A stretch of DNA of 52,981 nucleotides, taken from UHGV virus genome UHGV-1367038, one strand, 5' to 3'. Numbering within the stretch: position 1 is the first letter of the stretch; each line of letters starts with the position of its first letter. The notes beneath the pieces were generated by a model. The model was not told the DNA's origin and made no database searches. It worked only from the letters and a program-made list of their open reading frames with translations. This stretch comes from a virus. Both the position numbers and the translations under genes were made by a program. This document shows, piece by piece, positions 1 through 52,981 of this stretch.

Positions 1-2265
1 ACGCTTACTACCGATACGTCATATGAATTCTACTATGCAGGGGAAAATCAGATCACAGATCCGGCAAAAATAACCACGTCGGCACAGTTTACCGGGCGCG
101 GGTATCAGTGGACGTTCGGCGGCATGAATACGGGCCATACTTATTACGTTTATGTGCGCACTCGTAATGCTTTTGGTGTGTCTGATTTCGTCGAGGCATC
201 AGGTAAGCCAACAGAGGATTTTGACGAAATCACTGATTACGTTACAAAGGATGTAATGGAATCAGAGCAATTCAAGGAGATGATTAGCGACATTAAAGAT
301 CTTGGTGATCGCACTGATATTGTAGAAGGAGCTACCGAAGACCTTAAAATAGCTACAGAGGATCTTAAAGCTGACACAGATACACTTAAAAAAGACACCG
401 AAGACCTTTATAAAAAAGTCGAAGAAAACGCCGATGAAATAGGCAAACATGAGGTAAGAATAGACTCATTAGAGGTATCAAACGAAAACGTTAACAACGA
501 ACTGGCACAGGCAAAAGCAAGTTTACAAAACGCTTCGCTTGCTCTGATCAATAACTCGCTTGCTCAAACTAACACGCGGGTTACTCTTACCGCTCAATAT
601 AAGAAAGGTCGCAACGAAACAAAGGCACAGATTGACCGCATCGACAACGTTATCGCAGAGGAGAAAAAAGCGACAGCGGAATCACTGGAAACCATCACAG
701 CCGAAATAAATACGATAGACTCAAACATCAAAGGAGAAATAGCCCGCGTAGACAAAGCAATAGCAACCGAAACGCAGGCGAGAACGGAAGCTATAAGCAA
801 CGTTAACGCCAGTATCAGCAGCCTGGAAAACAAAACTGATGCGAGCGTTTCTCGTCTCGATCAAGCTATCGCTGACGAATCAAGCGCCCGCGCTCAGGCA
901 ATATCAGGAATCAGTGCGGAGCTTGGTCTTGTTGAAAATGAGGTTGATAAAAACAGCGACGAAATAGATCAGGCGAAAGCAAGCCTGCAAAATGCCTCAC
1001 TTGCACTTATTAATAACTCAATAGCGCAAAGCAAAATGAGCACTGTTATTGAGGCAAAATACAGGAAAGGCCAGACAAAAACAAAAGCGGAAATAGCAAG
1101 AATCGACACCGCAATAGCAGACGAAACCCAGGCCCGCGCGGAGGCTATAGCATCGCTTGAGGCAAATATTAATGAAAACATTTCAGCAAAAATAACGGAT
1201 GTCTCAACGGCACTCGCAACTCACGAGGCATCAAGCGCTGAAAAATTTGTCCAGATCTCGGCGTCTTTCGAAGATGTAAATTCAAGCATCACGGAATGGT
1301 CGCGGGCTATGGCAACGGCAGACGAGGCTTTATCAACCAAAATTGACCAGTTAAAAGTAACTATTGACGGGAACACAACAGCCATAGAGACGACATCGAA
1401 AGCGTTAACGGACTTTAAGGGGAATGTTGACGCATCATACTCTATTAAGATCGCGACAGACAGCAGGGGCGTAAAATACGCTACTGGTATGTCACTTGGC
1501 CTTACTGGTAGCGGAACTAACGTGCAATCGCAGTGTATTTTCCTCGTTGATCGCTTCGTGTTAATGACTGCGGCAAACGGTTCATATCAGACCCCGTTCT
1601 ATGTTACTAACGGCGCTTGCTACATTCGTGAAGCGTGGATCAAAGACGCATCCATCACTACCGCGAAGATCGCGCAGCAAATCCAGTCAACCAACTATAC
1701 ATCTGGTTCGGCTGGCTGGATGCTAAACAAAAACGGTAACGCGGAGTTCAATAACGTCACTGTTCGGGGTACGGTATACGCCACAAACGGTAAATTTACT
1801 GGTGAGATTCAGGCCACAAGCGGGACGTTTAAAGGGACTGTACAGGCTAACAAATTTGTCGGTGATATTGTGGCTATTCACACTTTCCCTGATTCCAGCA
1901 CTGTCTATAACTCAAGCCAGCGTGTAGCGCGTTTCTGTTATCGCTATGTGGACTCAACATCCGAAGGGACTTATAAAAACGTTATGTTCCAGGCAAGGTT
2001 ATCAGGGGCTACTGGCAACTCACAGATCAATACCTGGATAGCTGGTTCTCAGGTATTGGTTGGTAAGAAATACGGTAACGAAAACTCGAACGGCATGTTC
2101 TGTTTCGGTAGGGATGGTGTAACAAATCAGACGGTCGATGTTATTATCGAGATCTACACTCCGTGGTCAACAGGTAACATCACCGGGATTACGTTAAGTT
2201 GTCCGACTATGTTTATCGGTCGCAGTAACGGCACATGGTCGAAATGGGAAGAATCACACGACTAA
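1..2265 (+). CDS. J: Host specificity / central tail fiber protein J, C-terminal part (5' partial; continues from window end)
   Basis: Open frame from base 1; FN3-like segment (HTYYVYVRTRNAFGVSDFVEASG) resembles lambda J; long coiled-coil with internal duplication; C-terminal receptor-binding-like domain. Confidence 0.8.
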   Translation, partial: TLTTDTSYEFYYAGENQITDPAKITTSAQFTGRGYQWTFGGMNTGHTYYVYVRTRNAFGVSDFVEASGKPTEDFDEITDYVTKDVMESEQFKEMISDIKDLGDRTDIVEGATEDLKIATEDLKADTDTLKKDTEDLYKKVEENADEIGKHEVRIDSLEVSNENVNNELAQAKASLQNASLALINNSLAQTNTRVTLTAQYKKGRNETKAQIDRIDNVIAEEKKATAESLETITAEINTIDSNIKGEIARVDKAIATETQARTEAISNVNASISSLENKTDASVSRLDQAIADESSARAQAISGISAELGLVENEVDKNSDEIDQAKASLQNASLALINNSIAQSKMSTVIEAKYRKGQTKTKAEIARIDTAIADETQARAEAIASLEANINENISAKITDVSTALATHEASSAEKFVQISASFEDVNSSITEWSRAMATADEALSTKIDQLKVTIDGNTTAIETTSKALTDFKGNVDASYSIKIATDSRGVKYATGMSLGLTGSGTNVQSQCIFLVDRFVLMTAANGSYQTPFYVTNGACYIREAWIKDASITTAKIAQQIQSTNYTSGSAGWMLNKNGNAEFNNVTVRGTVYATNGKFTGEIQATSGTFKGTVQANKFVGDIVAIHTFPDSSTVYNSSQRVARFCYRYVDSTSEGTYKNVMFQARLSGATGNSQINTWIAGSQVLVGKKYGNENSNGMFCFGRDGVTNQTVDVIIEIYTPWSTGNITGITLSCPTMFIGRSNGTWSKWEESHD

Positions 2266-2269
2266 TACT

Positions 2270-2291
2270 AACCCCGCTACGGCGGGGTTTA
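2270..2291 (+). terminator. Rho-independent terminator-like hairpin after J
   Basis: CCCCGC-tacg-GCGGGG followed by TTTAT. Confidence 0.5.
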
Positions 2292-2373
2292 TACATATAG
2301 TAAACACATATTCGTCTGCGTAATGACAAAACGTTAAAATAGTATGGTTAATTAACAAGATGGAGTCATTGCG

Positions 2374-4149
2374 ATGATTTACACAACAGGCACGATAGCC
2401 GTTAGCGGAAAAACAGTTACCGGAACGGGGACTGAATTCAACGCCGCATTATCTCTGATCAGAGTGGGTTGCACTCTTATTGCCATTAGTAATCCGGTGC
2501 AGATTTTCTCAATCACAGAGGTAAAAAGCGCGACAAGTTTGTCAGTAACTCCGGCAGCAAGCCCGGCAATTCCGGCTGGAACTAAATTTAGCATCCTGCT
2601 TTCAGATTCGATCTCTGTGGATGGTCTTGCTCAGGATGTTGCAGAAACACTGCGTTACTATCAGGGCAAGGAATCAGAAATAGCTGACGCCGTTGAATTT
2701 TTTAGCGACAACAAAGATGTGATTTCAGCCTCAAAATTAGCATCAGAATCAGCTACCACTGCAACCAATGCGGCAACAACAGCGACAACCGCCGCCAATT
2801 CAGCAAAGACATACAGAGACGAGGCCCACGAATACGCCAATCAGACGGCGCAGCCTTACGCGTATGTTTTGCAGCCGCTGCCGGACGTATGGATACCGTT
2901 TAATGATTCACTTGATATGCTCACTGGCTACGGCCCTGGCACTAAAAAAGTAACCATTGATGGTGAAGAAAAAACAATATCATCAGATAAGGTTGTTTCT
3001 TTCTCACGCGCAAGCACTGCGACCTATATCAATAAATCCGGTGTACTCACCACTGCTGATATTGATGAGCCGCGTTTCGAACGCGATGGATTATTAATCG
3101 AAGGCACACGCACAAATTACCTTACCAATTCTAATACGCCGACGTCGTGGAATGCTAACACAGGCGTCTTAGAATTAACTGAATCAGGGACGGATAGTTA
3201 CGGCTTTAATTATGGAACATTTACATGCACAGCAGATGCGGCATCAACAGCGACGTTAATTTCGACAGGCACATCAAGAGTAATAGCTACCGCATCCGGC
3301 GAATCAGTTACTATTTCCGGGCGCTTTAAGGGTACTGGCGTCCGCGCACGGGCGCGTATCTCAAAACTTAATGAAGATGGATCAGGTAATACATTCATTG
3401 CTGACGCGCTTTTGGATCTTGATACAAAAGTTTTAACGTACGCCGCTAATTATCTATCTGCTTACTTCGTTGATGAAGGAAACGGATGGCTTTTCTTTTC
3501 CACCACGTATACAGCAACCGAAGATATTGACGTCTACGCACGCTTTGAATTATCACCAAAAACCGGGGAAACATTAGCAATAGGCGACAGTATCACCATG
3601 ACCACGCCGCAGTATGAGTCTGGTTCTTGCGCATCATCGTTTATTGTATCAGGTGACAATCCAACCACACGAGCAAGCGACCTGGTAAGCATACCGACTA
3701 AGAATAACTTATTTAAGCCACCATTCAGTTTTTTACTTGAATTACATAAGGAATGGACAACAGCGCCAAACGCAGCACCTAGAGTATTTGATATTGCAAA
3801 CGCAAGCACAGGACAATCTATTATAGCTGCCATTAACAGAGGTAGCAGTAAATTTTACGTTTCCTTGTCTAACAGTTCTGGTGATTACATCAATTCTGCC
3901 GCTGATTCCGTATTGCCAAGTAAAGCCATTGTTGGTGCGGTAGCTAAAGGTGATGATACTTTTCACGCGATCATGGATGGTGTGGCCGTTGCAGATGCAA
4001 CATGTTCTTACGGTGGAGTAACTCAAGGCAAAAACATCAGATTCGGCGGTCAGGTAGCAGACGGAGCGCGCCACTTGTTCGGACATATAAGAAATTTTCG
4101 TATCTGGCACAAAGCATTAACTGATTCTCAATTAAGCGAAATTGTTTAA
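2374..4149 (+). CDS. Side tail fiber protein with C-terminal lectin/LamG-like domain
   Basis: 591 aa; GGAG RBS; N-terminal MIYTTGTIAVSGKTVTGTGTEF typical of enterobacterial phage tail fibers; Ala/Thr-rich shaft; position after J. Confidence 0.6.
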   Translation: MIYTTGTIAVSGKTVTGTGTEFNAALSLIRVGCTLIAISNPVQIFSITEVKSATSLSVTPAASPAIPAGTKFSILLSDSISVDGLAQDVAETLRYYQGKESEIADAVEFFSDNKDVISASKLASESATTATNAATTATTAANSAKTYRDEAHEYANQTAQPYAYVLQPLPDVWIPFNDSLDMLTGYGPGTKKVTIDGEEKTISSDKVVSFSRASTATYINKSGVLTTADIDEPRFERDGLLIEGTRTNYLTNSNTPTSWNANTGVLELTESGTDSYGFNYGTFTCTADAASTATLISTGTSRVIATASGESVTISGRFKGTGVRARARISKLNEDGSGNTFIADALLDLDTKVLTYAANYLSAYFVDEGNGWLFFSTTYTATEDIDVYARFELSPKTGETLAIGDSITMTTPQYESGSCASSFIVSGDNPTTRASDLVSIPTKNNLFKPPFSFLLELHKEWTTAPNAAPRVFDIANASTGQSIIAAINRGSSKFYVSLSNSSGDYINSAADSVLPSKAIVGAVAKGDDTFHAIMDGVAVADATCSYGGVTQGKNIRFGGQVADGARHLFGHIRNFRIWHKALTDSQLSEIV

Positions 4150-4159
4150 GGTGGTTAGC

Positions 4160-4426
4160 ATGAAAGACGTTAGCTTGCAATTTACTGATAAACAGCAATA
4201 CAACGACATTGTGATTAACAGCGGCTGGCTGGACGAAAATCAGCAAACCGTGTTTATTGATGATATTGGTTTTGTTCTTGTATTCGATGATCCAGAAAGC
4301 GACACGCCTGTACTGATTGAGAAAAAAGGCTATTACGTCAACATGCGCATAACTGGTGACGATGTTGATTTGTCGCCGCTGGAAAAATTCATCATTCCAG
4401 ATCCCGGCGTCCGCGCATGGGCTTAA
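4160..4426 (+). CDS. Hypothetical protein downstream of tail fiber
   Basis: ATG with AAGGTGG RBS; 88 aa; the listed ORF start at 4142 is a TTG. Confidence 0.5.
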   Translation: MKDVSLQFTDKQQYNDIVINSGWLDENQQTVFIDDIGFVLVFDDPESDTPVLIEKKGYYVNMRITGDDVDLSPLEKFIIPDPGVRAWA

Positions 4427-4470
4427 TGGTGCGATAGTAACAGCATGGTGATGTTGAAGACATCGCCGCG

Positions 4471-4500
4471 AAACGAGGCTAACGCCTCGTTTCTTTTTGT
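4471..4500 (+). terminator. Rho-independent terminator
   Basis: AAACGAGGC-taac-GCCTCGTTT then CTTTTTGT. Confidence 0.7.
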
Positions 4501-4519
4501 GTACCAAATAGTGACCAAA
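4499..4519. repeat. Arm-type direct repeat copy 1 (GTGTACCAAATAGTGACCAAA), candidate integrase arm site in attP
   Basis: 19/21 identical to copy at 4740..4760; flanks int. Confidence 0.45.
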
Positions 4520-4702
4520 TATCAAAAATCAAAAGCAAAAATAACGTAATACACTGTTTTATAAATGATTATTCGTTGCGCTAACCATTCCAGACAGGAC
4601 CAGCGCACTATGTTTAAAGGTGTTTAACTCCGTTCAATCTCTCCACTAAAATTACTTAAAAATCATCCGGTTGTAACCAAAATCAAGCGTCACGTTTCTA
4701 AT

Positions 4703-4731
4703 TCCGTACAATACTGTTAATATCCGTACAA
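4703..4731. repeat. Two direct copies of TCCGTACAA spaced 20 bp, inside attP-like region
   Basis: Exact 9-bp repeats at 4703..4711 and 4723..4731. Confidence 0.35.
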
Positions 4732-4739
4732 CAAAAACT

Positions 4740-4760
4740 GTGTACCAAAACGTGACCAAA
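4740..4760. repeat. Arm-type direct repeat copy 2 (GTGTACCAAAACGTGACCAAA)
   Basis: Immediately upstream of int start. Confidence 0.45.
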
Positions 4761-4774
4761 AATGGGGGTGCAGC

Positions 4775-5989
4775 ATGCTTACGGATACCAGGTTAAGGAC
4801 TATTGCCAACAAGCCATATGACGGCCCAGGCGAGATAGCTGATCGTGATGGCCTGTCAGCCAGGATAAGCCCAAAAGGGAAAATTACCTTTCAGTACCGT
4901 TACAGATTCAACGGTAAGCCAGTGCGAATGAAGATCGGCGAGTACGGGAAAATGAGTCTGAAAGACGCCCGCTACGCGGTGGCTGAATACAGGGAGTTGC
5001 TTACGAAAGGGAAGAATCCGGCACTGTGCGTAAAGCAGGCCATAGCCTTTGAGCAGGGCAAGCGATCTATATCCGACGTAGTGGAAGACTACCTATCCCT
5101 GCCGAACGTCATTAAGCTGGTGGCGTATAAAGAAGTAAAAAGCGCATTGATGCGCCACGTGGTCAACAAGTACGGCGACTACATAGCTGACGACGTAACG
5201 ACAAAACAGTGGATGGATATATTTGGCGAGATCACGAAGGCGGGGCACGCCGTTACGGCGGGTTTGATATTAAAGCGAATGAAAATCATCGTTAACAGCG
5301 CAATCAGGCGCGGGATAATGACTAACACAGCGATAAACAATATCCGTGTCGCTGACGTTGGCGAGCATTATGCGGTGGGTGAACGTTATTTATCATGCGA
5401 GGAGATAGGTCACTTCTGGCGCACTGTAGACAGTTCGCAGATCTATCCGCAGAACAAAATAGCCTTAAAGCTATTATTGCTAACAGGGTGTAGGGTTGGT
5501 GAATTGCAGAAAATGAGAAGGGAACACCTCGACCTGGATAACGGTGTGTGGACCGTTCCGGCGGCGGTGGCGAAGACAAGAAGTGAAATCAGGCGGGGAT
5601 TATCTGACTTGTCGATAAAAATGCTCAGGGAGGTTTTAACCTCCCATGAGTATGATTATGTATTCCCGCCAGTGATTAACGGCGGCAACAGGCCAGTAAA
5701 CGTATCAGTGATAAAAGTAGCTGCAATATTCGTGCGTAAAAGGATGGGCGGTAAATCATGGTCCTGTCACGACCTCCGCAGGACGTGCCGGACACACCTT
5801 TCAGCTATAGGTGTTCCGGTACATATTGCAGAAAAGATCTTAGGCCATTCATTAAGGGGAATACTGGCGGTGTACGACAAATATGATTATCTTGATGAAC
5901 AAAAGGAGGCACTAAATAAGTTTGCTGATTATGTGTTATCTTTGGCTGACGTTAAACCAATCCGATCAAAGAACTGCATTACGTCCTGA
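4775..5989 (+). CDS. int: Tyrosine integrase (P4-like, N-terminal arm-binding domain)
   Basis: 404 aa; N-terminal DUF4102-like arm-binding pattern; C-terminal HDLRRT...HSLRG...Y catalytic motifs; GGGGG RBS. Confidence 0.9.
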   Translation: MLTDTRLRTIANKPYDGPGEIADRDGLSARISPKGKITFQYRYRFNGKPVRMKIGEYGKMSLKDARYAVAEYRELLTKGKNPALCVKQAIAFEQGKRSISDVVEDYLSLPNVIKLVAYKEVKSALMRHVVNKYGDYIADDVTTKQWMDIFGEITKAGHAVTAGLILKRMKIIVNSAIRRGIMTNTAINNIRVADVGEHYAVGERYLSCEEIGHFWRTVDSSQIYPQNKIALKLLLLTGCRVGELQKMRREHLDLDNGVWTVPAAVAKTRSEIRRGLSDLSIKMLREVLTSHEYDYVFPPVINGGNRPVNVSVIKVAAIFVRKRMGGKSWSCHDLRRTCRTHLSAIGVPVHIAEKILGHSLRGILAVYDKYDYLDEQKEALNKFADYVLSLADVKPIRSKNCITS

Positions 5990-6159
5990 TAGCGGTACAT
6001 AACGCCACGCCCGGTCCCAAGTACGTCAACCGGGTCGGGGAACGGAGTTCCGTTCCGTTCCCATTTTTTACGCCATAAGTAAAACGTTCCCCTGCTAATT
6101 CCCCCAAGCATCCGGCAGATGGCAGGGCGACTAAGAAGGATTGTCCCGGTTTTATCCAT
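5929..6159 (-). CDS. AlpA-family HTH regulator / putative excisionase
   Basis: 76 aa; AlpA-like HTH (LLSRPAICRMLGGISRGTFYLWRKK); 3' end overlaps int 3' end by 61 nt. Confidence 0.65.
   Translation of the reverse strand: MDKTGTILLSRPAICRMLGGISRGTFYLWRKKWERNGTPFPDPVDVLGTGRGVMYRYQDVMQFFDRIGLTSAKDNT
6038..6070 (+). terminator. Terminator-like hairpin downstream of int, embedded in the AlpA-like coding region
   Basis: GGAACGG-agtt-CCGTTCC followed by ATTTTTTA. Confidence 0.4.
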
Positions 6160-6806
6160 TATTTATCCCCCGTGTATTCAACGTGTCCGATACATCCGTC
6201 TATAATAGCTTGCGCCATGTTGCGATAATCACGCGAATAATCATTATCACGATTGAAATTTATTTCTCCTGCTGCGTCTTCACCAATAACCTTAGTAGCC
6301 AGTGCAAACGCAATTTGCGCCAGTGCTTTTTCTTTCGGATCTATCCAGCGGCGATACCTAAAACGGTTCCATCTTGCTGTTTCTTCACATTTTCCAGTCC
6401 TTCTAACAAATATCCCTATTTCATCGCCAGTAAAAATATATTTGGCTACGCAGTATACAGGCGCAAAGTCACCTGGGTAAAATTCGAGCCATACATCTAA
6501 CGGCGGTCTTTCCCCTGGCTGCCATTCCTCGACTTTTGGTTTATCACAATCATGGCGCTCATCTTCGATTAACTCGTCAATGATTTCACTTTCTTTATTC
6601 ATGCCATCATCATCAATGTTTTTATATTCTTCAAAAACCCATGAAGCCGCCATTACTGAATAAGTGCCGCCAGTATCAGCGCGAACGCCCAAAAGGAAAG
6701 ATGATCCATATTGGTATTCGCTGCGGTATGTAGCAACCTCAAAAGAAGGGTAAAAGTCCGGATCTACACGATGTCGAATTATGCCAATTGCTTTAAGTTT
6801 ATTCAT
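6159..6806 (-). CDS. Hypothetical protein
   Basis: 215 aa ORF; GAGGGT RBS; stop overlaps the AlpA-like start. Confidence 0.6.
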   Translation of the reverse strand: MNKLKAIGIIRHRVDPDFYPSFEVATYRSEYQYGSSFLLGVRADTGGTYSVMAASWVFEEYKNIDDDGMNKESEIIDELIEDERHDCDKPKVEEWQPGERPPLDVWLEFYPGDFAPVYCVAKYIFTGDEIGIFVRRTGKCEETARWNRFRYRRWIDPKEKALAQIAFALATKVIGEDAAGEINFNRDNDYSRDYRNMAQAIIDGCIGHVEYTGDK

Positions 6807-6821
6807 TTTGTTTACCCTCAG

Positions 6822-6998
6822 TTACGCCACAGTTACATTGTCAACCTTGATATAATATTCAGGGTTGTTTTCTATTTCAGATTTAAACTTAGAAAAACAT
6901 TCGCGCCACTCATTTGCTGGTCTACTAAAATAATAAACTGTATGGTTTTCTATTTTGTACAGGATACCAGTAACCTTAGCTTTGTAATAACTCACCAT
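6822..6998 (-). CDS. Small hypothetical protein (58 aa)
   Basis: ATG 2 nt after NinB stop; GGGGG RBS; MVSYYKAKVTGILYKIEN... Confidence 0.4.
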   Translation of the reverse strand: MVSYYKAKVTGILYKIENHTVYYFSRPANEWRECFSKFKSEIENNPEYYIKVDNVTVA

Positions 6999-7000
6999 TA

Positions 7001-7429
7001 CTACCCCCAGCGCTTTATGAATTCCTCGTTTAATTTAGTATCACCTGACCATTGAACACCATGTTCAGCGCCGAACGAGTAGATCAGTTCGATTAGTTCG
7101 CTGAATTCTGATTTACTCATCCTGCTAGTCGATGTTCCCAATACAACGAAGCCTGATTTATCCAGGTTAGGCACGACGCCATATTTCTTAAGCCCGGCAG
7201 TAAATACCGCTTTCCAGTCATCCGGCGACAGCTTCTTGCCGTACCAATTAACCTGATCGCTAACGTCTGTTAGCAGCGCCCAAAGCAATGCATTTTGGCT
7301 TAGCGAGCGGGTTTTCTCCTGAATGGTAATTATCAGCGGGCTTTTGCTATCAGGCTGGATCTCCCTTATCTGCCTGATAGCGTTTTCTTTTACTGCGTCG
7401 TTTACTATTTCAAATCTTATTTGCCTCAT
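7001..7429 (-). CDS. ninB: NinB/Orf-family recombination protein
   Basis: 142 aa; resembles lambda NinB along its length (VVPNLDKSGFVVLGTSTSRM..FSELIELIYSFGAEHGVQWS). Confidence 0.8.
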   Translation of the reverse strand: MRQIRFEIVNDAVKENAIRQIREIQPDSKSPLIITIQEKTRSLSQNALLWALLTDVSDQVNWYGKKLSPDDWKAVFTAGLKKYGVVPNLDKSGFVVLGTSTSRMSKSEFSELIELIYSFGAEHGVQWSGDTKLNEEFIKRWG

Positions 7430-7623
7430 GATACACCATTACTATTTTTCCATTGCGCCCGCGCATACATGATCGCCCATAAAGAAATTAGTCTTGAACT
7501 AGACATAAAATCGTTTTTAAGTTTTTTCATATCAATGACGACAGGGCGATCAGGATCATCTCCGCGCATGTATTCCGCAATCGTGCTCAGGTCTTCAACA
7601 GTTAAATCAAGTTCTTTATCCAT
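7426..7623 (-). CDS. Hypothetical protein
   Basis: 65 aa; stop overlaps NinB start. Confidence 0.5.
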   Translation of the reverse strand: MDKELDLTVEDLSTIAEYMRGDDPDRPVVIDMKKLKNDFMSSSRLISLWAIMYARAQWKNSNGVS

Positions 7624-7631
7624 AACTCACC

Positions 7632-7838
7632 TCACACAATGCGCATTGTGTTTCGTAATTCACCGCGCAGCGCCTGTAACGCTTCACGAATTGGAACAAA
7701 AACCCGTTTAAATTTTACGTGTCTGTACTTGCGCATAAGTGGAGGTGTATAAACCATCGCGCCGCGAGAATCGCACGGGAAACGGAAATGTGATTCATCA
7801 ATGAATGTTTCAACTGAATAAAAGATTACCCGTCTCAT
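7632..7838 (-). CDS. Hypothetical protein
   Basis: 68 aa ORF in operon context. Confidence 0.45.
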   Translation of the reverse strand: MRRVIFYSVETFIDESHFRFPCDSRGAMVYTPPLMRKYRHVKFKRVFVPIREALQALRGELRNTMRIV

Positions 7839-8392
7839 AATTCTAACCCCGTTTCGCTGTTAAGTTTTTCGATTTCAAATACTGGTTTATCCGGCAGCAG
7901 GCCGTTTTTTCTCCGGTATTCGTTAAGGCGGCTGTCAAAATCAAACGCAAGATCATTAGCGTGACCGAAGCGCCCAGGCTTAAACAGTGAGTAAAAATTA
8001 AGTCCGTGTTTATTGGTATCAATGCAAAGCGTTTCATCAAGGACCATTAAACGCAGAGTGCGAGAAAGATAATTCCACGGGATACCAGTTTCAGCGCTAA
8101 TGTCACGCATACGTTTTTTGACGCTGTAGTCACTAAATAACGCCGCCACACGATCACGACGTTGTGCATACAAATGTTTAATCCGATACCCAAGCAAGCG
8201 GCGGCGCGGTCCGAAATATGTATAGACGCGCTCTACAATACCGCTATCTATTAAGTGTTTAATTGTCTCAGGCAAGCATCCTGCTTCGTCATATTCCGCT
8301 GATAATCCTGTTTTCTGGCGTAACTGCTGCATTGTGTCGATGCCATCCAGTTCAAGGATGTTGATAATTTTTGTTTCAAGTTCAATGCTCAT
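7835..8392 (-). CDS. Hypothetical protein (replication module)
   Basis: Start taken at ATG 8392 (MSIELETKI..) with GAGG RBS; listed ORF extends to 8428. Confidence 0.5.
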   Translation of the reverse strand: MSIELETKIINILELDGIDTMQQLRQKTGLSAEYDEAGCLPETIKHLIDSGIVERVYTYFGPRRRLLGYRIKHLYAQRRDRVAALFSDYSVKKRMRDISAETGIPWNYLSRTLRLMVLDETLCIDTNKHGLNFYSLFKPGRFGHANDLAFDFDSRLNEYRRKNGLLPDKPVFEIEKLNSETGLEL

Positions 8393-8471
8393 TGTTTTTA
8401 GCCTCAATTTAAGCGCGAAAACAGCCACCAGAAAGCGGTAAACTTTCCGGTAAGCCGTTTGCTCAAGTTAA

Positions 8472-9893
8472 TTAAAAAGATGCTTTATTCTGGTTGTTTC
8501 GTGGCGAGAATCGGCTTACCGCCGGACGTTGTTGCATTGACTGGATGCAAGCTGACGCCGCGCGGGCCTGGTCACACGGTAATATGTTGCCGTTGTCGTC
8601 AAAACGCTGGTAAACAGTCCCGGTTTTTCCGTGACGGTTTTTTGAAACGATAATCTCCATGTATTCGCGTGCAACAGATTGTTCGTTGTAGTAGCCGTCG
8701 CGGTATACCATGATGATCCGGTCTGCGTCCTGTTCAAGATTGCCGGAATCGCGCAGATCAGAATTGTTCGGTCGCTTGTTCGGTCGTTCCTCGACGCGGC
8801 GGGATAATTGCGCCAGCGCCGCCACTGGTACGCGCAATTCTTTCGCCATCATTTTCAACGACCATGATAATTGCCCTACAGCGAGATCATGACGTTCGGC
8901 CTTAGCCAGCTTCATTAACCCGATGTAGTCAATCATTACCATACCCAGGTTAGGGTGATCCTGTTTCATTCGTTCGGCGGTGGCGCGTATTTCCTCGACC
9001 GTTAACTGTGATGCGTCAACAATCCATACTTCAAGATCAGCAAGTGCGCTCATACCCTGGGCTACGTGCGCCCATCCTTCATCATCAAGTTTTACCGGGT
9101 TACGCAGGCAATCAGTTGATAAGTTCCCAGCGCCAGCTATAGCGCGTTCGGTCATTTGATCAAGCGACATTTCAAGCGTAAAGAGCAAAACACCGACCCG
9201 CTGGCCTTCGCCGCCAGGGTAGGGGCGTTCAGCCGCCGAGCGGGCTATTGCTAACGCTAACGCTGATTTGCCAGACCCAGGACGTCCGGCGATAAGCACA
9301 AGATCAGTGGCGTTAATGCCGCCTAACATTTCGTCGAGTGGTTCTATCCCTGTTTTTATGTTGTCAGAATTGACACCGCATTCCATGCGCTTACTTAAAA
9401 CTTCCGTGTACTCCTGTACTGCGTCGCGCAACAGTACCGGAAGGATCTTGTCTTTCGTTACCTTTAATTTTGAATACCGGGAATCAAAATCCTTCATCGT
9501 CTCCTTGACAACCTCAAGCGTCCCCGTTTCCAGCTTGTAGCGAACGTCTTCCATTAGCTCCAGCATTTGCCGCCGCTGGTGTTCTTCCTGTAGTAGCTGC
9601 GCGTACCCTTTCAGGTTGGCAGCAGAAGGACACGATCGCGCCGTTTGCATTAGCGGTATGAAATTTTCGTTACCGATTTCATCACCAACCAATAACGCGT
9701 CGATAAGATTTCTGTTTCTGGCTTGCGCCCTGATGATTTCGAACGCGCGCCTGTACAGAGGAATAGTGAATACATCAGGATCGAGTGTAGCAAGAACATC
9801 TTGCGCGTTAGGAGTAAGCCCGCCTAACAGGAGGCCACCTATAACAGCCGCTTCGCGCTCCTGCCGCAATGAGTTCACTTGCTCAGTTATCAT
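8472..9893 (-). CDS. dnaB: Replicative DNA helicase (DnaB family)
   Basis: 473 aa; Walker A GRPGSGKSALALAIA; DnaB-like N- and C-terminal domains. Confidence 0.9.
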   Translation of the reverse strand: MITEQVNSLRQEREAAVIGGLLLGGLTPNAQDVLATLDPDVFTIPLYRRAFEIIRAQARNRNLIDALLVGDEIGNENFIPLMQTARSCPSAANLKGYAQLLQEEHQRRQMLELMEDVRYKLETGTLEVVKETMKDFDSRYSKLKVTKDKILPVLLRDAVQEYTEVLSKRMECGVNSDNIKTGIEPLDEMLGGINATDLVLIAGRPGSGKSALALAIARSAAERPYPGGEGQRVGVLLFTLEMSLDQMTERAIAGAGNLSTDCLRNPVKLDDEGWAHVAQGMSALADLEVWIVDASQLTVEEIRATAERMKQDHPNLGMVMIDYIGLMKLAKAERHDLAVGQLSWSLKMMAKELRVPVAALAQLSRRVEERPNKRPNNSDLRDSGNLEQDADRIIMVYRDGYYNEQSVAREYMEIIVSKNRHGKTGTVYQRFDDNGNILPCDQARAASACIQSMQQRPAVSRFSPRNNQNKASF

Positions 9894-9911
9894 TATGGAA
9901 TTACCTCATGT

Positions 9912-11030
9912 TTACAAAATGGAATATTCAGGGTAATAAACAAAGCGCCCAATTTCTCCATGAGCCGGGCTGTAAATAATCACCGCCGCCAGCCGCCGTG
10001 AACGCCAGCCGCCATTCGTCGAGTAAGCATCTTTGCCAGCTAACGTTCCGTGATACTCGACAACGCCTAACGATGATTCAATCAGCCGCTGGTGATGCCA
10101 GTGTCCGCAATGAGCGTAAACCGACGACGATTTACCGAAATCCTCCCGCCAGTCAGAAACACAGGCAGCAAGTAAGGTTTCTGGTTTTTTGATGGTGTGT
10201 CCGTGGTGGTAAGCAAGGAATGTTTTTCCGTATTGTGTGTGGTGGACGATAGCAGGGGACACATCAACCGTTACGCGCGGTTCATCTTCGTAAAAAGCCG
10301 CCAGCGCCGCACGTAGCCAAATCATCCCCGACTGATCGTGATTGCCGGATAACACCTGGATCTCGACGTCCTTATGGTTTAACAACATTTTCCCCACCGC
10401 ACGCCGGACCGACCGGATCGCCACATAAACAAGTTTTGCGTAGCGTGAATCGCAATCTAAGACGTGATTACTTGATGGCGTCACTGGTAATAGCCCGTCC
10501 GTGTGAAGCACATCACCGCCGAGAAGCAATACAGCTTTTTCAGACGTTGGTGCAGCGCCTACAGCGTAGTCAAAGAAGTCATTTAACACGCGTTCAGCGA
10601 TCCCGGTGTCGTAGCTTTCTCCGCATTCAGCTTTATGCGCAAGCGCCCCGATATGCAGATCGAATACCGGATAAAGGGCCAGGCTTTTCTGAAAATCAAT
10701 TTCCGGCACTGGCACGGCTTCCGCGCGCGGCATTTCTTCCGTAAATGCGTCACAAGCTGCCTGCATTAGCCTTTCCATTTCCTCACGGTCACGGGCCGTT
10801 TTAATCCAGCGCATGATTACATTGCCATCTTTATCAACGAGCAATGATTCACCATTGACACCAAAACCCGGCGCGCGGCGCGTGGATATTAAACCGCGTT
10901 TCGCCAGCCGTGCGCCCAGGCGCTCGACGTTGCGTTTTGCCATGCCGTACTTCTCAGCGATCTGTTTATACGTCAGGCCGCTGTTATGTTCAGCGATTAA
11001 TTCCTCATCGCTGATCTTTCTTTGTGACAT
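9912..11030 (-). CDS. HTH domain fused to calcineurin-like metallophosphoesterase (Mre11/SbcD-like motifs)
   Basis: N-terminal HTH (LTYKQIAEKYGMAKRNVERL); DLH, GGDVLH, GNHD, GHWHH motifs; start taken at ATG 11030 with GAGGA RBS (alternative 11045). Confidence 0.6.
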   Translation of the reverse strand: MSQRKISDEELIAEHNSGLTYKQIAEKYGMAKRNVERLGARLAKRGLISTRRAPGFGVNGESLLVDKDGNVIMRWIKTARDREEMERLMQAACDAFTEEMPRAEAVPVPEIDFQKSLALYPVFDLHIGALAHKAECGESYDTGIAERVLNDFFDYAVGAAPTSEKAVLLLGGDVLHTDGLLPVTPSSNHVLDCDSRYAKLVYVAIRSVRRAVGKMLLNHKDVEIQVLSGNHDQSGMIWLRAALAAFYEDEPRVTVDVSPAIVHHTQYGKTFLAYHHGHTIKKPETLLAACVSDWREDFGKSSSVYAHCGHWHHQRLIESSLGVVEYHGTLAGKDAYSTNGGWRSRRLAAVIIYSPAHGEIGRFVYYPEYSIL

Positions 11031-11159
11031 AACGTTATTCCTCATGTTTACAGAATGTATATTTATTTTCCGTAAAACGCGCTACAACGCAAAATCCCAC
11101 CGCGTAACCCACTTATAAGAGTGCAGTGTCTTTCTTGCGTCAGAGGCGCTATCAGGTGG

Positions 11160-11393
11160 CTATTTTTTGATTTTTAAGATGACATAAACGTTAGCTTGTT
11201 GGCGTCCATGCAATTTACTCCTGCAAATGGCTATTACTCCGGCCTGTTCCAGAGATCGGATCGCTAGCTTAACACTTTGCCGACTCACTCCCAACCTGTC
11301 AGCAAGCATGATAAGTGATATTTGATAACCTCCCGTCCGGCAATGCACAGCCAGCAGATCGTAAACTTTACGCTCAGTTTTGGTTAATTTCAT
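11160..11393 (-). CDS. Small winged-helix DNA-binding protein
   Basis: 77 aa; wHTH pattern LADRLGVSRQSVKLAIRSLEQAGVI. Confidence 0.5.
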   Translation of the reverse strand: MKLTKTERKVYDLLAVHCRTGGYQISLIMLADRLGVSRQSVKLAIRSLEQAGVIAICRSKLHGRQQANVYVILKIKK

Positions 11394-11520
11394 GAAAAGC
11401 CCTTAAACGCTCTATAACGAAGAAAACGCATTAAGCCAAGCAAGTCTAGCACTTGATATGTTTTATCGCGTTAGTGGCGCGTTTAAGTTGGTTATTTGGG
11501 GTTTTTGTGAAGCTTGGTAG

Positions 11521-12513
11521 TCAAAGAGCGCCAGCGCGGGTGTCGCGTAGCGTTTTTGGTTTTAGTAAGAAATCTAGTGTCGCAGTGAAGCCATTGCCGA
11601 AGTAAAAATCTGAGGCCGTATTTTTGAACGCTTCGAAGTAGCTGATAAAGCCTTTGATGCTTTTATCTTTCAGGTAGTCAGAGAACGCATAAATTTTACG
11701 TTCCAGATCCCGATCAAGTTCAGCAGGTGGTAACAGGCCATCAAACGTGCTGTTAAATGCTTCCACTACGTCGGCGGCGTTTACGGTAGCTGATAGCTTG
11801 CGCCATTGTTCAGCATCAGCCAGATACCCATCGAATTTAGTTACCCGGCAAATGTTAATAGGCTTAGGCACTCCACCACGACTACGCCATTGAGTCAAAG
11901 CCCATTCAATTACTAATGTGATCTCATCCTCCGTATATGCCTTACGTGTTTTTGTTTCTGTCAGTAGTTCGATAAATGGTTTTGCGTCACGACATTTGCA
12001 TCCTGCCTTGTCGTTGTAGAAGGCTAGGCAACGCAATGCTGCCAAATTAGCCGCCTGATCTTCTTCGCTAATAGGCCCGTCTTTTTCCAATACACGGAGT
12101 GTATTGTTTTTAATGTTCTCTTTACTGGTTATATATGACTGATTAGGGTGTCTCTCTGACACTACCCCCGGTGTCACAGTGACACTACCCTGGTGTCTCT
12201 CTGACACTACCCCCGGTGTCTCTCTGACACTACCCTGTAATGATGGTAAGACGATTACATAGAAGTTACTTGTTTGCTCTTTTCCTCCTATTAGATATCG
12301 AGGTTGCTTAATCAATAACCCTTTCTCACAAAGAGCATCAATAGCCCGCATAGCTGTGCTTTTGCCTATTTCGCATTGCTTTGCTATGTGCTGGTAAGAA
12401 GGGTAACATTCGCCGTTATCGTTAGCGTTATCAGCCAACTTTAACAGCACAAGTTTGTGCATTGGGTTGCCGACTTCAGTATGAAAGACTTCAACCATTA
12501 GCCGCATACTCAT
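11521..12513 (-). CDS. Replication initiator (lambda O-like, N-terminal HTH) containing origin iterons
   Basis: HTH (SYQHIAKQCEIGKSTAMRAIDALCEKGLL); four iterons inside the ORF; AGGAGG RBS before ATG 12513 (alternative 12519; listed start 12561 is TTG). Confidence 0.7.
   Translation of the reverse strand: MSMRLMVEVFHTEVGNPMHKLVLLKLADNANDNGECYPSYQHIAKQCEIGKSTAMRAIDALCEKGLLIKQPRYLIGGKEQTSNFYVIVLPSLQGSVRETPGVVSERHQGSVTVTPGVVSERHPNQSYITSKENIKNNTLRVLEKDGPISEEDQAANLAALRCLAFYNDKAGCKCRDAKPFIELLTETKTRKAYTEDEITLVIEWALTQWRSRGGVPKPINICRVTKFDGYLADAEQWRKLSATVNAADVVEAFNSTFDGLLPPAELDRDLERKIYAFSDYLKDKSIKGFISYFEAFKNTASDFYFGNGFTATLDFLLKPKTLRDTRAGAL
12147..12236. repeat. Four tandem ~22-bp iterons (GGTGTCTCTCTGACACTACCCC), candidate replication origin
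   Basis: Direct repeats each containing a GTGTC..GACAC palindrome; AT-rich segment on the gene-downstream side; inside O-like gene. Confidence 0.7.
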
Positions 12514-12821
12514 AAACATTGGCCTCCTATGGTTAAAATGAACGCGCGGGCGGGTATCCAATTAGCATTAGATAGCGGTGAGTGACCGCTTAACAGATCC
12601 CGCCGTTGCGTGATATTTGTCTTTCGCTTCGCAGCGACACCGGATTTTTAAAGAGCATGAGGTATGCGCCTTTTTGTGCTATTCCGTTATCTTTTTTCTT
12701 GCGTCTTTGCAACTATGGCCTTACCTTGTCTGCAAGTTTACAGAATGGAGTTTTTAGATCAAGACTTGAAAAATACATTTTGTGACTTGTATCAAACTTT
12801 TTGAGGTTATAGGGTAGCGAC

Positions 12822-13469
12822 ATGAAAACAAAATGGTATGACTTAGCAAAGCAGCTCATGCGAGCGCAAGGCATGAGCCAGGATTCACTCGCGGATCTCA
12901 TGGGGATAACTAAAGGCGGCCTGTCACACTGGCTTAACGGTCGCCGCGAGCCAAATCTTGAAGATATTGCGCGGATTATGCGGGCACTTGGTCGTCGGCA
13001 GTTCACTGTTACCCATGATGGAATGGTCATTGATGATTCTGTTTCTAACACGTTACCGGGAGCGCCGCAGCGTGATTTAGGCAGTTACCCGGTTGTTGAC
13101 TGGAAGGACACAGTAAACAATATGGAAGATACAAGGCGATCAACATTACCACACGTTACGACTAGCGTTATTTGTTCAGATGATAGTTACTGGCTGGTTG
13201 CTAAAGGTGAATCAATGAACGCGCCGCAGGGGTTGAGCATCCCTGCCGGGACGATGATACTTGTTGACCCACACGCGCCAGCTATCGATGGAAAGCTGGT
13301 TATAGCACAGCTTGAGGAAGGGCAAATACCGACGTTTAAACAGTTGATTATTGATGGAGGTCAAAGGCTTTTACGTTCGCTTAACCCGCTGTATCCACCA
13401 ATCCCCATGAATCCTGAATCGAAAATCATAGGCGTGGTGGTGGACGCGAAGATCGTAAACCTGCCATAA
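12822..13469 (+). CDS. cI: CI-like repressor (HTH plus S24 LexA-like peptidase domain)
   Basis: 215 aa; N-terminal XRE HTH; C-terminal AKGESM serine motif; ATG 8 nt after a TATAGG -10-like hexamer (possibly leaderless). Confidence 0.85.
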   Translation: MKTKWYDLAKQLMRAQGMSQDSLADLMGITKGGLSHWLNGRREPNLEDIARIMRALGRRQFTVTHDGMVIDDSVSNTLPGAPQRDLGSYPVVDWKDTVNNMEDTRRSTLPHVTTSVICSDDSYWLVAKGESMNAPQGLSIPAGTMILVDPHAPAIDGKLVIAQLEEGQIPTFKQLIIDGGQRLLRSLNPLYPPIPMNPESKIIGVVVDAKIVNLP

Positions 13470-13475
13470 AAAATT

Positions 13476-13500
13476 AGCCGCCGAATGGCGGCTTTTCTTT
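13476..13500 (+). terminator. Rho-independent terminator after cI
   Basis: AGCCGCC-gaat-GGCGGCT then TTTCTTT. Confidence 0.7.
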
Positions 13501-13593
13501 GCCCTGAAAACACCAAAACGTAAACATAAAACGTGTTTTATTATTTAAATATCAATGACATATAAAATATTTTAAAAAAGTATACAAAATGGA

Positions 13594-13622
13594 TTGACTC
13601 GGTGTATCACGGGGCGTATATT
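13594..13622 (+). promoter_or_regulatory. pL-like sigma70 promoter
   Basis: TTGACT - 17 bp - TATATT; TATACAAAATGGA motif abuts the -35. Confidence 0.55.
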
Positions 13623-13664
13623 TCGAGGCAAAGGAGGTAGCAAGGCAGGGGAAAGAAGGTTACT

Positions 13665-13702
13665 TGCTCTTTAACAATCTGGTCAGCCGCTGGAAGTGCG
13701 GC
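13665..13702 (+). promoter_or_regulatory. nutL-like site: boxA-like TGCTCTTTAAC plus boxB-like hairpin GCCGC-tggaagt-GCGGC
   Basis: Between pL-like promoter and N-like gene, spacing as in lambda nut sites. Confidence 0.4.
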
Positions 13703-13758
13703 AATTAATGAAGATGATTTTTATTAAGTATCATCATGGGATATAAGGAGATCAGATT

Positions 13759-14049
13759 ATGACCGTAACAATTATGTATGGCAAATGTGATAGCAAAATA
13801 AATGCCAGGGAACGCAGAAGAATAAAAAGAGAAAACGAAAGAAAATCATCACCTGCAATCAATAAAACTGACAATGTTGATAAAGCTATTCGTTTTGCAA
13901 ACGTAGAAAGATGCAAACCGAATGGCATTAAAGAGCATCGCAAAGGTGCGGCAAAATGGTATGCGGAAAACGAAAGCGGCAATTACTACCACGCAACACA
14001 ACCGCGTAGTCTAGGGGAAAAACCCCTGGATAAAGTACGCTACAGATAA
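13759..14049 (+). CDS. N-like transcription antiterminator
   Basis: 96 aa basic protein; N-terminal MTVTIMYGK..INARERRRIKRENERK resembles the P22/lambda N arginine-rich motif; AAGGAG RBS; first gene after pL-like promoter. Confidence 0.55.
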   Translation: MTVTIMYGKCDSKINARERRRIKRENERKSSPAINKTDNVDKAIRFANVERCKPNGIKEHRKGAAKWYAENESGNYYHATQPRSLGEKPLDKVRYR

Positions 14050-14079
14050 TACAAAATGTAAACTTTCAAAGGTGACATT

Positions 14080-14202
14080 ATGGTTGTTCAGGCGCTTCAA
14101 TTCAAACTGGCTGTAGCGGAAATGCTTCACGATGCCGAAATGTGGAGCACCGCGAATAAAGCTTTATATGTAGTGTTAACAGCGAGGGAGATTAAAGGGT
14201 GA
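14080..14202 (+). CDS. Small hypothetical protein (40 aa)
   Basis: AAAGGTGA RBS; stop overlaps GTG start of erf. Confidence 0.35.
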   Translation: MVVQALQFKLAVAEMLHDAEMWSTANKALYVVLTAREIKG

Positions 14203-14840
14203 AAACAGAATTACATAAAAAGCTGTGGACTATTCAGCAGACGCTGAATGCGCCGAAAAGTCAGCGCAATAATTTTGGCGGTTATAATTATCGTTCGGCA
14301 GAAGATATTTTAGAGGCTGTTAAACCACTGCTTCAAAATATCACTCTGACGGTAAGTGATGAAATCGTCTTAATTGGCGAACGCTATTACGTGAAAGCTA
14401 CGGCGACACTAAGTGACGGTGAGGACGCGATAGCGGTAACTGCTTACGCAAGGGAGGAAGATAATAAGAAGGGAATGGATGCAAGCCAGCTAACAGGAGC
14501 AACATCAAGTTACGCGCGGAAATATGCTTTGAACGGTTTATTCTGCATAGACGATGCAAAAGACGCGGATACTGATGCTTACAGTAAGCAGACAGGCCAG
14601 CAGCCTAGACAGCAGAAAAACCAGCCAAAACAACAACAGCAGAAGCAGAAAGCGCCGCCAAATCCTGATGAAGTGTTAGCGCGTTTCTGTGATGCAGCAG
14701 CGAAAGCGCCGGACGCTAACAAGTTGCGTGAAATATTCGGTAAATGCTGGAAATTACTGCCGGAAGGATCGGAACATCGAGTTAAAGCAAAAGATGTTTA
14801 TGACATCCGGATCGCAGAGCTTAATGGGGAGATGAGCTAA
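14199..14840 (+). CDS. erf: ERF-family single-strand annealing protein
   Basis: 213 aa; NFGGYNYRSAEDILEAVKPLL typical of Erf; GTG start. Confidence 0.7.
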   Translation: MKTELHKKLWTIQQTLNAPKSQRNNFGGYNYRSAEDILEAVKPLLQNITLTVSDEIVLIGERYYVKATATLSDGEDAIAVTAYAREEDNKKGMDASQLTGATSSYARKYALNGLFCIDDAKDADTDAYSKQTGQQPRQQKNQPKQQQQKQKAPPNPDEVLARFCDAAAKAPDANKLREIFGKCWKLLPEGSEHRVKAKDVYDIRIAELNGEMS

Positions 14841-15289
14841 TGAGTTTAAATTCAATCACGCTTGGCGGGAATATCGGAAACGACATGGAAGTACGCTATA
14901 CGCAAAACGGGAAGGCGATTGGTAGTTTTCCGTTAGCTGTAACGAATGGCTACGGCGATAATAAGCGGGTAATGTGGATCACTTGTCTGGTATTCGGTGA
15001 GCGTGCTGAAAAATTAGCGCCGCATATCCGCAAGGGTGGAAAGATAGTGGTAAGCGGTCGCCTGGATGTTCGGCAATATGACCGGAACGACGGCACGAAA
15101 GGAACGGCGGTAGAAGTGGCGGTTAATGAATTCGAGTTTTGCAGCAGGAATGACCAACAGCAACAACAGCAGAAAGCGCAACCGCAAAACAATAATGGAA
15201 ACTATCCACCGCCGGATGATTTCGATCCAGACATTCCGTTTAGTCCTGTGGGGTTGCAATATGGACGACACAGAATCTACGCGCTATAA
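14840..15289 (+). CDS. ssb: Single-stranded DNA-binding protein with C-terminal extension
   Basis: OB-fold N-terminus; Gln/Pro-rich linker; DFDPDIPF followed by 15 extra residues before the stop. Confidence 0.8.
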   Translation: MSLNSITLGGNIGNDMEVRYTQNGKAIGSFPLAVTNGYGDNKRVMWITCLVFGERAEKLAPHIRKGGKIVVSGRLDVRQYDRNDGTKGTAVEVAVNEFEFCSRNDQQQQQQKAQPQNNNGNYPPPDDFDPDIPFSPVGLQYGRHRIYAL

Positions 15290-15782
15290 ACGATGTTTTA
15301 AATGTGGGGCATTATTGCCCCTTTCTTGTTTCTATAAAAATAAACAAATGGCTGATGGTCACGTAAATAAATGCAAGGAATGCACAAAACGAGATGTTAG
15401 AGATAATTACAGGAAAAATAGAGAATATTACAAGGAATATGACAGAATAAGAGATCAGTCGGAAGAAAGAAAGGAGATGAAAAGAAAGTATATTCAAACC
15501 GAAAAAGGCAAGGAAGCACATAAAAGATGTTGCGATAAATGGCAGGAAAATAACCAGAAGAAAAGACACGCTGAAATAATGGTAGGAAATGCCATCCGTG
15601 ATGGCAAGCTGGTCAAACAACCTTGCGAAGTATGCGGAAGAAGCGAACGCGTTCACGCTCACCATTGCGATTATGATAAGCCGTTAGACGTTATGTGGCT
15701 TTGTCCTATTTGCCATCGAGCGTGGCACAATGAGCATGGTGAAGGAGCCAACGCACATGACGAGGTGGTTAGCGATGGGTGA
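15261..15782 (+). CDS. HNH endonuclease with zinc-finger motifs
   Basis: CFKCG, CEVCG, HAHHCDYDKPLDVMWLCPICHRAWH; start at ATG 15261 inside SSB 3' end. Confidence 0.6.
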   Translation: MDDTESTRYKRCFKCGALLPLSCFYKNKQMADGHVNKCKECTKRDVRDNYRKNREYYKEYDRIRDQSEERKEMKRKYIQTEKGKEAHKRCCDKWQENNQKKRHAEIMVGNAIRDGKLVKQPCEVCGRSERVHAHHCDYDKPLDVMWLCPICHRAWHNEHGEGANAHDEVVSDG

Positions 15783-16053
15783 TTATTTAAAACAGCCACC
15801 GCCACCGCGAACAAAAGAGCAAGTACTAAAAGAAGCCCGTGATCAAATCGATCGCGGGTTTTTTATTACTGGCAGTTCGGCTGAACGGATGGCGAGAAGA
15901 TTTAGTGACCTGTACGCAAAGCAAATCTGGTTTGACAACTGGCAAGCGAGTTTTTACCCGCTACAGAAAACTGATGATATGCATTGGCCTGAATATGTCG
16001 ATCCACGTATGCGCAAATATCGCGGGCGTATGGGCCAGGTTATTAACGATTAA
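15775..16053 (+). CDS. Hypothetical protein
   Basis: GAGGTGG RBS; 92 aa. Confidence 0.5.
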   Translation: MGDYLKQPPPPRTKEQVLKEARDQIDRGFFITGSSAERMARRFSDLYAKQIWFDNWQASFYPLQKTDDMHWPEYVDPRMRKYRGRMGQVIND

Positions 16054-16067
16054 TGAGGTATTAAATC

Positions 16068-16292
16068 ATGGTCGAAGATAAAGAAGTCGATAAAGAAATG
16101 CCGGACGGTGCTGATGATCTTATTACTTTTAGCGGTGGTTTGTATGAATTCGAAACGTCTGCGGGTTGGCATGATCACTGGCACTTTCCAACGCGCAAGG
16201 AATTAAGCGAACGTAAATCATTTGGCGAAGATGCCGAACGTCTGGCTAATAACAAATGGCTTGATAAATTCATTGCGGAGGCTGAAAAATGA
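16068..16292 (+). CDS. Hypothetical acidic protein
   Basis: 74 aa ORF. Confidence 0.5.
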   Translation: MVEDKEVDKEMPDGADDLITFSGGLYEFETSAGWHDHWHFPTRKELSERKSFGEDAERLANNKWLDKFIAEAEK

Positions 16293-16402
16293 ATTTTGCA
16301 AAAATTGCAGCACTGGCTGCGGCGGTGGCGGTGGCTGCGCTATATCTTAGCCTATCGCTTTATATCACTGTGGCGATCATCAAGCTGATTACAACTATGT
16401 GA
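16289..16402 (+). CDS. Small membrane peptide (37 aa)
   Basis: ATGA overlap with upstream stop; MNFAKIAALAAAVAVAALYLSLSLYITVAIIKLITTM. Confidence 0.4.
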   Translation: MNFAKIAALAAAVAVAALYLSLSLYITVAIIKLITTM

Positions 16403-16409
16403 GGCAATC

Positions 16410-16532
16410 ATGAGAGTCAGTAAGGATATTGTGACGGTCGCATTTTGCGTTATTTGCTTCCTGTTTACTGTTATATTTTGCGGAGCACTTGCTGCGGTAG
16501 TGGCCTTTATTGGTAAGGGGGTGATGCTATGA
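16410..16532 (+). CDS. Small membrane peptide (40 aa)
   Basis: GAGG RBS; MRVSKDIVTVAFCVICFLFTVIFCGALAAVVAFIGKGVML; stop overlaps next start. Confidence 0.4.
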   Translation: MRVSKDIVTVAFCVICFLFTVIFCGALAAVVAFIGKGVML

Positions 16533-16801
16533 CTCCGTGGAATGCAAAGGCTGGTGATCTGGTTGTGCTTCCTGCATATCGTAGCGATCCAGGTCTTGTT
16601 GTGCTGAATAAATCATGTATAGAAATTGAACGCCCGATCCTGGTTAAGTACTTGGATGGAACAATTATAGAGCCTATTTTCTTTGACAAGATTGAGCTAA
16701 AGGCACGCAATGTTCGCGTTAAGCCGTTCCGGGCTTATGTTGAAAACCACTGGCGGCGGTTATTCGCCGGACTTAATGGGATGTTCGGAGTATGGCTATG
16801 A
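16529..16801 (+). CDS. Hypothetical protein
   Basis: 90 aa ORF, translationally coupled. Confidence 0.5.
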   Translation: MTPWNAKAGDLVVLPAYRSDPGLVVLNKSCIEIERPILVKYLDGTIIEPIFFDKIELKARNVRVKPFRAYVENHWRRLFAGLNGMFGVWL

Positions 16802-16983
16802 AATTAGTGAAGGTAAAAGACCTGAAAGGCGGCGAAAGATTAATGTCGTGGTTCGGGTATGAATTTATTGCTACTGACTTTTATTTCGGCCCTGGTGGGC
16901 AGGTAACAATATTCGATGAAGATTACGACGAGGTAGGACAATGGCATCTTGATCAATATGTCGAGGTGTTAAATGAAAATTAA
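16792..16983 (+). CDS. Hypothetical protein
   Basis: 63 aa ORF; GGAG RBS. Confidence 0.45.
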   Translation: MAMKLVKVKDLKGGERLMSWFGYEFIATDFYFGPGGQVTIFDEDYDEVGQWHLDQYVEVLNEN

Positions 16984-17305
16984 ATTCCATAAGTCATATG
17001 ATAGCAAGACGAACAAGCTATCTCTATTCATTGAATTCGAGCGCAGGATCGTGGTTGTGCCTTATTCGCGGCGTTTCAATGACGCTGGCGGGCGGCGACA
17101 GTTCGCGTTAGATATGCTGTTACGCGGATGTGGTCTTATGCGCCCGCTATCTGATTTAAAACGAATGATGCCGGGATCGTTCGGTCAGATTGATGAAATA
17201 GAAATAAGCCCGGAAGAACTGAAACGGGAGCGTGATTTATTCCTTTCAAGCGAAGGAAGCCCGTTCAATTCAGAAACTGAAATGAAATGGCATCATCCAC
17301 TATAA
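16973..17305 (+). CDS. Hypothetical protein
   Basis: 110 aa ORF. Confidence 0.5.
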   Translation: MKIKFHKSYDSKTNKLSLFIEFERRIVVVPYSRRFNDAGGRRQFALDMLLRGCGLMRPLSDLKRMMPGSFGQIDEIEISPEELKRERDLFLSSEGSPFNSETEMKWHHPL

Positions 17306-17316
17306 GGATAAATATC

Positions 17317-17937
17317 ATGAACGACGTCAAAACAGCTTATTCACTCGGCAGCGAAGGCATGTTAATCACTCGCTACACTGAAGACGCCAGCTTTCACGAA
17401 GTGTTAACTAAGGACTATCACGAAGTTATTAAAGATATGGATGCAGGCGTGTATGACGGTGATTTAAACCTGGCGCTACAGGTTGTTGACATTGTGATGG
17501 ATGCATCAATCCGCGATTACGTGTCTTTAAGCGCGGAAGAAAAAATATCGGTAGCACGTTACGTGTTCTGCCTCACTTTTGTGAAACGCATGGAGGAAGA
17601 ATTCGGGCGAGTACCAGTGCCGGAAGATCTGGACCCGCTTGCACATGGTAGCGCGGTAATGGTCCCGCTGGGCGACGGGGTGATGGGAAGTGCTTCATTG
17701 CATACAATCCGCGGACTGATGCGAGATGTGCTTGAGGATGGAGCACTTAAGAAAGCGGTAGAAGACGGTCGCGACGAGGAAGAATTTAAAAAATTCATGC
17801 CTGCTATTTATGGCGATATGGTCGGCGATAACATGCGTGCTAATGATTTCGGTGTTCAGTGCGTCATGGCTGTACTTAATGATGCCAGAAAACGTGCACA
17901 GCCAATGCCGAAACAGGAAAAACGTGTACTACATTAA
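17317..17937 (+). CDS. Hypothetical protein
   Basis: AAGGA RBS before ATG 17317; 206 aa. Confidence 0.55.
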   Translation: MNDVKTAYSLGSEGMLITRYTEDASFHEVLTKDYHEVIKDMDAGVYDGDLNLALQVVDIVMDASIRDYVSLSAEEKISVARYVFCLTFVKRMEEEFGRVPVPEDLDPLAHGSAVMVPLGDGVMGSASLHTIRGLMRDVLEDGALKKAVEDGRDEEEFKKFMPAIYGDMVGDNMRANDFGVQCVMAVLNDARKRAQPMPKQEKRVLH

Positions 17938-17940
17938 CAG

Positions 17941-18008
17941 CGTGATTGCGATCACATAAATATACATTTTGTATTGTGATCGCATATCCGTTTTGTAAAC
18001 TGAAATCG
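17941..18008 (+). promoter_or_regulatory. Conserved intergenic element: CRP-like palindrome cGTGA-N6-TCACA plus ATCCGTTTTGTAAAC block
   Basis: About 65-bp element shared with 21509..21576; lies 30-95 bp upstream of the next ATG. Confidence 0.45.
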
Positions 18009-18035
18009 AAAGGTTTACGACACGGAGGAAACAAG

Positions 18036-18254
18036 ATGGAACGCGAATTGATGCTCTACTGCGTAGAATGTGGCGTAGGTCATGATGCCTACGTCGCCGG
18101 GAAAAGCTATCCAGCCGATGAAGTGCTTTCTAATATGCACTTTAGAGAAAACGAATTTCAAATATCAGTATGGAAGCGATGCATTGATGGAATTGAGGTC
18201 GTTAGCCTTGAAAGATATTTAGGTAAATTCGACTACGGATTAATGGAGGCTTAA
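18036..18254 (+). CDS. Hypothetical Cys-containing small protein
   Basis: GGAGG RBS; MERELMLYCVECGVGHDAY. Confidence 0.5.
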   Translation: MERELMLYCVECGVGHDAYVAGKSYPADEVLSNMHFRENEFQISVWKRCIDGIEVVSLERYLGKFDYGLMEA

Positions 18255-18256
18255 CA

Positions 18257-18349
18257 ATGGACGACGCATTGTTATTCATGTGCATTTGCTGGGGATTTAT
18301 TGCTTTATGCTTATTTGTAAGATGGTTTATTGAATATCATATGAGGTGA
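18257..18349 (+). CDS. Small membrane peptide (30 aa)
   Basis: GGAGG RBS; MDDALLFMCICWGFIALCLFVRWFIEYHMR. Confidence 0.4.
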   Translation: MDDALLFMCICWGFIALCLFVRWFIEYHMR

Positions 18350-18352
18350 TGT

Positions 18353-18547
18353 ATGGAACAGGAAACTGATTACAGAATACCTGAAAACCTAAAGTTGGTA
18401 GGCATTGGTTTTGATTGTAGTTTTGTATCTGACGCAAACGGGGCGATTTATTTAGTGCGCATCATTGATGGCGTTCAGCATATAAGAAGGCTAGGACTTT
18501 ACATCAAAGCATTCAGAAGAGGTTATTTAAAAGCTCATGAAGTTTAA
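18353..18547 (+). CDS. Hypothetical protein
   Basis: 64 aa ORF. Confidence 0.45.
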   Translation: MEQETDYRIPENLKLVGIGFDCSFVSDANGAIYLVRIIDGVQHIRRLGLYIKAFRRGYLKAHEV

Positions 18548-18740
18548 ACACTATAAAGAATGGAAAATTCCAGAATCAGCAACAAAGGCAGCGCCAGGAA
18601 ATTTTTCTGGAGTTTATTTTTATATGGATGGCAAATGGTATTTCGGCAGCAGGCCGGATCACTATTATCAGGAAATATGCAAGACGCACGTATGGGATAT
18701 TAAAGAGCGTGTGAAAGATGGGGTGATCGAGGACGTTTAA
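18537..18740 (+). CDS. Hypothetical protein
   Basis: 67 aa ORF. Confidence 0.45.
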   Translation: MKFKHYKEWKIPESATKAAPGNFSGVYFYMDGKWYFGSRPDHYYQEICKTHVWDIKERVKDGVIEDV

Positions 18741-18741
18741 A

Positions 18742-18978
18742 ATGATTAAGAGCTTTTTTAACTGGTTGGGAGCGTGGATTTTATCCACGTTTTTTGTTTT
18801 CATGGCGTTCATGGCTGTTATCACTGTTATCATGCTTGGCGCTATGTTTATTACGTGGTCGCTGCCTGAATTTAACGAAATAGGCGATATCCTTGCCGCA
18901 GGTCGCGCTTTATTAACGGTTAGCGCATTTATCGGGTTTTGCTGGGCTGCCGCGCCAGATTGGGATGATCCTTTTTAA
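18742..18978 (+). CDS. Hypothetical membrane protein
   Basis: 78 aa; two predicted TM segments. Confidence 0.5.
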   Translation: MIKSFFNWLGAWILSTFFVFMAFMAVITVIMLGAMFITWSLPEFNEIGDILAAGRALLTVSAFIGFCWAAAPDWDDPF

Positions 18979-18980
18979 TT

Positions 18981-19214
18981 ATGGCTTTATTCAACATGTC
19001 AGAGCCGCAATTCAACGCCGTTAAAAATGCCGCCCGCGCGGCGCTTTCTGCCTGCAAAACTGAGGTGGAAAGAAACGGCTATAGCGATAAAGCCACGCGG
19101 CTGATACTCGACGAGCATTATCGCAAGGTCGCCCCGCTAATCAGCATTGAGCGTTTCGTGTGGTTGGTGGGGTATATGAATAACAGATGGGGAACTGATC
19201 AGGATTATTTCTAA
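18981..19214 (+). CDS. Hypothetical protein
   Basis: 77 aa ORF. Confidence 0.5.
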   Translation: MALFNMSEPQFNAVKNAARAALSACKTEVERNGYSDKATRLILDEHYRKVAPLISIERFVWLVGYMNNRWGTDQDYF

Positions 19215-19223
19215 GGGGGCGTA

Positions 19224-19763
19224 ATGAAAAATGATTTCGGCGGTAGCCATACGCCGCAGGAAATTAAAGACCTATGGCAAACGCCTAAGCCTGTCTTTAG
19301 AGGAATGGATCGGGAATTCGAATTCGTCGCGGATGTGGCGGCAAACAAGGCAAATGCATTAGTTCCGCGATATATAACCGAAGAAATGGACACACTACAT
19401 TATCCATGGGGAGCGGTGGCGATGCCTGGTGAATATGTCTGGATGAATCCACCATATTCTAATCCTGGGCCATTCGTTGATAAAGCGGCGCTGGAACATC
19501 ATCGAAACCATATCGGATGCGTAATGTTATTGCCCGCTGACATTTCTGTTAACTGGTTTATGAACGGCGTGGAGACGGCAAACGAATGCCGTTTAATCAC
19601 GCGCGGGCGACTGGCGTTTATCAATGCCGCGACTGGTAAACCAGTAAGCGGAAACAATAAAGGGAGCTTATTCTTGATCTGGCATCCACGATGCAGACAT
19701 GAATGTATTTTCACGCAGATAACACGTAAAGAGCTATATGCAAGAGGTGCAGAAAATGAGTAA
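19224..19763 (+). CDS. dam: Phage N6-adenine DNA methyltransferase (Dam-like)
   Basis: 179 aa; NPPY catalytic motif (VWMNPPYS). Confidence 0.7.
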   Translation: MKNDFGGSHTPQEIKDLWQTPKPVFRGMDREFEFVADVAANKANALVPRYITEEMDTLHYPWGAVAMPGEYVWMNPPYSNPGPFVDKAALEHHRNHIGCVMLLPADISVNWFMNGVETANECRLITRGRLAFINAATGKPVSGNNKGSLFLIWHPRCRHECIFTQITRKELYARGAENE

Positions 19764-20247
19764 AGCGGCTGAATTGCTAAGACTTGCGGCTGAAACTATT
19801 GAAGCAAGAGGGGAACAAAACGGATACGATCGAAAAGAAGAAAAATCAGCGCCAAAAATAGCCACTATTTACAACGCTAAGAAGGGGACAAATCTAACCA
19901 CGCTTGATGTATGGGATCTACTAATTTGTCTCAAGGAGGCGCGATTAGAGGCCATTTTAAGCAATGGTAGCGACCCGCTCGATACTCTTATAGACCTTAT
20001 TGCTTATAACGCGCTAAAAGCGGAGCAAATATTAACGGAGCGGGAGGAAGAACAAAGAAAGAAACAGGCTGTTTTTGATATGCCGTTAAATTGCGGCTGT
20101 AAGAAAGCCTCAATACCTGGCGACCTGATCGCCAGTGGTGAAGTAACGCTAAATGATAGCTTCCTACTTGATAACGGCTGGCGGTTTAATAAAGAGGCTT
20201 TATTGTATACACCGAAGGATCATAAAGATGGAAAGGGTGATGATTGA
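19756..20247 (+). CDS. Hypothetical protein
   Basis: GAGG RBS; 163 aa. Confidence 0.5.
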   Translation: MSKAAELLRLAAETIEARGEQNGYDRKEEKSAPKIATIYNAKKGTNLTTLDVWDLLICLKEARLEAILSNGSDPLDTLIDLIAYNALKAEQILTEREEEQRKKQAVFDMPLNCGCKKASIPGDLIASGEVTLNDSFLLDNGWRFNKEALLYTPKDHKDGKGDD

Positions 20248-20731
20248 CAGGTTATTAGCCTGCGTTTATGTCGCCGTTTTCGTTATCATCAATCTTATTG
20301 TTAATCACTGCGGCCCGTGGGTAATTCCGATCACCACGGTAGCCGCCGTGTATGTCAATATGATGATCCGTGACTTCCTGTTATATGACGGCGGCCTGAA
20401 ATGGTCGGCTACAACATGCGCCGCCGCTGGCGCAATCACGGTGCTGATAAACTACGATGCCGGAATGGTGGCGATTGCGTCATTCGTCGCGGTTGTTTCC
20501 GGTGCGCTTATTTCTGGCGGTGTTTACAGGATTTTACCTGGCGATTTCGACTCAAAACGCTGGCCTGCGAATATAGCGTCAGCCATTGGCGATTCGTTAA
20601 TTTTCCCCACGCTATCGTTTATGGCATTCATGCCGGAAATATCAGCTATGCAATTCATCTCAAAAATGGCAGCGGTAACGGTGATCACTATCATCATGCG
20701 CCGCTACTTTACATTCGAGGGTAGGAAATGA
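20228..20731 (+). CDS. Integral membrane protein; weak resemblance to YhhQ/DUF165 transporter family
   Basis: Multiple hydrophobic segments; RW...AS..G..D..F..F.AF pattern near C-terminus; family assignment is speculative. Confidence 0.5.
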   Translation: MERVMIDRLLACVYVAVFVIINLIVNHCGPWVIPITTVAAVYVNMMIRDFLLYDGGLKWSATTCAAAGAITVLINYDAGMVAIASFVAVVSGALISGGVYRILPGDFDSKRWPANIASAIGDSLIFPTLSFMAFMPEISAMQFISKMAAVTVITIIMRRYFTFEGRK

Positions 20732-21486
20732 GTGGGCTTAGAAATTGGGTGGTGTGGTCGCTGTACGACGGCAGCGGATACGCCGTTAAAGATTGGGCCG
20801 ACGCTGGTTATAAATGCTATTGCTTCAACTATGATGGCGCTAATCACGGCGATTATGAAGGCGTCAAAATCATTCATCCGAACATTGAGTATGTCAACGT
20901 ATGGATTGACAGCCATTTCCTGGTGATGTTCTCCCCTGAATTGTCTGTATATCCAGATCCTGACATTATTTTGGCCTTCCCGCCGTGCGACGATCTCGCT
21001 GTTTCCGGCGCTCGCTGGTTTGCTGATAAGCGGAAAAAAGATCCTCACTTTCAGGATAAGGCAGCGTATAACGCAAAACTGGTGGAAACGCTGGCTGACA
21101 TGTACCACGTGCCGTGGATGGTGGAAAATCCGGTGGGCGCACTGTCAACGTTATGGCGTAAACCGGATTTTATCTTTAATCCGTGCGCTTACGGTGGTTA
21201 TCTGCCTGAAGATGATGAACATCCATCTTTCCCGGATGTTTACCCTCCGCGCGACGCGTATACGAAGAAGACTTGTATCTGGTGTGGTAACGGATTTAAA
21301 CAGCCTCTTTTTAGACCTGTAGATCTTAACTCTGATGATAACCCTGGCTGGGCGAAAACAGGAGGCAGGACGAAAAGGACTAAGATGATCCGCTCGCTAA
21401 CGCCGCGTGGATTCGCCAGAGCTGTATTCCTGGCTAACGACCGGGCAATCACGAGGACTACTCTTAACCGCGTTTTACCGGATTGA
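20728..21486 (+). CDS. DNA cytosine-5 methyltransferase-like protein (short form)
   Basis: FPPCDDLAVSG resembles C5-MTase motif IV (PPCQxFSxAG); ENPVG resembles motif VI (ENV); DGSG motif I-like. Confidence 0.45.
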   Translation: MSGLRNWVVWSLYDGSGYAVKDWADAGYKCYCFNYDGANHGDYEGVKIIHPNIEYVNVWIDSHFLVMFSPELSVYPDPDIILAFPPCDDLAVSGARWFADKRKKDPHFQDKAAYNAKLVETLADMYHVPWMVENPVGALSTLWRKPDFIFNPCAYGGYLPEDDEHPSFPDVYPPRDAYTKKTCIWCGNGFKQPLFRPVDLNSDDNPGWAKTGGRTKRTKMIRSLTPRGFARAVFLANDRAITRTTLNRVLPD

Positions 21487-21508
21487 TGTTTACAAAATGG
21501 CGTCATTG

Positions 21509-21576
21509 TGTGATGAGGATCACATAATGGCGCTTTATTGCTTGTTCGCATGTATCCGTTTTGTATACTTCAAACA
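21509..21576 (+). promoter_or_regulatory. Conserved intergenic element: perfect CRP-consensus palindrome TGTGA-N6-TCACA plus ATCCGTTTTGTATAC block
   Basis: TGTGATGAGGATCACA at 21509..21524; homologous to 17941..18008. Confidence 0.5.
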
Positions 21577-21647
21577 AACAAAATGCTCTTTAAAAATCCG
21601 GTAACGCTGAAATGCGTAAAAATCACCTGAAAAAAGGAGAGAGCATT

Positions 21648-21824
21648 ATGCCTTTTGAGAATTACCAATGGCATGACGACTATGAGAGAGAAAGTGTCAT
21701 GCGTGCAATGTGCAATGTATGTAGCACTAAGAAAGGAGAATGTAACGAGTGCAACGAATGCGTAGATCGCTTGCTAAGGGCAGGACACGCCGAAAGGCTG
21801 AACGAAACAGAGAATCAAAAATAA
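21648..21824 (+). CDS. Small Cys-rich (zinc-finger-like) protein
   Basis: GGAGAG RBS; CNVCSTKKGECNECNEC. Confidence 0.5.
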   Translation: MPFENYQWHDDYERESVMRAMCNVCSTKKGECNECNECVDRLLRAGHAERLNETENQK

Positions 21825-21838
21825 TCGGGGTGGTTTTT

Positions 21839-22444
21839 ATGCAAAACCCTAAGAAACCAATAAGACGCCGTTGCAAATGCTGCGGCGTTTTTTTTGAGCC
21901 TAAATATCACAATCAGACGTGGTGCAGTGACGAATGCCTGGAAGAACTGAAGTTTGACCAGCTATGCCGCGACCGTGAGAAGGCTATGAAGGCAATGGAA
22001 CGGAAGAAACGCCGTGACAGCCAGCGGGAAGAACGCAACCGGAAGCGGAAACAGTTAAATCCGCGCAGCTACTGGCTGAAACAGGCGCAAGCGGTATTTA
22101 ATGCCTATATCCGCGAACGTGACGCGCGGTTACCGTGTATATCATGCGGCACTTACTACGGTGAGCAATGTTCATGGGATGCGGGCCATTATAGAACGGT
22201 CGCCGCCGCCGGACACCTTCGCTTCAATGAAGATAACGTCCACAAACAATGCAGACACTGCAACCAGACGTTAGACGGCAACATCGGAGGTTATCGCCAG
22301 GCGCTGATTAGAAAAATCGGCCTAGCCAGGGTGGTAGCACTGGAGAACAACAACGATACGCACAAATGGACGATCGAAGAATGTAAGGAGATCATAAAAG
22401 TTTATCAGGCGAAGTTGGACGCCTTAAGGAGAAAGGCAGCATGA
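21839..22444 (+). CDS. ninG: NinG/Rap recombination-associated protein
   Basis: Resembles lambda NinG (RRCKCCGVFF..LPCISCGT..WDAGHYRT..HKQCRHCNQ..WTIEECKEI); GGGGTGG RBS. Confidence 0.8.
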   Translation: MQNPKKPIRRRCKCCGVFFEPKYHNQTWCSDECLEELKFDQLCRDREKAMKAMERKKRRDSQREERNRKRKQLNPRSYWLKQAQAVFNAYIRERDARLPCISCGTYYGEQCSWDAGHYRTVAAAGHLRFNEDNVHKQCRHCNQTLDGNIGGYRQALIRKIGLARVVALENNNDTHKWTIEECKEIIKVYQAKLDALRRKAA

Positions 22445-22848
22445 ATGAATATACTTTTAGCCTGCCTTACCCTCCATCAGCAAATAAATATTACCGCCAC
22501 GCCAGAGGATTTAACTATATAAGCAAGGAAGGCAAGGAATACAGGGAGCAGGTAAAAGATATTATAGAACTGCTTAATCTGAATATTAACCTTAAGTGTA
22601 GGCTATCAATAACGGTGTATATTGCGCCGCCAGATAGTAGACGCCGCGATATTGATAATGTAGGAAAAGCGTTATTTGACGCTATAACTTATTCCTGTTT
22701 TTGGGCTGATGATAGCCAGGTTGATGCAATGAAGTTTGTCCGCTGCCGGAAGGTAAAAGGAGGGCGACTATTTATCAAGGTACGCGAACGCGGCGACCTG
22801 CTACCGGATATTGACGAATACGCGACCAATATGTGGGGTGAGCAATGA
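22441..22848 (+). CDS. rusA: RusA-family Holliday junction resolvase
   Basis: 135 aa; LPYPPSANKYYRH..RRRDIDN..FWADDSQV..KGGRL pattern of RusA. Confidence 0.85.
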   Translation: MNEYTFSLPYPPSANKYYRHARGFNYISKEGKEYREQVKDIIELLNLNINLKCRLSITVYIAPPDSRRRDIDNVGKALFDAITYSCFWADDSQVDAMKFVRCRKVKGGRLFIKVRERGDLLPDIDEYATNMWGEQ

Positions 22849-23027
22849 AAAACGAAATTAAAGATCTGCAAATTGATATTCAGCGCGACGAGCGTGATTT
22901 AGAAACGGTCAGACAAATCCAGGCTTTCCACATGCGAGAATTACTCGCGCTAAAAGAGTTTGAAAGGAAGTTAGTGCAAGCTATTTCTGATCGCAAACGC
23001 CTTGTTGCTCGTTACGGGGGCAAATAA
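22845..23027 (+). CDS. Hypothetical protein
   Basis: 60 aa ORF, coupled. Confidence 0.45.
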   Translation: MKNEIKDLQIDIQRDERDLETVRQIQAFHMRELLALKEFERKLVQAISDRKRLVARYGGK

Positions 23028-23755
23028 TGAATTTAGAGTCAATTCTAAAATTCCACTTTCCTAAATCGCCGCGATTATCAGACGAAAGCCGTGGTACATC
23101 CCCTGATGCGCTTAATACTACTGATGCGCTTACCGCAGCTGGTATGGCGCAATCTCGCGTAGAGCTTGGATATAGCGCTTTTTTGGGAAAGATGGAGCTA
23201 TCGCAAGCCGAAAAACACAGGGCCGTAGTTTTGCTTACAGAGCGTTTAAGAGCTATGGCAAAAGATTACGAATACGTCATGGAACTGGACGAGGAAAAGC
23301 GCAATGATTTTATTATTCTTGTTGCCGTTTTCGCGTTTCGGGATTACTGCCAGAGTGCAGCGACCGAAAAAGTTTGCCCTAAGTGCTGCGGTCACGGGCA
23401 TTTACCAAATCAATATTGCAAATACACATCAACAATTTGCGCACGGTGCGGCGGCAAAGGCTACGTTAAAAACCATTGCCAGCGGTGCAAGGGCCGTGGC
23501 GAAGTACCGGATAAAGCAGCCAGCGAGGCAGCGGAAATGCCAGTTTTCAGAACGTGCCAGCATTGCGGCGGGCGCGGGTACTCGCGTTTCCCTGTAGATC
23601 TTGTCCGGCAGGCGGTTAATCAGCTTGTTTTTCCGGTAAGCCGATCAACATGGTGGAAGAAATACAGGGTTTTCTATGAGGACGCCATAGCTGAGCTATT
23701 CAAAGAAGAAGCCCGCGCGGAAAGCGAAATCAAGCGAGTGACGAGAGGTGAATAA
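23027..23755 (+). CDS. Putative late-gene regulator (Q-like antiterminator candidate) with DnaJ-type CxxCxGxG zinc fingers
   Basis: CPKCCGHGH, CARCGGKGY, CQRCKGRGE, CQHCGGRGY; position after NinG-RusA as in lambdoid phages. Confidence 0.4.
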   Translation: MNLESILKFHFPKSPRLSDESRGTSPDALNTTDALTAAGMAQSRVELGYSAFLGKMELSQAEKHRAVVLLTERLRAMAKDYEYVMELDEEKRNDFIILVAVFAFRDYCQSAATEKVCPKCCGHGHLPNQYCKYTSTICARCGGKGYVKNHCQRCKGRGEVPDKAASEAAEMPVFRTCQHCGGRGYSRFPVDLVRQAVNQLVFPVSRSTWWKKYRVFYEDAIAELFKEEARAESEIKRVTRGE

Positions 23756-23958
23756 TGGATAAGTTGGAAATAAACGATCAGTTCGCTGTTATCTTATTCG
23801 AAGATAAAACAGGCGGCGCATGGTGTAAGAAAGTCACTGGTGCTGAAGCGCGTTTAATATTAGGCATGGCAAGCGCATTAAACGAAGGCGAATTACCAGC
23901 AGTTCCCATTGAACCAGTTCACATTTACGGACGGAAGAAAGACGATGAAAATAATTAA
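23755..23958 (+). CDS. Hypothetical protein
   Basis: 67 aa ORF. Confidence 0.45.
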   Translation: MDKLEINDQFAVILFEDKTGGAWCKKVTGAEARLILGMASALNEGELPAVPIEPVHIYGRKKDDENN

Positions 23959-24292
23959 CATTGGGTGGTTGTATTGCGAAAACTGCGACGAAGACGGCAT
24001 GGTCGTTAAGACTGAAAAAGGCTGCGGCCTCTTTCTGTATCAAGGCGATAAGTTTGTTTGCCCGCGATGCGGTGGTAGTGGTGAAATAGAAATTATTGAA
24101 GATAGCGCAACAGCGCCAGATCCAGAGCGCATTGTTCTTGATGAAAAAATAAAAATTCATCCTGATTTATTACAGCAAATCATCGATCACGTATCGGCAG
24201 CAGCAATCTACAGCAATAACAATTATCAGCGTGAAATTAACGTCAAACGTGCGCTTGAGCAATATTTTAAGGGTGACGATGATGAAGCCTAA
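23945..24292 (+). CDS. Small zinc-ribbon protein
   Basis: CENCDEDG...CPRCGGSG. Confidence 0.5.
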   Translation: MKIINIGWLYCENCDEDGMVVKTEKGCGLFLYQGDKFVCPRCGGSGEIEIIEDSATAPDPERIVLDEKIKIHPDLLQQIIDHVSAAAIYSNNNYQREINVKRALEQYFKGDDDEA

Positions 24293-24551
24293 ATTAAAAG
24301 AACATCTATTTGCAAAGCTGGTTAATGACCTGACATTATCCGCGCGGTTGTGTCGTGATACGCAACAATTAGGGGCGTGGATAGCAAGGGATTTAAGAAA
24401 ATACATTGAGCCGGGCGGACCAGGCGATGAAATGACGATGGATAAGGCCATCAAGCGCCGGACGGCTGAATGGTCAGTGAGTAATACCGGATTAACCGGA
24501 TACATCGAAGGCTACAACGACTGCTTACAGGATCATAGCGATGGCAAGTAA
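24282..24551 (+). CDS. Hypothetical protein
   Basis: AAGGGTG RBS; 89 aa. Confidence 0.45.
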   Translation: MKPKLKEHLFAKLVNDLTLSARLCRDTQQLGAWIARDLRKYIEPGGPGDEMTMDKAIKRRTAEWSVSNTGLTGYIEGYNDCLQDHSDGK

Positions 24552-24849
24552 AGATCTACATTTAAACCTGAAAGGAGAATACTTTTACGCTATCCGGGCG
24601 GGAAAGAAGGTGGAGGAATACCGACTTTATAATGACTACTGGCGTAAACGCCTGGAATGGCGGGAATATGAACGCCTGATCATTAAGCTGGGCTATCCAG
24701 CCAGCCACGAAACACACCGGATCATAAACCTGCCTTATTTCGGGTATGAAGTGAAAACTATCACACATCCATTGTTCGGCCATGATCCTGTAAAGGTATT
24801 CGCAATTAAGTGTGATGTGAATTGGATGTTAAGGTGGGGTGAGCAATGA
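24541..24849 (+). CDS. ASCH-domain-like protein
   Basis: GEYFYAIRAGKKVEEYRLYND resembles ASCH GxKxxExR. Confidence 0.45.
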   Translation: MASKDLHLNLKGEYFYAIRAGKKVEEYRLYNDYWRKRLEWREYERLIIKLGYPASHETHRIINLPYFGYEVKTITHPLFGHDPVKVFAIKCDVNWMLRWGEQ

Positions 24850-25064
24850 AAAGTAACCGTAAACGCCTGGTAAGGGCATATGACAAAGCGTTAAAGGCTT
24901 TTGATGATCTGCGACACAATAAGCGACAGCGCCGTAAATGGGCGCGAATGCTTGTTCATGAATGGCATTATCCTGATGCTGCCTTGATAGAAGGCGCACC
25001 GCCATTTACACAGGAACAAGCCGACGAAGTAGCTAGCGATAACGTTTATTACATGATGTGGTGA
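24846..25064 (+). CDS. Hypothetical protein
   Basis: 72 aa ORF. Confidence 0.45.
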   Translation: MKSNRKRLVRAYDKALKAFDDLRHNKRQRRKWARMLVHEWHYPDAALIEGAPPFTQEQADEVASDNVYYMMW

Positions 25065-25068
25065 CAAT

Positions 25069-25434
25069 ATGAAAATAATCATTGATTACCTTTGCCATAT
25101 ATTCAATACAATTTTTGGTTTTTATCAACATCCGTTTCTTAAAGAATGGGATGCGATGCTAAACGAAATCCTCGACAAAGGATTAATAATGGAGGTTGAC
25201 GAGCTTACAATAAAAATTAATTATGATGGTGAAGAATATCAAATTTGGGTGGGTAATAGATGGTATGCATACGCACATATTTATTCACTAAATGGAAAAC
25301 TCCTAACTAATAGACAGGAATTCCGACCGCGATTCCGCACAATGCGCCGACTACATAACCTGCATATGAATCTATTTGAAGACCAGGAAGCACGGGAATT
25401 ATTCAAGATCTATGGAGATAAATCATGGAGCTAA
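25069..25434 (+). CDS. Hypothetical protein
   Basis: 121 aa ORF. Confidence 0.5.
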   Translation: MKIIIDYLCHIFNTIFGFYQHPFLKEWDAMLNEILDKGLIMEVDELTIKINYDGEEYQIWVGNRWYAYAHIYSLNGKLLTNRQEFRPRFRTMRRLHNLHMNLFEDQEARELFKIYGDKSWS

Positions 25435-25655
25435 AAATCTGGCAGGCTATCGACGTAGTTGATAATGAATTATCTATGTTTGCCACTGATGGAAAGCGCG
25501 TGGTGATCGCTACATGGACGCGCAACCATGATGATATTGTTTTTCGTCGCAAGGCTGCGGAGTGGCTTTTCTCTGATGAAGGCTACACGATGAACATCAC
25601 ACAGCTTGCCAGAATGAAGGATGAAAAGCTGGTAGATAGTTACACGACTGCATAG
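25425..25655 (+). CDS. Hypothetical protein
   Basis: 76 aa ORF. Confidence 0.45.
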   Translation: MELKIWQAIDVVDNELSMFATDGKRVVIATWTRNHDDIVFRRKAAEWLFSDEGYTMNITQLARMKDEKLVDSYTTA

Positions 25656-25665
25656 TGGGGCAAAT

Positions 25666-25899
25666 ATGCGTATCTATGAACACAAGCGGGATAAAACCCG
25701 CTTTTTTGTTCGTGCTGGCGTGGCGTACCAGTATCACGAATGCGGATATATCGAGGCGCTTGCTTACGACCTTGATTTTGAACAAGAAAAAGAATGGTTT
25801 GACTTTAAGATTTACCGGAAGCGCAAGCCGACGCGCGACGAGCGCCACGCTATTCGTGACTTTTTAATCAGCATTGACCGGTGGGAGGCAGAAGAATGA
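25666..25899 (+). CDS. Hypothetical protein
   Basis: 77 aa ORF. Confidence 0.45.
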   Translation: MRIYEHKRDKTRFFVRAGVAYQYHECGYIEALAYDLDFEQEKEWFDFKIYRKRKPTRDERHAIRDFLISIDRWEAEE

Positions 25900-26123
25900 A
25901 AGTTAAATTCTTGCACGATCACGGATACCCGTCATTTAAACAGGTTGTTGGTAAGGTCGTTAATGTCGTTCATAGCGATGATGTTACTTGCATGATTAAT
26001 GGTGCTGATCTCATCGCCGCTGGTGCTGACGACCATTACATCAATCCTGCTTGGTCGTATACGTTCAGCCTTGGTGATTTCGTCGGGGATAAGGGGCGCG
26101 GGCTTGAGATTGTAGAGGATTAA
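25896..26123 (+). CDS. Hypothetical protein
   Basis: ATGA overlap; MKVKFLHDHGYPSFKQVVGK. Confidence 0.45.
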   Translation: MKVKFLHDHGYPSFKQVVGKVVNVVHSDDVTCMINGADLIAAGADDHYINPAWSYTFSLGDFVGDKGRGLEIVED

Positions 26124-26127
26124 CAGT

Positions 26128-26343
26128 ATGGACGTTTACGAGGATCTATACCTCCAGACAAATAGCCGCATTTTTTATTTTCTGAAAAACAGCGTCGTAT
26201 ATCGCAGCGACGACGGGGTGATAATGAAAGAGTGGCTATTTAAGAGCAAAGACCTACTCGATGATCTGGTTTTTGCCGGAATATTCCGTAAACGTCCGGC
26301 TAACCTGGAAGAAGAAATGCTGATCGACGAGGTATTGAGATGA
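26128..26343 (+). CDS. Hypothetical protein
   Basis: 71 aa ORF. Confidence 0.45.
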   Translation: MDVYEDLYLQTNSRIFYFLKNSVVYRSDDGVIMKEWLFKSKDLLDDLVFAGIFRKRPANLEEEMLIDEVLR

Positions 26344-26591
26344 AAATGAAAGTTAACTATTTCAGGGCAAAAGACAAGGCAACAGGGAAACGGGTAGTTA
26401 TCCTGGTTAATGAGGCCAATTATATGTTTGTTCTCCAGCCGTGGTGCATAGCTGACTATAACGATGATTATCGCCGTCATGCAGCGCGGCGGGCGGTCGG
26501 CATGAAAGGCTGGCAACCGCGCGACATGCTTAATTATTGCGACTGGAATCTTATAGCAAAATACACGGTCGATTATAAAGGGGTTTTCTGA
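26340..26591 (+). CDS. Hypothetical protein
   Basis: 83 aa ORF. Confidence 0.45.
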   Translation: MKMKVNYFRAKDKATGKRVVILVNEANYMFVLQPWCIADYNDDYRRHAARRAVGMKGWQPRDMLNYCDWNLIAKYTVDYKGVF

Positions 26592-26593
26592 TT

Positions 26594-26809
26594 ATGTTTG
26601 CAAGATGCGTTTATTCTGATACTTCGTGCTTCACTACTGGCGAACTATATAGCGTTGATCTTCTTAATGGGTGCAAGCGCGGCGCTGGCGGTATTCATTA
26701 TGTAAAAGATAATGATGGCGATGCGTGGCAATTTTACGGAGATCATGCAAAAGGTGTTGTTAAGGGTAGTTTTGATAATCGTGTAATGGCGCGTTTTGTT
26801 AAGTGGTGA
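26594..26809 (+). CDS. Small protein, paralog family member 1
   Basis: C.YS...F..G.LY.V ... DNDGDAWQFY pattern shared with neighbours. Confidence 0.5.
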   Translation: MFARCVYSDTSCFTTGELYSVDLLNGCKRGAGGIHYVKDNDGDAWQFYGDHAKGVVKGSFDNRVMARFVKW

Positions 26810-26818
26810 GGTGAATTT

Positions 26819-27031
26819 ATGCAGGTTAAATGTTCATATTCAAGCAATGACAGTGTTTTCACGATTGGGCGTATTTATGACGTTCACATTGTTTATGGCA
26901 ACGAAAATCACACAATGAGTAATTGCCTTGCCTTGATTGATAATCATGACGAAATATGGATATTCAGGCCAACTTATCGTGGCGGAGAAATATCAGGTAT
27001 TGAATTTGCAGCCAGCTTTGAACGTTATTAA
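26819..27031 (+). CDS. Small protein, paralog family member 2
   Basis: KCSYSSNDSVFTIGRIYDV ... DNHDEIWIF. Confidence 0.5.
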   Translation: MQVKCSYSSNDSVFTIGRIYDVHIVYGNENHTMSNCLALIDNHDEIWIFRPTYRGGEISGIEFAASFERY

Positions 27032-27040
27032 GGGGTAAGC

Positions 27041-27292
27041 ATGAAGCGATTATATTTTGATGTAGTGCAGACGCGCGACCGCGACATATTCGATGAGGGG
27101 AAAGTTTATTGCGGTGTTCAACTCCACGGCGCACCGGGCGGCGAGGCGATGGCGATAACTGGTGATGATAATAAGGTTTATTTTGCTTATGTCACACGCT
27201 TTCCGCACACTGACAAGGTTTATTATCGCATCGTGCATGACTTCCAGGGCGTAGCTGTATTTTGTGACCGCGAAGGCAGTAAACCGGAATAG
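27041..27292 (+). CDS. Small protein, possible divergent paralog
   Basis: DEGKVYCGV ... GDDNKVYFAY. Confidence 0.45.
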   Translation: MKRLYFDVVQTRDRDIFDEGKVYCGVQLHGAPGGEAMAITGDDNKVYFAYVTRFPHTDKVYYRIVHDFQGVAVFCDREGSKPE

Positions 27293-27541
27293 GTGATGGT
27301 TATGAGTCGGAAACATAGATACCAGTGCACGTACTCACGATGCAGTGCGTTTTTTAAGAATGGCAAGATCTACGATGTTGGCGCGGCATTGGTTGACGCA
27401 AAGAATCAGGAATATATTTACGCCATTACTGACGACCAGGGCCAGCTATGGCGATTTTATAAGATGGGGTACGGCACGGCGCTTGTTTATGCGCGTGCTG
27501 GTGGTGGCGCTTTTGCTGCATTTTCGTATGTAGGTGCGTGA
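27293..27541 (+). CDS. Small protein, paralog family member 3
   Basis: QCTYSRCSAFFKNGKIYDV ... DDQGQLWRFY. Confidence 0.5.
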   Translation: MMVMSRKHRYQCTYSRCSAFFKNGKIYDVGAALVDAKNQEYIYAITDDQGQLWRFYKMGYGTALVYARAGGGAFAAFSYVGA

Positions 27542-27544
27542 AAA

Positions 27545-27763
27545 ATGATTTTAACGTGTAATAGATCGGAATTAGGTTGTTTTGAGGAAGGCGTACAGTA
27601 TGCGGCTGAAAAACCGATGGGGTTGTCTCCTAAATTCCCGTTCATCGTCGTGACTGACACTTACGGTCACTTATGGTACGCAGAGCCGCTGTGCGGTATT
27701 GGTCGTTATGTTGTCCGTAGCTCTGACGGTGCGATGAAGGTTAATTTTACGGAAGAAACATAA
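27545..27763 (+). CDS. Small protein, paralog family member 4
   Basis: TCNRSELGCFEEGVQY ... DTYGHLWYA. Confidence 0.5.
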   Translation: MILTCNRSELGCFEEGVQYAAEKPMGLSPKFPFIVVTDTYGHLWYAEPLCGIGRYVVRSSDGAMKVNFTEET

Positions 27764-27782
27764 ATGTGATCTACCCCGCAAA

Positions 27783-27826
27783 GTTTACAAAATGGCATTG
27801 TTCCGGCAGTGCCATTTTGTTATAAA
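27783..27826 (+). promoter_or_regulatory. Conserved inverted-repeat element ACAAAATGGCA-N12-TGCCATTTTGT followed by TATAAA
   Basis: Homologous to elements at 44124..44166 and 47170..47217. Confidence 0.45.
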
Positions 27827-27861
27827 GAAGCTGAAGAGAGAACGATGCGGAGGGTAGAAAA

Positions 27862-28140
27862 ATGAAACGCTGGATTAACAAAGAAGTCGAATCTCGCTTA
27901 AACGCATTTTGGGAGATGGTGGAGAAAGAAGACCCAGCACACGCTGCAAGCCCTTATCTGAACAACATTGAATATCACTACATTGCAGCAAACAACGCGG
28001 AGTTCGAGGAAGAAGGAGGGGCAGACAAGTTTGCACAAAGTAACGCATTCAACAACGCAAACGAAATGATGATGGCAGTTATCGAACAGGCAGAGGAAGA
28101 CTACGAATGCAAAGCACTTGAATTTGCACGCATGGCATAA
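27862..28140 (+). CDS. Hypothetical acidic protein
   Basis: GGAGGG RBS; 92 aa. Confidence 0.5.
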   Translation: MKRWINKEVESRLNAFWEMVEKEDPAHAASPYLNNIEYHYIAANNAEFEEEGGADKFAQSNAFNNANEMMMAVIEQAEEDYECKALEFARMA

Positions 28141-28149
28141 GGGGGAACC

Positions 28150-28290
28150 ATGAACGCTAACGCTAAATATCCGGCCTGGGTTTTTGAACTGTATGCTCGC
28201 TACTTTGAATTGCTGGAACCAGGTGAAGAAGCATTGAGCATTGACGAATACGCGGAGTGTTTAGGATTTAAAGGAGACGAAGAAGAATAA
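28150..28290 (+). CDS. Small acidic protein (46 aa)
   Basis: GGGGGA RBS; similar in pattern to 29142..29273. Confidence 0.35.
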   Translation: MNANAKYPAWVFELYARYFELLEPGEEALSIDEYAECLGFKGDEEE

Positions 28291-28330
28291 AACACGGGGC
28301 CGGATGGCCCCATCAAACGGAGTATAAATT

Positions 28331-28585
28331 ATGGTTGTGATCAGACTATGGCGCGGAGTTAGTAGGCTTGATGGTATATACAGCCGCGTAATTGAGGATG
28401 TTAACAATAGTCGGTTTTATGAGCTTGAATACAGCGAAAAAAGGGAGAATGAATATTTGAACGAATCGACACCTATGTGGTGCAAAGTGGCTGGCCTTTC
28501 TTCACTTATGCGTCACGGGTTTTATACAGATTATAACACGCTAACAGATGCCGAACTGGTAGCAACTCTTTACGAAGGAGAATAA
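28331..28585 (+). CDS. Hypothetical protein
   Basis: 84 aa ORF. Confidence 0.45.
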   Translation: MVVIRLWRGVSRLDGIYSRVIEDVNNSRFYELEYSEKRENEYLNESTPMWCKVAGLSSLMRHGFYTDYNTLTDAELVATLYEGE

Positions 28586-28588
28586 ATA

Positions 28589-28912
28589 ATGACTAAATTT
28601 ATCAGCGTTAAAGTTTTCCGTGGAACTATTCCAGAAGGTGAGAAATACGGTGAATTCGGTGGAATGACTGGAGCATGTTTCCGTGTAGCAACGGAAGACG
28701 ACGATCATGTTAAATGCTTCCACGTATCGGAGCCGCCTTTTAGTCCAGAGCATCTTGAAGACCCTGGTAAAATTAAAATGTTCGTCTTCGCATCACTAAC
28801 GATTAATCCTTACCCTGATCCTGATGTCGAATTGATCGGGGCTGAAATGGTCGCTGAATACAAAATAACCCCGGCAGACAACGGAGACTCTAAAATTGAG
28901 CGCATCAAATAA
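28589..28912 (+). CDS. Hypothetical protein
   Basis: 107 aa ORF. Confidence 0.5.
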   Translation: MTKFISVKVFRGTIPEGEKYGEFGGMTGACFRVATEDDDHVKCFHVSEPPFSPEHLEDPGKIKMFVFASLTINPYPDPDVELIGAEMVAEYKITPADNGDSKIERIK

Positions 28913-29120
28913 ACCTTACAAAATCCGCTGCAAAGGCAGTTATGACGGATTCACTCAGGGGTGTGAATACCTGGGCCACATTGGACATGGCCCGTTCGGT
29001 GAATTAGGGATGAATACGATAGACGACGACGGCGACAACAGGACGCTTGATCTTGATTCTGATGATTTCGAATACATCCCGCCAGTAACTTACCGCGACG
29101 TCGATGAATTTCCGGCATAA
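28896..29120 (+). CDS. Small protein, possible divergent paralog
   Basis: RCKGSYDGFTQGCEY ... DDDGDNRTL. Confidence 0.45.
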   Translation: MSASNKPYKIRCKGSYDGFTQGCEYLGHIGHGPFGELGMNTIDDDGDNRTLDLDSDDFEYIPPVTYRDVDEFPA

Positions 29121-29141
29121 CAAGAAGACGAGGACGATTAA

Positions 29142-29273
29142 ATGGAAGAGTGGTATAAAAATCTATTAATCATGTTTCTTGCTGAAAATTGGGCGCTATT
29201 TGAGCGTTTTTGCGATGAACATGGTGAAGACCCTAACGATATTTATCACGATCTTGGGGGCGAAGATGATTGA
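29142..29273 (+). CDS. Small acidic protein (43 aa)
   Basis: GAGGA RBS; MEEWYKNLLIMFLAENWALFERFCDEHGEDPNDIYHDLGGEDD. Confidence 0.35.
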   Translation: MEEWYKNLLIMFLAENWALFERFCDEHGEDPNDIYHDLGGEDD

Positions 29274-29466
29274 ATTTCTTATCGCTGCAATTATCTTTCT
29301 TTATATCGCTGGCGCTATATTAATGTCTTGCTTTGTTAGAAGTAACGATCTCGGCCCGGCTTACCTTGAAGTTACTTTTTGGCCTGTAGCAGTCTTTTAC
29401 GCTTTTGTAGACGCTACGCGCATACAGATCATGCGAGCTATTAAGGAGCGTAAAAATGGGAAATAG
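29266..29466 (+). CDS. Small membrane protein
   Basis: GGGGG RBS; MIEFLIAAIIFLYIAGAILMSCFV; the listed ORF from 29179 is probably an over-extension. Confidence 0.45.
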   Translation: MIEFLIAAIIFLYIAGAILMSCFVRSNDLGPAYLEVTFWPVAVFYAFVDATRIQIMRAIKERKNGK

Positions 29467-29653
29467 CGACCATAAATATGATGGCGTTTATCAGTCATTG
29501 GTGTCACGCGCTTATTATCGACTTGAAGGTGAACACGTAATGATGCGATTACGCCAGTGTGATCCGTGGCATGAAACGATTTTACCTGTGACAGCGAAAG
29601 AAGTTATCGCGATGTTTAATCACGGATACTGGCGCAAGGTTGGTGATTTATGA
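29456..29653 (+). CDS. Hypothetical protein
   Basis: 65 aa ORF. Confidence 0.45.
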   Translation: MGNSDHKYDGVYQSLVSRAYYRLEGEHVMMRLRQCDPWHETILPVTAKEVIAMFNHGYWRKVGDL

Positions 29654-29823
29654 ACGAGATCGAAGATGGTATCTATGTGCATAACTTATTTGATATTACT
29701 TACTTGCTGAAAGAAGAAAAGGTTTTTGTTATGTCGAGTGGGCATCCTTTCTGGACTTTCGTAAACATGGATCGTGAACAGATGCAAATATTGCTTGATA
29801 ATGGCCTGATAAAGAAGAAATAG
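29650..29823 (+). CDS. Hypothetical protein (57 aa)
   Basis: ATGA overlap with upstream stop. Confidence 0.4.
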   Translation: MNEIEDGIYVHNLFDITYLLKEEKVFVMSSGHPFWTFVNMDREQMQILLDNGLIKKK

Positions 29824-29889
29824 AAACCATAATCGCGCATAAAAAACAAATAGATTAAAATACTTCCTAACAATGCGAAATTGTAATTA

Positions 29890-29912
29890 CCCGGCACCGC
29901 GCCGGGTTTTTG
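29890..29912 (+). terminator. tR'-like terminator about 20 nt upstream of holin
   Basis: CCCGGC-accgc-GCCGGG then TTTTT. Confidence 0.7.
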
Positions 29913-29931
29913 CTTTGTTGGAGGTAAATCT

Positions 29932-30132
29932 ATGTTCGACAGAATACGGGAGGCGTGCGCGTATGTGACTGGGGCCGTAACTGCTTTTTTCGGCGCGATA
30001 ACCATCAATGACATTGCCGTCTTTGTGGGTATCTTATCAACCATTGGCACATTTGCCGTTAATTATTACTTCAAATCACAGGAGAACAAGCGAGCGCAAG
30101 AGGAACACGACGCGCGAATGGGGAATAAGTAA
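29932..30132 (+). CDS. Class II holin (phage 21 S-like pinholin candidate)
   Basis: 66 aa, two TM segments, charged C-terminus; GGAGG RBS. Confidence 0.6.
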
Positions 30133-30133
30133 A

Positions 30134-30625
30134 ATGATTAGCCAATCGCTGAAAAACAAAATTGTTGCGGCGGCGGCTGGTGGGGCGATCGCTATTGCGG
30201 CGGTGATGATAAAAGATCTTGAAGGCGTTGAGTATGAGCCATACAGAGATGTTATCGGTGTTTACACAATATGTTATGGTCACACCGGAAAGGACATTAT
30301 GTTGGGTAAGACTTACACGCAATCAGAATGCGATGCTTTGTTAAATAAAGATCTCCACAAAACCGCAAAAGCGATCGACCCCTATATTAAAGTCGAAATA
30401 TCAGATTTTACCCGCGCGGCGCTTTATTCATTCGCCTATAACGTAGGCGCTACAAACTTCAAAACATCAACCTTATTGAAGCTACTTAATGACGGCAAGA
30501 AATCAGAAGCGTGCGCACAGCTTAAACGCTGGATATACGCTGGCGGCAAGAAGTGGCAAGGCCTTGTTAACCGCCGTGATGTTGAATATGCCGTTTGCGA
30601 ATGGGGTGAAACATGGACAAGGTAA
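30134..30625 (+). CDS. SAR endolysin (T4-type lysozyme, GH24)
   Basis: N-terminal Gly/Ala-rich signal-anchor-release segment; E..D..T catalytic pattern ([22 protein letters not shown]). Confidence 0.8.
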
Positions 30626-31080
30626 AGGCGTTAATTATTGCCGTTGTTCTCTGTGTTGTTACCGCTCTGGTAGCTGCGTTATCTCACACTACCAGTCAGA
30701 TTTCTGCATTAGAGGCAGAGTTACAGACCACACAGGGCGCACTTAAGACAGCAAGTAACACTATTCAGCAGATGAAGGAGCGAAACGCCGAACTGTCAAA
30801 ACTTGATAAGAGGTATCACGATGAAATTAAAGCTATCAGGTCTGACATTGCCGATCTGCGCACTGGCATTGACAATGGCACTATCAAGCTGCGCGTCAAC
30901 GCAATGCCAGTGCGAGTGGACTCCGCCACAGGAACCGCCAGCAGCATTGATGGAGCCACCTGTAGACTCACTGCCAGTGCTCAATCAAATTATCTATCCC
31001 TCAGAGAACAATTAAAAGAGAAAGACGCGAAGATCACCGGATTGCAGGACTACATCAAGACGCAGTGCTTACGCAAATAA
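30613..31080 (+). CDS. Rz: Rz-like i-spanin
   Basis: N-terminal TM segment plus coiled-coil periplasmic domain; overlaps lysozyme stop. Confidence 0.7.
30821..31015 (+). CDS. Rz1: Rz1-like o-spanin lipoprotein, embedded in Rz in the +1 frame
   Basis: AGAGG RBS; lipobox LSSC; Pro-rich mature region. Confidence 0.6.
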   Translation: MKLKLSGLTLPICALALTMALSSCASTQCQCEWTPPQEPPAALMEPPVDSLPVLNQIIYPSENN

Positions 31081-31362
31081 TAACAGCGCGTGGACGTGTC
31101 GCCGTTTCCGCCAGCCAGCCATAACCGGGCCAATCCTTCCCGCGAGCGACGGCGGAATAGTCAAAAACACGTAATACCGGAACATCCATCCCATTAACAG
31201 GTCCGGCGCTACCTGGGTAGAAGAAAGCGCCATTCGCCAATTTTATAAAATTCTGGAAACGGTACTGATGAAGCGCCGTTTTCAGTGTTTTATAGCTGTT
31301 TTCACTCCCTGCGGTGTCGAGTTTTGCGGGGGTTATATTTTTCAGAATAGGAGATTATTCTG

Positions 31363-31905
31363 ATGGCTAAGGCTAAAGGCATTAAGTTGCCTCACTTCAA
31401 AATCCCACTATTTGAGCATACAACCGTTTTCTTTTGCCCGACCCGCGAGATGTTTTATGAATTTTGCGAAAAGGCAGGAATTCCAATCGAGCCTGATTTC
31501 GAACTGGCAGGCGGCCTGACACTCACTTGCACTGGCGAGAAAGGCGGTAACTTCTACGTGATCGCAGTATTCGACAATGAGTTAGGAACGCTGGTACATG
31601 AATGCGCTCACACCACATTCCATGTTTTAAGTGATGTAGGCGTCGTGGCGACCACTGATCCAACTCATCCGGCGAATGAGACTTACGCTTACATGGTAGG
31701 CCGCATCTTTGATGCATTTTTCCCTATCCTGGCTGAATCAAACGAAGCACAGGTTGCAGCAATGCAGGCGGCTGAAGTCGTTGAGCAGGCATTAGAACAG
31801 GCAGAACAGCCGAAGGAAGAAGAAAAACCCGCTAAGAAAGGCAAACGTAAGCCGAAATCAAAAGAAGCGTATGTACCGCGTGTAATGAGCTTTAAGCGAG
31901 GCTGA
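31363..31905 (+). CDS. Hypothetical protein with HExxH zincin-like motif
   Basis: LVHECAHTTFH; Lys-rich C-terminus. Confidence 0.5.
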   Translation: MAKAKGIKLPHFKIPLFEHTTVFFCPTREMFYEFCEKAGIPIEPDFELAGGLTLTCTGEKGGNFYVIAVFDNELGTLVHECAHTTFHVLSDVGVVATTDPTHPANETYAYMVGRIFDAFFPILAESNEAQVAAMQAAEVVEQALEQAEQPKEEEKPAKKGKRKPKSKEAYVPRVMSFKRG

Positions 31906-31907
31906 TT

Positions 31908-32003
31908 ATGGATGAATGCATCATCGCCGGATTAATTGGTATTTCTGTATTTCTGGTGAGTTTTATTATTGCCGTGCTGATAACCGTAAAGAGTAAATTA
32001 TGA
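31908..32003 (+). CDS. Tiny hydrophobic peptide 1 (31 aa)
   Basis: GAGG RBS; MDECIIAGLIGISVFLVSFIIAVLITVKSKL. Confidence 0.45.
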   Translation: MDECIIAGLIGISVFLVSFIIAVLITVKSKL

Positions 32004-32074
32004 ACACCTACGATCTCATCTGGTTATTGGTGCTCATCGTAGGTATTGGCGTGAACATTTACAGGCTATGGTGA
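32000..32074 (+). CDS. Tiny hydrophobic peptide 2 (24 aa)
   Basis: ATGA overlap; MNTYDLIWLLVLIVGIGVNIYRLW. Confidence 0.45.
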   Translation: MNTYDLIWLLVLIVGIGVNIYRLW

Positions 32075-32078
32075 AAAT

Positions 32079-32153
32079 ATGATTGACCCGCTTATTATCC
32101 TTTCTGCCTGCGTCGCTGTATGGCTGGCGATCATGATATTCATTGAAAGCTGA
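32079..32153 (+). CDS. Tiny hydrophobic peptide 3 (24 aa)
   Basis: MIDPLIILSACVAVWLAIMIFIES. Confidence 0.4.
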   Translation: MIDPLIILSACVAVWLAIMIFIES

Positions 32154-32164
32154 AGGTATTCACC

Positions 32165-32239
32165 ATGAATATTTACGATCTCATCTGGTGGTCGTTGGTC
32201 GCCGTAATTATCTATTTCTGGTGGAAGAATGTTGTATAG
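32165..32239 (+). CDS. Tiny hydrophobic peptide 4 (24 aa), paralog of peptide 2
   Basis: AAGG RBS; MNIYDLIWWSLVAVIIYFWWKNVV. Confidence 0.45.
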   Translation: MNIYDLIWWSLVAVIIYFWWKNVV

Positions 32240-32246
32240 GTGAATT

Positions 32247-32336
32247 ATGTATGGCCCATTCTACGAGTTAATACCGCTTGTTGTTCTGGCGATTGTTATA
32301 TGGTTTTTCTATGCGATGTTCAGAGTTCGCCCATAG
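32247..32336 (+). CDS. Tiny hydrophobic peptide 5 (29 aa)
   Basis: AGGTGA RBS; MYGPFYELIPLVVLAIVIWFFYAMFRVRP. Confidence 0.45.
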   Translation: MYGPFYELIPLVVLAIVIWFFYAMFRVRP

Positions 32337-32344
32337 GTGACTGC

Positions 32345-32443
32345 ATGGATATATTCGAACTACTGGCGATTATGTGCGGCATGATGTTAGGCATTGTCGC
32401 CATAATTATCATCATCGGCCTTGTTATGGGTAGCATCAAATGA
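32345..32443 (+). CDS. Tiny hydrophobic peptide 6 (32 aa)
   Basis: AGGTGA RBS; MDIFELLAIMCGMMLGIVAIIIIIGLVMGSIK. Confidence 0.45.
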   Translation: MDIFELLAIMCGMMLGIVAIIIIIGLVMGSIK

Positions 32444-32529
32444 ACGCATACGAAATGCTATTGCTGGTGGCTGTAGTTGTAGTCATTGCCGTAGATGTTT
32501 ATCGGGAGTTTAAAAATGAAATGGCTTGA
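32440..32529 (+). CDS. Tiny hydrophobic peptide 7 (29 aa)
   Basis: ATGA overlap; MNAYEMLLLVAVVVVIAVDVYREFKNEMA. Confidence 0.4.
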   Translation: MNAYEMLLLVAVVVVIAVDVYREFKNEMA

Positions 32530-32584
32530 TTTCTTTTTCCTGATTGTTGCGATTGTTCTCACCATGACCGCGCTGACTCAATAG
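32516..32584 (+). CDS. Tiny hydrophobic peptide 8 (22 aa)
   Basis: GGGAG RBS; MKWLDFFFLIVAIVLTMTALTQ. Confidence 0.4.
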   Translation: MKWLDFFFLIVAIVLTMTALTQ

Positions 32585-32592
32585 GTGAGCGA

Positions 32593-32667
32593 ATGAACGC
32601 TATTGACATTATGTTGATCGTGTGTACCGTTGCGTTAATTATCGTTGGGGTGATTATCAATGTCTGA
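32593..32667 (+). CDS. Tiny hydrophobic peptide 9 (24 aa)
   Basis: AGGTGA RBS; MNAIDIMLIVCTVALIIVGVIINV. Confidence 0.45.
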   Translation: MNAIDIMLIVCTVALIIVGVIINV

Positions 32668-32728
32668 CAGTGATTTCTTAATCATGGCTATATGCACGTT
32701 GTTAGTCGTTATAGTTTTCTTCGCGTAA
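32660..32728 (+). CDS. Tiny hydrophobic peptide 10 (22 aa)
   Basis: MSDSDFLIMAICTLLVVIVFFA. Confidence 0.4.
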   Translation: MSDSDFLIMAICTLLVVIVFFA

Positions 32729-32742
32729 ACAAGGTGGACAAT

Positions 32743-32814
32743 GTGAGAGAGTCAGATTTTATCTATATGGTTTTGGCTATCGTCCTCATTACCTGGGCGC
32801 TTTCGATTATGTGA
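32743..32814 (+). CDS. Tiny hydrophobic peptide 11 (23 aa, GTG start)
   Basis: AAGGTGG RBS; (M)RESDFIYMVLAIVLITWALSIM. Confidence 0.35.
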   Translation: MRESDFIYMVLAIVLITWALSIM

Positions 32815-32825
32815 AGGGGTAAACA

Positions 32826-32909
32826 ATGAAAGAGCTATTCGACTGGTTGGAAGTATTAACATACTGTGCAAGTTTTGTCGCTTGCGTATATATCATCAAT
32901 AAATATTGA
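32826..32909 (+). CDS. Tiny hydrophobic peptide 12 (27 aa)
   Basis: GAAGGGG RBS; MKELFDWLEVLTYCASFVACVYIINKY. Confidence 0.4.
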   Translation: MKELFDWLEVLTYCASFVACVYIINKY

Positions 32910-32919
32910 GAGGTGAATT

Positions 32920-33420
32920 ATGGCCCGCACTAAAAAGGCAAAAGCTGACGATAAAAAGCCAGCCGCAAAAAGGGTGGGCCGTCCGCATGGTTATACAGAA
33001 GAAAAAGCGTTAGAGATATGCGAACTGGTGGCGGACGGTCAGAGCATTAACAAAATATCAAAAATGCCAGGTATGCCTACCCGTTCAACAATCCTGAAAT
33101 GGTTTAGGGATGTACCGGAATTCTCGATCATGTACGCACGCGCGAAGGAGATCGGTTTCGAGGTGTTGGCTGACGAAATTATCGACCTGGCTGACTCCGA
33201 GAATAACGCTAATAAAGATCAGTGCCGCCGCCATCAACTGATGATTGATACCCGCAAATGGTTACTGGCAAAACTCCAACCGCGCAAATACGGCGAACGC
33301 GTCACACAGGAGATTGTTGGTGATGCAAATAATCCGGTACAGGTTGAACAACATACGCAAATGTCGATCGAGGACTACAGAAACGCCCGCCGTGAAATGC
33401 TCGAAGAAGATGATTGTTAA
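32920..33420 (+). CDS. Terminase small subunit
   Basis: 166 aa; N-terminal HTH-like basic region; position immediately upstream of large terminase; GAGAGGTGA RBS. Confidence 0.55.
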   Translation: MARTKKAKADDKKPAAKRVGRPHGYTEEKALEICELVADGQSINKISKMPGMPTRSTILKWFRDVPEFSIMYARAKEIGFEVLADEIIDLADSENNANKDQCRRHQLMIDTRKWLLAKLQPRKYGERVTQEIVGDANNPVQVEQHTQMSIEDYRNARREMLEEDDC

Positions 33421-33431
33421 GGCGGTAAATC

Positions 33432-34919
33432 ATGAAATCAACCAGTAAGCAAAGAACAGAAGCCAGACGAATAGAATGTATAGAAAGCGGTGAGTATTTT
33501 TGCCGCTACTTCTATAAACAGCGCACTGGCGCAAAGATGATAATTAGCGCACATCATAGAGTTATCCTTGAAACACTACAAAAAGTCATTAATGGCGAAA
33601 TAACCCGTTTAGTCATTAACATTCCTCCAGGGTATTCCAAAACAGAGATCGCGACAATTAATTTCATGTGTCGCGGCCTCGCCATCAATAACCGCTCCCG
33701 CTTCCTTCATTTATCCTACTCAAATAACCTTGCATTACTTAATTCATCAACAGCCAGAACAACTATCAAATCCAGATCCTTCCAGGATATGTGGAGGATG
33801 GATATAAGGGCCGATGCTGACAGTAAATCTATGTGGTGGAATCAGTACGGCGGCGGCGTGTATGCGACGTCAACGCTTGCGCAGGTCACGGGATTTCGAG
33901 CGGGCCATATGGAGGACGGATTTAACGGCGCGATGATTATCGACGACCCGTTAAAACCCGCTGACGCTTACTCTGATGTAGTTAGAACGCAGGTTAACAC
34001 CAACTACAACGATACTCTGGCTTCACGTCTGGCAGTGCAAACAACGCCAGTGATCGTTATCATGCAGCGTATCCACTACGATGATTTGTCCGGATACCTG
34101 TTACGCGGTGGGAGCGGTGAGAAATGGTATCACCTCAACCTGCCAGTGAAGATCGACAATAGCATTGACTATTGGGATCTGTACCCGGAAAATGAATTCG
34201 CTATTCCTATTGCTCACAACCTTCCTGACGGATGGCTATGGCCTAAAAAGCACAATGACAGCCACGAAGCCGGACTAAAGGCACACCGCAGGTCATTCGA
34301 AGCCCAATATATGCAGCGCCCGCGTAAATTCGACGAAGAAGGCGCATTGTGGACGGAAGCGATGATTACCGCTGCGCACCGGATGCAGATAACGCAGGAC
34401 AAGATCCGCACGGTGATAGCCATCGACCCGGCGACAACATCATCTGATGAGTCGGACGAAACCGGGATCGTGGCATGTTCAGCCTATGGTGGTGGCAAGT
34501 ACGCACAGTATTCAGTGGACGGTGACTACTCAGGCCGCATGTCTCCTAACGATTGGGCGCAAGCATCAATGAACGCTTATAACATCCATGAGGCTGATGC
34601 GATAGTTATCGAAACCAACCAGGGCGGCGAAATGGCAGAGGCCACGTTGCGTAATGCCGGATTTAAAGGCCGCATTGTTAAGGTGCACGCAAGCAAAGGT
34701 AAATTCGCCCGCGCCGAGCCAATATCGGCACTGTATGCACAAGGAAGGGTGGCCCACACAGGCAGCCTGTACACGCTGGAAAATCAAATGATGGAATACG
34801 TGCCAGCCACCGCCAAAAAATCACCTGACCGACTCGACGCAATGGTATGGGGTATCACTGAACTAAGCCAGCCTCAGGCAATGGGCCTGATGTTACCGAA
34901 GCGCCTGCGCGGATTTTAA
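33432..34919 (+). CDS. Terminase large subunit
   Basis: 495 aa; ATPase-like N-terminus; C-terminal nuclease-like VIAIDPATTSSDESDETGIVACS. Confidence 0.7.
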   Translation: MKSTSKQRTEARRIECIESGEYFCRYFYKQRTGAKMIISAHHRVILETLQKVINGEITRLVINIPPGYSKTEIATINFMCRGLAINNRSRFLHLSYSNNLALLNSSTARTTIKSRSFQDMWRMDIRADADSKSMWWNQYGGGVYATSTLAQVTGFRAGHMEDGFNGAMIIDDPLKPADAYSDVVRTQVNTNYNDTLASRLAVQTTPVIVIMQRIHYDDLSGYLLRGGSGEKWYHLNLPVKIDNSIDYWDLYPENEFAIPIAHNLPDGWLWPKKHNDSHEAGLKAHRRSFEAQYMQRPRKFDEEGALWTEAMITAAHRMQITQDKIRTVIAIDPATTSSDESDETGIVACSAYGGGKYAQYSVDGDYSGRMSPNDWAQASMNAYNIHEADAIVIETNQGGEMAEATLRNAGFKGRIVKVHASKGKFARAEPISALYAQGRVAHTGSLYTLENQMMEYVPATAKKSPDRLDAMVWGITELSQPQAMGLMLPKRLRGF

Positions 34920-34997
34920 AATCTGCCTCACAATCCCCCACAAATTTTTCTATTTTTCGCGTAGCAACGCGTAAACATGTATTCAGGAGTAAACATT

Positions 34998-36371
34998 ATG
35001 CCATCCAATTTAGAATTGGCGGTTAATGCTGCCTTGTCTCAACGCCAGGCGGCCTTTGCACGCTATGCAGCCGCTAACCCATTCTCGATGGGTATTGATG
35101 CAAAGCGTGACGCTGCGTGGAGTGAATACGGATTCAAAGAAGAAATTACCTATGGCGATCTATACAAACTGTATCGTCGCGGTGGTATCGCTCACGGTGC
35201 TATCGAGAAAATCATCACAACGTGCTGGCGCACCAGGCCAATGCTGATAGAAGGTACGGAAGACGAGAAAGCAGAAACCGAAACGCCGTGGGAAAGGGAA
35301 ATCAAAAAGCAATTTGATAATCGTTTCTGGCGCGTCATAGCTGAATGCGATCGTCGCCGCCTCATTGGTCGTTATGCTGGCCTGTTAATTCATGTCAGAG
35401 ATAACCAGCCGTGGGATCGTCCAGTTACTAAAGGTGTAGGCATTGCCAAGTTTACCCCTGTATGGGCTGGCGCTCTCACACCGAAGGATTTCGAAGAAAA
35501 CCCGGAAAGCGAAAACTATGGTCTGCCTACATGGTGGGAATACAAGGAGCGCATTAACAATAAGACCATAACAAGAAAGATACATCCTGACCGGATATTC
35601 ATCTTCGGTGACTATTCTGATGATGCCATCGCTTTCCTTGAGCCGTCCTATAACGCATTCGTTTCGCTGGAGAAAGTGGAAGGCGGTAGCGGTGAGTCAT
35701 TCCTGAAAAACGCCGCACGTCAACTGGCTATCTCATTCGATAAAGAGATTGATTTCCGTTCCCTGGCTGCAACATACGATTGCGACGTTACAGAGCTACG
35801 CGAGAAATTCAACGAGGCAGCAGCAGAAATGAACAGGGGTAATGATGTGATGATGGCGTTACAGGGAGCTAACGTTAGCCCGCTGGTAACTGCCGTGGCA
35901 GATCCGTCCGCTACCTATGACGTCAACCTGCAAACTGCCGCCGCTGGTATCGACATCCCGACGCGCATCCTTGTAGGAAATCAGCAGGGTGAACGCGCGT
36001 CAACAGAAGACCTCCGCTACTTCAATAACCGCTGTATGACACGCCGCGAGGAAATCGGTGGCGAGCTTGAAGAACTATTCCGCAAGATGGCAGATCTGCG
36101 CCTTATCAGTACGCCAGTCGATGTATCGGTGCTGTGGGATGATCTGAACGCCATGACGAAATCCGAGCTACTCGACGCGGCACACAAAATGGCGCAAATC
36201 AATCAAGCGTGTCTCGCTACTGGTGAGCAGGTGTTCAGTGGTGACGAGATCCGCGAAGCTGCCGGATATGAGGGGCCAACGCAGGAAGTAGAACTGGAAG
36301 ACGAGGAAAACGATAATGAAGGTGAAGAAAATAATCAGGCGAATACCTCCCGCCGCGATAATGCCATCTAA
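34998..36371 (+). CDS. Putative portal protein
   Basis: Position after terminase; size; acidic C-terminus; GGAG RBS before ATG 34998. Confidence 0.5.
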   Translation: MPSNLELAVNAALSQRQAAFARYAAANPFSMGIDAKRDAAWSEYGFKEEITYGDLYKLYRRGGIAHGAIEKIITTCWRTRPMLIEGTEDEKAETETPWEREIKKQFDNRFWRVIAECDRRRLIGRYAGLLIHVRDNQPWDRPVTKGVGIAKFTPVWAGALTPKDFEENPESENYGLPTWWEYKERINNKTITRKIHPDRIFIFGDYSDDAIAFLEPSYNAFVSLEKVEGGSGESFLKNAARQLAISFDKEIDFRSLAATYDCDVTELREKFNEAAAEMNRGNDVMMALQGANVSPLVTAVADPSATYDVNLQTAAAGIDIPTRILVGNQQGERASTEDLRYFNNRCMTRREEIGGELEELFRKMADLRLISTPVDVSVLWDDLNAMTKSELLDAAHKMAQINQACLATGEQVFSGDEIREAAGYEGPTQEVELEDEENDNEGEENNQANTSRRDNAI

Positions 36372-37257
36372 CACCGAAGATCCGACCATGACAGGGAAGT
36401 TACGGTCTGGAGCTGTTAAGCGTTTCAAATCCTGCCTGAAGAAAGTAGCCGATCCATACATCGCCATACTGGACAGAATCCAATATAGCCTGGCTGTTAA
36501 TAAGAAATACACCTTTCAGATTTACATGGATGAACTGCATGACATGCTGGAGGACGCCAGCGACATGATTGATGAGATATTCGAACTAACCGACCCGGAA
36601 AGTTTTTGGTTTTGGCAGGAATACGTGAAGGTGGCTTATCAGCGCGGCACGGCACAGGAATATGCCAACCTTGCTAACCAGTCGGTCACATACTCAAGCG
36701 CATATCCAGATGTATCTGCCGTGTTATCCAGCACAACTTACCGCACACGCCTTGCTCTGGTCCGTACCCGTGTCTTTGAGGAAATGCGCGGTCTTACCGC
36801 ACAGATCAAAAAGGATATGGCCCGGCGATTAACAGAAGGTATGGCCCGTGGCTTAAATCCGCTGGAAATAGCGCGCACATTGCAGCAGGAAACGCAATTA
36901 CCACTGTACAGGTGCAAACGTATTGCCAGAACTGAAATATGCACAGCGTTACGCACAGCGCGTATGGATGAGGCAGAAGCGGCGACAGAAGAATTTAATC
37001 TGCGCACTATGCAAATGCACATTTCTGCATTATCACCGACAACCAGGCTATCACACGCGCAGCGGCACGGGAAAACATACACCATAGATGAGCAGCGCGA
37101 ATGGTGGAGCAGATCCCCTAATTCAATTAACTGCAAATGCACCACGATTACCGTATTGGTTGATGAAGACGGTAATATATTAAACAAGCGAATACTGGAG
37201 CGGGCGCAAGAAAACTATAAGGTTGCGCACTCTAAATATGGCGAAGATTGGGAGTAA
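36361..37257 (+). CDS. Putative head morphogenesis protein (Mu F / SPP1 gp7-like)
   Basis: Position after portal; size about 300 aa; start uncertain (36361 or 36388). Confidence 0.4.
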   Translation: MPSNTEDPTMTGKLRSGAVKRFKSCLKKVADPYIAILDRIQYSLAVNKKYTFQIYMDELHDMLEDASDMIDEIFELTDPESFWFWQEYVKVAYQRGTAQEYANLANQSVTYSSAYPDVSAVLSSTTYRTRLALVRTRVFEEMRGLTAQIKKDMARRLTEGMARGLNPLEIARTLQQETQLPLYRCKRIARTEICTALRTARMDEAEAATEEFNLRTMQMHISALSPTTRLSHAQRHGKTYTIDEQREWWSRSPNSINCKCTTITVLVDEDGNILNKRILERAQENYKVAHSKYGEDWE

Positions 37258-37262
37258 AAACC

Positions 37263-38531
37263 GTGAGTAAAGAATTAATTCAGGTTAATACCAAATTAAC
37301 CGCTAATACCATACGCCGGGAAACGTATAACGGGCGGGAACATATTGTTGTTCCGTCATATACGTTGCCATTCAATATCGTTATGAATAAAGAGTATTAC
37401 CCTGAAGCTGAAATTATTGCTAATTATCAGTCTCTGGAGGGTACACTTGCCCCGCTGGGCCATCCTACCGTTGACGGTAAATTTGTCTCCGCATTTAGCC
37501 CGGAAGGATTAAACATCGGTTTTTGTGGAGCGTGGAACAGAAATGTTGAGTTACGCGGCAACCGTGTTTATGTGGAAAAATGGGTTGATGTGGAAACCGC
37601 CAGCCATTCAGAGCAGGGCCGCGAATTATTAAGCCGACTGGAGGCACTGGAGAAAGGCGAGAGCAAAGATCCGATCTGGTCGTCCGTCGCTGTATATCGT
37701 CAACGTATGCCAGCCACCGAAGAAATGAAAGCGCAGGGCGCTGACAGCGTTGTTAAAATTATGTCGATCGACCATGACGCTATTTTACTGCATGAGCCGC
37801 CAGCCGCATCACCGGAACAGGGTGTTGGCCTGATGGTTAACACTGACCAGGCTAAACCATTAATGGCGGTGGCAATGAAAGAAAACAGCTACCGCACGCT
37901 TGAGAAACAATTAACCGACGCGGCGAGGGAATTATTCCCTGACGCTGATTATGTATATGTGGTGGACTTTACTGATAAAGAGGTGACAATCGCCACTAAT
38001 ACTGAAAGTGCTCAAGTTTGCACATATGAAAAACAGGCTGATAAAATTATTCTCAATAATGGCGAGCTTGCAACCAACGAGGAAAGTAAATCCTGGTTTA
38101 GTCAGTTCGCTGAACACCTTTCTAATCTTTTCTCCCTGAATGAAAAAATTAAGGCCAATAAATCGGAGGACGATCCCATGCCTTTGACCAAAGAAGAACG
38201 CGCCGAACTGGTAAAAGAAATTAACGAAGGCTTATCCGCCAATATCGCTAATGCAGTAGCAGAAGCATTAAAACCAGTACAGGCAAGCGTGGAAGAATTA
38301 CAGACCAACCAGAAAGCAATTAAAGAAGAAATTGCAGCAAACGCAAATAAAGAAGAAACAGAAAAACGCGCCGCAGTAGCAAAAGTACACGGCGAAATTG
38401 TTGCTAACGCATTAAGCGGTGAAGCGCTCGATGCAATGTTTAAATCCCTGGGCAAAGCAGCGCCGATGGCTACCAACGCAGCAAGCGAAGGTAAAAAAGG
38501 CGAAGTCCCGGACTTTAACACCTATTTCTGA
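37263..38531 (+). CDS. Putative scaffold protein, possibly prohead protease/scaffold fusion
   Basis: C-terminal Ala/Glu/Lys-rich coiled coil; GTG start with GGGAG RBS; precedes capsid gene. Confidence 0.4.
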   Translation: MSKELIQVNTKLTANTIRRETYNGREHIVVPSYTLPFNIVMNKEYYPEAEIIANYQSLEGTLAPLGHPTVDGKFVSAFSPEGLNIGFCGAWNRNVELRGNRVYVEKWVDVETASHSEQGRELLSRLEALEKGESKDPIWSSVAVYRQRMPATEEMKAQGADSVVKIMSIDHDAILLHEPPAASPEQGVGLMVNTDQAKPLMAVAMKENSYRTLEKQLTDAARELFPDADYVYVVDFTDKEVTIATNTESAQVCTYEKQADKIILNNGELATNEESKSWFSQFAEHLSNLFSLNEKIKANKSEDDPMPLTKEERAELVKEINEGLSANIANAVAEALKPVQASVEELQTNQKAIKEEIAANANKEETEKRAAVAKVHGEIVANALSGEALDAMFKSLGKAAPMATNAASEGKKGEVPDFNTYF

Positions 38532-38547
38532 TTAAAAGGGGATCACA

Positions 38548-38919
38548 ATGTTTCGTTTTCGTCGTGTAAATATTGATGGTAAATCCATTACCGAAACCCG
38601 CCTCGCTGGTGCTGAATTAAATCCAGGTGAACTGGTAAAACTGGAAGACGGTAAATTCGTCAAAGCTGAAACCGCAGAAGGCCGCCTGTATATCGTTAAC
38701 CCTGCATTCCATGAAGGCAAAACCATTGCTGATGCGATCGCAGCAGGTGAAACAGTCGTAGCTGACTACGTGGAAGAAGGGCGCGAATTCGCAATGCGAG
38801 TGGAAGCGTCAACCTACAAAAAAGACCAGGCCATCAAACTTGGTGAAGTAACAGTTGCATACTGCCAGGAAGATGTAACCCTGGAAGATGTAGACTTTAT
38901 CCGCGTTCGCGTCGCTTAA
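38548..38919 (+). CDS. Small capsid-associated (decoration-like) protein
   Basis: GGGGA RBS; 123 aa; position between scaffold and major capsid. Confidence 0.3.
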   Translation: MFRFRRVNIDGKSITETRLAGAELNPGELVKLEDGKFVKAETAEGRLYIVNPAFHEGKTIADAIAAGETVVADYVEEGREFAMRVEASTYKKDQAIKLGEVTVAYCQEDVTLEDVDFIRVRVA

Positions 38920-38936
38920 TTTAAAAGGGGAACAGT

Positions 38937-39986
38937 ATGTACTTTACAAAACAAAATTTAGCCACTAACAGCCGGATGCAAGCACATTGGGCTGAACTGT
39001 GGGCGCAACGCAACATCTTCAACAATCAGCATGACGCCATGATTGCGGCTAACAAGGCAAACATGACCGCTGAAATGTTGGCCTGTAACGCAGTTGGCGG
39101 CTTCGCAAAAGAATTCTGGAAAGAAATTGATAACCAGATCATCGAACTGAACACCGAAGAAATCGGTATCGAAATCGTAAACGACCTGATGGGTGTACAA
39201 ACCGTATTACCAATCGGTAAAACACTGAAAATGTACAACGTATCCGGCGATATCAACGATGAAGTCGTAATGTCTATGGATGGTCAAGCGCCACACGGCT
39301 TTGATCACACCGAATACGGTAGCGATGGCGACCCGATCCCGATGTTCGCCGCTGGTTATGGTGTTAACTGGCGTTTAGCTCAGGGCCTGAATACTGTAGG
39401 TATTGACCTTGCTCTGGATAGCCAGCGCCTGAAACTGAAAAAATTCAATAAGGCCCGTGTTAAATTCTACCTCAGCGGTAACGAAAATATCGTGGTAGAC
39501 GGTCATAAAGCTATGGGTATTAAAAACCATAAAAACACTCAGCAGCTTACCCTGACCACTGACCTGACCACAGCAGATTTCGAGGCGATTATCGACTTCT
39601 TCACCATTGGTGAATTCGGCGTATTGGCCCGCAATAACTTCGTTGCAAAATACGATGTTATGTGGGTATCTCCTGAAATCATGGCTAACCTGGCACGTCC
39701 GCACATCGTTAACGGTGCTGTGGTTGGTAGCGTACTGCAAACGGTTATGCCGTTCGCCCCGGTCGGCGAAATCCGTCAGACCTTCGCACTGAAGGGCAAT
39801 GAAATTATTGCTTATCAGCGCCGTCGTGATGTGATTTCTCCGCTGATTGGTATGACTACTGGTGTAGTACCTCTGCCGCGCTTCATGCCGACTGACAACT
39901 ACAACTTCCGTATCATGTCAGCAGAAGGTTTACAGATCACCTGCGACATGTTAGGCCGTTCCGGTGTCGTTTACGGTCACGCATAA
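38937..39986 (+). CDS. Major capsid protein
   Basis: 349 aa; GGGGA RBS; strong terminator directly downstream; position in head module. Confidence 0.6.
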   Translation: MYFTKQNLATNSRMQAHWAELWAQRNIFNNQHDAMIAANKANMTAEMLACNAVGGFAKEFWKEIDNQIIELNTEEIGIEIVNDLMGVQTVLPIGKTLKMYNVSGDINDEVVMSMDGQAPHGFDHTEYGSDGDPIPMFAAGYGVNWRLAQGLNTVGIDLALDSQRLKLKKFNKARVKFYLSGNENIVVDGHKAMGIKNHKNTQQLTLTTDLTTADFEAIIDFFTIGEFGVLARNNFVAKYDVMWVSPEIMANLARPHIVNGAVVGSVLQTVMPFAPVGEIRQTFALKGNEIIAYQRRRDVISPLIGMTTGVVPLPRFMPTDNYNFRIMSAEGLQITCDMLGRSGVVYGHA

Positions 39987-40006
39987 TCTGACGTTTTCCT
40001 GTAACT

Positions 40007-40034
40007 CCCCGGCGCGATGCCGGGGATTTTTTTT
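40007..40034 (+). terminator. Strong rho-independent terminator after major capsid gene
   Basis: CCCCGGC-gcgat-GCCGGGG then ATTTTTTTT. Confidence 0.8.
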
Positions 40035-40051
40035 GTATGTGGAGAAAGCAA

Positions 40052-40438
40052 ATGGTCACTACAGAACAGGCGCGGGAATATCTTGAAAGCCAGGGTATTG
40101 ACCTGCCAGACATTATCTTATCTTTGCTGGTGGAGCAGGCAAACAGCGTTAATGAATGCCTTGATGCCAATTATCCGGCCTCCACTGCAACATTAATTCA
40201 GCTTTATCTCATTGGCCTGTTAGGGCTAACTCAGGCTGATAAATACATTTCCTCACAGACAGGTCCGAACGGTGCTAGCCAGTCCTACCGCTACGTCGAT
40301 TTCAATAAAAGATGGAAGGCAGCTTGCTCGTTGCTTCGCTCGATTGACAAGCATAATTGCACAGCCGAACTGATTCCGGCAGATCCTGAAGCCACCGCGC
40401 ACGCCGGACTATGGATCGGCAAAAGCGGGAGGATGTAA
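40052..40438 (+). CDS. Putative head-tail connector/adaptor protein
   Basis: GGAGA RBS; position after capsid. Confidence 0.35.
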   Translation: MVTTEQAREYLESQGIDLPDIILSLLVEQANSVNECLDANYPASTATLIQLYLIGLLGLTQADKYISSQTGPNGASQSYRYVDFNKRWKAACSLLRSIDKHNCTAELIPADPEATAHAGLWIGKSGRM

Positions 40439-40440
40439 CC

Positions 40441-40626
40441 ATGTGGAACGACATTACATTACCAAAACCACTAATGCCGAAGCCGTTTACCCGCGTGTGG
40501 GTGAAGACTGACACCGGGCGACAGGTGGCGGCATATCTCAATGATGCTGGTGAATGGGTAATTCTTTGCCCGCGCGTGGCGAAAACTCATCCGAAAATTG
40601 TTAAATGGAGTCATGGCTATGAGTAA
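40441..40626 (+). CDS. Hypothetical small structural protein
   Basis: GGGAGG RBS; 61 aa. Confidence 0.4.
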   Translation: MWNDITLPKPLMPKPFTRVWVKTDTGRQVAAYLNDAGEWVILCPRVAKTHPKIVKWSHGYE

Positions 40627-40987
40627 GATCGCGCGATTCAGTTACAAGGCATTAGCCACCATTTACCCCGTAACGCATGACGACTGGACAAACGCCGACG
40701 TATACGGCGATCCATACCTGATTAACTGCGCATGGGAGCGCACCGACGGCACTGCTACAGACACAAACGGCAATGAGGTTAGCAATACGATAACCGTATT
40801 TACCGAACTGCTTCACAACATGCAGCCAGTGCAGCGCCCGGAAAGGGGCTGGATGGTTGCTACTGGCGACACTACTGATATTCCAGACCCACTGGCGGCT
40901 GGGGCCAACGTTATAACCGGAATCGTTGAATGGGATATGAGCATGTTCAACGACACGCCGGATTATAAGATCGTTACAGGGGGTTAA
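40619..40987 (+). CDS. Putative head-tail joining protein
   Basis: GGAG RBS; 122 aa. Confidence 0.35.
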   Translation: MSKIARFSYKALATIYPVTHDDWTNADVYGDPYLINCAWERTDGTATDTNGNEVSNTITVFTELLHNMQPVQRPERGWMVATGDTTDIPDPLAAGANVITGIVEWDMSMFNDTPDYKIVTGG

Positions 40988-40989
40988 TT

Positions 40990-41454
40990 ATGCCGATTAA
41001 AGGCGTTAAGCGCGTAAGGGAGCGATTGAAACAGGAATTAAAGGAAATAGCCGACAAGAAGACGCATGAGGTTTTATGGCGCGTAGGTATGCTGGCTGGT
41101 GGCTTTGCTGCGAATATGACGCCAGTCGATACGGGTTTTTTAATTAACAGCCAGTTTCAGTATATAGGGAACACGGCTGACGGTATGCAATTACGCCTTG
41201 GATATACGGCCCGCTATGCTGAATGGGTGCACAATATGCCAGGTAAATTAAAAGGACAGCCGCGCGAACATTTCGGGAAAACAAATAACCTTTCAGATTT
41301 CGGGCCGAAACAGGTAATTGAGTTTGGCGGCGGTACTGGTAAGGGTAATTATTGGGACCCAAACGGTGAGCCGGAATTCTTGCTCAATGCGTTCGAAGAT
41401 CCAAACAACGCTGATGATATTTACAAAGAAATTGTAGAAGGTTACAAGGTATGA
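40990..41454 (+). CDS. Putative head-tail joining / tail completion protein
   Basis: 154 aa, coupled. Confidence 0.35.
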   Translation: MPIKGVKRVRERLKQELKEIADKKTHEVLWRVGMLAGGFAANMTPVDTGFLINSQFQYIGNTADGMQLRLGYTARYAEWVHNMPGKLKGQPREHFGKTNNLSDFGPKQVIEFGGGTGKGNYWDPNGEPEFLLNAFEDPNNADDIYKEIVEGYKV

Positions 41455-41837
41455 AACGCAGCGAAGTATACGACGAAATAAGGGATTGGATTAAATCCCA
41501 CGGATACGATGAAGGCTATATTTTGCAGGCCCGTTTCTGGAATGAGCGAAGCAATTCGAATAACGACAGATACATCGTGATCCAGCAAAACGGCGGCGCG
41601 GCTGGAGAAGAAGCAATTACCCGTGACTATTTCCGCATTCTGGTTATTTCAGCGCGTAATGATGCAAATATCAGTGAAGTGGAAGACCTTGCCGACGCCA
41701 TCCGTCAAAGTATGTTAACAGAATATAAAACTGATAAAATTACACACATGAAGCCAGTTGGCGCTATTCCTGCGATGCAAACGAGAGAAGGGCGCTTTAT
41801 TTTTACCGTAGCTTTTCAAACCATCATATCTAGATAA
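41451..41837 (+). CDS. Putative tail completion protein
   Basis: 128 aa, coupled. Confidence 0.35.
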   Translation: MKRSEVYDEIRDWIKSHGYDEGYILQARFWNERSNSNNDRYIVIQQNGGAAGEEAITRDYFRILVISARNDANISEVEDLADAIRQSMLTEYKTDKITHMKPVGAIPAMQTREGRFIFTVAFQTIISR

Positions 41838-41850
41838 GAGGTAATTAAAC

Positions 41851-42327
41851 ATGTCTCAGACTTGCGAAAAAGGCGCATTTTTGGGCCGCGACGTGGCTGT
41901 ATTCTTCGCTATCGCTTGTCCTAACGCGAAGCCAGAAGATGGAGAATACAATGCGTTAGGCATGATGCGCGGCAAAACGCTTTCCGTTGAATGGGAAACG
42001 GCAGACGCCACCGCTGATAAATCAGCAAACTACACTAAGGAATCAATGGTAACTTACAAATCCGTTTCTTTCTCCGGCGACGGCGTATCCCGTACTGAAG
42101 AAATCCACAACCAGAAGACGTTGAAACGTCATACCATTAACCCTGGTGAAACTACTGGTAATCAACCTTATGTATGGTTGAAAATCGTTTCTCCTGTAGA
42201 TGTGACCGAGGGGCCGTTCCTTTGCACCTCCTTTAAAGAAGAAGATCCACACGATGATGTTTCCACCTGGTCAATCGAGTGTGAAAGCGCTGGACAGGTA
42301 AGTGTGGAAGATATTCCAGAAGCATAA
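41851..42327 (+). CDS. Major tail (tube) protein
   Basis: 158 aa; followed by terminator; position before chaperone and tape measure. Confidence 0.5.
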   Translation: MSQTCEKGAFLGRDVAVFFAIACPNAKPEDGEYNALGMMRGKTLSVEWETADATADKSANYTKESMVTYKSVSFSGDGVSRTEEIHNQKTLKRHTINPGETTGNQPYVWLKIVSPVDVTEGPFLCTSFKEEDPHDDVSTWSIECESAGQVSVEDIPEA

Positions 42328-42345
42328 CAAATAACATTAACAATC

Positions 42346-42369
42346 GGGGCCATCTGGCCCCTTTCTTTT
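42346..42369 (+). terminator. Rho-independent terminator after major tail gene
   Basis: GGGGCC-atct-GGCCCC then TTTCTTTT. Confidence 0.7.
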
Positions 42370-42381
42370 AGGGTGACAGTT

Positions 42382-43059
42382 ATGATCCATGTTCGAACAG
42401 GACAATTTGCAGCCGTGGTAGACGGCAGGCGGTACGTATTTAATCCCTGCTTCGCCGCGATGGCTAAGATCGGCAGTGACACCGAACTGGTGGAATACTT
42501 CGCAATCATCCACGGTGGCAAATATCCATCACGATTACCAGCAGATCCAGACTTACGCAATCGCATTCTGGCGCGCTGTTATGGTGAGATAGTGCAAACG
42601 TCCATGCACATCCTGAAATGTTGCGCAGAAGACGAAACAGGGCCATTGCTGGGCGAATGCAGATTCACTTCCTCCGGCAAGTTGAGACTAAAACCCGGAT
42701 TGATGCCAACAGAGGATGTAATCACGCTGGCACAGCATTGCATGTACCACGGTTTAATCGGTGACGGGCCGGAAGAATACGACGGTGAGATCCGGGAAGG
42801 TGAATATAAGCCGACATTTGATGTTCTTGAATTCGTTTACTCTGCCGTTGCTCACCTTGGATTGTCAGAATCAGAAGCGTGGAACATGACAATGACCGGA
42901 TACAGGGCCGCTGTACGTGCTAAAACGCCTCCAGACGAAAGAAACGAAAGAAGTAAGCCAAACGTTCACATAAATAAACGTGCTTATGACGAGCAAATGG
43001 AGGCCGCTAAAAAGGCGCTGGAAAGAATGAAAAATCGCAAGCAAGAAAAAGCCCGGTAG
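42382..43059 (+). CDS. Putative tail assembly chaperone
   Basis: AGGGTGA RBS; position between major tail and tape measure. Confidence 0.45.
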   Translation: MIHVRTGQFAAVVDGRRYVFNPCFAAMAKIGSDTELVEYFAIIHGGKYPSRLPADPDLRNRILARCYGEIVQTSMHILKCCAEDETGPLLGECRFTSSGKLRLKPGLMPTEDVITLAQHCMYHGLIGDGPEEYDGEIREGEYKPTFDVLEFVYSAVAHLGLSESEAWNMTMTGYRAAVRAKTPPDERNERSKPNVHINKRAYDEQMEAAKKALERMKNRKQEKAR

Positions 43060-43082
43060 ATCCGGGCGTTCTCTTTTATTTG
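43045..43082. terminator. Bidirectional terminator between the plus-strand chaperone gene and minus-strand moron cassette 1
   Basis: CCCGG-tagat-CCGGG flanked by A-run upstream and T-run downstream. Confidence 0.55.
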
Positions 43083-43378
43083 TATGCTGAAAACCTGCAT
43101 CTTGCTTCTTCTAAATCGCTTACTGTATACACGTTCTCAAAAACATACGTCGCAACCTGTACTTTTTGCACGTCCGTAGCGTTAGGGAATTCCATGCTGG
43201 CGAACGTTAAAGCGTCGACGTAGTGTTTAAACATTTTCTTGTTTACGCATAGCGCGTAAATCAATACAGCAGGCCAAAAAATCAGAGCGCCAATAAAAGC
43301 CATAAGCATGTTTAAGTGTTTTTTACCAGCTACGACCATAGTCACAACGAATCCAATGAAGCCAATTATTAGTTCCAT
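43076..43378 (-). CDS. Moron 1d: membrane protein
   Basis: AAGGAGG RBS; MELIIGFIGFVVTMVVAGKK; two TM segments. Confidence 0.5.
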   Translation of the reverse strand: MELIIGFIGFVVTMVVAGKKHLNMLMAFIGALIFWPAVLIYALCVNKKMFKHYVDALTFASMEFPNATDVQKVQVATYVFENVYTVSDLEEARCRFSAYK

Positions 43379-43389
43379 GATGCGCCTCC

Positions 43390-43497
43390 TTATTTGCATT
43401 CGCCTTTTATTGTCAGTGCCAGCACGAATACAGCCATTACATTAAAAGCTACCCATGCTGACATATACACGTCTATGATGCTTTTGATAATATCCAT
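43390..43497 (-). CDS. Moron 1c: small membrane peptide (35 aa)
   Basis: GGGGG RBS; MDIIKSIIDVYMSAWVAFNVMAVFVLALTIKGECK. Confidence 0.4.
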   Translation of the reverse strand: MDIIKSIIDVYMSAWVAFNVMAVFVLALTIKGECK

Positions 43498-43498
43498 G

Positions 43499-43849
43499 TT
43501 ACGCCCCCGCCTCAATTCTGTTATGAATTGCGAATCCTTTAACTTCGCCGTCATGAATCACTTTTAATTGTTCAGGATCTTTTAATCCTTCAACTATTTC
43601 TTTGTATTTTTCGTGTAGTCTATATTCTTCAACAATTTTTTTATCAAGAAATGGCACTACTGCTTTATATTCACATGCTGCGTTATATACGATCTCAACA
43701 TAACCCATGCTGTCACCATACTTGATGTCGTACAATTCAGCGGCAACCGCGCATTCATGTTTTGCTTTATCAACTTTGTTTTCTGCGTTAGCACCAAATG
43801 CAAATGCTGCAATCATCGCCGCCATCACTGCTTTTGCTAACCGTTTCAT
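43499..43849 (-). CDS. Moron 1b: secreted/periplasmic protein
   Basis: GAGGTGG RBS; Sec signal peptide MKRLAKAVMAAMIAAFAFGANA. Confidence 0.6.
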   Translation of the reverse strand: MKRLAKAVMAAMIAAFAFGANAENKVDKAKHECAVAAELYDIKYGDSMGYVEIVYNAACEYKAVVPFLDKKIVEEYRLHEKYKEIVEGLKDPEQLKVIHDGEVKGFAIHNRIEAGA

Positions 43850-43861
43850 AAACCACCTCGC

Positions 43862-43951
43862 TTAATTTTTGTTTTTAAGTGCTTTTAACATTTCTTCGAT
43901 GAAATCAGCATAGCGTTCATATTCGTTGGGGCGGTAGTTTACGTTTTTCAT
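43862..43951 (-). CDS. Moron 1a: small hydrophilic peptide (29 aa)
   Basis: AGAGGA RBS; MKNVNYRPNEYERYADFIEEMLKALKNKN. Confidence 0.35.
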   Translation of the reverse strand: MKNVNYRPNEYERYADFIEEMLKALKNKN

Positions 43952-44123
43952 TTTCTTATCCTCTTTTGCTTCCTCCGGTTTATCCGGCCTTTTAAAATCC
44001 TTTTCCTGCTTCCTTAGTTTTAGGGGATTTCGCCTCCCTCGTTCCTTCGGTTAGCTGGGCTTCAAGTCTCAATCCTTTATATCCTTCGACCTTCTTTTCC
44101 CTCTCTCATCCTTCACCTTCTTT

Positions 44124-44166
44124 ATACAAAATGGAGTCGTTGAAGTGAAGCCATTTTGTATAAAAT
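44124..44166 (+). promoter_or_regulatory. Conserved inverted-repeat element TACAAAATGG-N16-CCATTTTGTA followed by TATAAAAT
   Basis: Near-identical to 47170..47217; lies between moron cassette 1 and tape measure gene. Confidence 0.5.
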
Positions 44167-44201
44167 AGAGACGTAGATCACATTTTGTATGAGGTTAAAT
44201 C

Positions 44202-46544
44202 ATGGCTACCAGTTTAGGTACAATTTATTACGAAGTTGACGCCAAAACGGGGCAACTTCTTGTCGTGCAGCGGCAAGCAGATCAAACGTTTGACACCATC
44301 GAGCGCGGCGCAAAACGTGCCGATCGCCAGGTGAATACACTTAAAACGTCAATCAAAACACTGACCAGGGCAATCCACCTGCTACTTGCTGCCGAGGCTG
44401 TGCGCCAGTTTATTGATATGGCGGAACAGGCAAAACAGTTACGCGTAAAAATCAAAATGCTGACAGGTGATGCCGAGTCTGCCGGACGGGTTTTCGATGG
44501 TCTGAAAGCAATATCCAGGGAGACAGGTCAGAGCCTGAAAGATACTGGCGAATTATGGCAAGGACTGGCTATCTCACTCAAGAACACCTCCGCCACGGAA
44601 GGGCAACTGCTTAACCTGGTTGGCACTATTCAGAAAATGGGTGCGCTAGGAGGTGCGTCAGCGGAACAAATGTCTAACTCAATGCGCCAGTTCCGCCAGG
44701 CTATCGACGGCGGCGTATTGCGTGCTGAAGAATTCAACAGCCTACTTGAAAACACTCCCACCATCGTACAGACAATGGCCCGCCAGATGGGGTTATCAAT
44801 GGGCCAGTTCCGCGCTGAAATGCTGGACGGCAAGATCACGGCTGAAAGGATGGTCAACGCAATCCAGGCGGCTACGCAGGAAACAAACGATAAGTTTGCT
44901 CAGTTGCCGCGCACATCCGGCATGGCTATCAACGAACTAAAAGTCGAAGTGATGGGCCTGGTTGAGCAACTGGACGATCTTTTCGGTGTATCAGATGGCG
45001 TGGTATCAGCTATCGACTTAATCACGAAGGTCGTTAAAGGGTTAGGTGAGGGCGCTAAATTCGCTAAAACCTGCTTCGACACACTCAAAACGGCTGGTAG
45101 CGAATTTATCGACATGTTTGATGATGTTGCTGTTAAAGCTGGTGAGGTGGCGGAGAAGATCATCGCAATGGTGACGCCAATCAAGGCGCTAATGGATGCA
45201 TATAAATGGATGAAGGAGGTAGTAGGAGAGCAAACCGACGAATATAACAGCAACTACGAGAAGAAATACGGGAAGACCGTTGGCAAGGTCATGCAACTAC
45301 AGGATGATCTGACAGCAGCAATCCAGGCTACAGAAGAAGCAAGGAAAAATGAACAGAATGCTGCCAATGACGGAGCGATTACCGGATTCGACAAGCCAGT
45401 TGATAAGCCGAAAAAGCAGAAAAAAGAGAAGAAATCGGAAGCCGATCGTCTTGGTGACAGGGGTATAAGCGTTTCTGACCAGTACAATAAAGACGCAGCA
45501 GCTATGCGCAAAGCGTTAGAGAACGGCAAGGCTATTGATGCTGCATTCGCTCAGGGGAAAATAACACTCCTTGAGTACCGCGCAGCGCAAAAGGGGATCG
45601 GCAAGGAACTGAAGGAAGAATTAGCGCAGATCCCTGCAGATGAATTACGTGATAAATGGGCGCAAATAGTAAGCCCGATGGATCAGCTTAAAGGCGAGGT
45701 TGACCCTATTCAGCAGGCGCAAAATGAATGGGCCGTCCGTAAGCAAATGTTGTTAGATCTGAACGCATCAGAGGCGCAAATCAGGGCCGAGCAACTCCAG
45801 CATGAAAGGACCATCACCAGCCTTAAATGGGAACAATGGCAGGCGCAAAGCGATACAAACGGCCTGATCGGTGATTGCGTTAACGGCCTTAAAGGCGGTA
45901 TGAGCAATGCGCTCGTCGGCCTGCTTAACGGTACTCAATCATTGAGCGATGTTTTTGCTAACTTAGGGAGCAATATACTAGGGAACATCGGTAGCAGACT
46001 TTCTGACATAGCCGCCGACTGGATAGCAGATCAAATCATGATGGAGACGCAAAGCAAGGCCACGCAAGCCAGTACAACGGCAAGCGCGGTAGCCGCTCAG
46101 GGAAGCATAGCGGCGGCGGCGGCCCCGGCGGCGGCAGCGACAGCGGCATCAACTGGCGGTAGCTGGGCGGCGGCTGGTTCTGCGGCGCTAACTGCAATCA
46201 TGTCGCTGGCAACATCCATTTTCGGCGGCAGGCGCTTTAATGGTGGTAGTGTCATTGGCGGCAATTTGTACCGTGTCGGGGAAAATAACAGAATGGAGCT
46301 ATTCCAGACGCCTAACGGCAACCAATATATGATCCCTGGCGAGAATGGCAGAATCATCCCTGGCCGTGACATTGGCGGCGGTGGCGGTATTAGTATGCCT
46401 GTCAGTATCAGCATTCAGACCACAAACGGATTTAGCGAAGAAGACAGCCGCAGACTTGAATCAACAATGGAACGTGTAGCCATGAAAATGATAACAAGGG
46501 AGTCGCAAAGACCAGGCGGTATATTGCAGCCGCGCCGCAAATAA
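44202..46544 (+). CDS. Tail tape measure protein
   Basis: 780 aa; tape-measure N-terminal domain; coiled-coil middle; Gly/Ala-rich C-terminus. Confidence 0.85.
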   Translation: MATSLGTIYYEVDAKTGQLLVVQRQADQTFDTIERGAKRADRQVNTLKTSIKTLTRAIHLLLAAEAVRQFIDMAEQAKQLRVKIKMLTGDAESAGRVFDGLKAISRETGQSLKDTGELWQGLAISLKNTSATEGQLLNLVGTIQKMGALGGASAEQMSNSMRQFRQAIDGGVLRAEEFNSLLENTPTIVQTMARQMGLSMGQFRAEMLDGKITAERMVNAIQAATQETNDKFAQLPRTSGMAINELKVEVMGLVEQLDDLFGVSDGVVSAIDLITKVVKGLGEGAKFAKTCFDTLKTAGSEFIDMFDDVAVKAGEVAEKIIAMVTPIKALMDAYKWMKEVVGEQTDEYNSNYEKKYGKTVGKVMQLQDDLTAAIQATEEARKNEQNAANDGAITGFDKPVDKPKKQKKEKKSEADRLGDRGISVSDQYNKDAAAMRKALENGKAIDAAFAQGKITLLEYRAAQKGIGKELKEELAQIPADELRDKWAQIVSPMDQLKGEVDPIQQAQNEWAVRKQMLLDLNASEAQIRAEQLQHERTITSLKWEQWQAQSDTNGLIGDCVNGLKGGMSNALVGLLNGTQSLSDVFANLGSNILGNIGSRLSDIAADWIADQIMMETQSKATQASTTASAVAAQGSIAAAAAPAAAATAASTGGSWAAAGSAALTAIMSLATSIFGGRRFNGGSVIGGNLYRVGENNRMELFQTPNGNQYMIPGENGRIIPGRDIGGGGGISMPVSISIQTTNGFSEEDSRRLESTMERVAMKMITRESQRPGGILQPRRK

Positions 46545-46548
46545 ACAA

Positions 46549-46580
46549 AACCCCGGTACAATGCCGGGGTTATCTTTTAT
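46549..46580. terminator. Bidirectional terminator after tape measure gene
   Basis: CCCCGG-tacaatg-CCGGGG then TTATCTTTTAT. Confidence 0.7.
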
Positions 46581-46753
46581 TCATTATCAAAACTTGTATA
46601 TCCTCTCTCAATTTTCCCGCCTCTTACGCTTTTGGCGAATACTGCGTCAGTGTATTTGAAAAACGGTTCTGTGTATGTATCGCCTTTCGTGTCCATCCAT
46701 TTTACGATCCAGGCCATGCGTTTGACGTTGCTTTTATTTGCAGTGACTTTCAT
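46577..46753 (-). CDS. Moron 2c: small protein (58 aa)
   Basis: GGAGG RBS; MKVTANKSNVKRMAWIVKWMDTKGDTYTEPFFKY. Confidence 0.45.
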   Translation of the reverse strand: MKVTANKSNVKRMAWIVKWMDTKGDTYTEPFFKYTDAVFAKSVRGGKIERGYTSFDNE

Positions 46754-46771
46754 TTTATTTTCCTCCGCAAA

Positions 46772-46864
46772 TTACAATCTTCCGTTTCTTGCTATGTAGC
46801 TGCGAGCAAACATCACTTGCCAGATGTTCCATATTTCACGCCAGGTGAATTTATCGTCATTCAT
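46772..46864 (-). CDS. Moron 2b: small protein (30 aa)
   Basis: GAGGTAGG RBS; MNDDKFTWREIWNIWQVMFARSYIARNGRL. Confidence 0.35.
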   Translation of the reverse strand: MNDDKFTWREIWNIWQVMFARSYIARNGRL

Positions 46865-46871
46865 ACCTACC

Positions 46872-47126
46872 TCACTTATGCGCACCTTTGACGCCGCAGT
46901 GCCTGTTATATTCAAGATGATCGATGATTAACCATACCTTGAGGTCTTCACTGAACAGCCGCCAATCAGGGTTGATGTCAAATTTGAAACCGTATCCGTC
47001 GCGTAACTTTTTGGGGTACGCTTCTTTCTTCAGAAACGCTTTGAGCAATTCCTTACCTTTCTTGATGATCCGGTCCTGTGCGTTTTTCTGTGCTTTCAGG
47101 TTTTTGTCAATCGCTACCAGTTTCAT
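46872..47126 (-). CDS. Moron 2a: basic hypothetical protein (84 aa)
   Basis: ORF with start at 47126. Confidence 0.5.
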   Translation of the reverse strand: MKLVAIDKNLKAQKNAQDRIIKKGKELLKAFLKKEAYPKKLRDGYGFKFDINPDWRLFSEDLKVWLIIDHLEYNRHCGVKGAHK

Positions 47127-47169
47127 AACATCCCCCTTTGCGTAACGTCTTTCTCATTTGCTTTCTGTA

Positions 47170-47217
47170 TACAATATGGAGTTCATAAAGTGAAGCCATT
47201 TTGAAAACTGGTTATAA
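47170..47217 (+). promoter_or_regulatory. Conserved inverted-repeat element TACAATATGG-N16-CCATTTTG followed by TATAAT
   Basis: Homolog of 44124..44166; near-CRP site TGTGA-N6-TCTCA at 47222..47237. Confidence 0.5.
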
Positions 47218-47293
47218 TTCCTGTGATGAATGTCTCATTTTTCGCGTAGAATCGCGTAAAGATATATACAAAATGTAACTTATAGGGGGTTTT

Positions 47294-47647
47294 ATGCCTG
47301 AAGTGTTCCGATGGACACCACAAAGAAGCTACAGCGTAAACAGTGAGCCTAACGTGTCTGTCATTAAACTGGGTGATGGGTATGAACAGAGGCAGACAAA
47401 AGGGATTAACCCTTTACTTGATAGCTATACGCTGGTCTTTAAGGGTACGAGCGCAGGATGCGGTGACGCCGGAAACGTAGCGCTACAGGTTGACGCATTT
47501 TTAAGAGCACGTTGCGCGGTCGAGGCGTTTTACTGGACTCCATCAACGGATGGAGTTCAAAGGCTTTTTGTATGCCGAAAGTGGAGCATGACGAAAGACG
47601 GCCCGGTATGCACGCTGAATGCAACGTTTGAACAAGTTGTCAATTAA
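47294..47647 (+). CDS. M: Minor tail protein M-like
   Basis: 117 aa; DGYEQR motif and C-terminal ATFEQVVN resemble lambda M. Confidence 0.8.
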   Translation: MPEVFRWTPQRSYSVNSEPNVSVIKLGDGYEQRQTKGINPLLDSYTLVFKGTSAGCGDAGNVALQVDAFLRARCAVEAFYWTPSTDGVQRLFVCRKWSMTKDGPVCTLNATFEQVVN

Positions 47648-47660
47648 TGGAGGTGTCAAT

Positions 47661-47846
47661 ATGTATGCTATTTGTGTAGTTGACCGCACTGGCGCTTTTA
47701 CATTGTTTGACGACTACGAGATCAACGACCTTACTGTAAAAGCTGATAATGGTGAGACCTGGTATCTTCATGACGTTGGTGACGGGTATGTTGGGTGCAG
47801 GTCGAGAGAAGGCAAGGAAGTTTTATTCTTACTTGATGGCGTATAA
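47661..47846 (+). CDS. Hypothetical protein
   Basis: GGAGG RBS; 61 aa. Confidence 0.45.
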   Translation: MYAICVVDRTGAFTLFDDYEINDLTVKADNGETWYLHDVGDGYVGCRSREGKEVLFLLDGV

Positions 47847-47852
47847 ACACGA

Positions 47853-47876
47853 CCCCGCGCGAAGCGGGGTTTTACA
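47853..47876 (+). terminator. Rho-independent terminator
   Basis: CCCCGC-gcgaa-GCGGGG then TTTTAC. Confidence 0.65.
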
Positions 47877-47947
47877 TTGTTGATAGCAGAATAAACAATA
47901 ATCCTATTATTATAATAATCACTTCTAATATGTAGTGATAACACATA

Positions 47948-48196
47948 TCATAATGTTTCCCTTAAGTATGTTAACCCCTTATCAGTGACGAATGAATGAT
48001 TAACCTGGTTTTCATCCGTCATGATGATGAATAACTTTTCCTGTAGGTATTTCGCTTTAGGGTACAGCGTTAAGCAGACCTTGTACAGTATCCCGCGCTC
48101 AATCAGCAAATCAATAAATTCGTGCTCATGATAACCGATGAGGCGGGCGGCCTGTTTCAACGTGTACACATAATCGCCGTGATTGCGCCGCCCCAT
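47948..48196 (-). CDS. Moron 3c: small protein with possible HTH
   Basis: AAGGCGG RBS; YTLKQAARLIGYHEHEFIDLLIERGILY. Confidence 0.5.
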   Translation of the reverse strand: MGRRNHGDYVYTLKQAARLIGYHEHEFIDLLIERGILYKVCLTLYPKAKYLQEKLFIIMTDENQVNHSFVTDKGLTYLRETL

Positions 48197-48205
48197 GTTG
48201 CCGCC

Positions 48206-48568
48206 TTATTTATCGAATGCGCTCAGGTTATCTATGCAGAAGTCTTTCGCGGCTTTTTCGTATTCGAGTTTTGCTTTCGGGTCGTCTGCCGGGAAACCTT
48301 TTGCGTGTATTTCGCCAGGGCAAGCCTGATCCATAGAGTTAGCAAAATTAACATTGAGGTTCACATTAATATCTTTCGGGTTCATAGCATTGTCCTCGTC
48401 TTGTTCGTCGTCTGGTATTTCTATCGGGTTAACTGTAAAGTCACATGCCCTGTTCCAGCACCGGAGTATTTCAATACCTTCGACTCGCGCCTTTTCATAC
48501 GTTTCGAATATCCCAAGATATTCCCATTCTTGCCTGTCAGTCCATACATCTAAACGCCATTTTCTCAT
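48206..48568 (-). CDS. Moron 3b: hypothetical acidic protein
   Basis: Start at 48568 or 48580; overlaps 3a by at least 32 nt. Confidence 0.45.
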   Translation of the reverse strand: MRKWRLDVWTDRQEWEYLGIFETYEKARVEGIEILRCWNRACDFTVNPIEIPDDEQDEDNAMNPKDINVNLNVNFANSMDQACPGEIHAKGFPADDPKAKLEYEKAAKDFCIDNLSAFDK

Positions 48569-48755
48569 TTCGCCCACCATTGAATTTAATAGGTTTAATC
48601 CGGTAGCCCATTACTCGATCATCTTTTTCTGATAGGTCTAAGGCCGTATCTAATGCGTCTCCAGGATTATCGAATTCAGCATCGACATCACGCCCATTAC
48701 TCATAAATAAGGTTAGTATCCATAACTTGTCATTCATTCCGCGCCATTGTTCCAT
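48537..48755 (-). CDS. Moron 3a: hypothetical protein
   Basis: AAGGAGG RBS before ATG 48755; MEQWRGMNDKLWILTLF. Confidence 0.5.
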   Translation of the reverse strand: MEQWRGMNDKLWILTLFMSNGRDVDAEFDNPGDALDTALDLSEKDDRVMGYRIKPIKFNGGRNEKMAFRCMD

Positions 48756-48831
48756 TTTGTTGACCTCCTTCCGTTTGAGTAAAATATACATATTGTAAAA
48801 ACCGAGATCAATCCATTTTGGTATGATTTAG

Positions 48832-48847
48832 CGTGACACAGATCACA
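48832..48847 (+). promoter_or_regulatory. CRP-like palindrome cGTGA-N6-TCACA about 20 bp upstream of L
   Basis: CGTGACACAGATCACA; preceded by ATCCATTTTGGTATGA block. Confidence 0.4.
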
Positions 48848-48865
48848 AAATGACAAGGTGAGAAA

Positions 48866-49570
48866 ATGCGCAGTATACCTACAGAGATGATTATTGATTC
48901 CGTCGACGCCGGAGTTGGCGCGGTCATTGACTTATTCGAACTGGATTTATCGCCCATGGGTGGCGATGTTATCCGATTCCATTCCGGCGCAAACGGCTAT
49001 TACGGTCCGGTTATCTGGAAGGGCGTAGCTTACAACAGCTACCCGATCGAGGCTACTGGCTTCGAAATGAAAAACGAAGGCGTTTATTCGCGTCCTCAAA
49101 TGGTTGTAGCCAACATCGGCGGGCTAATTACGGGGATGAATAACGATTTCAACGACCTAAGAGGAATGAAGGTGACGCGCCGCCAGGTGGAGGTTAAATA
49201 TCTGGACGCTGTTAACTTCCCTAACGGCAATCCAGATGCAGATCCATCCATTGAGGCTGTGTCGTTTTATGTCGTCGAATCAATGAGCGAAGAAACTGCG
49301 GACCAGGTGCAATACGAACTGTCAACGCCAATTGATGCTGACAAAGCCGTTATTCCTGGTCGCACCATCCTTGCTGATGTTTGCCAGTGGCAGTACAGGG
49401 GCGACGGGTGCATGTATTCTGGCGGCCCTGTAGCAACGGATAAAGATGTACCGACAAGCGATCCAACGTTAGACAAATGCAGCCACAGATTGAGTGGTTG
49501 CCGTTTGCGTTTCCCGCGTCCGGCAGCACTGCCAATCTCCTGTTTCCCTGGTTCCAGCAAGGTAGGTTAA
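48866..49570 (+). CDS. L: Minor tail protein L-like
   Basis: 234 aa; resembles lambda L (FLDAVNF.NGN..ADP ... WQYRGDGC.YSG ... DKCS..LSGC). Confidence 0.85.
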   Translation: MRSIPTEMIIDSVDAGVGAVIDLFELDLSPMGGDVIRFHSGANGYYGPVIWKGVAYNSYPIEATGFEMKNEGVYSRPQMVVANIGGLITGMNNDFNDLRGMKVTRRQVEVKYLDAVNFPNGNPDADPSIEAVSFYVVESMSEETADQVQYELSTPIDADKAVIPGRTILADVCQWQYRGDGCMYSGGPVATDKDVPTSDPTLDKCSHRLSGCRLRFPRPAALPISCFPGSSKVG

Positions 49571-49572
49571 TC

Positions 49573-50304
49573 ATGGTTATGGAAGGCAAAATGTCGCGTT
49601 ATGCCGCCGCGCATCCGTTTGAGGAAGTATGCGGTCTTGTAATAGATAACGAGTATTTTTACCCGTGCGCTAACGTGTCTGAAACGCCTCACAACAGCTT
49701 TAAAATTTCGCCAGACGATTACATCAAAGCGGACGAATTGGGTGTTATAACCGCCGTTTTCCACTCCCACGTTGATGATATTCCGGTATTGTCTGCGCGG
49801 GATAGACAACAGCAGGTTATTTCCGGTCTGCCGTGGTTTTTATACTCCGGCGGCAAGATCAGAAAATTCCGTCCGGTGGCGCACCTGTTAGGCCGTAAAT
49901 TTGTACACGGAACGACAGATTGTTATGCGCTTCTCCGCGACGCCTATCACCTTTGCGGCGTGGACCTGCCGGACTTCGAGCGCTTTGATGGATGGTGGCT
50001 TCGTGGCGAAAACCTGTATTTAAAAAACTTGCCATTGAACGGGTTTCATCAGGTTGATGCGCAAAGCATACAGCAAGGTGACGTAATCATCAGGCAACCG
50101 TTTAAAGGTGCTGATCCGTGTCACGCGATGATTTACCTGGGTGATAACACGGTTTTGCATCATGACCATGCCGGACTGTTAAGTCGCCGCGAGCAAATGC
50201 GGCCCGCGTATGTTCGACAGACTCATTCAATATGGAGATCTGATAAATGCTCAAATTTAGATTTACGGGCAATCTTCGAAGATATTACAGCAAAGTGTGT
50301 TTAA
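49573..50304 (+). CDS. K: Tail tip assembly protein K-like (MPN/JAB plus NlpC/P60 domains)
   Basis: JAMM-like HSHVDDIPVLSARD; NlpC/P60 Cys (DCYALL) and His (HAMIYLGDNTVLHH). Confidence 0.8.
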   Translation: MVMEGKMSRYAAAHPFEEVCGLVIDNEYFYPCANVSETPHNSFKISPDDYIKADELGVITAVFHSHVDDIPVLSARDRQQQVISGLPWFLYSGGKIRKFRPVAHLLGRKFVHGTTDCYALLRDAYHLCGVDLPDFERFDGWWLRGENLYLKNLPLNGFHQVDAQSIQQGDVIIRQPFKGADPCHAMIYLGDNTVLHHDHAGLLSRREQMRPAYVRQTHSIWRSDKCSNLDLRAIFEDITAKCV

Positions 50305-50777
50305 ACGTTGAAACGCCAGCGCAAGGACTTCGCTTATTGACAGCGCAGAATCAGGAATTCAAGAAGGCGTTTTTAAATACACCTTTGCGTTTACGGATTG
50401 CCGGGAAAGATTACGACGAAAAGACCGCGCCAGCGGCTGTTAACAGCAAATATCCAGATGGAACTACGGTAATCATCGCGCCAATAGTGGAAGGTGGTAT
50501 TGCAGGGATTGGCGTGGTCGGCTGGATTATGATCGGAATATCAGTTGTTAGTGTCGCATTTTCTATTTTCATGTCTCGCAACATGAAGGTGAAAACATCA
50601 TCAGAAAGTGCACAGGACAATACAATCACAAATAACACCTATACCAGCGTAGAAAACAAGGTAGGCCAGGGTAGACCAGTGCCGATTCTCCTTGGCGAAA
50701 TGAAAGTAGGTTCAAACGTCGGATCGTTAGGCATAGACACAACCAACAATAAAGACGCCTTAGACGTTGTAAGTTAA
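50247..50777 (+). CDS. I: Tail assembly protein I-like
   Basis: N-terminal ubiquitin-like region; hydrophobic Gly-rich segment; QGRPVPILLGEMKVGSNV resembles lambda I. Confidence 0.7.
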   Translation: MLKFRFTGNLRRYYSKVCLNVETPAQGLRLLTAQNQEFKKAFLNTPLRLRIAGKDYDEKTAPAAVNSKYPDGTTVIIAPIVEGGIAGIGVVGWIMIGISVVSVAFSIFMSRNMKVKTSSESAQDNTITNNTYTSVENKVGQGRPVPILLGEMKVGSNVGSLGIDTTNNKDALDVVS

Positions 50778-50791
50778 CAGGAGAAATAACC

Positions 50792-52981
50792 ATGAGTAGC
50801 GGCGGCGGCAAAGCAAAAACACCGACTTTGATTAATGATAACCTTTATCACAAACAGTTTTATCGTGTGCTGGATATTATTTCGGAAGGTCCGATTTATG
50901 GCCCTGTCAATACCAGTGCGCCATTAAATAGCGTAATGCTTAATGACACTCCTGTAACTGACGCTAACGGTAATACCAGTATCCCTGGTGTTAGCGTTGC
51001 GTGGCGTAATGGTACGTTAGATCAATCACCTATTAACGGCTTTAATGCCATCGAATCAACGGTAATGGTTAACGCGCAGGTGAAACACGACACGCCACTT
51101 GTAAGGACGGTATCAGATCCGAACGTGACGCGAGTCCGGTTAAATATTGGCGTGGATTCTCTGGTGGAAAGCGATAGCCAATCAAACCAGAAAGAAACAT
51201 CTGTCATTATGGCGATCGACGTTAAACCGTCCTCATCTTCCACATGGTCGTCTATTAAGGCCGTGCAAATAGGCCCAGGTAAAATCAGCGGAGAATACCT
51301 TGAAGCGCATATTATTGATGCGCCAGATGAAAAGCCGTTTGATATTCGCGTTCGCCGCGTAACCGCTGATAGCACAAGTGATCTATTGCAGAATGATACG
51401 CGGTGGAGTAGCTACAGCGAAATAATCGACGATAATTTGTCTTATCCTCACACTGCTGTAGCAGGCGCGGTTATTGATCACGATCAGTACACTGACACAC
51501 CTACTCGCACTTATCACCTGCGTGGGCTTATTGTTGACGTGCCTGATAACTACGACCCGGAAACGCGCACTTATTCCGGTTTATGGCTTGGTGGTTTGAA
51601 ACGGGCTTACACTAATAACCCTGCGTGGATCTTCCGCTACCTGGTAAAAAATGAGCGTTTCGGCCTTGCCCGTCATGCTGGTTATATCGACGTTGACGAC
51701 GGCGCATTATATACACTCTCCCAATACTGCGACCAGTTGGTCGATGATGGTTACGGTGGCCTTGAGCCGCGCGTGACGCTTAATGCGTACATAACAGAGC
51801 AAATGAGCGCACGCGATTTGCTGGACAACATCGCCGGGATGTTCCGTGGCATCGCGTTATGGGACGGGCAACGCCTTACCGTAATGATTGATGCACCGCA
51901 AGATCCAATCGCCACCATTACTAATGCAAACGTTGTTGATGGCGCGTTTACTCGTTCAAGTATCTCCCGTGCGGAATGCTACAACGCCGTGATCGTATCC
52001 TGGACTGACCCGGAAAACGGTTGGGAACAATCAAAAGAGTATGTAGCAGATGATGAGCTAATAGCCCGCGATGGCTACAACGAAACCACGATGGAGGCGT
52101 TCGGGTGCACGTCACGCGGGCAAGCGTACCGTGCTGGCAAATGGCTGATAGAAACAGCAAAACGCGAGCCGTCAAAATTCACGTTTAAAATGGCACGTGA
52201 CGCAATTCACTTTACGCCAGGGGATATAATCGAGATCCTCGACAATAACCGCGCAGGCGCTCGTTTAGGCGGTCGTATTGTGGCGAACAATGGGAACGTA
52301 ATAACAGTTGATAAGGTTGACAGTGAGTATATCACGGCGGGTGATACTATCAGCCTTCTCGATAGCGATGGCAAATTTAAAAAACATCAGATTACTGGTG
52401 TAAACGGAAACGAAATCACACTAGCGGCGGCCCCGGCATGGATTCGGAACGGTACTGTATTTGCTGTATCCACCGAAGCGGCAAAACCCGTTTTATGCCG
52501 GATCACCAGTGTAGCCGAAACCGAAAATAATAGCGTGTATACCATCGAAGCAGCGCAACATGACCCGAACAAACAAGCGGTAGTCGATGAAGGCGCGATA
52601 TTTGAAATCAACAACGACACGCTTAATCACTTCCGTGTCCCGAACATTGAAAACCTGAAAGTGGTAAACATCGGATCTGAAACAGTTCAATGCCGAGCTA
52701 CATGGGAAACACAGACAACCACGCATCGCATGACATTCGAGATCCGCATATACAATACTGATGGTGCGGTGGTTAAAAGCTACGAAACAACGAAATACAG
52801 TTATGATTTTTATGGTATTGACGCTGGCGCGTATTCGTTAGGCGTTCGCGGAAGAAACGATACTGGCATGAAAGGCGCTGAAAGCATTGTTGATCTTGTT
52901 ATTGGTGCTCCAGCCGCGCCAGTTGGCGTAAATTGGGTTCCAGGCGTATTTCAGGCGACCGTGTACCCGATAAGCAAAACC
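50792..52981 (+). CDS. J: Host specificity protein J, N-terminal 730 codons (3' partial; continues at base 1)
   Basis: AGGAG RBS; similarity to lambda J along the whole segment (ISEGPIYGPV..., WSSYSEIID, MEAFGCTSRGQAYRAGKWLIET); no stop before window end. Confidence 0.9.
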   Translation, partial: MSSGGGKAKTPTLINDNLYHKQFYRVLDIISEGPIYGPVNTSAPLNSVMLNDTPVTDANGNTSIPGVSVAWRNGTLDQSPINGFNAIESTVMVNAQVKHDTPLVRTVSDPNVTRVRLNIGVDSLVESDSQSNQKETSVIMAIDVKPSSSSTWSSIKAVQIGPGKISGEYLEAHIIDAPDEKPFDIRVRRVTADSTSDLLQNDTRWSSYSEIIDDNLSYPHTAVAGAVIDHDQYTDTPTRTYHLRGLIVDVPDNYDPETRTYSGLWLGGLKRAYTNNPAWIFRYLVKNERFGLARHAGYIDVDDGALYTLSQYCDQLVDDGYGGLEPRVTLNAYITEQMSARDLLDNIAGMFRGIALWDGQRLTVMIDAPQDPIATITNANVVDGAFTRSSISRAECYNAVIVSWTDPENGWEQSKEYVADDELIARDGYNETTMEAFGCTSRGQAYRAGKWLIETAKREPSKFTFKMARDAIHFTPGDIIEILDNNRAGARLGGRIVANNGNVITVDKVDSEYITAGDTISLLDSDGKFKKHQITGVNGNEITLAAAPAWIRNGTVFAVSTEAAKPVLCRITSVAETENNSVYTIEAAQHDPNKQAVVDEGAIFEINNDTLNHFRVPNIENLKVVNIGSETVQCRATWETQTTTHRMTFEIRIYNTDGAVVKSYETTKYSYDFYGIDAGAYSLGVRGRNDTGMKGAESIVDLVIGAPAAPVGVNWVPGVFQATVYPISKT

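Follow-up and report, generated by a model that had tools for sequence, protein, structure and literature searches.

The replication origin of phage lambda has its iterons within gene O (PMC3349717), and the lambda record annotates four of them at 39034-39118, followed by an A-rich tract and then a palindrome. The P22 record likewise places a rep_origin within gene 18, where four repeats occur together with an A-rich tract and a CCCCCT...AGGGGG palindrome. Phages lambda, P22 and L carry different iterons within their respective initiator genes, and P22 gp12 is a DnaB-type helicase (bioRxiv 10.1101/2020.10.05.325894). Other initiators named 'replication protein O', in SfV, mEp460, the cdtI phage, several Stx2 phages, Aggregatibacter S1249 and many Vibrio phages, have an N-terminal domain of the HTH_36 type. 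Direct repeats that bind the initiator and adjoin an AT-rich unwinding element are also found in iteron plasmids (initiators RepA, RepE, pi and TrfA), where the iterons have a copy-control role as well. The plasmid iterons lie outside the rep gene, and the plasmids use tandem winged-helix initiators of another family and the host helicase.

The window analysed here, a stretch of 52,981 nucleotides, is a prophage of E. coli that belongs to the mEp021 (mEpimmI) group. An identical prophage (100%) is present in E. coli strains PAR and KKa019, and the phages nearest to the window (mEp021, mEp010, mEp554, mEp044 and MagusPhagus) show 85-90% nucleotide identity. The describers of the mEpimmI group term it non-lambdoid and mapped no origin, and iterons or an origin go unmentioned in their genome paper (PMC11893012). 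The RefSeq record of the identical prophage has no origin annotation. Our analysis suggests, with a probability of about 85%, that four direct repeats in this prophage are the iterons of its replication origin and that they are placed within the linker-coding part of its initiator gene, which RefSeq currently labels only as 'helix-turn-helix domain-containing protein'. An embedded origin of the lambda/P22 type would not surprise specialists in phage replication; for the mEp021/mEpimmI gut coliphages, it provides a concrete and testable assignment of an origin and a replication module.

Four direct repeats within the initiator gene

The gene and the putative iterons, the latter numbered in the direction of the gene, are as follows:

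11521..12513, minus strand: replication initiator gene (330 aa); winged-helix domain at the N-terminus, then a linker encoded by the iterons, a middle region and a C-terminal module resembling that of P22 gp18
12215..12236, minus strand: putative iteron 1, first in the gene's direction, AGGGTAGTGTCAGAGAGACACC, codon phase 1
12192..12214, minus strand: putative iteron 2, GGGGGTAGTGTCAGAGAGACACC, codon phase 2
12170..12191, minus strand: putative iteron 3, with a variant centre, AGGGTAGTGTCACTGTGACACC, codon phase 1
12147..12169, minus strand: putative iteron 4, GGGGGTAGTGTCAGAGAGACACC, codon phase 2

Read directly from the sequence, the array consists of four head-to-tail repeats at 12147-12236 with start-to-start spacings of 23/22/23. 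On the plus strand the copies occupy 12147-12169, 12170-12191, 12192-12214 and 12215-12236; copies 1, 3 and 4 read GGTGTCTCTCTGACACTACCC, and copy 2, with the centre CACAG, reads GGTGTCACAGTGACACTACCC. Tandem Repeats Finder (TRF) reports the array at 12147-12235, both with a period of 23 (3.9 copies, score 143) and with a period of 45 (2.0 copies, score 161). Each of the four repeats contains the dyad GTGTC-N5-GACAC. Neither the repeat nor its dyad recurs elsewhere in the 52,981 bases: the repeat 21-mer, with up to three mismatches, is found only at the four array sites (0.00 expected from 100 shuffles), and the dyad, with up to one mismatch, only in the array (0.69 expected). The original prediction of four tandem repeats of about 22 bp, one of them a variant, each with an internal GTGTC/GACAC palindrome and all inside a coding sequence, is therefore confirmed. 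The array falls in the linker-coding part of the gene at 11521-12513 (minus strand), the leading gene of the early operon, roughly 280 nt after its start.

The way in which the array is translated is informative about the level at which it is selected. The encoded peptide is QGSVRETPGVVSERH / QGSVTVTPGVVSERH. The codon phases in which the four copies begin, on the coding strand, are 1, 2, 1 and 2, and one DNA unit is given two readings, GSVRETP and VVSERH, with a TAG stop in the third frame. The 22/23-bp unit does not divide evenly into codons, and the four DNA repeats therefore yield only two 15-aa peptide repeats; the repeated peptide noted earlier is thus real, but it is repeated twice and not four times. 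The alternation of 22 and 23 bp (45 bp, or 15 codons) keeps the array in two open frames and is a coding compromise. Between lineages the encoded peptides are unrelated, and the DNA period and dyad symmetry are kept. Since successive copies are read in different frames and the peptides differ across lineages, the repeats are selected as DNA, and the peptide is not the target.

The initiator protein and its probable helicase partner

Two parts of the initiator can be delimited by similarity to known families:

12238..12513, minus strand: predicted N-terminal DNA-binding domain, aa 1-92, from Pfam HTH_36, alignment and helix classes that track iteron classes
11524..11784, minus strand: C-terminal module, aa 244-330, homologue of the P22 gp18 C-terminus and putative helicase-recruiting domain

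The gene start at 12513 (MSMRLMV...) matches the invariant M1-S2 of the homologues, which begin MSM.LMV; the RefSeq start for the identical prophage gene is 12519. Pfam HTH_36 (PF13730) matches aa 16-67 with an E value of 4.4e-15 (55.7 bits against a cut-off of 25), and the recognition helix lies around aa 50-62 (IGKSTAMRAIDAL). The protein also matches the PHROG families 428, 8540, 391 and 345, 'replication initiation (O-like)', with E values from 1e-25 to 3e-39, and its residues 244-330 are 35% identical to residues 181-271 of P22 gp18 (BLASTP, E 7e-14). The Pfam family Phage_rep_O (PF04492) gave no match to the initiator at E<=0.01, whereas lambda O scores 5.7e-36 and P22 gp18 6.9e-38, and a BLASTP comparison with lambda O gave nothing significant. 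Nothing useful came from NCBIfam, and no relative emerged when the PDB was searched by sequence, even at E<=1. Our conclusions on the domains and the linker, which are predictions, draw on these profile matches and on natural variation in linker length (four versus six iterons). The description of the protein as an O-like initiator, with which we began, is upheld by HTH_36, the PHROG O-like families and the gp18-like C-terminus. The N-terminal domain, however, has no sequence homology to lambda O, so that 'O-like' is to be taken as an analogous architecture combined with a P22 gp18-like C-terminus.

Downstream of the initiator gene, the same operon contains:

11160-11393, minus strand: gene for a 77-aa winged-helix protein, between the initiator and helicase genes
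9912-11045, minus strand: gene for a 377-aa phosphoesterase-like protein (PHROG 'DNA repair exonuclease'), between the initiator and helicase genes
8472..9893, minus strand: phage DnaB-family replicative helicase (Pfam DnaB_C 3.9e-76 plus DnaB N-domain; TIGR00665, TIGR03600)

The helicase is 57% identical to P22 gp12 over 444 aa (BLASTP). The original prediction had a DnaB-family helicase as the initiator's partner in place of a P-type loader. The helicase is indeed present, and in the same operon, but two genes intervene after the initiator gene, a difference from P22; and the helicase is not a departure from known systems, because the C-terminus matches gp18 and the helicase matches gp12, which is the known gene 18/gene 12 solution of P22. 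An adjacent helicase gene is seen in other family members with the same C-terminal module. Among the 12 loci of the gp18-like C-terminal cluster that have enough downstream DNA, a DnaB-like helicase is encoded downstream in 11 and a lambda-P-like protein in none; lambda-P-like genes accompany other C-terminal clusters. This distribution supports, short of proof, the idea that the C-terminal module specifies the helicase partner.

AT-rich tract, palindrome and comparison with lambda and P22

Beyond the putative iterons, in the gene's direction, come an AT-rich tract and then a palindrome:

12107..12146, no strand assigned: AT-rich tract, candidate DNA-unwinding element; 25% GC, A-rich on the coding strand, with the CAGTCA boxes inside
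12122..12144, minus strand: two 'CAGTCA boxes', AATCAGTCA-tatata-ACCAGTAA, a diverged version of the family's ~40-bp block
12088..12106, no strand assigned: 19-bp palindrome, CAATACAC-gga-GTGTATTG, beyond the AT-rich tract, at a position equivalent to that of the lambda and P22 ori palindromes

The tract at 12107-12146 has 25% GC against a window mean of 46%, a value reached by 1.3% of 40-nt windows, and the longer segment 12085-12146 has 30.6% GC (2.3rd percentile). The AT-rich tract is therefore real, as had been predicted, but only moderately extreme (1-2% tail). The palindrome is kept in mEp021, mEp010 and L006 and replaced in mEp554 and L007. It scores terminator-like on the plus strand, antisense to the initiator gene. 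We treat it as a part of the origin, with an antisense terminator as the alternative reading, because no promoter feeds it and its position matches that of the lambda and P22 palindromes. No leftward early promoter turned up when the region upstream of the initiator gene was scanned for the sigma-70 consensus. From 12822, a cI-type S24 repressor is divergently transcribed; a divergent transcription switch, 400 bp away, would confound any mapping of the origin by GC skew.

The lambda-like arrangement that was originally proposed holds in both order and orientation, for lambda as well as for P22. In lambda, as in the window, four iterons of about 20 bp with internal dyad symmetry (spacing 20/24/23 in lambda versus 23/22/23 here) lie inside the initiator gene between its DNA-binding and partner-binding parts; they are succeeded, in the gene's direction, by an A-rich or AT-rich tract and a palindrome, in that order; and the gene belongs to the early operon beside a cI-type repressor region. 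The two differ in the N-terminal domain (HTH_36 here, Phage_rep_O in lambda), in the iteron sequences, which are unrelated, in the partner (a phage DnaB-type helicase here, P in lambda) and in the CAGTCA boxes, which are absent in lambda. P22 shares with the window an origin of four repeats within the initiator gene, a phage that brings its own helicase, a homologous initiator C-terminus of about 87 aa and the gp12-type helicase itself. It differs in the family of the N-terminal domain and in the iterons (TTTACC-N5-GGTAAA in P22), in lacking the extra middle region of the window's initiator and in having gene 12 directly after the initiator gene, whereas the 77-aa and 377-aa genes intervene here. 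Like the iteron plasmids, the window has directly repeated putative initiator sites beside an AT-rich element. The replication module is thus a mosaic of lambdoid parts, with an HTH_36 N-terminal domain and its own iterons, a gp18-type C-terminus and a gp12-type helicase.

Conservation of the array among relatives

The mEp-group phages that share the N-terminal domain have four repeats in the same place and with the same spacing, with lineage-specific cores. The core is GTGTC-N5-GACAC in the window, mEp554 and L006, GTGAC-N5-GTCAC in mEp010, mEp044, L008 and L009, and GTGGC-N5-GCAAC in mEp021 and L007. In L006, whose N-terminal domain is 96% identical, the array comprises three 45-bp pairs, hence six repeats, which shows that the protein can accommodate a linker 15 aa longer. 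MagusPhagus has another N-terminal domain (Lin1244_N) on the same C-terminal half, with its own 11-bp repeats in place of the iterons. The recombination joints of mEp554, L007 and MagusPhagus all fall just past the AT-rich tract, and the N-terminal domain and the repeats (or origin) therefore travel as one module.

The wider family was surveyed with the N-terminal domain alone (aa 1-92) as query, in order to avoid selecting on the repeats. In IMG/VR, 12 loci were found down to 42% identity, and all 12 have an array with a period of 21-23 directly after the domain; the array sequences are all different and the C-terminal halves differ. A profile search with one genome per species gave 80 loci, nearly all of them in Gammaproteobacteria (Enterobacterales, Pseudomonas, Vibrio, Shewanella, Pasteurellaceae and marine genera), with two in Alphaproteobacteria (Martelella alba and Thalassospira lohafexi). 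TRF detects an array of period 21-24 at 0-110 nt past the domain in 54 of the 80 loci, compared with three such arrays in 461 kb of flanks. Repeats are visible on inspection in most of the TRF-negative loci; two loci have a single repeat copy (L028 and L083) and one looks degenerate (L070). A uniform caller detects at least three repeat copies in 85 of 90 non-identical genes (range 3-7, mode 4-5). Repeats are spaced 22.3 bp apart on average, as they are in lambda and P22 (20/24/23), and 97 of 190 pairs of successive spacings add up to 45. The gene persists with differing copy numbers, as the six copies of L006 illustrate.

The 'replication protein O' group of SfV and the other phages named above belongs to this family, with N-terminal domains 52-60% identical to that of the window. 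As in the window, the N-terminal domain is followed by three to seven iterons of 21-24 bp, CAGTCA boxes and a variable C-terminal module. The iteron class differs from that of the window, the boxes are canonical in form and frame there and diverged in the window, and the C-terminal modules and partners differ, many members being paired with a lambda-P-like gene.

Co-variation of recognition helix and repeats

Across the family, iteron sequence classes follow recognition-helix classes. Proteins with the helix GRSTVK..R have the iteron GGGCAGGAGCTGACC, those with SKSAVR or GKSTVRK have TGCCA-N5-TGGCA, those with xRRS or xKRS have GTG[A/C]A-N5-TGCAC, and those with SKRT have GTGAC-N5-GTCAC. The last pairing is also found in distant Erwinia, Izhakiella and Ningiella loci, whose N-terminal domains are about 60% identical to those of the mEp group. 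Within the mEp group, where the N-terminal domains are 92-96% identical, a change of Ser52 to Arg at the start of the recognition helix accompanies the change from GTGTC/GACAC to GTGAC/GTCAC in both arms, and a symmetric two-arm change is what would be expected for a site that is read by a dimer. Among 100 non-identical genes with GTG-N9-CAC iterons, Arg52 goes with A or C at base 4 of the half-site in 91 of 94 cases, and a residue other than Arg goes with T in six of six, an association that is inflated because domain and repeats are linked and share descent. The co-variation thus represents few independent events and is confounded by linkage and descent; it is suggestive, rather than proof, that the N-terminal domain reads the repeats. 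The family survey nevertheless amounts to a compact natural experiment on initiator/iteron specificity, of which the Ser52-to-Arg change with its symmetric T-to-A change is one example.

Alternative readings and a possible mechanism

The repeats could also be regulatory binding sites only, for autorepression, titration and copy control or as a roadblock, with replication starting elsewhere in the prophage. Plasmid iterons do double as copy-control sites, and a protein bound to the array, within the first gene of the early operon, could affect transcription. Such a role by itself would leave several observations to be accounted for: the full tripartite layout of lambda and P22 in the same order and orientation, the absence of the motif near the promoter region and elsewhere in the window, and the retention of the array with the initiator N-terminal domain in 85 of 90 homologues, whatever their regulatory context. 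We therefore consider a purely regulatory role unlikely. Function at the protein level, as a peptide repeat or as a slippage-prone expansion in a flexible linker with no role as DNA, would suit the Gly/Ser/Pro/Val-rich composition of the encoded segment and its variable length among relatives. It is already contradicted by the frame analysis, in which a 22/23-bp unit is read in two frames to give four DNA repeats but two peptide repeats; in addition, the period and dyad symmetry outlast unrelated peptides between lineages and both arms change symmetrically, and we regard this explanation as extremely improbable.

A different question is which protein binds the repeats. The 77-aa protein encoded at 11160-11393, and an 81-aa protein whose gene lies upstream of rep in mEp021 and mEp010, are small stand-alone winged-helix proteins and distant paralogues of the initiator N-terminal domain (25-35% identity, weak HTH_36 matches), and either might bind the repeats in place of the initiator. 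Their presence varies, however, while the iterons stay: the 81-aa gene is absent from the window, a clean 267-bp difference, and no homologue of the 77-aa gene is annotated at the equivalent place in mEp021 or mEp010. The iteron class, moreover, tracks the recognition helix of the initiator itself, which makes a separate small binder very unlikely. The reading of the repeats as iterons, made in the original prediction from a single sequence, is strengthened by the retention of their position and periodicity in those 85 of 90 homologous genes and by their co-variation with the recognition helix.

If the repeats are the iterons of an origin, as we favor, initiation may proceed as follows. By homology, the gene encodes a modular initiator in which a linker joins the N-terminal winged-helix domain to the C-terminal module. 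Dimers of the N-terminal domain would bind each iteron through the half-sites GTGTC and GACAC (10 bp from centre to centre), and the four sites, at a spacing of about 22.5 bp, could assemble a nucleoprotein complex similar to the lambda 'O-some', as the dyad symmetry, spacing and co-variation suggest. By analogy with ori lambda, this complex may destabilize the neighboring 25%-GC tract, which contains the two CAGTCA boxes and is bounded by the palindrome. The gp18/gp12 homology and the co-occurrence of the two genes suggest that the P22 gp18-like C-terminal module would then recruit the phage's own DnaB-type helicase, so that the origin could be opened without the lambda-P route of host helicase capture. 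Transcription from the early promoter region just upstream would cross the origin, as it does in lambda, and could contribute to its activation.

A conserved block of CAGTCA boxes

The sequence CC-AGA-ACC-AGT-CAC-TCT-TTT-GAA-CCA-GTC-AAT-GAA-CCT comes immediately after the last iteron in the majority of the family. This block consists of two to three copies of GAAYCAGTCA with spacings of 17 and 12 nt, and it spans prophages of Enterobacterales, Pseudomonas, Vibrio, Shewanella and Pasteurellaceae. Its synonymous sites are essentially frozen: among 63 non-identical genes the mean top-codon fraction is 0.95, with Ser AGT in 63 of 63, Ser TCT in 53 of 53, Arg AGA in 54 of 54 and Glu GAA in 55 of 55. 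In the same genes, 45 conserved residues of the N-terminal domain use two to six codons each, with a mean top-codon fraction of 0.51. The box copies of one gene are in different codon phases, and the two boxes of the window's group have another frame and another spacing and encode an unrelated peptide. In a scan of viral contigs for the box, it occurred only together with this N-terminal domain, in 110 of 110 contigs with enough upstream DNA. The module of N-terminal domain, iterons and boxes occurs in combination with at least 10 clusters of C-terminal parts.

The frozen synonymous sites, the use of other frames in some lineages and the occurrence with this N-terminal domain only indicate that the block is a DNA-level element of this origin type, to judge from sequence comparison one that is independent of iteron specificity and of the partner. 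To our knowledge, the ~40-bp GAAYCAGTCA block has never been described, and we found no published description of it in the searchable literature, which is incomplete. We suggest tentatively, at somewhat less than even odds, that the HTH_36-type initiator family carries an invariant and previously undescribed origin element of two to three GAAYCAGTCA boxes abutting the last iteron. The boxes could be where a conserved face of the initiator engages DNA for duplex opening, or they could be a helicase loading site. This block is the sole part of our finding that may be new biology, and it is directly testable on origin plasmids.

The box does not fit, by eye, the consensus of a DnaA-box, IHF or LexA site. 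The sequence GAATCAGTCA in the P22 origin was considered as a shared box and rejected, since in 80 P22-type loci it corresponds to the variant right arm of P22 iteron 4, TTTACC-GAATC-GGTAAA.

Conserved boxes and palindromes within the initiator gene

Throughout the HTH_36 initiator family, the last iteron of the replication initiator gene (rep) is adjoined by a block of about 40 bp that contains two to three GAAYCAGTCA boxes. Synonymous sites in this block are frozen (0.95 versus 0.51 in the N-terminal domain, or N-domain), and the codon phase differs among the box copies. The boxes are found only alongside the HTH_36 N-domain of the initiator, in 110 of the 110 viral contigs with enough upstream DNA. 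In the window, the block and a nearby palindrome are placed as follows:

12122-12144, minus strand: CAGTCA-box block (canonical form in compared loci L018-L097 and L181-L300)
12088-12106, plus strand: origin palindrome, CAATACAC-gga-GTGTATTG, then TTTTTAATGT

The origin palindrome, together with TTTTTAATGT, scores like an intrinsic terminator on the strand antisense to rep; a search for an antisense promoter for this site found none. A different palindrome, CCCCCTTACCCCC...GGGGG, encoding the peptide PPLPPxGG, is common to several family loci beyond the boxes (for example, L027, L031, L032, L040, L063 and L068) and is present in P22 as well (L099, 964-985). It marks where many C-terminal modules begin, that of P22 among them, and lies at the site where origin and partner modules are usually joined by recombination.

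Variation in the iterons

Two relatives carry different repeat arrays:

L005 (Escherichia phage MagusPhagus), 2655-2695: about four 11-bp repeats, TCATGACC-like
L006 (IMGVR_UViG_2737471838_000004), 2777-2912: six-iteron array

The MagusPhagus initiator shares its C-terminal half with that of the window and has an N-terminal domain of the Lin1244_N type; the 11-bp repeats replace the 22/23-bp iterons. Upstream there is also a separate gene for an 84-aa winged-helix protein. Origin specificity seems to have been exchanged here by swapping a module. In L006, whose N-domain is 96% identical, the six iterons (versus four in the window) form three 45-bp pairs; iteron number shifts by pairs, which keeps the reading frame. 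A single iteron copy or a degenerate array is found in prophages of Ca. Phlomobacter (L028), Haemophilus (L083) and Rouxiella (L070), all of which retain the N-domain and the boxes; these prophages are possibly in decay, their origins inactivated.

Genes around the initiator

In mEp021 and mEp010, an 81-aa winged-helix gene (mEp021_14) lies between the operator region and rep. This gene is absent from the window, where rep takes over its ribosome-binding site. With no other gene between the operator region and rep, none is evident in the Cro position. The features concerned are:

12514-12560: clean 267-bp difference at the position of mEp021_14, compared with 5120-5400 in mEp021 (L001) and 3110-3400 in mEp010 (L002)
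11160-11393, minus strand: 77-aa stand-alone winged-helix protein, directly downstream of rep
9912-11045, minus strand: 377-aa protein, between rep and the helicase gene

The 77-aa protein matches MarR_2 and, weakly, HTH_36, with 25% identity to the initiator N-domain; no counterpart is annotated at the corresponding position in mEp021 or mEp010. The 377-aa protein matches PHROG 704, 'DNA repair exonuclease' (2.5e-137), has weak N-terminal helix-turn-helix matches and, by eye, contains the calcineurin-type phosphoesterase motifs DxH, GD, GNHD and GHxH. It is kept across the mEp021 group, and as an insert in a module of the gene 18/gene 12 type it is unusual.

In each of the three genomes matching at 99-100%, the 661-bp query has a second matching place (hits H68-H70; NZ_CP012379.1, E. 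coli PAR), an indication that another related prophage or fragment may be present.

Follow-up and report, generated by a model that had tools for sequence, protein, structure and literature searches.

The ~300-bp interval between cI and the O-like replication initiator gene (12514-12821 of the window, by which we mean the whole 52,981-nucleotide stretch analysed, UHGV-1367038) contained no Cro-sized ORF, as the original prediction had stated, and comparison with the immunity regions of relatives identified it as the conserved control region of the mEpimmI group. We consider it likely that the interval is a conserved promoter/operator/nut control region, and not a degraded or mis-sequenced cro locus; in annotation it should be labelled promoter, nutL and leader. 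The results also supported the expectation that the lytic/lysogenic switch is wired otherwise than that of lambda. The lack of cro was not particular to this phage, however: every mEpimmI locus examined was without canonical Cro, and neither a lambda-type cro nor a lambda-type cII was found in any of them.

An mEpimmI genome with no cro in its immunity region

On sequence comparison, the window is the genome of an mEpimmI (mEp021-type) temperate coliphage. Its DNA was 88-92% identical by megablast to mEp010, mEp021 and five other phages, and the matches comprised these 7 phages and 35 E. coli prophages. The group is defined by a Rep021-type CI repressor (HTH_3 plus S24) that is strongly conserved group-wide, by an N-like antiterminator, Gp17, with conserved arginines 17, 19, 20 and 24, by synteny, and by three nut sites, of which nutL lies upstream of the repressor gene, nutR1 ahead of gp17 and nutR2 past the methyltransferase genes. 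The CI of the window was 98.1% identical to Rep021 of mEp021 over 215 aa (tblastn) and matched the lambda repressor structure 3bdn in the PDB (E 3e-19). Its N-like protein was 93.7% identical to Gp17 of mEp021, matched phrog_271 (E 2e-10) and kept the arginine-rich motif (...NARERRRIKRE..., with R17, R19, R20, R21 and R24 present). Gene order agreed with that of mEp021, running from the integrase through the leftward replication operon and cI to the rightward N/erf/ssb genes and on to Q, lysis and structural genes, and the ~300-bp control region was 87-96% identical to that of mEp021 and its group. Three differences set them apart: the window lacks mEp021_14, an 81-aa HTH gene that stands first in the leftward operon of mEp021, it lacks the ~240-bp gp16 segment that mEp021 has between the rightward promoter and gp17, and, unlike mEp021, it has a rare 77-aa wHTH gene past the initiator. 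A 1,497-codon J-like ORF runs across the end and the start of the window, which therefore represents the excised, circular form of the genome. Phages of this group have been reported to be as frequent in human gut isolates as lambdoid phages, and CI cleavage may differ from that of lambda (Negrete-Mendez et al. 2025, PMC11893012). Absence of cro or cII and the variable first gene are not discussed in the searched text of the mEp021 papers (PMC11893012), and nothing specific emerged from a literature search on temperate phages without cro.

The longest minus-strand ORF lying fully inside 12514-12821 (12590..12712) encodes 40 aa from a TTG start. The earlier maximum of about 36 codons held for the ATG-start piece, whose ATG overlaps the cI start codon and whose stop lies at 12713, but not when the TTG start was admitted. 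Short ORFs of 46-59 aa were found on the plus strand. Across 28 distinct versions of the interval, no ORF was conserved even with relaxed starts (ATG, GTG, TTG, CTG, ATT, ATC or ATA); the ORF stops varied among relatives, and the alignment of that stretch contained small indels. Past cI, the O-like initiator gene is the first to be met on the minus strand, as had been noted. Six-frame tblastn of the interval gave no match with the canonical Cro and CII of a distant relative, nor with the proteins that the small first genes of close relatives encode; the latter matched only at 12513->12244, which is the N-terminus of the O-like gene, and the distant Cro matched only the HTH of CI. When the CI N-domain or the Cro proteins of lambda, 434 and P22 served as phmmer queries against the 448 ORFs of 35 aa or more in the window, CI was the sole protein recovered, all others having E > 0.1. 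Pfam analysis of 20 small or early ORFs revealed no HTH_3 paralogue; its matches were confined to the Q antiterminator, DUF7274, a Kil-like peptide and, close to the integrase, an AlpA/HTH_23-like protein. A cII-type activator was likewise not found, either among these 20 ORFs or in a six-frame search with the CP76-type CII of the distant relative, and the window had no homologue of the KilAC antirepressor. A KilAC antirepressor gene sits in the leftward operon of many relatives.

The distant relatives (IMG/VR contigs L050-L052) share with the window the CI N-terminus MKTKWYDLAK... and GTATACA/GTTTACA-type repeats in the control region; their recognition helix is similar, and downstream they too have an O-like HTH_36 initiator. 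In L052, whose CI is 37% identical to that of the window, cI is followed by a divergent 76-aa HTH_3 Cro (E 2e-14), a CP76-type CII and the O-like gene, whereas the window has neither Cro nor CII. Since this distant relative keeps canonical cro and cII, the mEpimmI group has departed from that layout.

The lambda immunity region is laid out as cI - OR/PRM/PR - cro - cII - O - P. The window resembles it in having a CI homologue with an S24 domain, a divergent early promoter facing the replication genes and, downstream of cI, a further early promoter that drives an N-type antiterminator, as well as in its boxA/boxB nut sites and its Q-type late regulator. It differs in lacking cro and cII between promoter and initiator, in carrying a nut site directly past the promoter on the replication side, in having three nut sites instead of two, and in that no tripartite operator was recognised. 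The coordinates of the elements of the immunity region are collected in Table 1.

Table 1. Features of the immunity region and its surroundings in the window
Feature	Position	Strand	Basis or remark
77-aa MarR-like winged-helix protein, rare accessory gene	11160..11393	-	Pfam, PHROG, fold
O-like replication initiator	11521..12519	-	Pfam and PHROG; conserved start ATG at 12513 (MSMRL...)
Shared Shine-Dalgarno (TAGGAG, here followed by G)	12523..12529	-	Mosaic boundary between immunity and replication modules
Predicted Y-shaped leader RNA (three-way junction), nutL to Shine-Dalgarno	12542..12611	-	Folding; near-invariant
nutL boxB hairpin (UCGCU-GCGA-AGCGA)	12624..12637	-	Conservation; alignment with nutR boxB
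nutL boxA TGCTCTTTAAAAA	12645..12657	-	One of three matches in the window
Palindrome CTTGTCTGCAAG over the predicted PL start	12725..12736		Both arms kept in 27/28 relatives
Putative -10 of PL, TAAACT	12735..12740	-	Invariant in 28/28 distinct relatives
12-mer CATTCTGTAAAC, candidate CI operator core	12736..12747	-	Repeated motif
Putative -35 of the leftward early promoter (PL, mEp021 nomenclature), TTGATC	12757..12762	-	Alignment
Palindrome TCAAGACTTGA, overlapping the PL -35	12759..12769		Sequence
Putative -10 of a weak PRM-like promoter, TATAGG	12808..12813	+	Read from sequence
CI-type repressor gene, 215 aa	12822..13469	+	Pfam HTH_3 and Peptidase_S24; 98% to Rep021
Predicted rightward early promoter (TTGACT, 17 nt, TATATT)	13594..13622	+	Promoter scan; nutR1 and gp17 follow
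nutR1 boxA	13665-13677	+	boxA match, then boxB-like hairpin
gp17 (N-like) gene	13759..14049	+	Downstream of rightward promoter and nutR1
nutR2 boxA	21584-21596	+	boxA match, then boxB-like hairpin

Predicted promoters, candidate operators, nut sites and leader

We infer the promoter positions from alignment and conservation. Read on the minus strand, the interval would consist of the leftward promoter PL, whose -10 overlaps a candidate CI operator, then nutL (boxA followed by the boxB hairpin) about 70 nt downstream of that promoter, a 70-nt Y-shaped leader and the Shine-Dalgarno site. The putative PL has a 16-nt spacer and agrees with 8/12 consensus positions in the window, which leaves it under the promoter-scan threshold; its -35 reads TTGACC in several relatives, and transcription is predicted to start near 12727-12729. 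On the plus strand, a weak promoter would lie immediately before cI. Its PRM-like -10 was also under the threshold, the block ATAGGGTAGCGACATG at this position was invariant in the 28 relatives, and the cI mRNA would begin at, or 1-2 nt before, the AUG (about 12820-12822). A short leftward RNA may in addition run from about 13573 to a terminator at 13476-13493.

The best candidate for a CI operator core is the 12-mer CATTCTGTAAAC. The sequence CATTYTGTAWAC occurs in 6 exact copies in the window against 0.03 expected, with copies at PL and just upstream of the PR -35; mEp021 has copies in the corresponding places. Further 12-mer sites of the window (9910, 11046, 21488/21557 and 27783) precede the DnaB gene and a 377-aa gene, adjoin nutR2 and fall within the late region. 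Repeats related to the 12-mer also occupy the cI-cro spacer of the distant relative L052. As for the two palindromes previously suggested as operators, both exist, CTTGTCTGCAAG lying one base away from the position first assigned to it (at 12725-12736). TCAAGACTTGA turned out to be a weak operator candidate, because its left arm varies (CAAC, CAAT) and the palindrome is thus lost in several relatives belonging to the same immunity group. A model in which the CAAG/CTTG arms form a single dimer-site operator was rejected, their spacings (N1, N4 and N8) being inconsistent. The control region thus displays a recurrent 12-mer and CAAG/CTTG palindromes, and no regular three-site array was recognised in it. 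Nor does the interval consist mostly of operators: about 60% of it is predicted transcribed leader containing nutL and a conserved RNA structure.

Three boxA matches were found in the window, against 0.31 expected, and their positions agree with nutL, nutR1 and nutR2 of mEp021 (PMC11893012), for which three nut sites have been reported (PMC11893012; Valencia-Toxqui et al. 2023 cited there). The nutL boxB hairpin aligns with those of nutR1 and nutR2, and 9/10 of its paired bases were invariant, the closing pair being broken in 1/28 relatives.

Thermodynamics and a single compensatory change predict that the leader is a structured RNA. The folding energy of the element was -29.4 kcal/mol (z -3.7), a stability equalled by 0/200 shuffled sequences, and the excess was confined to an 84-nt element, the entire 226-nt leader having a z of only -1.0 against shuffles. 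In helices 2-4 pairing was found in 100% of cells; covariation was sparse, with little sequence variation, and amounted to one compensatory change from G-C to U-A and one G-U/G-C change. No Rfam match at E <= 1 was obtained in 12500-12830, and a search over 11000-14200 gave nothing in the interval and a single weak match (E 0.096) elsewhere, which lay at the cI terminator on the plus strand.

The lambda N leader, reportedly studied by Kameyama et al. in 1991 (listed among the references of PMC11893012), has the order pL - nutL - RNase III-sensitive hairpin - N ribosome site. The window offers a comparable succession of promoter, nut site, large conserved stem-loop and first-gene Shine-Dalgarno, but its leader precedes the replication operon instead of N, is predicted to form a three-way junction and has no sequence similarity to that of lambda.

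A small winged-helix gene missing from this lineage

CI and the control region form one conserved unit, and homology breaks at the Shine-Dalgarno site (TAGGAG in 27/28 distinct sequences and CAGGAG in one), immediately past which the sequences of relatives can no longer be aligned. In 45/49 loci sharing the control region this site is followed by an 81-85-aa HTH_36 winged-helix gene. The four exceptions are the window, PAR and the IMG/VR contig L007, where an O-like initiator follows, and L046, where the initiator is of Lin1244 type; outside the 49-locus survey, KKa019, Ecol_244 and one metagenome contig also have the junction of the window. Compared with the window, mEp021 and mEp010 have about 265 extra bp, which correspond to the 81-aa HTH gene and lie precisely between the Shine-Dalgarno site and the start of the initiator, with flanks that align base for base. 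Three E. coli hosts, PAR, KKa019 and Ecol_244, have the same junction, TAGGAGGCCAAT[G/A]TTTATGAGTATGCGG, at 99.4-99.8% identity across 801 bp, as do an IMG/VR contig and an ENA metagenome contig. These hosts originate from China, Japan and Argentina. Between the window and PAR or KKa019, identity is only about 95% along 10.6 kb and drops to 84-88% outside that stretch. The upstream initiator ATG (at 12519) is missing in L007. The small gene is present in each of the seven cultured relatives found in the phage database, and variants without it are known only from prophages, metagenome contigs and the circular sequence of the window. The gene has been lost at least twice, in the O-like lineage and, independently, in the Lin1244-type module of L046.

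In most members of the group, then, a stand-alone 81-85-aa HTH_36 cistron comes first and travels with the replication module; in the present lineage, the Shine-Dalgarno site is joined straight to the O-like initiator, whose N-domain is the homologue of the missing protein. Residues 3-92 of this initiator constitute an HTH_36 winged-helix domain (E 4e-15), and the small proteins matched HTH_36 and the N-termini of replication-initiator PHROGs, not HTH_3. The HTH_36 match was above the 25-bit cut-off for the protein of L005 (E 3e-6, 27.3 bits) and below it for gp14 (E 1.2e-3, 19.1 bits); matches to phrog_4617 had E values of 2e-9 to 4e-23 over positions 1-89. Small proteins and initiator residues 3-92 alike match O-like initiator N-domains (HTH_36/Phage_rep_O; PHROGs 4617, 8540 and 391) from the first residue, with the difference that most mEpimmI phages encode the domain also, or only, as a separate 81-85-aa protein. 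The MSM-type small proteins aligned end to end with initiator residues 3-92 (29-36% identity, E 1e-12 to 4e-17), and the five of MYYVRK type only partially (E ~1e-8 to 1e-7). The type of small protein tracked that of the initiator without exception, MYYVRK-type proteins accompanying O-like initiators in 5/5 loci and MSM-type proteins Lin1244-type ones in 40/40. On account of its homology to initiator N-domains, its initiator-linked type and its two or more losses, the missing small gene is probably not a Cro homologue, and the "cro-position" gene of the mEpimmI group should not carry the label cro.

Four iterons lie inside the initiator gene (12147-12235). No co-variation between small-protein type and iterons was found for the gp14 type, whose DNA-reading half is identical across phages with differing iterons; the gp14-type protein is therefore not obviously an iteron binder either, and a regulatory, even Cro-like, role is conceivable for it. 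Lin1244-type initiator genes were without exact repeats except in one locus.

Possible routes to lytic commitment without Cro

In lambda, CI and Cro make up the textbook bistable switch, and Cro is held to be necessary for efficient prophage induction. A repressor gene divergent from a replication-initiator promoter, with no Cro between them, is known from rstR-rstA of CTXphi, an unrelated filamentous phage whose repressor lacks an S24 domain and which has no N/Q antitermination.

On the preferred reading of the interval as a conserved control region, CI by itself would shut both early promoters. Upon inactivation of CI, the rightward promoter would make the N-like Gp17, which would act at nutL and allow leftward transcription to pass through the replication operon. 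Without Cro, cI transcription could drop because the weak cI promoter loses activation by CI, or because the strong divergent promoter out-competes it. A bolder reading, possible but less likely than not, is that mEpimmI phages possess a lambda-like CI/N/Q circuit with no Cro or CII whatever, in which lytic commitment would come about through N-like gating of the replication operon via nutL and the Y-shaped leader, with the scattered CATTYTGTAWAC 12-mers, as putative CI sites, contributing and the small first gene being a dispensable replication accessory.

A rather unlikely alternative to the preferred reading is that the winged-helix domain is itself a Cro analogue with feedback on the early promoter, exerted by the free protein in most relatives and by the initiator N-domain here; the window would then keep the function even though it has no such ORF. 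The domain is indeed encoded by the first ~85 codons past the shared Shine-Dalgarno site in 48/49 loci, and the invariance of the gp14-type recognition half despite differing iterons would suit such a role, but the replication module of L046 is without the domain altogether, and recognition helices vary within a single immunity group, several being found in MSM-type proteins of phages that share CI and control region. Moreover, no iteron-like site occurs outside 12147-12235, the control region included, even when 3 mismatches are allowed, so autoregulation by the initiator through such sites lacks sequence support.

It seems improbable, too, that the variant without the small gene belongs to a defective, decaying prophage lineage in which no replacement would be needed. 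No cultured phage in the phage collection has this junction and its occurrences are mostly prophages, as would be expected of such a lineage, but the window is a closed circle with the J-like ORF intact across its ends, and every early ORF examined (cI, N-like, Q-like, initiator, DnaB and integrase) was full length. The junction was besides found in the differing backgrounds and three countries mentioned above, and the small gene was independently lost in the Lin1244-type module of L046.

The 77-aa protein, proposed earlier as a possible source of Cro function from elsewhere in the same leftward operon, is quite unlikely to fill that role. It is a winged-helix protein, as had been recognised (MarR_2, E 6e-7; its predicted fold matches MarR and LexA DNA-binding domains), and therefore a small stand-alone protein of DNA-binding type in the early leftward operon; among the loci examined, its gene occurs only where the first-position small gene is absent (window, PAR and KKa019). 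However, Ecol_244 and L007 have the same junction and lack the gene, which makes the protein a poor substitute for Cro, and L046, itself without the first gene, lacks it as well. The protein is extremely rare (4 clusters among 5.8 billion proteins, whose contigs, being too short or too similar, told nothing of function) and only ~21% identical to the first-position proteins, and its PHROG matches were mostly replication-initiator N-termini. A fold search with the predicted structure returned generic winged helices and no Cro, and a PDB sequence search returned weak HTH matches only. Its gene, instead of being next to cI and co-inherited with it, lies 1.1 kb away, beyond the initiator and outside the conserved immunity unit, and is thus not inherited together with the operators.

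That a cro gene was masked by a sequencing or assembly error, or that the interval encodes a small unconventional protein, is very improbable, for although the short ORFs on both strands and a 68-aa ORF called by PHANOTATE upstream of cI in mEp010 might be taken to point that way, ORF lengths and frames were not conserved in the 28 variants, tblastn found no remnant, the entire ~265-bp gene is missing relative to mEp021 and not frameshifted, and five other, independent assemblies share the junction, which excludes a sequencing error.

mEpimmI phages keep CI, N-type and Q-type regulators and yet show no Cro or CII, and in natural variants such as the window the one small DNA-binding gene that relatives have at the cro position is missing too. 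mEp021, with gp14, and the present lineage therefore provide a ready comparison for CI-based lytic commitment without Cro, and the same comparison bears on the role of a free copy of the origin-binding domain of the initiator.

Phage group and content of the cI-initiator interval

By megablast, the region falls into the family of mEp021 and mEp010. This "mEpimmI" group of Mexican E. coli phages was described in 2025 as non-lambdoid, Nus-dependent temperate phages with one common immunity (PMC11893012). The CI of the window, closest among solved structures to lambda repressor (3bdn, E 3e-19), is 98.1% identical to Rep021, the experimentally tested mEp021 repressor that confers immunity to every group member tested (PMC11893012). 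The 96-aa protein encoded at 13759..14049 is 93.7% identical to Gp17, the N-like antiterminator of mEp021, which acts at three nut sites (PMC11893012), and keeps the conserved arginine residues 17, 19, 20, 21 and 24. The rrn-type boxA TGCTCTTTAA[A/C]AA occurs three times in the window (0.31 expected by chance), at the positions given by the authors to nutL, nutR1 and nutR2 in mEp021 (PMC11893012). A 1,497-codon ORF for a J-like tail-tip protein continues in frame across the window ends (52981 to 1; approximately 50750 through 2265) and the integrase gene is adjoined by tail-tip and tail-fibre genes, indicating that the window is a closed, circularly permuted complete genome and not a prophage flanked by host DNA. 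The attP site lies between the tail-fibre and integrase genes.

The original observation that no Cro-sized ORF exists at 12514-12821, between cI and the O-like initiator gene, was confirmed. The longest minus-strand ORF wholly inside this interval has 40 codons and a TTG start (12590..12712); the ORF of about 36 codons first reported as the longest begins at an ATG overlapping the cI start codon. Small-protein prediction with relaxed start codons, which had been proposed as a check, found no ORF conserved among 28 distinct versions of the interval.

Loss and identity of the small first gene

From the cI start to the Shine-Dalgarno sequence TAGGAG, the window matches mEp021 and mEp010 base for base, and the alignment resumes at the initiator start. 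Between these two points, mEp021 and mEp010 have ~265 extra bases constituting an 81-aa gene, annotated in mEp021 (mEp021_14) as "HTH, similar to MarR", whose counterpart is wholly absent from the window, with no frameshifted version. We then took 46 IMG/VR loci retrieved via the CI protein, added E. coli and phage records, and read each one onwards from the conserved Shine-Dalgarno sequence into the leftward operon. A protein of 81-85 aa opens the leftward operon in 45 of the 49 loci with the common control region. In three of the four exceptions (the window, E. coli PAR and the IMG/VR locus L007) the first gene is the O-like initiator, and in the fourth (L046) it is a Lin1244-type initiator. 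Two further E. coli strains, KKa019 and Ecol_244, have the exact junction of the window (99.4-99.8% identical across 801 bp), as does a single contig from an ENA metagenome. The PAR, KKa019 and Ecol_244 prophages are integrated beside dgcM, their hosts being from China, Japan and Argentina, and diverge from the window by ~5% over the 10.6 kb from integrase to ssb and by 12-16% beyond. Recurrence of the junction in divergent prophages from three countries, as well as in L007 and the metagenome contig, excludes a sequencing error masking a cro gene. As judged from these comparisons, the small gene has been lost independently at least twice.

The small first-gene proteins gave no match to Cro/CI-type HTH models; they matched HTH_36 and replication-initiator N-termini from residue 1 (phrog_4617, E 2e-9 to 4e-23). 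Two sequence types were distinguished. The MSM type aligns over its full length with residues 3-92 in the window O-like initiator (29-36% identity, E 1e-12 to 4e-17) and the MYYVRK type only partially (E ~1e-8 to 1e-7). In a six-frame search of the window the sole significant match of both types was the N-terminus of that initiator, residue 1 of the MSM type falling on the codon at 12513. MSM-type genes are paired with a Lin1244/DUF4373-type initiator in all 40 loci, and MYYVRK-type genes with an O-like initiator in 5 out of 5. The control region, 300 bp long, is conserved together with CI as a unit (87-96% identity), and homology stops exactly at the Shine-Dalgarno sequence. The predicted recognition helix of the MSM type exists in several versions among phages that share their CI and control region. 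A Cro must read the operators of CI and be inherited with them; since the small gene does neither, and four loci lack it, we assigned it to the replication module, and it is probably not a Cro. Proteins of the gp14 type show no co-variation with the iteron sequence and are therefore not obviously iteron binders.

The O-like initiator gene of the window contains four 23-bp iterons (12147-12235), and iteron sequences vary among O-like variants (GTGTCAGAGAGACAC in the window, GTGGCAGAGAGCAAC in mEp021 and GTGACACAGAGTCAC in mEp010). The initiators are modular, with an HTH_36 (O-like) or a Lin1244/DUF4373 N-domain joined to a shared C-terminal part of ~190 residues, which is 76-95% identical (window 11524-12513 compared to L004-L006, L046 and others).

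Search for a Cro function elsewhere

A distant relative, IMG/VR L052 (UViG_2852055501_000007, 3164-4654), has a CI 37% identical to that of the window with the same MKTKWYDLAK N-terminus, followed by a divergent 76-aa HTH_3 Cro (E 2e-14), a CP76-type CII and an O-like initiator. As L052 keeps both cro and cII, their absence from every mEpimmI locus examined is probably a derived state, of which the window represents the most reduced form. A six-frame search of the window with the canonical Cro and the CII of L052 yielded nothing except the CI HTH, phmmer detected no paralogue among 448 window ORFs when queried with three Cro sequences and the N-domain of CI, and Pfam revealed no further HTH_3 protein among 20 small or early ORFs.

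A KilAC antirepressor, which many relatives encode in their leftward operon, has no homologue in the window; in those relatives it could reinforce lytic commitment once the operon fires. A 236-256-aa protein is the third leftward-operon gene in L006, L009-L014, L020, L022, L024, L025, L027, L045, L047 and L048, the L006 copy being annotated as a KilAC-domain antirepressor. The leftward operon also has a conserved 377-aa protein (9912-11045, minus strand; phrog_704 'DNA repair exonuclease', E 2.5e-137), whose N-terminal winged-helix segment, with weak IclR/MarR-type matches, adds a further DNA-binding domain to those of the early operon. A 40-aa ORF between gp17 and erf (14080-14202, plus strand) weakly matches lambda Kil (PF06301, E 1.7e-4, under the gathering score).

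The 77-aa protein encoded at 11160..11393, originally put forward as a Cro substitute, is a genuine winged-helix protein. Its gene is absent from Ecol_244 and L007, both with the junction of the window, and from L046, and its relatives form only four clusters among 5.8 billion proteins; a role as Cro supplier is thus unlikely, and the gene more resembles a rare accessory one than a switch component. Feedback of the initiator's own winged helix on its promoter is unsupported, no iteron-like site having been found in the control region.

Control region and proposed working of the switch

Features of the window around the early control region, with the 12-mer and boxA copies
Feature	Position	Strand	Remarks
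CI-type repressor gene	12822..13469	+	HTH_3 and Peptidase_S24 domains
Leftward -35, TTGATC	12762-12757	-	inferred; TTGACC in several relatives
Leftward -10, TAAACT	12740-12735	-	inferred; invariant; 16-nt spacer after -35
nutL boxA	12657-12645	-	boxB-like hairpin follows
nutL boxB hairpin	12637-12624	-	
Leader RNA, 70-nt three-way junction	12611-12542	-	near-invariant; dG -29.4 kcal/mol, z -3.7
Shine-Dalgarno	12529-12524	-	
O-like initiator	ATG at 12513	-	HTH_36 E 4e-15; several initiator PHROGs matched
boxA, second copy	13665-13677	+	boxB-like hairpin follows
boxA, third copy	21584-21596	+	boxB-like hairpin follows
CATTYTGTAWAC exact copies	9910-9921, 11046-11057, 12736-12747, 13580-13591, 21488-21499, 27783-27794	all -	exact match
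CATTYTGTAWAC near-copies	21557, 44122/44152, 47161-47275		

The leftward promoter, with a predicted start at ~12728, scores under the consensus-scan threshold in the window. Its -10 is embedded in the 12-mer CATTCTGTAAAC. The 12-mer CATTYTGTAWAC has six exact copies in the window (0.03 expected), located at both early promoters (one abuts the rightward -35), next to nutR2 and immediately before the DnaB and 377-aa genes; four lie at equivalent places in mEp021. It resembles the four GTATACA/GTTTACA repeats filling the L052 cI-cro spacer. From this distribution the 12-mer is the best candidate for a CI operator; the dispersed copies could be CI operators, promoter elements or RNA hairpins. In the late region, before large genes, the 12-mer occurs as inverted pairs (ACAAAATGG, 14-16 nt, CCATTTTGT). 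Of the two palindromes originally proposed as possible operators, CTTGTCTGCAAG, which lies one base from the position first given (12725-12736), is conserved, and TCAAGACTTGA is not.

Among versions of the leader RNA, one G-C pair is replaced by U-A in a compensatory change and a G-U/G-C change occurs once; Rfam gave no match. It lies at the place matching that of the RNase III hairpin of the lambda N leader, and may by analogy be a processing or translational-control element. On the plus strand, the block ATAGGGTAGCGAC-ATG is invariant and would fit a weak promoter with a transcript starting from the cI AUG or just before it.

A possible short leftward RNA (minus strand, 13468-13591) has a -10-like TGTATACT at 13580-13587 that faces a bidirectional intrinsic terminator lying immediately beyond the cI stop codon (13476-13493); this region is strongly conserved in relatives, with a weak plus-strand Rfam match (AaHKsRNA82, E 0.096). 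A segment of ~240 bp between gp17 and the rightward promoter is missing from the window and from roughly one in four relatives (13635-13682 compared to L001 4999-5245 and most other loci); in mEp021 it contains the 37-aa gp16 ORF. In several relatives a copy of the boxA stretch flanks the segment on either side, suggesting deletion by repeat recombination.

In the working that we propose, CI would repress both early promoters. Upon its inactivation, Gp17 would be made from the rightward promoter (13594-13622) and would modify RNA polymerase at nutL, enabling leftward transcripts to extend through the replication operon; behind the DnaB gene lies a terminator-like site (8453-8425). Transcription of cI would be turned off without Cro, either by loss of CI activation at its weak promoter or by competition from the adjacent divergent promoter. 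The original view of a rewired switch stands in that cro is missing and the wiring differs from lambda, but the interval is as much a nut-leader as an operator region.

The window is a natural variant in a recently described phage group, and its novelty is modest. The searched text of the published group description (PMC11893012) discusses neither the absence of Cro and CII across mEpimmI loci nor an apparently dispensable free initiator domain; both, as found in the loci examined here, are directly testable.

Follow-up and report, generated by a model that had tools for sequence, protein, structure and literature searches.

Positions 13476-14049 of the window (the whole stretch of viral DNA analysed here, 52,981 nucleotides) are the beginning of the main early operon of a phage or prophage that, judged by its nucleotide sequence, belongs to the mEpimmI (mEp-immunity-I) coliphage group. 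The first gene of this operon encodes an ortholog of the mEp021 protein Gp17, and the region very probably serves an N-like antitermination system in which this protein acts through nut sites. The Gp17/nut system has already been described for the mEpimmI group, and the window is not a new system. Since the antiterminator and nut features have been published for mEp021 and 47 related genomes, the window adds only minor variation to them.

The Gp17 ortholog and its relation to N proteins

The part of the window around the region (12500-14250) is 89-90% identical, with 97-99% coverage, to six mEp coliphages (mEp013, 044, 554, 021, 010 and 515), and a further 24 kb of the window shows ~85% identity to the same six. 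Over the whole comparison with these phages, nucleotide identity ranges from 84 to 90% and coverage from 73 to 99%. The order of repressor, terminator, promoter, nut, gp17, kil-like, erf and ssb is common to the window and mEp021, and the flanking genes are the same in both (repressor, kil-like, erf, ssb, methyltransferase, ninF/ninG, rusA and Q), whereas the replication module on the left-hand side of the window is not that of mEp021. The mEpimmI phages are characterized in PMC11893012 as Nus-dependent, yet non-lambdoid.

The gp17 gene of the window (13759..14049, plus strand) is preceded by an AAGGAG Shine-Dalgarno sequence and encodes a 96-aa protein with a pI of 10.05 and 24 K+R against 12 D+E. 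An Arg-rich motif spans approximately residues 15-29, with six arginines between residues 17 and 28 (R17, R19, R20, R21, R24 and R28). The sequence-only reading, made from the letters without database searches, had described a 96-aa basic protein with an N-like Arg-rich N-terminus at this place, and both the composition and the motif agree with that description. Gp17 of mEp021 also has 96 aa, and the two proteins are 93.7% identical over residues 1-95 (93% in the family alignment). On this similarity, we regard the window ORF as the ortholog of mEp021 Gp17, although the GenBank entry for mEp021_17 reads only "hypothetical protein". Gp17 has been reported as the N-lambda-like protein behind early antitermination in mEp021 (Valencia-Toxqui et al. 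2023, via PMC11893012). The account in PMC11893012 also gives its presence in 48 of 48 mEpimmI genomes, with R17, R19, R20 and R24 fully conserved, and all four of these arginines are present in the window protein. The proposal of an N-like antiterminator, put forward from the sequence alone, is therefore borne out by the orthology, by the activity ascribed to mEp021 Gp17 in that account and by the three nut sites described below.

In our alignment of 19 members of the Gp17 family, N15, A16, R17, R20 and R24 do not vary, and R19 and R21 reach a conservation of at least 90%. The strongest conservation lies in a C-terminal block, W67-Y95, which could contact RNA polymerase or Nus factors if the analogy with lambda N holds. 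The AlphaFold model of the 96-aa protein predicts two helices (16-30 and 37-51) and is otherwise of low confidence (mean pLDDT 56), as would fit an N-like protein that is disordered for the most part. Gp17-type proteins are encoded on 42 IMG/VR contigs at 67-100% identity. The wider family is narrow, since its named members all come from E. coli or Caudoviricetes and share 60-99% identity, and a scan of genome contigs for Gp17 relatives returned no confirmed one.

The sequence-only reading had likened the N-terminus to the Arg-rich motif of N proteins, and profile searches gave mixed results for this kinship. The best sequence support for it is PHROG 271, "anti-termination protein N-like", which matches residues 2-95 of the 96-aa protein with an E-value of 1.9e-10 and also takes in lambda N (4e-23) and P22 gp24 (7e-40). 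The Pfam family N_peptide (PF25694) is the P22 gp24 family, and P22 gp24 itself scores 152 bits; the 96-aa protein reached 16.4 bits, below the cut-off of 27.9. Sub-threshold matches to N_peptide were found in 17 of the 19 Gp17 family members (best E 4.8e-4). There was no match of the 96-aa protein to Pfam N36, and NCBIfam profiles gave nothing but a meaningless weak match. Alignment to classical N proteins succeeded in part: with hhalign, the family profile and P22 gp24 aligned weakly (E 0.0036, probability 9%) at the N-terminus (I-YGK, NA[KR]-RR) and at a DxVxKAI motif, but with lambda N the WY motif alone aligned (probability 2%). A tblastn search of 50,697 phage records at E-values up to 10 retrieved seven mEp-type phages only, and neither P22 nor lambda. 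Similarity between the 96-aa protein and the classical N proteins is thus weak at the sequence level. PDB searches with the 96-aa protein and with the family profile retrieved no N-peptide structure. A single-sequence match to MESH1/HDDC3 in the PDB (E 0.003) was rejected as spurious because it was lost when the family profile, which has no PDB matches, was used.

Promoter, terminator and the three nut sites

The cI-like repressor gene (12822-13469), with HTH_3 and Peptidase_S24 domains, is followed on the plus strand by an intrinsic terminator (13476..13500) consisting of a bidirectional hairpin, AGCCGCC-GAAT-GGCGGCT (13476-13493), and a T tract. The hairpin has seven pairs, six of them GC (dG -13.8, z -3.6), corresponds to TERM_1 of MH706966 and is present in 41 related loci. 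The predicted early promoter of the gp17 operon lies beyond it at 13594..13622 on the plus strand, with TTGACT and TATATT separated by a 17-nt spacer and an A/T-rich stretch upstream. It matches the consensus at 10 of 12 positions, and mEp021 has the same promoter. A promoter scan found 5 promoter-like sites against 4.2 in shuffles, which is about the number expected by chance. However, in a set of 44 sequences (43 related loci and the window) the hexamers and their 17-nt spacing are invariant in 42, over spacer sequences of 11 variants, and fixed hexamers over a varying spacer are what a working promoter would be expected to show. A segment of ~213 nt with a small gp16 ORF lies between the promoter and the first nut site in mEp021 and 32 other loci, whereas the window and eight other loci are without it. 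As a result, boxB in the window is 62-63 nt from the -10 hexamer, compared to ~275 nt where the segment is present.

According to Valencia-Toxqui et al. (2023), as cited in PMC11893012, Gp17 acts on three nut sites: nutR1, nutL and nutR2. That source has nutR1 on the upstream side of gp17 and nutL on the upstream side of the repressor gene, whereas nutR2 follows downstream of a cytosine methyltransferase gene. The window has three boxA+boxB units at these same places relative to the genes, each co-oriented with its operon. The agreement with the published sites covers only their positions relative to genes and the description of an A-rich boxB loop in that source.

The nutR1 unit is on the plus strand, just downstream of the gp17 promoter. 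Its boxA is the 13-mer TGCTCTTTAACAA (13665..13677), of which TGCTCTTTAAC occupies 13665..13675, and it is followed by an 8-nt spacer, UCUGGUCA, and by boxB, GCCGC-UGGAAGU-GCGGC (13686..13702). This hairpin is the minimum-free-energy structure (-10.1 kcal/mol). The 13-mer is identical at 13 of 13 positions to the E. coli rrn boxA consensus, whereas in most relatives, mEp021 included, the nutR1 boxA is CGCTCATTAACAA. In contrast, nutR1 boxB is identical in 41 of 43 sequences, again including mEp021. L046, the most distant relative (67% protein identity), has GCAC-UGAAAU-GUGC at nutR1. The sequence-only reading had placed a terminator after cI, a near-consensus TTGACT-17-TATATT promoter, a boxA-like sequence at 13665..13675 and a GC stem-loop at 13686..13702, and each of these elements was recovered, the last as the same hairpin in RNA folding. 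The label it had given to the region, pL-like with a nutL-like site, is a fair local analogy, but the published name for this site is nutR1, and nutL is the site of the second boxA.

That second boxA had been proposed on the minus strand at about 12647..12659. It exists as an exact copy, TGCTCTTTAAAAA, but its position is 12657..12645, some 2 nt away, and its boxB had been missed. The complete nutL unit (12624..12657, minus strand) consists of this boxA, the spacer UCCGGUG and boxB UCGCU-GCGA-AGCGA (12637..12624). It is conserved in related loci, with GCGA, GUGA or GCAA as the boxB loop.

The third unit, nutR2 (21584..21617, plus strand), was absent from the sequence-only reading. Its boxA (21584-21596) is again TGCTCTTTAAAAA, followed by the spacer UCCGGUA and boxB ACGC-UGAAAU-GCGU (21604-21617), and it lies downstream of a DNA methyltransferase gene (20728-21486), as published for mEp021. 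The outer stem pair is A-U in the window but G-U in mEp021; among relatives it is A-U, G-U or C-G, and in one case a U·U mismatch. The window and mEp021 have the same nutR1 boxB and the same relative positions of nutL and nutR2. The two units nutL and nutR2 have 20 identical nucleotides in common, AUGCUCUUUAAAAAUCCGGU, which fits a remark in PMC11893012 that these two nut sites are the most alike.

We examined whether units of this kind exceed chance in the window. The short boxB hairpins have z-scores of -0.2 to -1.8, so that their energies alone are not significant, and an Rfam scan gave no match at gathering thresholds and chance-level matches only at E-values up to 5. The exact 10-mer TGCTCTTTAA occurs four times, and three of the copies have a GC-rich hairpin 7-8 nt downstream. 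A composite search for boxA with at most one mismatch and a GC-rich hairpin 6-15 nt downstream found 5 sites, compared to 1.43 in shuffles. The three with an exact boxA are at the published nut places, and the two extras, with a mismatched boxA, are in coding sequence. Because scan counts and hairpin energies are insufficient by themselves, the case for more than chance rests on this composite motif and on the conservation of the promoter hexamers. The fourth exact copy of TGCTCTTTAA (13928-13937, minus strand) is antisense inside gp17, has no hairpin and was rejected as a nut site. Further boxA-like sequences at 18700-18709 (minus strand), 3321 (plus strand) and 19272 (minus strand) were also set aside; they are in coding sequence and either lack a convincing hairpin or are on the wrong strand.

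Covariation in the boxB stem was assessed in a gap-free alignment of 18 distinct sequences (nutL, nutR2 and the nutR1 of L046). Across the four-pair stem, the outer pair takes five standard forms (UA, GU, AU, CG and GC), and the third pair shows a single change, GC to AU. The covariation score was not matched by any of 500 shuffles, and 88% of the cells in the stem were paired, compared to 32-56% in slid controls. A fifth position (U26 with N31) is paired in nutL only. Covariation in the alignment backs the boxB stem, and we consider it supportive rather than decisive because it reflects few independent events among closely related genomes.

The boxB loops of the window are UGGAAGU (7 nt), GCGA (4 nt, closed by U-A) and UGAAAU (6 nt), and none of them is a pentaloop. 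However, every loop variant contains a GNRA tetranucleotide (GGAA, GCGA, GUGA, GCAA or GAAA). The boxB loops of lambda and P22 adopt a GNRA-type fold, and a parallel fold of the loops described here is plausible.

These observations bear on the possibility that the operons depend on host-type antitermination by boxA alone, as in rrn operons, in which NusB/NusE (with SuhB, NusA and NusG) would act without a phage protein and the hairpins would be incidental. The nutR1 boxA, with its 13 of 13 positions equal to the rrn consensus, is a better match than lambda's own boxA, and the boxB loops at the three sites are unlike one another. However, most relatives combine a degenerate nutR1 boxA (CGCTCATTAACAA or CCATTCTTTAACAA) with an invariant hairpin, and the hairpin stems covary. 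Gp17 is, moreover, needed for early antitermination in mEp021, according to PMC11893012. Taken together, these points make antitermination by boxA alone very unlikely.

Operon layout and proposed mode of action

On the plus strand, the gp17 operon proceeds from the promoter and nutR1 through gp17, a Kil-like 40-aa ORF, Erf and SSB to a predicted intrinsic terminator after ssb (15306..15331) and a set of accessory genes. This terminator (six pairs, five of them GC; dG -12.2, z -3.1) is the first one predicted downstream of gp17 on its strand. The operon continues with the DNA methyltransferase gene, a 16-bp hairpin at 21499-21534 (TERM_4 in MH706966), nutR2 and a NinF-like ORF (21648-21824). 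A strong predicted intrinsic terminator follows at 21862..21895 on the plus strand, ~300 nt past nutR2 and within the NinG-like gene at its 5' end, and then come the RusA-like gene and a Q-like antiterminator gene (23027-23755). The terminator beyond nutR2 has a dG of -18.7, a z-score of -4.3 and an 8-T run; it is upstream of the Q-like gene and is kept, with its T run, in all 43 of the 43 sequences that hold nutR2. It is likely to be the terminator that Gp17 causes to be read through on the way to the Q-like gene. The gp17 operon therefore combines content that resembles both the lambda pL operon (N, kil and recombination) and the lambda pR operon (nin genes and Q).

The divergent operon, on the minus strand, starts with a candidate leftward early promoter (12762-12735), followed by nutL, an O-like replication initiator gene with internal iterons, an exonuclease gene, a DnaB-like helicase gene and a terminator-like hairpin at 8453-8425. 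The predicted promoter has TTGATC (12762..12757), a 16-nt spacer and TAAACT (12740..12735), and with 8 of 12 consensus matches it falls below the promoter-scan threshold. In 22 distinct sequences that represent ~40 related loci holding nutL, its hexamers stay the same, with variation in the 5' part of its spacer. A search for repeats common to both divergent promoter regions found only an inverted repeat made up of boxA and spacer and a direct repeat of 16 nt (12828 and 13584), from which no repressor operator could be defined.

From this layout and the literature on the ortholog, we propose the following mode of action. When repressor is absent, sigma-70 RNA polymerase would initiate at TTGACT-17-TATATT and transcribe nutR1, boxA first and then the boxB hairpin, followed by the gene for the Gp17 ortholog as the first gene. 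The Arg-rich N-terminal helix of Gp17 would bind boxB hairpins on the nascent RNA, while the adjacent boxA would recruit host NusB/NusE, with NusA and NusG. A Gp17/Nus complex that remained on the elongating polymerase would allow intrinsic terminators to be read through, and the same process may serve the divergent replication operon through nutL and the nin-like genes through nutR2, which lies ahead of them. Passage of the strong terminator beyond nutR2 would then lead to expression of the Q-like late regulator. For the mEp021 ortholog, PMC11893012 reports that read-through requires the protein, boxB and host Nus factors. By analogy, as far as that source extends, antitermination by Gp17, function of all three nut sites and Nus dependence would also apply to the window phage. 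Which terminators of the window genome would be overridden in this way is inferred, as are the details of the RNA-protein contact.

A second alternative is that Gp17 is an exclusion factor similar to Nun, an Arg-rich protein that binds boxB-type hairpins of its own or of other phages and causes termination or arrest. In HK022, the place of N is taken by Nun, whose Arg-rich motif is N-like. The two activities are inseparable from sequence alone, and the highly conserved W67-Y95 block has no function assigned. However, the cognate nut sites precede the phage's own essential operons and terminators, an arrangement that would be self-defeating for a termination-inducing factor expressed in lytic growth. 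In addition, gp17 is presumably silent in the prophage, since its promoter lies just beyond the terminator of the repressor gene, and the ortholog has been reported as an antiterminator in the account available to us (PMC11893012). An exclusion function thus seems slightly less probable still than antitermination by boxA alone. Finally, chance resemblance of an unrelated small basic ORF with coincidental boxA sequences and hairpins could appeal to the shortness of the motifs, the near-chance number of promoter-like sites, the weak hairpin z-scores and spurious single-sequence matches of similar strength (MESH1, E 0.003), but it is effectively refuted by the PHROG 271 match (E 1.9e-10), the 93.7% identity to mEp021 Gp17, the three boxA+hairpin units that lie co-oriented at operon starts, where 1.43 would be expected even if a mismatch is allowed, conservation and covariation across 44 loci and the disappearance of the MESH1 match with the family profile. 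Even taken jointly, the three alternatives are improbable, and we favor an N-like antitermination system.

Within this preferred reading, the window phage shares features with both P22 and lambda. The N-terminus is of the same type as that of P22 gp24, MTVxxxYGK...NA(K/R)xRR, and the central DxVxKAI motif of the two proteins aligns. Other likenesses to P22 are membership in PHROG 271, an N gene that is the first after an early promoter adjoining the repressor gene, and a boxA of the GCTCTTTAAC type with a GC-rich boxB of 5 bp ~9 nt further on. However, identity to P22 gp24 is ~36% over 33 residues only, and the C-terminal halves are unrelated. The P22 boxB has the pentaloop GACAA, in contrast to UGGAAGU, GCGA and UGAAAU in the window, and P22 has two nut sites compared to three in the window phage. 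Lambda N is likewise small, basic and in large part disordered, has its Arg-rich motif at the N-terminus and belongs to PHROG 271. Lambda also resembles the window in having boxA and boxB behind an early promoter, in the Nus dependence known for the phage group and in the kil and recombination genes that follow N. Lambda also differs from the window. Pairwise similarity to lambda N is undetectable apart from the short WY motif, and the Pfam N36 match is lacking. The window boxB loops differ from the lambda pentaloops GAAAA/GAAGA. In the window, a single operon with two nut sites holds the N gene together with the nin-like genes and Q, and the replication genes are in the opposite operon.

Annotation and minor observations

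The value of these results is mainly for annotation, as databases list Gp17 relatives as "hypothetical protein" despite the published function in mEp021. In the window, labels can be assigned to an N-like antiterminator, the three nut sites, the early promoter and the terminators concerned. The mEpimmI group is also of use as a naturally occurring variation on the lambda paradigm, with three nut sites and with N and Q in one operon. Further variant traits are boxB loops that are not pentaloops and hold GNRA tetranucleotides, and a nutR1 boxA that matches the rrn consensus.

It is conceivable, albeit doubtful, that nutR2 has a promoter of its own, one absent from the published accounts consulted, and is not merely a second loading site on a long gp17 transcript. 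A candidate promoter (TTGTTC, 16-nt spacer, TATACT; 21542-21569) lies just past the 21499-21534 hairpin. Its -10 region, ATCCGTTTTGTATACT, is similar to that of the candidate leftward promoter, CTCCATTCTGTAAACT, and repeats, in inverted orientation, the 15-mer GTATACAAAATGGAT, which adjoins the -35 hexamer of the gp17 promoter and occurs in 20 copies genome-wide, compared to 2.2 expected. If a separate nutR2 promoter were true, three promoter-nut units would be linked by a common protein-binding or promoter motif. Both this promoter and the role of the over-represented 15-nt motif are unproven. Two smaller observations are that pairing within the leader could occlude the gp17 start and that the late region contains two related palindromic elements.

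A third nut site and its flanking signals

The window holds a third nut site that did not figure among those listed in the sequence-only reading. This site, nutR2 in the nomenclature of mEp021, occupies 21584-21617 on the plus strand and consists of the boxA TGCTCTTTAAAAA and the hairpin ACGC-UGAAAU-GCGU. It is flanked by a methyltransferase gene on one side and by nin-like and Q-like genes on the other, and has 20 identical nucleotides in common with nutL, the nut site on the minus strand.

Just 5' of nutR2 lies a candidate promoter (TTGTTC, 16 nt, TATACT; 21542-21569, plus strand), and a second candidate is found upstream of nutL (TTGATC, 16 nt, TAAACT; 12735-12762, minus strand). Both carry the block CC(A/G)TT(C/T)TGTA(A/T)ACT near the -10. 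Among approximately 40 related loci, which comprise 34 distinct sequences for the nutR2 candidate and 22 for the nutL candidate, the hexamers and the -10-proximal block are kept at both sites, and the variation falls in the 5' portion of the spacer. This pattern of conservation suggests that nutR2 may be served by its own promoter.

Directly 3' of the methyltransferase gene is a 16-bp hairpin (21499-21534, plus strand; dG -24.2, z -6.2) that has its counterpart in TERM_4 of MH706966. The T tract associated with it, TTATTGCTTG, is weak, and the hairpin contains TGTGA-N6-TCACA, similar to the CRP consensus site. In related loci the arms of this motif are kept and the N6 is variable. The hairpin may act in termination, in protein binding, or in both.

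A strong intrinsic terminator with a run of 8 T is located at 21862-21895 (plus strand) within the NinG-like coding sequence, at the codons for RRRCKCCGVFFEP. It was kept in all 43 of the 43 sequences holding nutR2. A terminator inside a gene, at its 5' end, is unusual, and this one is probably the barrier that the nutR2-modified polymerase has to pass.

Predicted pairing and length polymorphism in the gp17 leader

In the predicted fold of the leader RNA of gp17, the N-like antiterminator gene, positions 13676-13684 pair with 13750-13758 (plus strand; z -2.56). The paired segments are the boxA-boxB spacer of nutR1, AAUCUGGUC, and GAUCAGAUU, which starts at the final base of the Shine-Dalgarno sequence and stops immediately 5' of the gp17 AUG; boxB lies within the paired structure. 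Eight of the nine pairs are retained in mEp021; no covariation was seen in this pairing. As modeled, the structure may exert translational control over the N-like gene, a putative arrangement that recalls the lambda N leader.

The region between the early promoter and nutR1 also shows an indel polymorphism (window 13623-13664 versus 3599-3854 in L001, one of the related loci). Approximately 213 additional nucleotides, including the 37-aa gp16 ORF, separate promoter and nutR1 in mEp021 and 32 other loci, and this segment is absent from the window and 8 other loci.

A recurrent 15-mer and late-region palindromes

The -35 of the gp17 promoter is adjoined by a 15-mer, GTATACAAAATGGAT (13580-13594), that recurs throughout the window. 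With up to 3 mismatches allowed, 20 matches were counted versus 2.2 expected, and the maximum in 100 control shuffles was 7. The 19 other copies include those at 9910, 12736, 17986, 21488, 21554, 27783, 44122, 44149, 47167 and 47264. The core, ACAAAATG, is likewise overrepresented (18 occurrences versus 4.05 expected). Many copies of the 15-mer are intergenic, and a few can be attributed to coding sequence or to an A-rich spacer ahead of an ATG start codon. Its possible roles include those of an operator, a binding site for a regulator or part of a promoter.

The late region holds two related palindromic elements, each approximately 70 nt long (27762-27830 and 44120-44195) and in mutually opposite orientation. 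Both follow the pattern AATGTGATCTAC ... T(T/A)TACAAAATGGC ... CCATTTTGT(T/A)ATAAAGAAG, and each therefore contains an inverted pair of ACAAAATG cores 18 nt apart. AAATGTGATCTA is identical to one half of the CRP consensus.

Neighboring genes

Directly 3' of gp17, a 40-aa ORF (14080-14202, plus strand) matches PHROG 34942 and, below the 27.6 cut-off, Pfam Lambda_Kil (E 1.7e-4, 21.4 bits). It is a putative Kil-like inhibitor of host septation; Kil occupies the same relative position in P22 and lambda.

Within the minus-strand O-like gene (11521-12519) are four direct repeats of approximately 20 nt (12140-12236) of the form GTGTCTCTCTGACACTACCC with variants. These repeats within the replication initiator's coding sequence resemble origin iterons, and lambda O likewise has its iterons inside the gene. 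mEp021 carries another replication module here, with separate genes for an 81-aa HTH protein and a 332-aa protein.

Follow-up and report, generated by a model that had tools for sequence, protein, structure and literature searches.

In phages lambda and P1, one coordinating protein acts through the same recognition sequence at several distant promoters: CII at PRE, PI and PaQ, and C1 at its operators. For CII this sequence is a direct TTGC repeat around the -35 region, and for C1 an asymmetric 17-mer. Among coliphage promoters, T1 pir is a precedent for control by cAMP-CRP (PMC6737242), and the class I position of CRP has been described (PMC10199772). For mEpimmI phages, nutL has been placed upstream of rep and nutR2 downstream of a cytosine methyltransferase gene (PMC11893012). 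CRP is never mentioned in the accessible mEpimmI literature.

Here we analyzed a stretch of 52,981 nucleotides (the window) from an mEp021-like (mEpimmI) phage. This member of the mEp021 family, a temperate phage of E. coli, has 5-7 conserved palindromes that resemble CRP sites. We propose, with a probability of roughly 0.47, that they are DNA operators bound by a dimeric regulator of the CRP type, the likeliest being host cAMP-CRP, within an mEpimmI-specific cassette. Each CRP-like site keeps a constant spacing to a promoter module specific to this family, so the expression of phage genes may be coupled to host nutrition.

CRP-like palindromes in the window and in related phages

A sequence-only reading had listed four palindromes (at 17941, 21509, 47222 and 48832), all of which we recovered at exactly these coordinates. 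Three equal or better sites were absent from that list: 12781-12796 (beside PL), 27765-27780 and 44167-44182. The sites and their surrounding elements are given below, with CRP-matrix scores in bits.

12735..12762, minus strand: PL-like promoter, read from the sequence and conserved with TTGAYC variants; -35 TTGATC (12762-12757), 16-nt spacer with CTCCATTCTG, -10 TAAACT (12740-12735)
12781..12796, no strand: palindrome TGTGACTTGTATCAAA beside PL, 16.1 bits
17941-17956, no strand: palindrome CGTGATTGCGATCACA, 13.7 bits, immediately behind the stop of ORF 17287-17937
17947..18025, plus strand: two RNA-type stems, fold -31.7 kcal/mol, z -4.9
17974..18001, plus strand: promoter-like module, 17 nt from the 17941 palindrome to its -35 TTGTGA (17974-17979), spacer with ATCCGTTTTG, -10 TAAACT (17996-18001); upstream of gene 18036-18254
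21499..21534, plus strand: 16-bp hairpin with the perfect palindrome TGTGATGAGGATCACA (21509-21524, 18.9 bits) as its apex; predicted terminator t4/TERM_4
21542..21569, plus strand: promoter-like module, -35 TTGTTC (21542-21547), spacer with ATCCGTTTTG, -10 TATACT (21564-21569); phylogenetic footprint with CTTGT and GTATCCATTTTGTATACT conserved between variable stretches
21584..21617, plus strand: nutR2, beginning 15 nt after the preceding -10; boxA TGCTCTTTAA (21584-21593), boxB ACGCTGAAATGCGT (21604-21617)
27765..27780, no strand: palindrome, in the window TGTGATCTACCCCGCA with one good half, 13.2 bits
27787..27826, plus strand: inverted repeat ACAAAATGGCATTG / CAGTGCCATTTTGT, a terminator-like stem with U-rich tail (-20.2 kcal/mol, z -5.0), overlapping a promoter-like module (-35 TTGTTC 27798-27803, -10 TATAAA 27821-27826)
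44121..44182, no strand: back-to-back promoter-like pair (leftward -10 TATAAA 44126-44121, rightward -10 TATAAA 44159-44164, each after CCATTTTG) and half-palindrome AGAGACGTAGATCACA (44167-44182), 12.9 bits
47166..47237, no strand: divergent region before a minor tail gene, with TATAAT and TGTGAY..TCTCA conserved in relatives; leftward motif 47181-47167, rightward AGCCATTTTGAAAAC (47194-47208) and TATAAT (47213-47218), weak site TGTGATGAATGTCTCA (47222-47237), 8.5 bits
48783..48847, no strand: divergent region before tail gene L; leftward TTGATC-17-TATATT (48811-48783), found by promoter scan, rightward extended -10 TGGTATGAT (48819-48827), palindrome CGTGACACAGATCACA (48832-48847), 17.1 bits

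The window contained 8 matches to TGTGA-N6-TCACA with at most one mismatch, compared to 1.36 expected, and none of 100 shuffles reached 8. Matches to GTGAY-N4-RTCAC at the same tolerance numbered 19 (4.1 expected). Three of them were perfect (17941, 21509 and 48832), all intergenic. The ATCCGTTTTGTAWAC block occurred 24 times (3.7 expected) and CATTTTGTA 10 times (~0.5 expected).

The weight-matrix scoring suggested in the sequence-only reading was performed with a CRP matrix from 20 classical CRP sites. The top six matches in 53 kb were exactly the six cassette sites, including 21509, 48832 and 17941; in contrast, 47222, previously described as a close CRP match, scored at background level. 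Six sites in the window reached at least 12 bits, versus 1.7 in simulations. The fit of the phage sites to this matrix equaled or exceeded that of the 20 classical sites themselves, and column by column the phage-site matrix correlated with it at r = 0.89 (null 0.11 ± 0.12, maximum 0.57). Note that positions 9 and 14 (Y/R) held 0.9 bit in the phage sites versus ~0 in the CRP set. The mEpimmI loci had 10.4 sites of at least 14 bits per 100 kb, and ~934 kb of other phage DNA had none.

We compared conservation across ~45 relatives. Around 4-5 hypervariable central bases, the half-sites of 21509, 48832 and 12781 were invariant, and every allele scored at least 14.8 bits: 16.8-20.4 bits for all 17 alleles at 21509, 14.8-18.4 for all 14 at 48832, and 16.0-16.9 for the 7 at 12781, a site near-invariant in 42 relatives. 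The score of 17941 ranged from -1 to 16 bits, its left half having decayed in many relatives. In the window, 27765 and 44167 are half-sites; the former is complete as TGTGATCTGTATCACA in many relatives, scoring up to 18.7 bits. The weak site at 47222 ranged from 5 to 14 bits. The existence of the sites, their enrichment, their pattern of conservation and their similarity to CRP sites are direct observations, as is the geometry described below.

Register between palindromes and promoter-like modules

At four sites, a weak -35-like hexamer followed 17-18 bp after the palindrome, a fifth site had the same spacing to the -10, and the modules then carried the conserved CCATTTTG-TAWAMW block. The distance from site center to the first -10 base was 47.5 or 48.5 bp at five window sites (48.5 bp to the leftward -10 for both 12781 and 44167). 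Across related loci it was 47.5 bp in 60 site-motif pairs, 48.5 bp in 35 and 46.5 bp in one. The ~65-bp element already noted as common to 17941 and 21509 proved to be collinear (palindrome, 17 nt, TTGNNN, 16 nt, TAWACT). Its ATCCGTTTTGTA block was indeed conserved, and we reread it as a spacer plus -10 (CCATTTTG-TAWAMW).

The -35 hexamers match poorly (at 3-4 of 6 positions), the start points are predicted, and a consensus promoter scan of the window did not call these modules. We infer that they are active sigma-70 promoters with CRP as the binder. Support for internal promoters came by analogy: the same motif is the sole plausible PL core upstream of nutL (boxA 12657-12648, downstream of the PL-like promoter), and at 21564 it precedes nutR2, whose boxA is identical to those of nutR1 (13665-74) and nutL.

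The complete cassette would consist of a stem-loop or terminator after the upstream gene, the 16-bp palindrome, 17-18 bp, a weak -35 TTGNNN, a 16-17-bp spacer ending in CCATTTTG, and a -10 TAWAMW. In this arrangement the site center would be at about -59.5 to -60.5. As the gap to the -35 equals that of lac P1, a bound dimer would be a class I activator. The putative activator arrangement is present at PL, at the promoter of the 18036 gene, at the 27821 promoter, at the leftward moron promoter 44126, and at the promoter ahead of nutR2 and the ninF-ninG-rusA-Q genes. The 12781 palindrome also covers the -35 of a putative leaderless rep promoter. At two or three sites, in contrast, the palindrome covers the predicted start of transcription: at the tail-region rightward promoters 48822, 44159 and, weakly, 47213, a bound protein would repress.

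CRP-type control of internal promoters, as the sequence-only reading had suggested, is consistent with the matrix match, the half-site conservation and the fixed promoter register. For the tail genes the suggestion needs revision, as the palindromes at 48832, 47222 and 44167 (rightward) overlap the predicted +1, a repressor rather than an activator position. The suggestion as a whole is also weakened by the position of 21509 at a hairpin apex (TERM_4/t4) and by the decay of 17941 in many relatives.

Alternative explanations for the palindromes

A phage-encoded dimeric regulator, or another host regulator, might have a CRP-like specificity by chance; one protein would then govern PL together with the internal early and tail-region promoters, much like lambda CII or P1 C1 at their dispersed sites. 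We consider this less probable than cAMP-CRP. Positions 9 and 14 are additionally conserved (GTGAY/RTCAC), which could indicate a protein other than CRP, and the restriction of both the palindrome and its partner motif to the mEpimmI lineage would also fit a phage-encoded factor. The sites overlapping +1 are in typical repressor positions, and many early genes lack a Pfam family and could hide a regulator. However, a Pfam scan of 20 ORFs around the sites revealed no other regulator as a candidate. Weak candidate binders are the wHTH proteins at the beginning of the PL operon, which have diverged to 30-37% identity among relatives even though the palindromes are invariant. Sequence variation does not exclude the immunity repressor, which is conserved together with the sites (92-99% identity in all relatives). 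Yet PR lacks such a palindrome, making this repressor an unlikely binder. Moreover, a regulator other than CRP would require two coincidences, a match to CRP equal to the best natural sites and the lac class I geometry.

The palindromes might instead act only in RNA, as terminator, processing or stabilizing stems at the ends of upstream units, with an incidental likeness to CRP sites. The early-operon cassettes at 17941, 21509 and 27765 start directly after a stop codon, and the 21499-21534 hairpin is the top terminator-like match in the window (-24.2 kcal/mol, z -5.6, T-rich tail). The right half of 17941 (TGCGATCACA, 17947-56) pairs with TGTGATCGCA (17975-84) at -20.6 kcal/mol; one A-T pair is replaced by G-C in a compensatory change. 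A second stem, CCGTTTTGTAAAC (17988-18000) with GTTTACGACACGG (18013-25), extends into the SD GGAGG (18024-28). In 5 of its 13 pairs, and in 5 of 14 in the 27787-27820 stem, variation is A<->G only with G.U pairing kept, as expected of real RNA helices. In contrast, 48832 and 12781, the most conserved sites, do not fold (-2.9 and 0 kcal/mol); their conservation thus does not derive from RNA folding but from a constraint on the DNA sequence itself. In 21 of 35 rows, representing most relatives, the 21509 hairpin has a C.A mismatch at the CRP position-4 pair; the stem positions are invariant rather than covarying, and unrelated hairpins would not all require an identical GTGAY/RTCAC. A role in RNA alone is therefore improbable. 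We attach even less weight to the cassettes being mainly PeSL-like recombination linkers spread by duplication, with the palindrome as a passenger of no regulatory role. Such linkers have a precedent (PMC4122927), and the 27765-27826 cassette is a mosaic junction with 7 left-flank and 5 right-flank types among relatives. The 48.8-kb cassette has 7 left-flank types, and in three relatives a different gene follows 17941. But flanks of essentially a single type surround the 21509, 44.1-kb and 47.2-kb cassettes, and a passenger would neither retain invariant half-sites beside a freely mutating center nor hold a fixed distance to the -10.

Comparison with known systems

The proposed CRP operators resemble lac P1, the class I CRP paradigm, in which a 16-bp TGTGA-N6-TCACA site lies upstream of a weak -35 promoter. 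There, TGTGAGTTAGCTCACT is followed by 17 nt and TTTACA (confirmed against E. coli genomes); in the phage cassettes, the 16-mer and the -35 are 17-18 nt apart. The -35/-10 spacer is 18 nt in lac and 16-17 nt in the phage, so that the center, at -61.5 in lac, would be at about -59.5 to -60.5 in the phage. The center is 49.5 bp from the -10 in lac, 1-2 bp farther than in the phage. Unlike lac P1, the phage modules have predicted starts and putative CRP sites, and their spacer contains the conserved family-specific CCATTTTG block.

In mEp021 (MH706966), t4 (TERM_4; GCGTCATTGCGTGATGTGGATCACATAATGGCGC) is the same element as window 21499-21534, a predicted terminator between the cytosine methyltransferase gene and nutR2. 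This annotation leaves unexplained both the CRP-consensus apex and the recurrence of the half-sites at the non-folding 12781 and 48832. T4-type PeSLs (PMC2839356, PMC4122927) are likewise short, repeated intergenic stem-loop and promoter cassettes throughout a genome, at points of exchange between unrelated genes. However, they have no sequence relation to the elements of this temperate siphovirus, in which the stem-loop precedes the promoter, the cassette has a transcription-factor-type palindrome, and only 2 of 6 cassettes are at clear mosaic junctions.

The dispersed operators of lambda CII and P1 C1 share with the phage sites the repetition of a recognition sequence at several distant promoters, but differ in form from these putative operator palindromes. 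At T1 pir, a phage promoter is under direct control of host CRP, which ties lysis-lysogeny behavior to sugar supply (PMC6737242). That case concerns one promoter, repressed and experimentally demonstrated, whereas ours is a computational case of 5-7 sites in one genome, mostly in the activator position.

CRP-type palindromes in the intergenic cassettes

The sequence-only reading had listed CRP-like palindromes at 17941, 21509, 47222 and 48832 (each named by the first base of its 16 bp), and their sequences were confirmed at these positions. In the window, TGTGA-N6-TCACA with at most one mismatch occurs 8 times (1.36 expected) and GTGAY-N4-RTCAC 19 times (4.1 expected), with three perfect copies at 17941, 21509 and 48832. 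The palindrome at 21509 is a perfect match to the TGTGA-N6-TCACA core of the 22-bp, two-fold symmetric CRP site (consensus documented in PMC10199772); one mismatch to this core is present at 17941 and 48832 (both CGTGA) and at 12781 (TCAAA). Scores were obtained with a symmetrised CRP weight matrix made from 20 classical sites, of which the lac site alone was checked against E. coli genomes; on this matrix the 20 sites range from 6.4 to 17.6 bits (median 12.9). Weight-matrix scoring, which had been proposed as a check, returned six sites of 12.9-18.9 bits.

CRP matrix score of each 16-bp palindrome and distance from its centre to the first base of the predicted -10 hexamer
21509, inside predicted terminator t4: 18.9 bits; 47.5 bp
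48832, tail region: 17.1 bits; covers the predicted +1 of a rightward tail promoter
12781, leftward, PL (main leftward early promoter): 16.1 bits; 48.5 bp
17941, early operon: 13.7 bits; 47.5 bp
27765, rightward: 13.2 bits; 48.5 bp
44167, leftward: 12.9 bits; 48.5 bp

These are the top six matches of the 53 kb, every one inside an intergenic cassette, and six sites of at least 12 bits compare with 1.7 in simulated sequence. Of the four palindromes first listed, 17941, 21509 and 48832 stood, whereas 47222 fell to background (8.5 bits). Compared by column, the CRP matrix and a frequency matrix of the phage sites correlate at r = 0.89 (column-shuffle null 0.11 +/- 0.12); the phage matrix has an extra Y/R preference at positions 9 and 14 that is missing from the CRP set. 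The regulatory interpretation offered earlier was supported in part.

Megablast of the 16-24 kb region returned matches exclusively to the mEp021 group (mEp021, mEp010, mEp013, mEp044, mEp515, mEp554 and MagusPhagus), at 83-85% identity. This group, mEpimmI, is a recently described family of Nus-dependent, non-lambdoid temperate coliphages, which reportedly match lambdoid phages in frequency in human faeces (PMC11893012). Related prophages were found in ~35 complete E. coli genomes at 78-93% identity. For comparison, IMG/VR loci were taken in two sets, one around the Dam gene (L002-L051) and the other around the minor tail gene (L052-L131); together these supplied ~45 family members, with ~55 loci from unrelated phages serving as controls. 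Sites of at least 14 bits occur at 10.4 per 100 kb in the mEpimmI loci, and none was found in ~934 kb of unrelated phage loci.

Among relatives, the palindrome at 21509 has 17 distinct alleles, all of which keep GTGAT....RTCACATAA and score 16.8-20.4 bits while the four central bases vary freely. The 14 alleles of 48832 (14.8-18.4 bits) likewise keep the half-sites around a variable centre, and 12781 shows almost no variation. Selection on the half-site bases that CRP would contact, with the centre left to vary, is thus seen at 21509, 48832 and 12781. Constraint is weaker at 17941, where the left half has decayed in many relatives (scores -1 to 16 bits). The site at 27765 has two alleles, a half-site in the window and the full TGTGATCTGTATCACA in many relatives (up to 18.7 bits), and 44167 is a conserved half-site.

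A promoter-like module in fixed register with the palindromes

The repeated block ATCCGTTTTGTAWAC, pointed out in the sequence-only reading, proved to be enriched in the window (24 copies against 3.7 expected), and its core CATTTTGTA is present in 10 copies against ~0.5 expected. When the cassettes were aligned on the hexamer directly 3' of TTTTG, a single order emerged: the 16-bp palindrome, 17-18 nt, TTGNNN, 16-17 nt ending in CCATTTTG, and TAWAMW. We favour reading the CCATTTTG-TAWAMW block as proximal spacer and -10 of a putative sigma-70 promoter, since it supplies the only plausible PL core, precedes nutR2 as PL precedes nutL, is oriented towards gene starts and stands out as a footprint in alignments. 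On the minus strand the motif makes TTGATC-16-TAAACT. No other sequence between rep and nutL is plausible as a PL core, and the -35 of this one varies in relatives only within TTGAYC. Downstream of the -10 at 21564, boxA and boxB of nutR2 follow 15 nt later, mirroring the order PL-nutL. About 10 of 13 strong motif copies face a gene start 36-90 nt away (by-eye reading of alignments), and in the 21509 alignment CTTGT (the -35) and GTATCCATTTTGTATACT form footprints amid variable stretches. The -10 hexamers of the modules (TAAACT, TATACT, TATAAA and TATGAT) are acceptable for sigma-70; a consensus scan omits these promoters because the -35 hexamers match at 3-4 of 6 positions. The leftward promoter at 48811-48783 was called by the promoter scan. 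By-eye consideration of the CCATTTTGTA motif as a sigma-54, IHF, DnaA-box, Fis or OmpR site or as a gene start led us to reject these readings, since they leave its two orientations and its fixed place before a -10-like hexamer unexplained. On inspection, two further regex matches to the motif (4717 and 26123) were put down to chance. Two minus-strand copies, TTCCATTTTGTAAAC and ATACATTCTGTAAAC at 9910-9924 and 11046-11060, lie just 17 nt ahead of two start codons, those of the helicase gene and of the gene preceding it, and are both followed by ATGAGG(T/A)AAT; they are too near these genes for a normal promoter.

The register between palindrome and -10 is nearly fixed: across related loci the distance from palindrome centre to first -10 base is 47.5 bp (60 site-motif pairs), 48.5 bp (35 pairs) or 46.5 bp (1 pair). 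This places the centre at about -59.5 to -60.5 if +1 lies 7 nt past the -10. From site to -35 the phage cassettes have 17-18 nt, which matches the 17 nt of lac P1. In the tail region, predicted +1 positions are also overlapped by the palindrome at 47222 (weakly) and by 44167 when read rightward, as at 48832. The analysis shows that palindromes with the CRP consensus are conserved and keep a set distance to a promoter-like module peculiar to the family; both palindrome and partner motif are restricted to mEpimmI phages.

Inverted motif copies in divergent regions would simply be two back-to-back promoters. Each -10/T-tract reads ACAAAATGG, from which we infer an A-tract at the proximal UP-element position of the opposite promoter; PR has the same ACAAAATGG directly 5' of its -35. 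The noncoding stretch 13476-13622, from the rep terminator (13476-13493) to PR (TTGACT 13594-99, TATATT 13617-22), is almost invariant in ~40 relatives and includes a leftward ATCCATTTTG-TATACT module at 13594-13579. It could encode a leftward small RNA of ~100 nt ending at a bidirectional terminator, or hold UP-element or operator sequences of PR. Gene clusters on the minus strand between the tail genes (46872-47126 and 47948-48196), encoding proteins with a ParE-like toxin domain and a KilAC-type antirepressor domain, adjoin divergent promoter regions that carry palindromes. Just 3' of a conserved TATAAT (47213-18), TCTCATTTTT is followed by a CGCG-UAGAAU-CGCG hairpin (-6.5 kcal/mol) at 47232-47262. 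It is similar to boxA and boxB as they occur in the three known nut sites, and its loop is likewise purine-rich, but its two boxes have no spacer between them. It may be a fourth nut-like element before the tail genes.

DNA sites, RNA stem-loops and mosaic junctions

The best terminator-like match in the scan was a hairpin of 16 bp at 21499-21534 (-24.2 kcal/mol, z -5.6), which has the 21509 palindrome at its apex and a T-rich tail TTATTGCTTG that is CTTTT in relatives. The mEp021 record annotates this element as TERM_4, and the mEpimmI paper lists it as predicted terminator t4 (PMC11893012). Among 21509, 48832 and 12781, a stable G+C-containing stem with a U-rich tract was found at 21499-21534 only. 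The sites at 48832 and 12781 have no stable RNA fold (-2.9 and 0 kcal/mol), and yet no other sites are conserved so well. At 17941 the right half can pair with 17975-84, and two relatives show a single compensatory change in this stem, from A-T to G-C. Within the t4 stem, most relatives (21 of 35 rows) carry a C.A mismatch at CRP position 4, and the stem bases show no covariation but are invariant instead. Because 48832 and 12781 are unfolded, the t4 stem is mismatched yet invariant, and GTGAY/RTCAC would be needlessly common to independent hairpins, we conclude that the common feature of the sites is most probably a recognition site in duplex DNA, lying at 21509 inside a probable terminator. 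We put the probability that the sites are protein-binding DNA sites at roughly 0.8. The predicted terminator t4 would then coincide with a site of transcription-factor type.

In the stem 17988-18000/18013-18025, 5 of 13 pairs vary, as do 5 of 14 in 27787-27800/27807-27820, almost solely by A<->G changes that keep G.U pairing, which is the signature of putative plus-strand RNA helices. The 27787-27820 stem resembles a terminator, having a GGCAUUG/CAGUGCC core and a AUUUUGUUAU tail. Since the stems resemble RNA helices and terminators, the three early-operon cassettes would each join a stem-loop closing the upstream unit to a promoter opening the next. In the stem 17988-18028, the 5' arm is the -10 motif and the 3' arm extends over two bases, the initial GG, of the SD GGAGG of the gene at 18036. 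The structure could form solely in transcripts reading through from upstream. Translation of this gene may thus depend on which promoter made the mRNA.

Mosaic flanks were clear at two cassettes and not clear at the others. In 29-30 relatives, the 27.8-kb cassette (27735-27875) has 7 left-flank and 5 right-flank types, and the 48.8-kb cassette (48730-48800) has 7 left-flank types, which suggests that cassettes at such junctions act as recombination linkers.

Candidate binding proteins and a possible link to host carbon status

That CRP is the protein at the sites we judge to have slightly less than an even chance. The 77-aa winged-helix protein encoded at 11160-11393 has a weak Crp-like HTH match, yet we rejected it as the binder: it shows no BLAST similarity to CRP, has 4 homologues in a large protein database and is found in none of 45 related loci. 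At the same position, mEp021 gp14 has 30-37% identity in most relatives. Winged-helix proteins that are variable or absent while the sites are invariant are poor candidates. More generally, the first genes of the PL operon (11160-12561, minus) encode winged-helix proteins (MarR_2/HTH_36) that are replaced or 30-37% identical between otherwise close relatives. The immunity repressor is 92-99% identical across relatives, so variation does not exclude it as the binder; it was set aside because PR has no palindrome. Pfam searches of 20 ORFs around the sites detected no other regulator, and an Rfam scan of the whole window gave no family at threshold. With the winged-helix proteins rejected, the repressor set aside and no other regulator revealed by Pfam among those ORFs, host CRP appears to be the best-named candidate. 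A serious rival is an unrecognised phage protein, which would account for the restriction of palindromes and motif to one lineage and for the additional Y/R conservation at positions 9 and 14. A methyltransferase query against one-genome-per-species contigs found no relatives in other bacterial species, and so no non-E. coli or heteroimmune relatives by which to tell a host factor from a phage factor.

Control through Dam methylation of GATC was also considered. Most good half-sites contain GATC (GATCACA/TGTGATC; 17950, 17975, 21518, 27768, 44176 and 48841), but it is lost in many 21509 alleles and is therefore not the conserved feature. The phage has a Dam methylase gene of its own (19224-19763), and methylation could modulate binding at the half-sites.

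If host CRP does bind, transcription would be boosted by high cAMP-CRP at PL, in the small unit that begins at 18036, in the nutR2-ninF-ninG-rusA-Q unit that begins just past t4 and in the 27821 unit, and damped at the restart promoters of the tail region. At 12781 the complex would cover the -35 of a putative leaderless rep promoter. The rep gene (ATG 12822) has TATAGG at 12809-14, 7 nt before the ATG, a spacing that fits a leaderless mRNA and is like the arrangement at lambda PRM. The mEpimmI phages would then be a compact natural case of a virus sensing host carbon status at several promoters, among them PL and that of the operon leading to the late regulator Q, with a direct link from gut nutrient conditions to prophage behaviour. 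We regard it as rather unlikely that this temperate gut coliphage family has wired most of its transcription to host cAMP-CRP through one portable cassette, a composite of stem-loop, CRP site and promoter that doubles as a gene-exchange junction. Such wiring would take in PL, the nutR2/Q promoter, several moron promoters and the tail-operon restart promoters. Were wiring this wide, host nutrition would directly gate the lysis-lysogeny choice, the timing of late genes and the expression of morons.

In the accessible literature, nut sites and terminators are the sole described control elements of mEpimmI phages, and neither the mEpimmI paper (PMC11893012) nor other accessible literature on these phages mentions CRP. 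Whether or not CRP binds, candidate promoters, stem-loops and operators of the family have here been mapped for a first time. The repeated stem-loop and promoter composites present in the window recall, at the mosaic junctions, the PeSL cassettes of T4-type phages, which are promoter-terminator composites. CRP-type sites at phage promoters are of a kind already known: in coliphage T1, cAMP-CRP controls a phage promoter.

Follow-up and report, generated by a model that had tools for sequence, protein, structure and literature searches.

Two orphan DNA methylase genes, a DUF6378 gene and a putative VUT-family transporter gene without DpdA form a probable mosaic in an mEp021-type coliphage

Positions 19,224 to 21,486 of the phage genome UHGV-1367038 (52,981 nucleotides, the whole of which is referred to here as the window) hold four neighboring genes, and the question they raise is whether these genes work together on phage DNA or have merely come to lie side by side. 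A preliminary description read them as one anti-restriction or DNA hypermodification module. The phage is a temperate coliphage of the mEp021 type (mEp-immI) with E. coli as its host; the same cluster is present, annotated as putative, in published relatives including mEp021, and it was found in 35 of 5426 complete E. coli genomes. The block occupies a delayed-early position in the rightward operon, between recombination and early genes on one side and the NinG-RusA-Q block on the other, and consists of four overlapping plus-strand genes followed by a terminator-like hairpin:

19224 to 19763, plus strand: Dam-type N6-adenine methyltransferase, 179 aa (PF05869, TIGR01712, phrog_111)
19756 to 20247, plus strand: DUF6378 protein, 163 aa from the likely start (ORF open from 19738, 169 aa)
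20228 to 20731, plus strand: membrane protein assigned to the YhhQ/VUT family, 167 aa (ORF open from 20153, 192 aa)
20728 to 21486, plus strand: short DNMT3-like, Dcm-like C5-cytosine methyltransferase, 252 aa
21499 to 21534, plus strand: terminator-like hairpin from a terminator scan, 16-bp stem, 13 nt past the methylase stop codon

The translations bear out these four reading frames as they were originally called on the plus strand, and because each is under purifying selection (dN/dS of 0.03-0.25 across the four), they can be regarded as real genes rather than chance ORFs. The Dam stop and the DUF6378 start lie within an 8-nt overlap (ATGAGTAA), the DUF6378 and VUT genes overlap by 20 nt, and the VUT and Dcm-like genes share an ATGA. 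The hairpin closes the four-gene block. Its region corresponds to that of mEp021 with the predicted terminator t4 and nutR2, where TERM_4 is annotated 14 nt past the orthologous methylase gene and nutR2 has been placed downstream of the methyl-transferase gene (PMC11893012). An antisense ORF of 134 aa (20704-21108) was set aside, as it falls wholly within the well-conserved methylase gene and has no support of its own.

The first gene encodes an adenine methylase of the phage Dam type, as its NPPY motif had suggested from the outset. The product matches PF05869 over profile positions 1-167 of 169 (E 1.8e-51; 174.6 bits against a cutoff of 28.1), scores above the cutoff of the TIGR01712 equivalog (139.8 against 97.05 bits), and matches phrog_111 (E 3.5e-63), with the catalytic NPPY at residues 75-78 (VWMNPPYS). 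The phage Dam family, represented in phage T1 and in Stx and lambdoid phages, displays the same full-length HMM match and the same motif, and there are no notable differences between it and the protein encoded here. The gene has a dN/dS of 0.03-0.08, and PADLOC called it an orphan methylase, the sole gene of the cluster that this program recognized. By analogy with its relatives, the enzyme would be expected to produce N6-methyladenine, presumably at GATC, a specificity that we take from the family.

Less can be said of the product of the second gene, which matched PF19905 (E 2.7e-6) as well as phrog_9871/474. Its homologues are 163-170 aa long, with starts equivalent to 19756, and in their alignment the N-terminal ~95 aa form a conserved helical domain and the C-terminal half is hypervariable. 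The gene has a dN/dS of ~0.2, the AF2 model of the protein is unreliable (pLDDT 52), and a profile-to-PDB search returned chance-level matches only.

The 252-aa product of the last gene carries the C5-methylase motifs first noticed in its sequence, and these are indeed present in the translation: motif I (DGSG, residues 14-17, SAM binding), motif IV (FPPCDD, 84-89, with Cys87 as the catalytic residue) and motif VI (ENPVG, 133-137, with Glu133), together with Lys180 and Lys181. Across 30 homologues, G15, S16, P85, P86, C87, E133, N134 and P135 are invariant or nearly so. Profile searches gave a divided picture, in that no Pfam family, PF00145 included, was matched at E ≤ 0.1, whereas phrog_757 was matched at E 5.4e-87; among the 120 homologues listed, a precomputed PF00145 match is likewise confined to 4. 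A single-sequence search of the PDB found no match, and a profile search gave weak alignments to DNMT3B and HaeIII only (E 0.28-0.8). By fold comparison, however, the protein has the C5-methylase fold, with DNMT3A and DNMT3B as the nearest structures. There is no large target recognition domain (TRD), the ~60 residues between 150 and 215 being mostly without regular secondary structure, and this small TRD resembles that of DNMT3. Identity to the catalytic domains of the eukaryotic DNMT3A and DNMT3B is 13-17%, a likeness at the level of the fold that is uninformative about specificity, and the phage protein lacks their regulatory domains.

The closer kin of this protein are the short phage Dcm-like enzymes of PHROG 757, among them Tls dcm, the Dcm-like genes of the BASEL Drexlerviridae and the Dcm of phage K42, which share its motifs, catalytic residues, small size and DNMT3-like fold. 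At 252 aa the protein is short by the standards of cytosine methylases, as was remarked initially, but not within this family, in which most lengths fall at 226-262 aa. The Drexlerviridae enzymes are 57-62% identical to it over >90% of its length; they differ in that its C-terminal tail is ~15 aa longer, and their gene stands alone, whereas here the gene overlaps the upstream VUT gene and resides in a temperate mEp-immI phage. The Dcm of K42 (711 bp) raised 5-methylcytosine on msDNA as measured by LC-MS, while a C82A/E128A/K175A/K176A mutant did not; CCWGG specificity was assumed in that study rather than determined (bioRxiv 10.1101/2023.08.16.553469). These four residues align to C87, E133, K180 and K181 of the protein described here, which would, by analogy, also make 5-methylcytosine. 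It is highly improbable that the protein is instead a degenerate relic without a TRD, or that it acts on RNA or on single-stranded DNA only. Its shortness, the absence of a PF00145 match and of a large TRD, the dispensability of the gene in some relatives, and the fact that retron msDNA is the sole substrate demonstrated for a Dcm-like homologue all fit such a reading, but the catalytic motifs of the family are all invariant, the dN/dS of the gene is 0.04-0.13, DNMT3A and DNMT3B themselves have a small TRD, and 5-methylcytosine formation by the K42 homologue needs the catalytic residues.

For the membrane protein encoded between the DUF6378 and Dcm-like genes, the preliminary description had noted multiple transmembrane segments and, as a speculation, a weak resemblance to YhhQ/DUF165. 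The former accords with a GRAVY of +0.90, several hydrophobic segments, and the six transmembrane helices annotated in the mEp021 orthologue. The latter has gained substance through remote homologues. Directly, the protein reaches 13.9 bits against Vut_1 (PF02592), below the gathering score of 27.2 (E 0.069; positions 7-149 of 152); a profile search started from it collected 257 relatives, and in a sample of 60 of these, 57 proved to match Vut_1, with a best E of 1.9e-16. It also matches phrog_4899 (E 5e-45), a PHROG that it has in common with phage proteins annotated as "VUT family protein", and it keeps all of the family-invariant residues N22, G29, R48, D49, D122, F131 and K146. On the strength of this sequence evidence, we assign it to the YhhQ/VUT family (Vut_1, COG1738) as a divergent multi-pass member. 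The gene is under strong purifying selection (dN/dS 0.04-0.07, ~0.05), and its ORF is intact in all 45 IMG/VR relatives. A search of GTDB representative genomes with the mEp-type protein found nothing.

What sets this locus apart is the neighbor that the VUT gene does not have. Elsewhere, the phage VUT family adjoins a DpdA-like transglycosylase, the guanine-exchanging enzyme that places 7-deazaguanine in DNA, in 8 of 8 GenBank phages and at 75 of 80 IMG/VR loci, as in the 7-deazaguanine systems of CAjan (yhhQ-dpdA), PEAT2 (gp18-gp19) and the Drexlerviridae phage Opt-719. The VUT proteins of those pairs belong to the same PHROG 4899 and have the same invariant residues, but here DpdA is missing, a C5 methylase adjoins the VUT gene in its place, and several polar positions are substituted. 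Relative to the DpdA-linked consensus, the mEp clade retains N22, R48, D49, N115, D122 and K146 but has changed otherwise conserved polar positions (H52L, D96S, N112W, S114A, D44N). A tblastn search of the window with two VUT-linked DpdA-like proteins found no DpdA (best E 0.009 over 35 aa), and none of the window ORFs scanned matched phrog_887 (DpdA). No TGT-like or queuosine-pathway domain was present among the ten large ORFs scanned, and no preQ0 synthesis gene among the ORFs scanned, a set that takes in only part of the small ORFs of the window. Because DpdA is absent, insertion of a 7-deazaguanine into the phage DNA is not predicted.

The proposal of a single functional module also fares poorly when relatives are compared, since the methylase slot changes independently of the transporter. 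In ~16% of them, the Dcm-like methylase has been swapped, truncated or lost while the VUT gene remains intact, the variants including an HNH gene that interrupts or replaces it, truncation and outright absence; in one exchange, a Dcm-like allele only 52% identical lies beside a VUT gene that is 98% identical. In most phages, moreover, the Dcm-like gene occurs on its own. Both the ATGA overlap and the gene order of the distant relative L011, which is kept at 52% identity for VUT and 67% for Dcm, had made VUT and the Dcm-like enzyme a candidate obligate pair. We rejected this pairing, as the methylase varies beside a nearly identical, intact VUT.

Several roles can be envisioned for a transporter in this setting. 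One is that hypermodification does take place, with VUT importing preQ0, preQ1 or a similar compound and a phage enzyme of unrecognized type installing the base in DNA; the candidates would be DUF6378, a transglycosylase of a non-homologous kind, or the Dcm-like protein with a cofactor other than SAM. The nearly constant pairing of VUT relatives with DpdA in DNA modification, the strong conservation of VUT and the gene order of L011 are all in line with this. It is nevertheless very unlikely given the lack of a DpdA match by tblastn and of TGT and Que domains in the large ORFs, the finding that VUT in other phages has no recurrent companion among the remaining window genes, the turnover of the Dcm-like gene beside intact VUT genes, and the production of plain 5-methylcytosine by K42 Dcm. 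The hypermodification half of the original proposal therefore lacks support, whereas anti-restriction by methylation stays plausible.

A role in host or phage physiology, whether salvage of preQ0, preQ1 or queuine for tRNA queuosine in the course of lytic growth or, after the loss of DpdA, transport of a different substrate, strikes us as rather unlikely, although it would accommodate a VUT that is intact and tightly constrained without DpdA, and the clade-specific polar substitutions are compatible with a changed substrate. A possible variant is that VUT serves in competition, by changing the supply of 7-deazaguanine precursors to DpdA-dependent phages. The work of Hutinet et al. on phage YhhQ and Q-pathway genes lends this role some support, as YhhQ homologues of phages correlate with no single group and phages that have Q-pathway genes but lack DpdA may raise the supply of Q precursors (PMC6884629). 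The early lytic operon position, on the other hand, speaks against a moron that benefits the lysogen. E. coli has a YhhQ of its own and synthesizes preQ0 de novo, and salvage accordingly looks redundant. Strict conservation without a near-universal partner, combined with the clade-specific polar changes, leads us to consider further that the mEp-type VUT may have been repurposed to work without DpdA in lytic growth, on another nucleobase-like substrate, in re-tuning queuosine in tRNA, or in altering the precursor supply to DpdA-dependent competitors. We regard such repurposing as decidedly unlikely.

The account that we favor, and that is probably correct, is that two orphan methylases, a DUF6378 protein and a DpdA-less VUT make up a mosaic corner of DNA-modification genes rather than one pathway. 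Both methylases would be made during lytic growth and would act on replicating phage DNA, and the methylated DNA would then blunt restriction in the next host. The transporter would be functional without DpdA, and selection would maintain it irrespective of the cytosine methylase. Protection of phage DNA from restriction by methylation is the best-supported reading and a plausible one; in the BASEL collection, the methylase genes of Drexlerviridae show no simple link to restriction resistance (PMC8594841). That a transporter without its usual partner should be so strongly selected is a separate observation, which a mosaic does not explain.

Both methylases belong to large phage families that have been described, and deposited sequences of mEp021 and its relatives already contain the cluster with its annotation. 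Phages of the mEp021 group are nonetheless predicted to carry N6-methyladenine and 5-methylcytosine whatever the dam and dcm status of the host, and these modifications would affect restriction mapping, cloning and nanopore basecalling. The Dcm of phage K42 is a trigger of retron Ec86 (bioRxiv 10.1101/2023.08.16.553469), and the Dcm-like gene may expose mEp021-type phages to Ec86-type defense, an effect reported of a homologue from Drexlerviridae. Repurposing of VUT, if true, would mean that a phage-borne YhhQ homologue had acquired a new role, and the substrate of this transporter would tell whether such homologues act beyond supplying 7-deazaguanine DNA modification.

The block, which the preliminary description proposed to be an anti-restriction or DNA hypermodification module, consists of four overlapping genes followed by a hairpin:

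19224-21486, plus strand: four-gene block, as ORFs in the window
19224-19763, plus strand: gene 1, phage Dam (PF05869, TIGR01712, NPPY)
19756-20247, plus strand: gene 2, DUF6378 protein (Pfam match just over the cutoff)
20228-20731, plus strand: gene 3, VUT-family membrane protein (PHROG 4899, remote Vut_1 homology)
20728-21486, plus strand: gene 4, Dcm-like C5 methylase of 252 aa (PHROG 757)
21499-21534, plus strand: hairpin with a 16-bp stem, then a T-rich tract, 13 nt past the gene 4 stop codon

The gene 1 stop overlaps the gene 2 start, which homologues place at 19756, as ATGAGTAA; genes 2 and 3 share 20 nt, and genes 3 and 4 overlap as ATGA. Our preferred interpretation is that the block is a mosaic portion of the early operon, transcribed as one unit. 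Its DNA is 85-88% identical to that of Escherichia phages MagusPhagus, mEp010, mEp554, mEp044, mEp515, mEp021, and mEp013, in all seven of which NinG, RusA, and Q come after the same four genes, and the phage belongs to the 'mEp-immI' group of Nus-dependent temperate coliphages (PMC11893012). Previous work on this group located a nutR2 site and a predicted terminator, t4, immediately after the gene for the cytosine methylase; modification experiments are not reported there (PMC11893012). A long hairpin just past the methylase gene and then an A-rich stretch (21499-21620) occupy what in mEp021 is the nutR2/predicted t4 zone (PMC11893012). Because the window also encodes an integrase, a CI-like repressor, DnaB, and tail proteins, it spans a nearly complete phage genome. 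Of 5426 complete E. coli genomes, 35 carry the cluster in prophage form, and the order Dam-DUF6378-VUT-Dcm-NinG-RusA-Q is also kept in a distantly related metagenomic sequence (VUT 52%, Dcm-like 67%). Little about the cluster is new, since the mEp021 record already contains it with putative annotations.

Early-region genes outside the block, at 15126-15782 and 9912-11045 (minus strand), belong to phrog_2340 (HNH/endonuclease VII-like, with weak Lar-like similarity) and phrog_704 ('DNA repair exonuclease', adjoining DnaB). Between the integrase and NinB-like genes, a 215-aa ORF (6159-6806, minus strand) had no match in Pfam or PHROG.

The individual gene assignments made earlier hold, and all of the motifs quoted for them were found, those of the 252-aa protein being invariant or nearly so over 30 homologues. 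Judging from its profile matches, gene 1 is a textbook phage Dam, as had been proposed: it covers the full PF05869 profile (E 1.8e-51), scores above the cutoff of the NCBIfam equivalog TIGR01712, and carries NPPY at residues 75-78. In the gene 2 protein, homologue alignment revealed a conserved N-terminal domain of ~95 aa and a hypervariable C-terminal half, which is missing from the distant relative and may be a modular tail or one under diversification. Several distinct alleles of this half occur among otherwise near-identical prophages. The AF2 model of gene 2 (pLDDT 52, four predicted helices) is unreliable, and a profile-to-PDB search gave no significant match.

For gene 4, neither Pfam and NCBIfam nor a sequence search of the PDB gave a match, but PHROG 757, 'DNA methyltransferase', matched at E 5e-87. 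The family numbers 2755 clusters in the protein collection, most of 226-262 aa, and 1513 phage records, including Tls dcm, rV5-like phages, and RB49, as well as the 'Dcm-like C5 cytosine methyltransferase' genes of BASEL Drexlerviridae. A confident AlphaFold model built with 30 homologues (pLDDT 88, pTM 0.87) was closest, by Foldseek against the PDB, to the DNMT3A/3B catalytic domains (E about 1e-6), in keeping with the suggested C5-methylase character of the protein. A retron Ec86 preprint examined a homologue from phage K42, which is related to BASEL Bas06: escape mutants disrupt this 711-bp dcm gene, its expression raised 5mC on msDNA by LC-MS, a C82A/E128A/K175A/K176A mutant was inactive, and its CCWGG target was assumed by analogy with host Dcm (bioRxiv 10.1101/2023.08.16.553469). 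The Bas07 orthologue (236 aa, compared with 252 aa here; 61.5% identity) carries the same four residues at identical positions, and these align to C87, E133, K180, and K181 of gene 4. Given the PHROG 757 match, the DNMT3-like fold, and the shared catalytic residues, gene 4 is, on sequence and modeled structure, a member of a known short DNMT3-like phage C5 methylase family, at least one member of which is active.

The resemblance of gene 3 to YhhQ, tentative in the preliminary description, is real at the family level. The direct Pfam match to Vut_1 is weak (E 0.069), yet spans nearly the whole profile; a close-relative profile searched against 1.8 billion representative proteins recovered 257 relatives, and 57 of 60 sampled matched Vut_1 individually. 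The strongly hydrophobic protein belongs to PHROG 4899 alongside phage proteins annotated 'VUT family protein' and retains the residues invariant in its relatives' alignment. Among remote VUT homologues, one has a fused QueF-like domain, DUF5020 is present in two, and about a third of representative matches are ~290-340 aa, suggesting further fusions.

YhhQ is a preQ0 transporter, with phage homologues previously noted (PMC6884629). Outside the mEp group, a DpdA-like gene (~250 aa; phrog_887, 'queuine tRNA-ribosyltransferase') adjoins the PHROG 4899 homologue in 8/8 GenBank phages, and in 75 of 80 IMG/VR loci collected by family profile it lies directly beside VUT, at least three of the other five being cut by a contig end. 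In phage CAjan, yhhQ sits within the dpdA/preQ0 cluster, yet is dispensable for modification (PMC7544227). What is unusual in our phage is that VUT lacks its customary DpdA partner. No DpdA was found in the window, its large ORFs hold no TGT or queuosine-pathway domains, and no other window gene recurs beside VUT elsewhere; a pathway for 7-deazaguanine or other hypermodification is thus unsupported. At locus L005 (175-854, minus strand), Escherichia phage LHE71 (Tunavirus) has a VUT-DpdA pair with, ~2 kb upstream, a Dcm-like gene matching in two pieces, which may point to a frameshift or pseudogene. Only one of the 80 loci (IMG/VR 3300017780_001837; locus L044, 2258-4623) combines the two types of DNA-modifying gene in the transporter's neighborhood: DpdA and VUT, then, ~800 bp downstream, a distant Dcm-like fragment (31% identical).

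An orphan VUT might be a relic, but this is contradicted by low dN/dS against five mEp-group phages (VUT 0.04-0.07, as low as Dam at 0.03-0.08 and Dcm-like at 0.04-0.13), by an ORF intact in 45/45 IMG/VR relatives, all with Dam and DUF6378, and by disruption falling on the methylase slot rather than on VUT. Among 43 judgeable IMG/VR relatives, 7 have that slot disrupted or lost (two HNH endonuclease replacements, one absence, four truncations). Complete E. coli genomes follow suit: STEC308 has the order Dam-DUF6378-VUT-HNH-NinG, without the methylase, and in RM9245 an HNH gene is inserted between VUT (98% identical) and a Dcm-like allele (52% identical). HNH endonuclease genes of ~175 aa lie at the VUT/Dcm-like junction as follows:

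L096 (STEC308), 4511-5038
L097 (RM9245), 4518-5045
L112 and L116 (IMG/VR), 4001-4525

The HNH gene either sits between VUT and the Dcm-like gene or displaces most of the methylase gene. The Dcm-like methylase is a swappable cassette whose turnover looks homing-endonuclease-driven, and since VUT stays intact where the slot is swapped, disrupted, or lost, its retention is independent of the cytosine methylase. The four genes are accordingly not one pathway. Relative to the DpdA-linked consensus, polar residues of the mEp-clade VUT have changed (D44N, H52L, D96S, N112W/P, S114A), while N22, R48, D49, N115, D122, and K146 are retained, a pattern that would fit an altered substrate or role.

The two orphan methylases of known phage families probably pre-methylate the phage DNA (m6A and 5mC) and would thereby lessen restriction; in BASEL Drexlerviridae, methylase genes show no simple correlation with restriction resistance (PMC8594841). 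The sole feature worth follow-up is the conserved YhhQ-like transporter that this group of phages keeps without DpdA.
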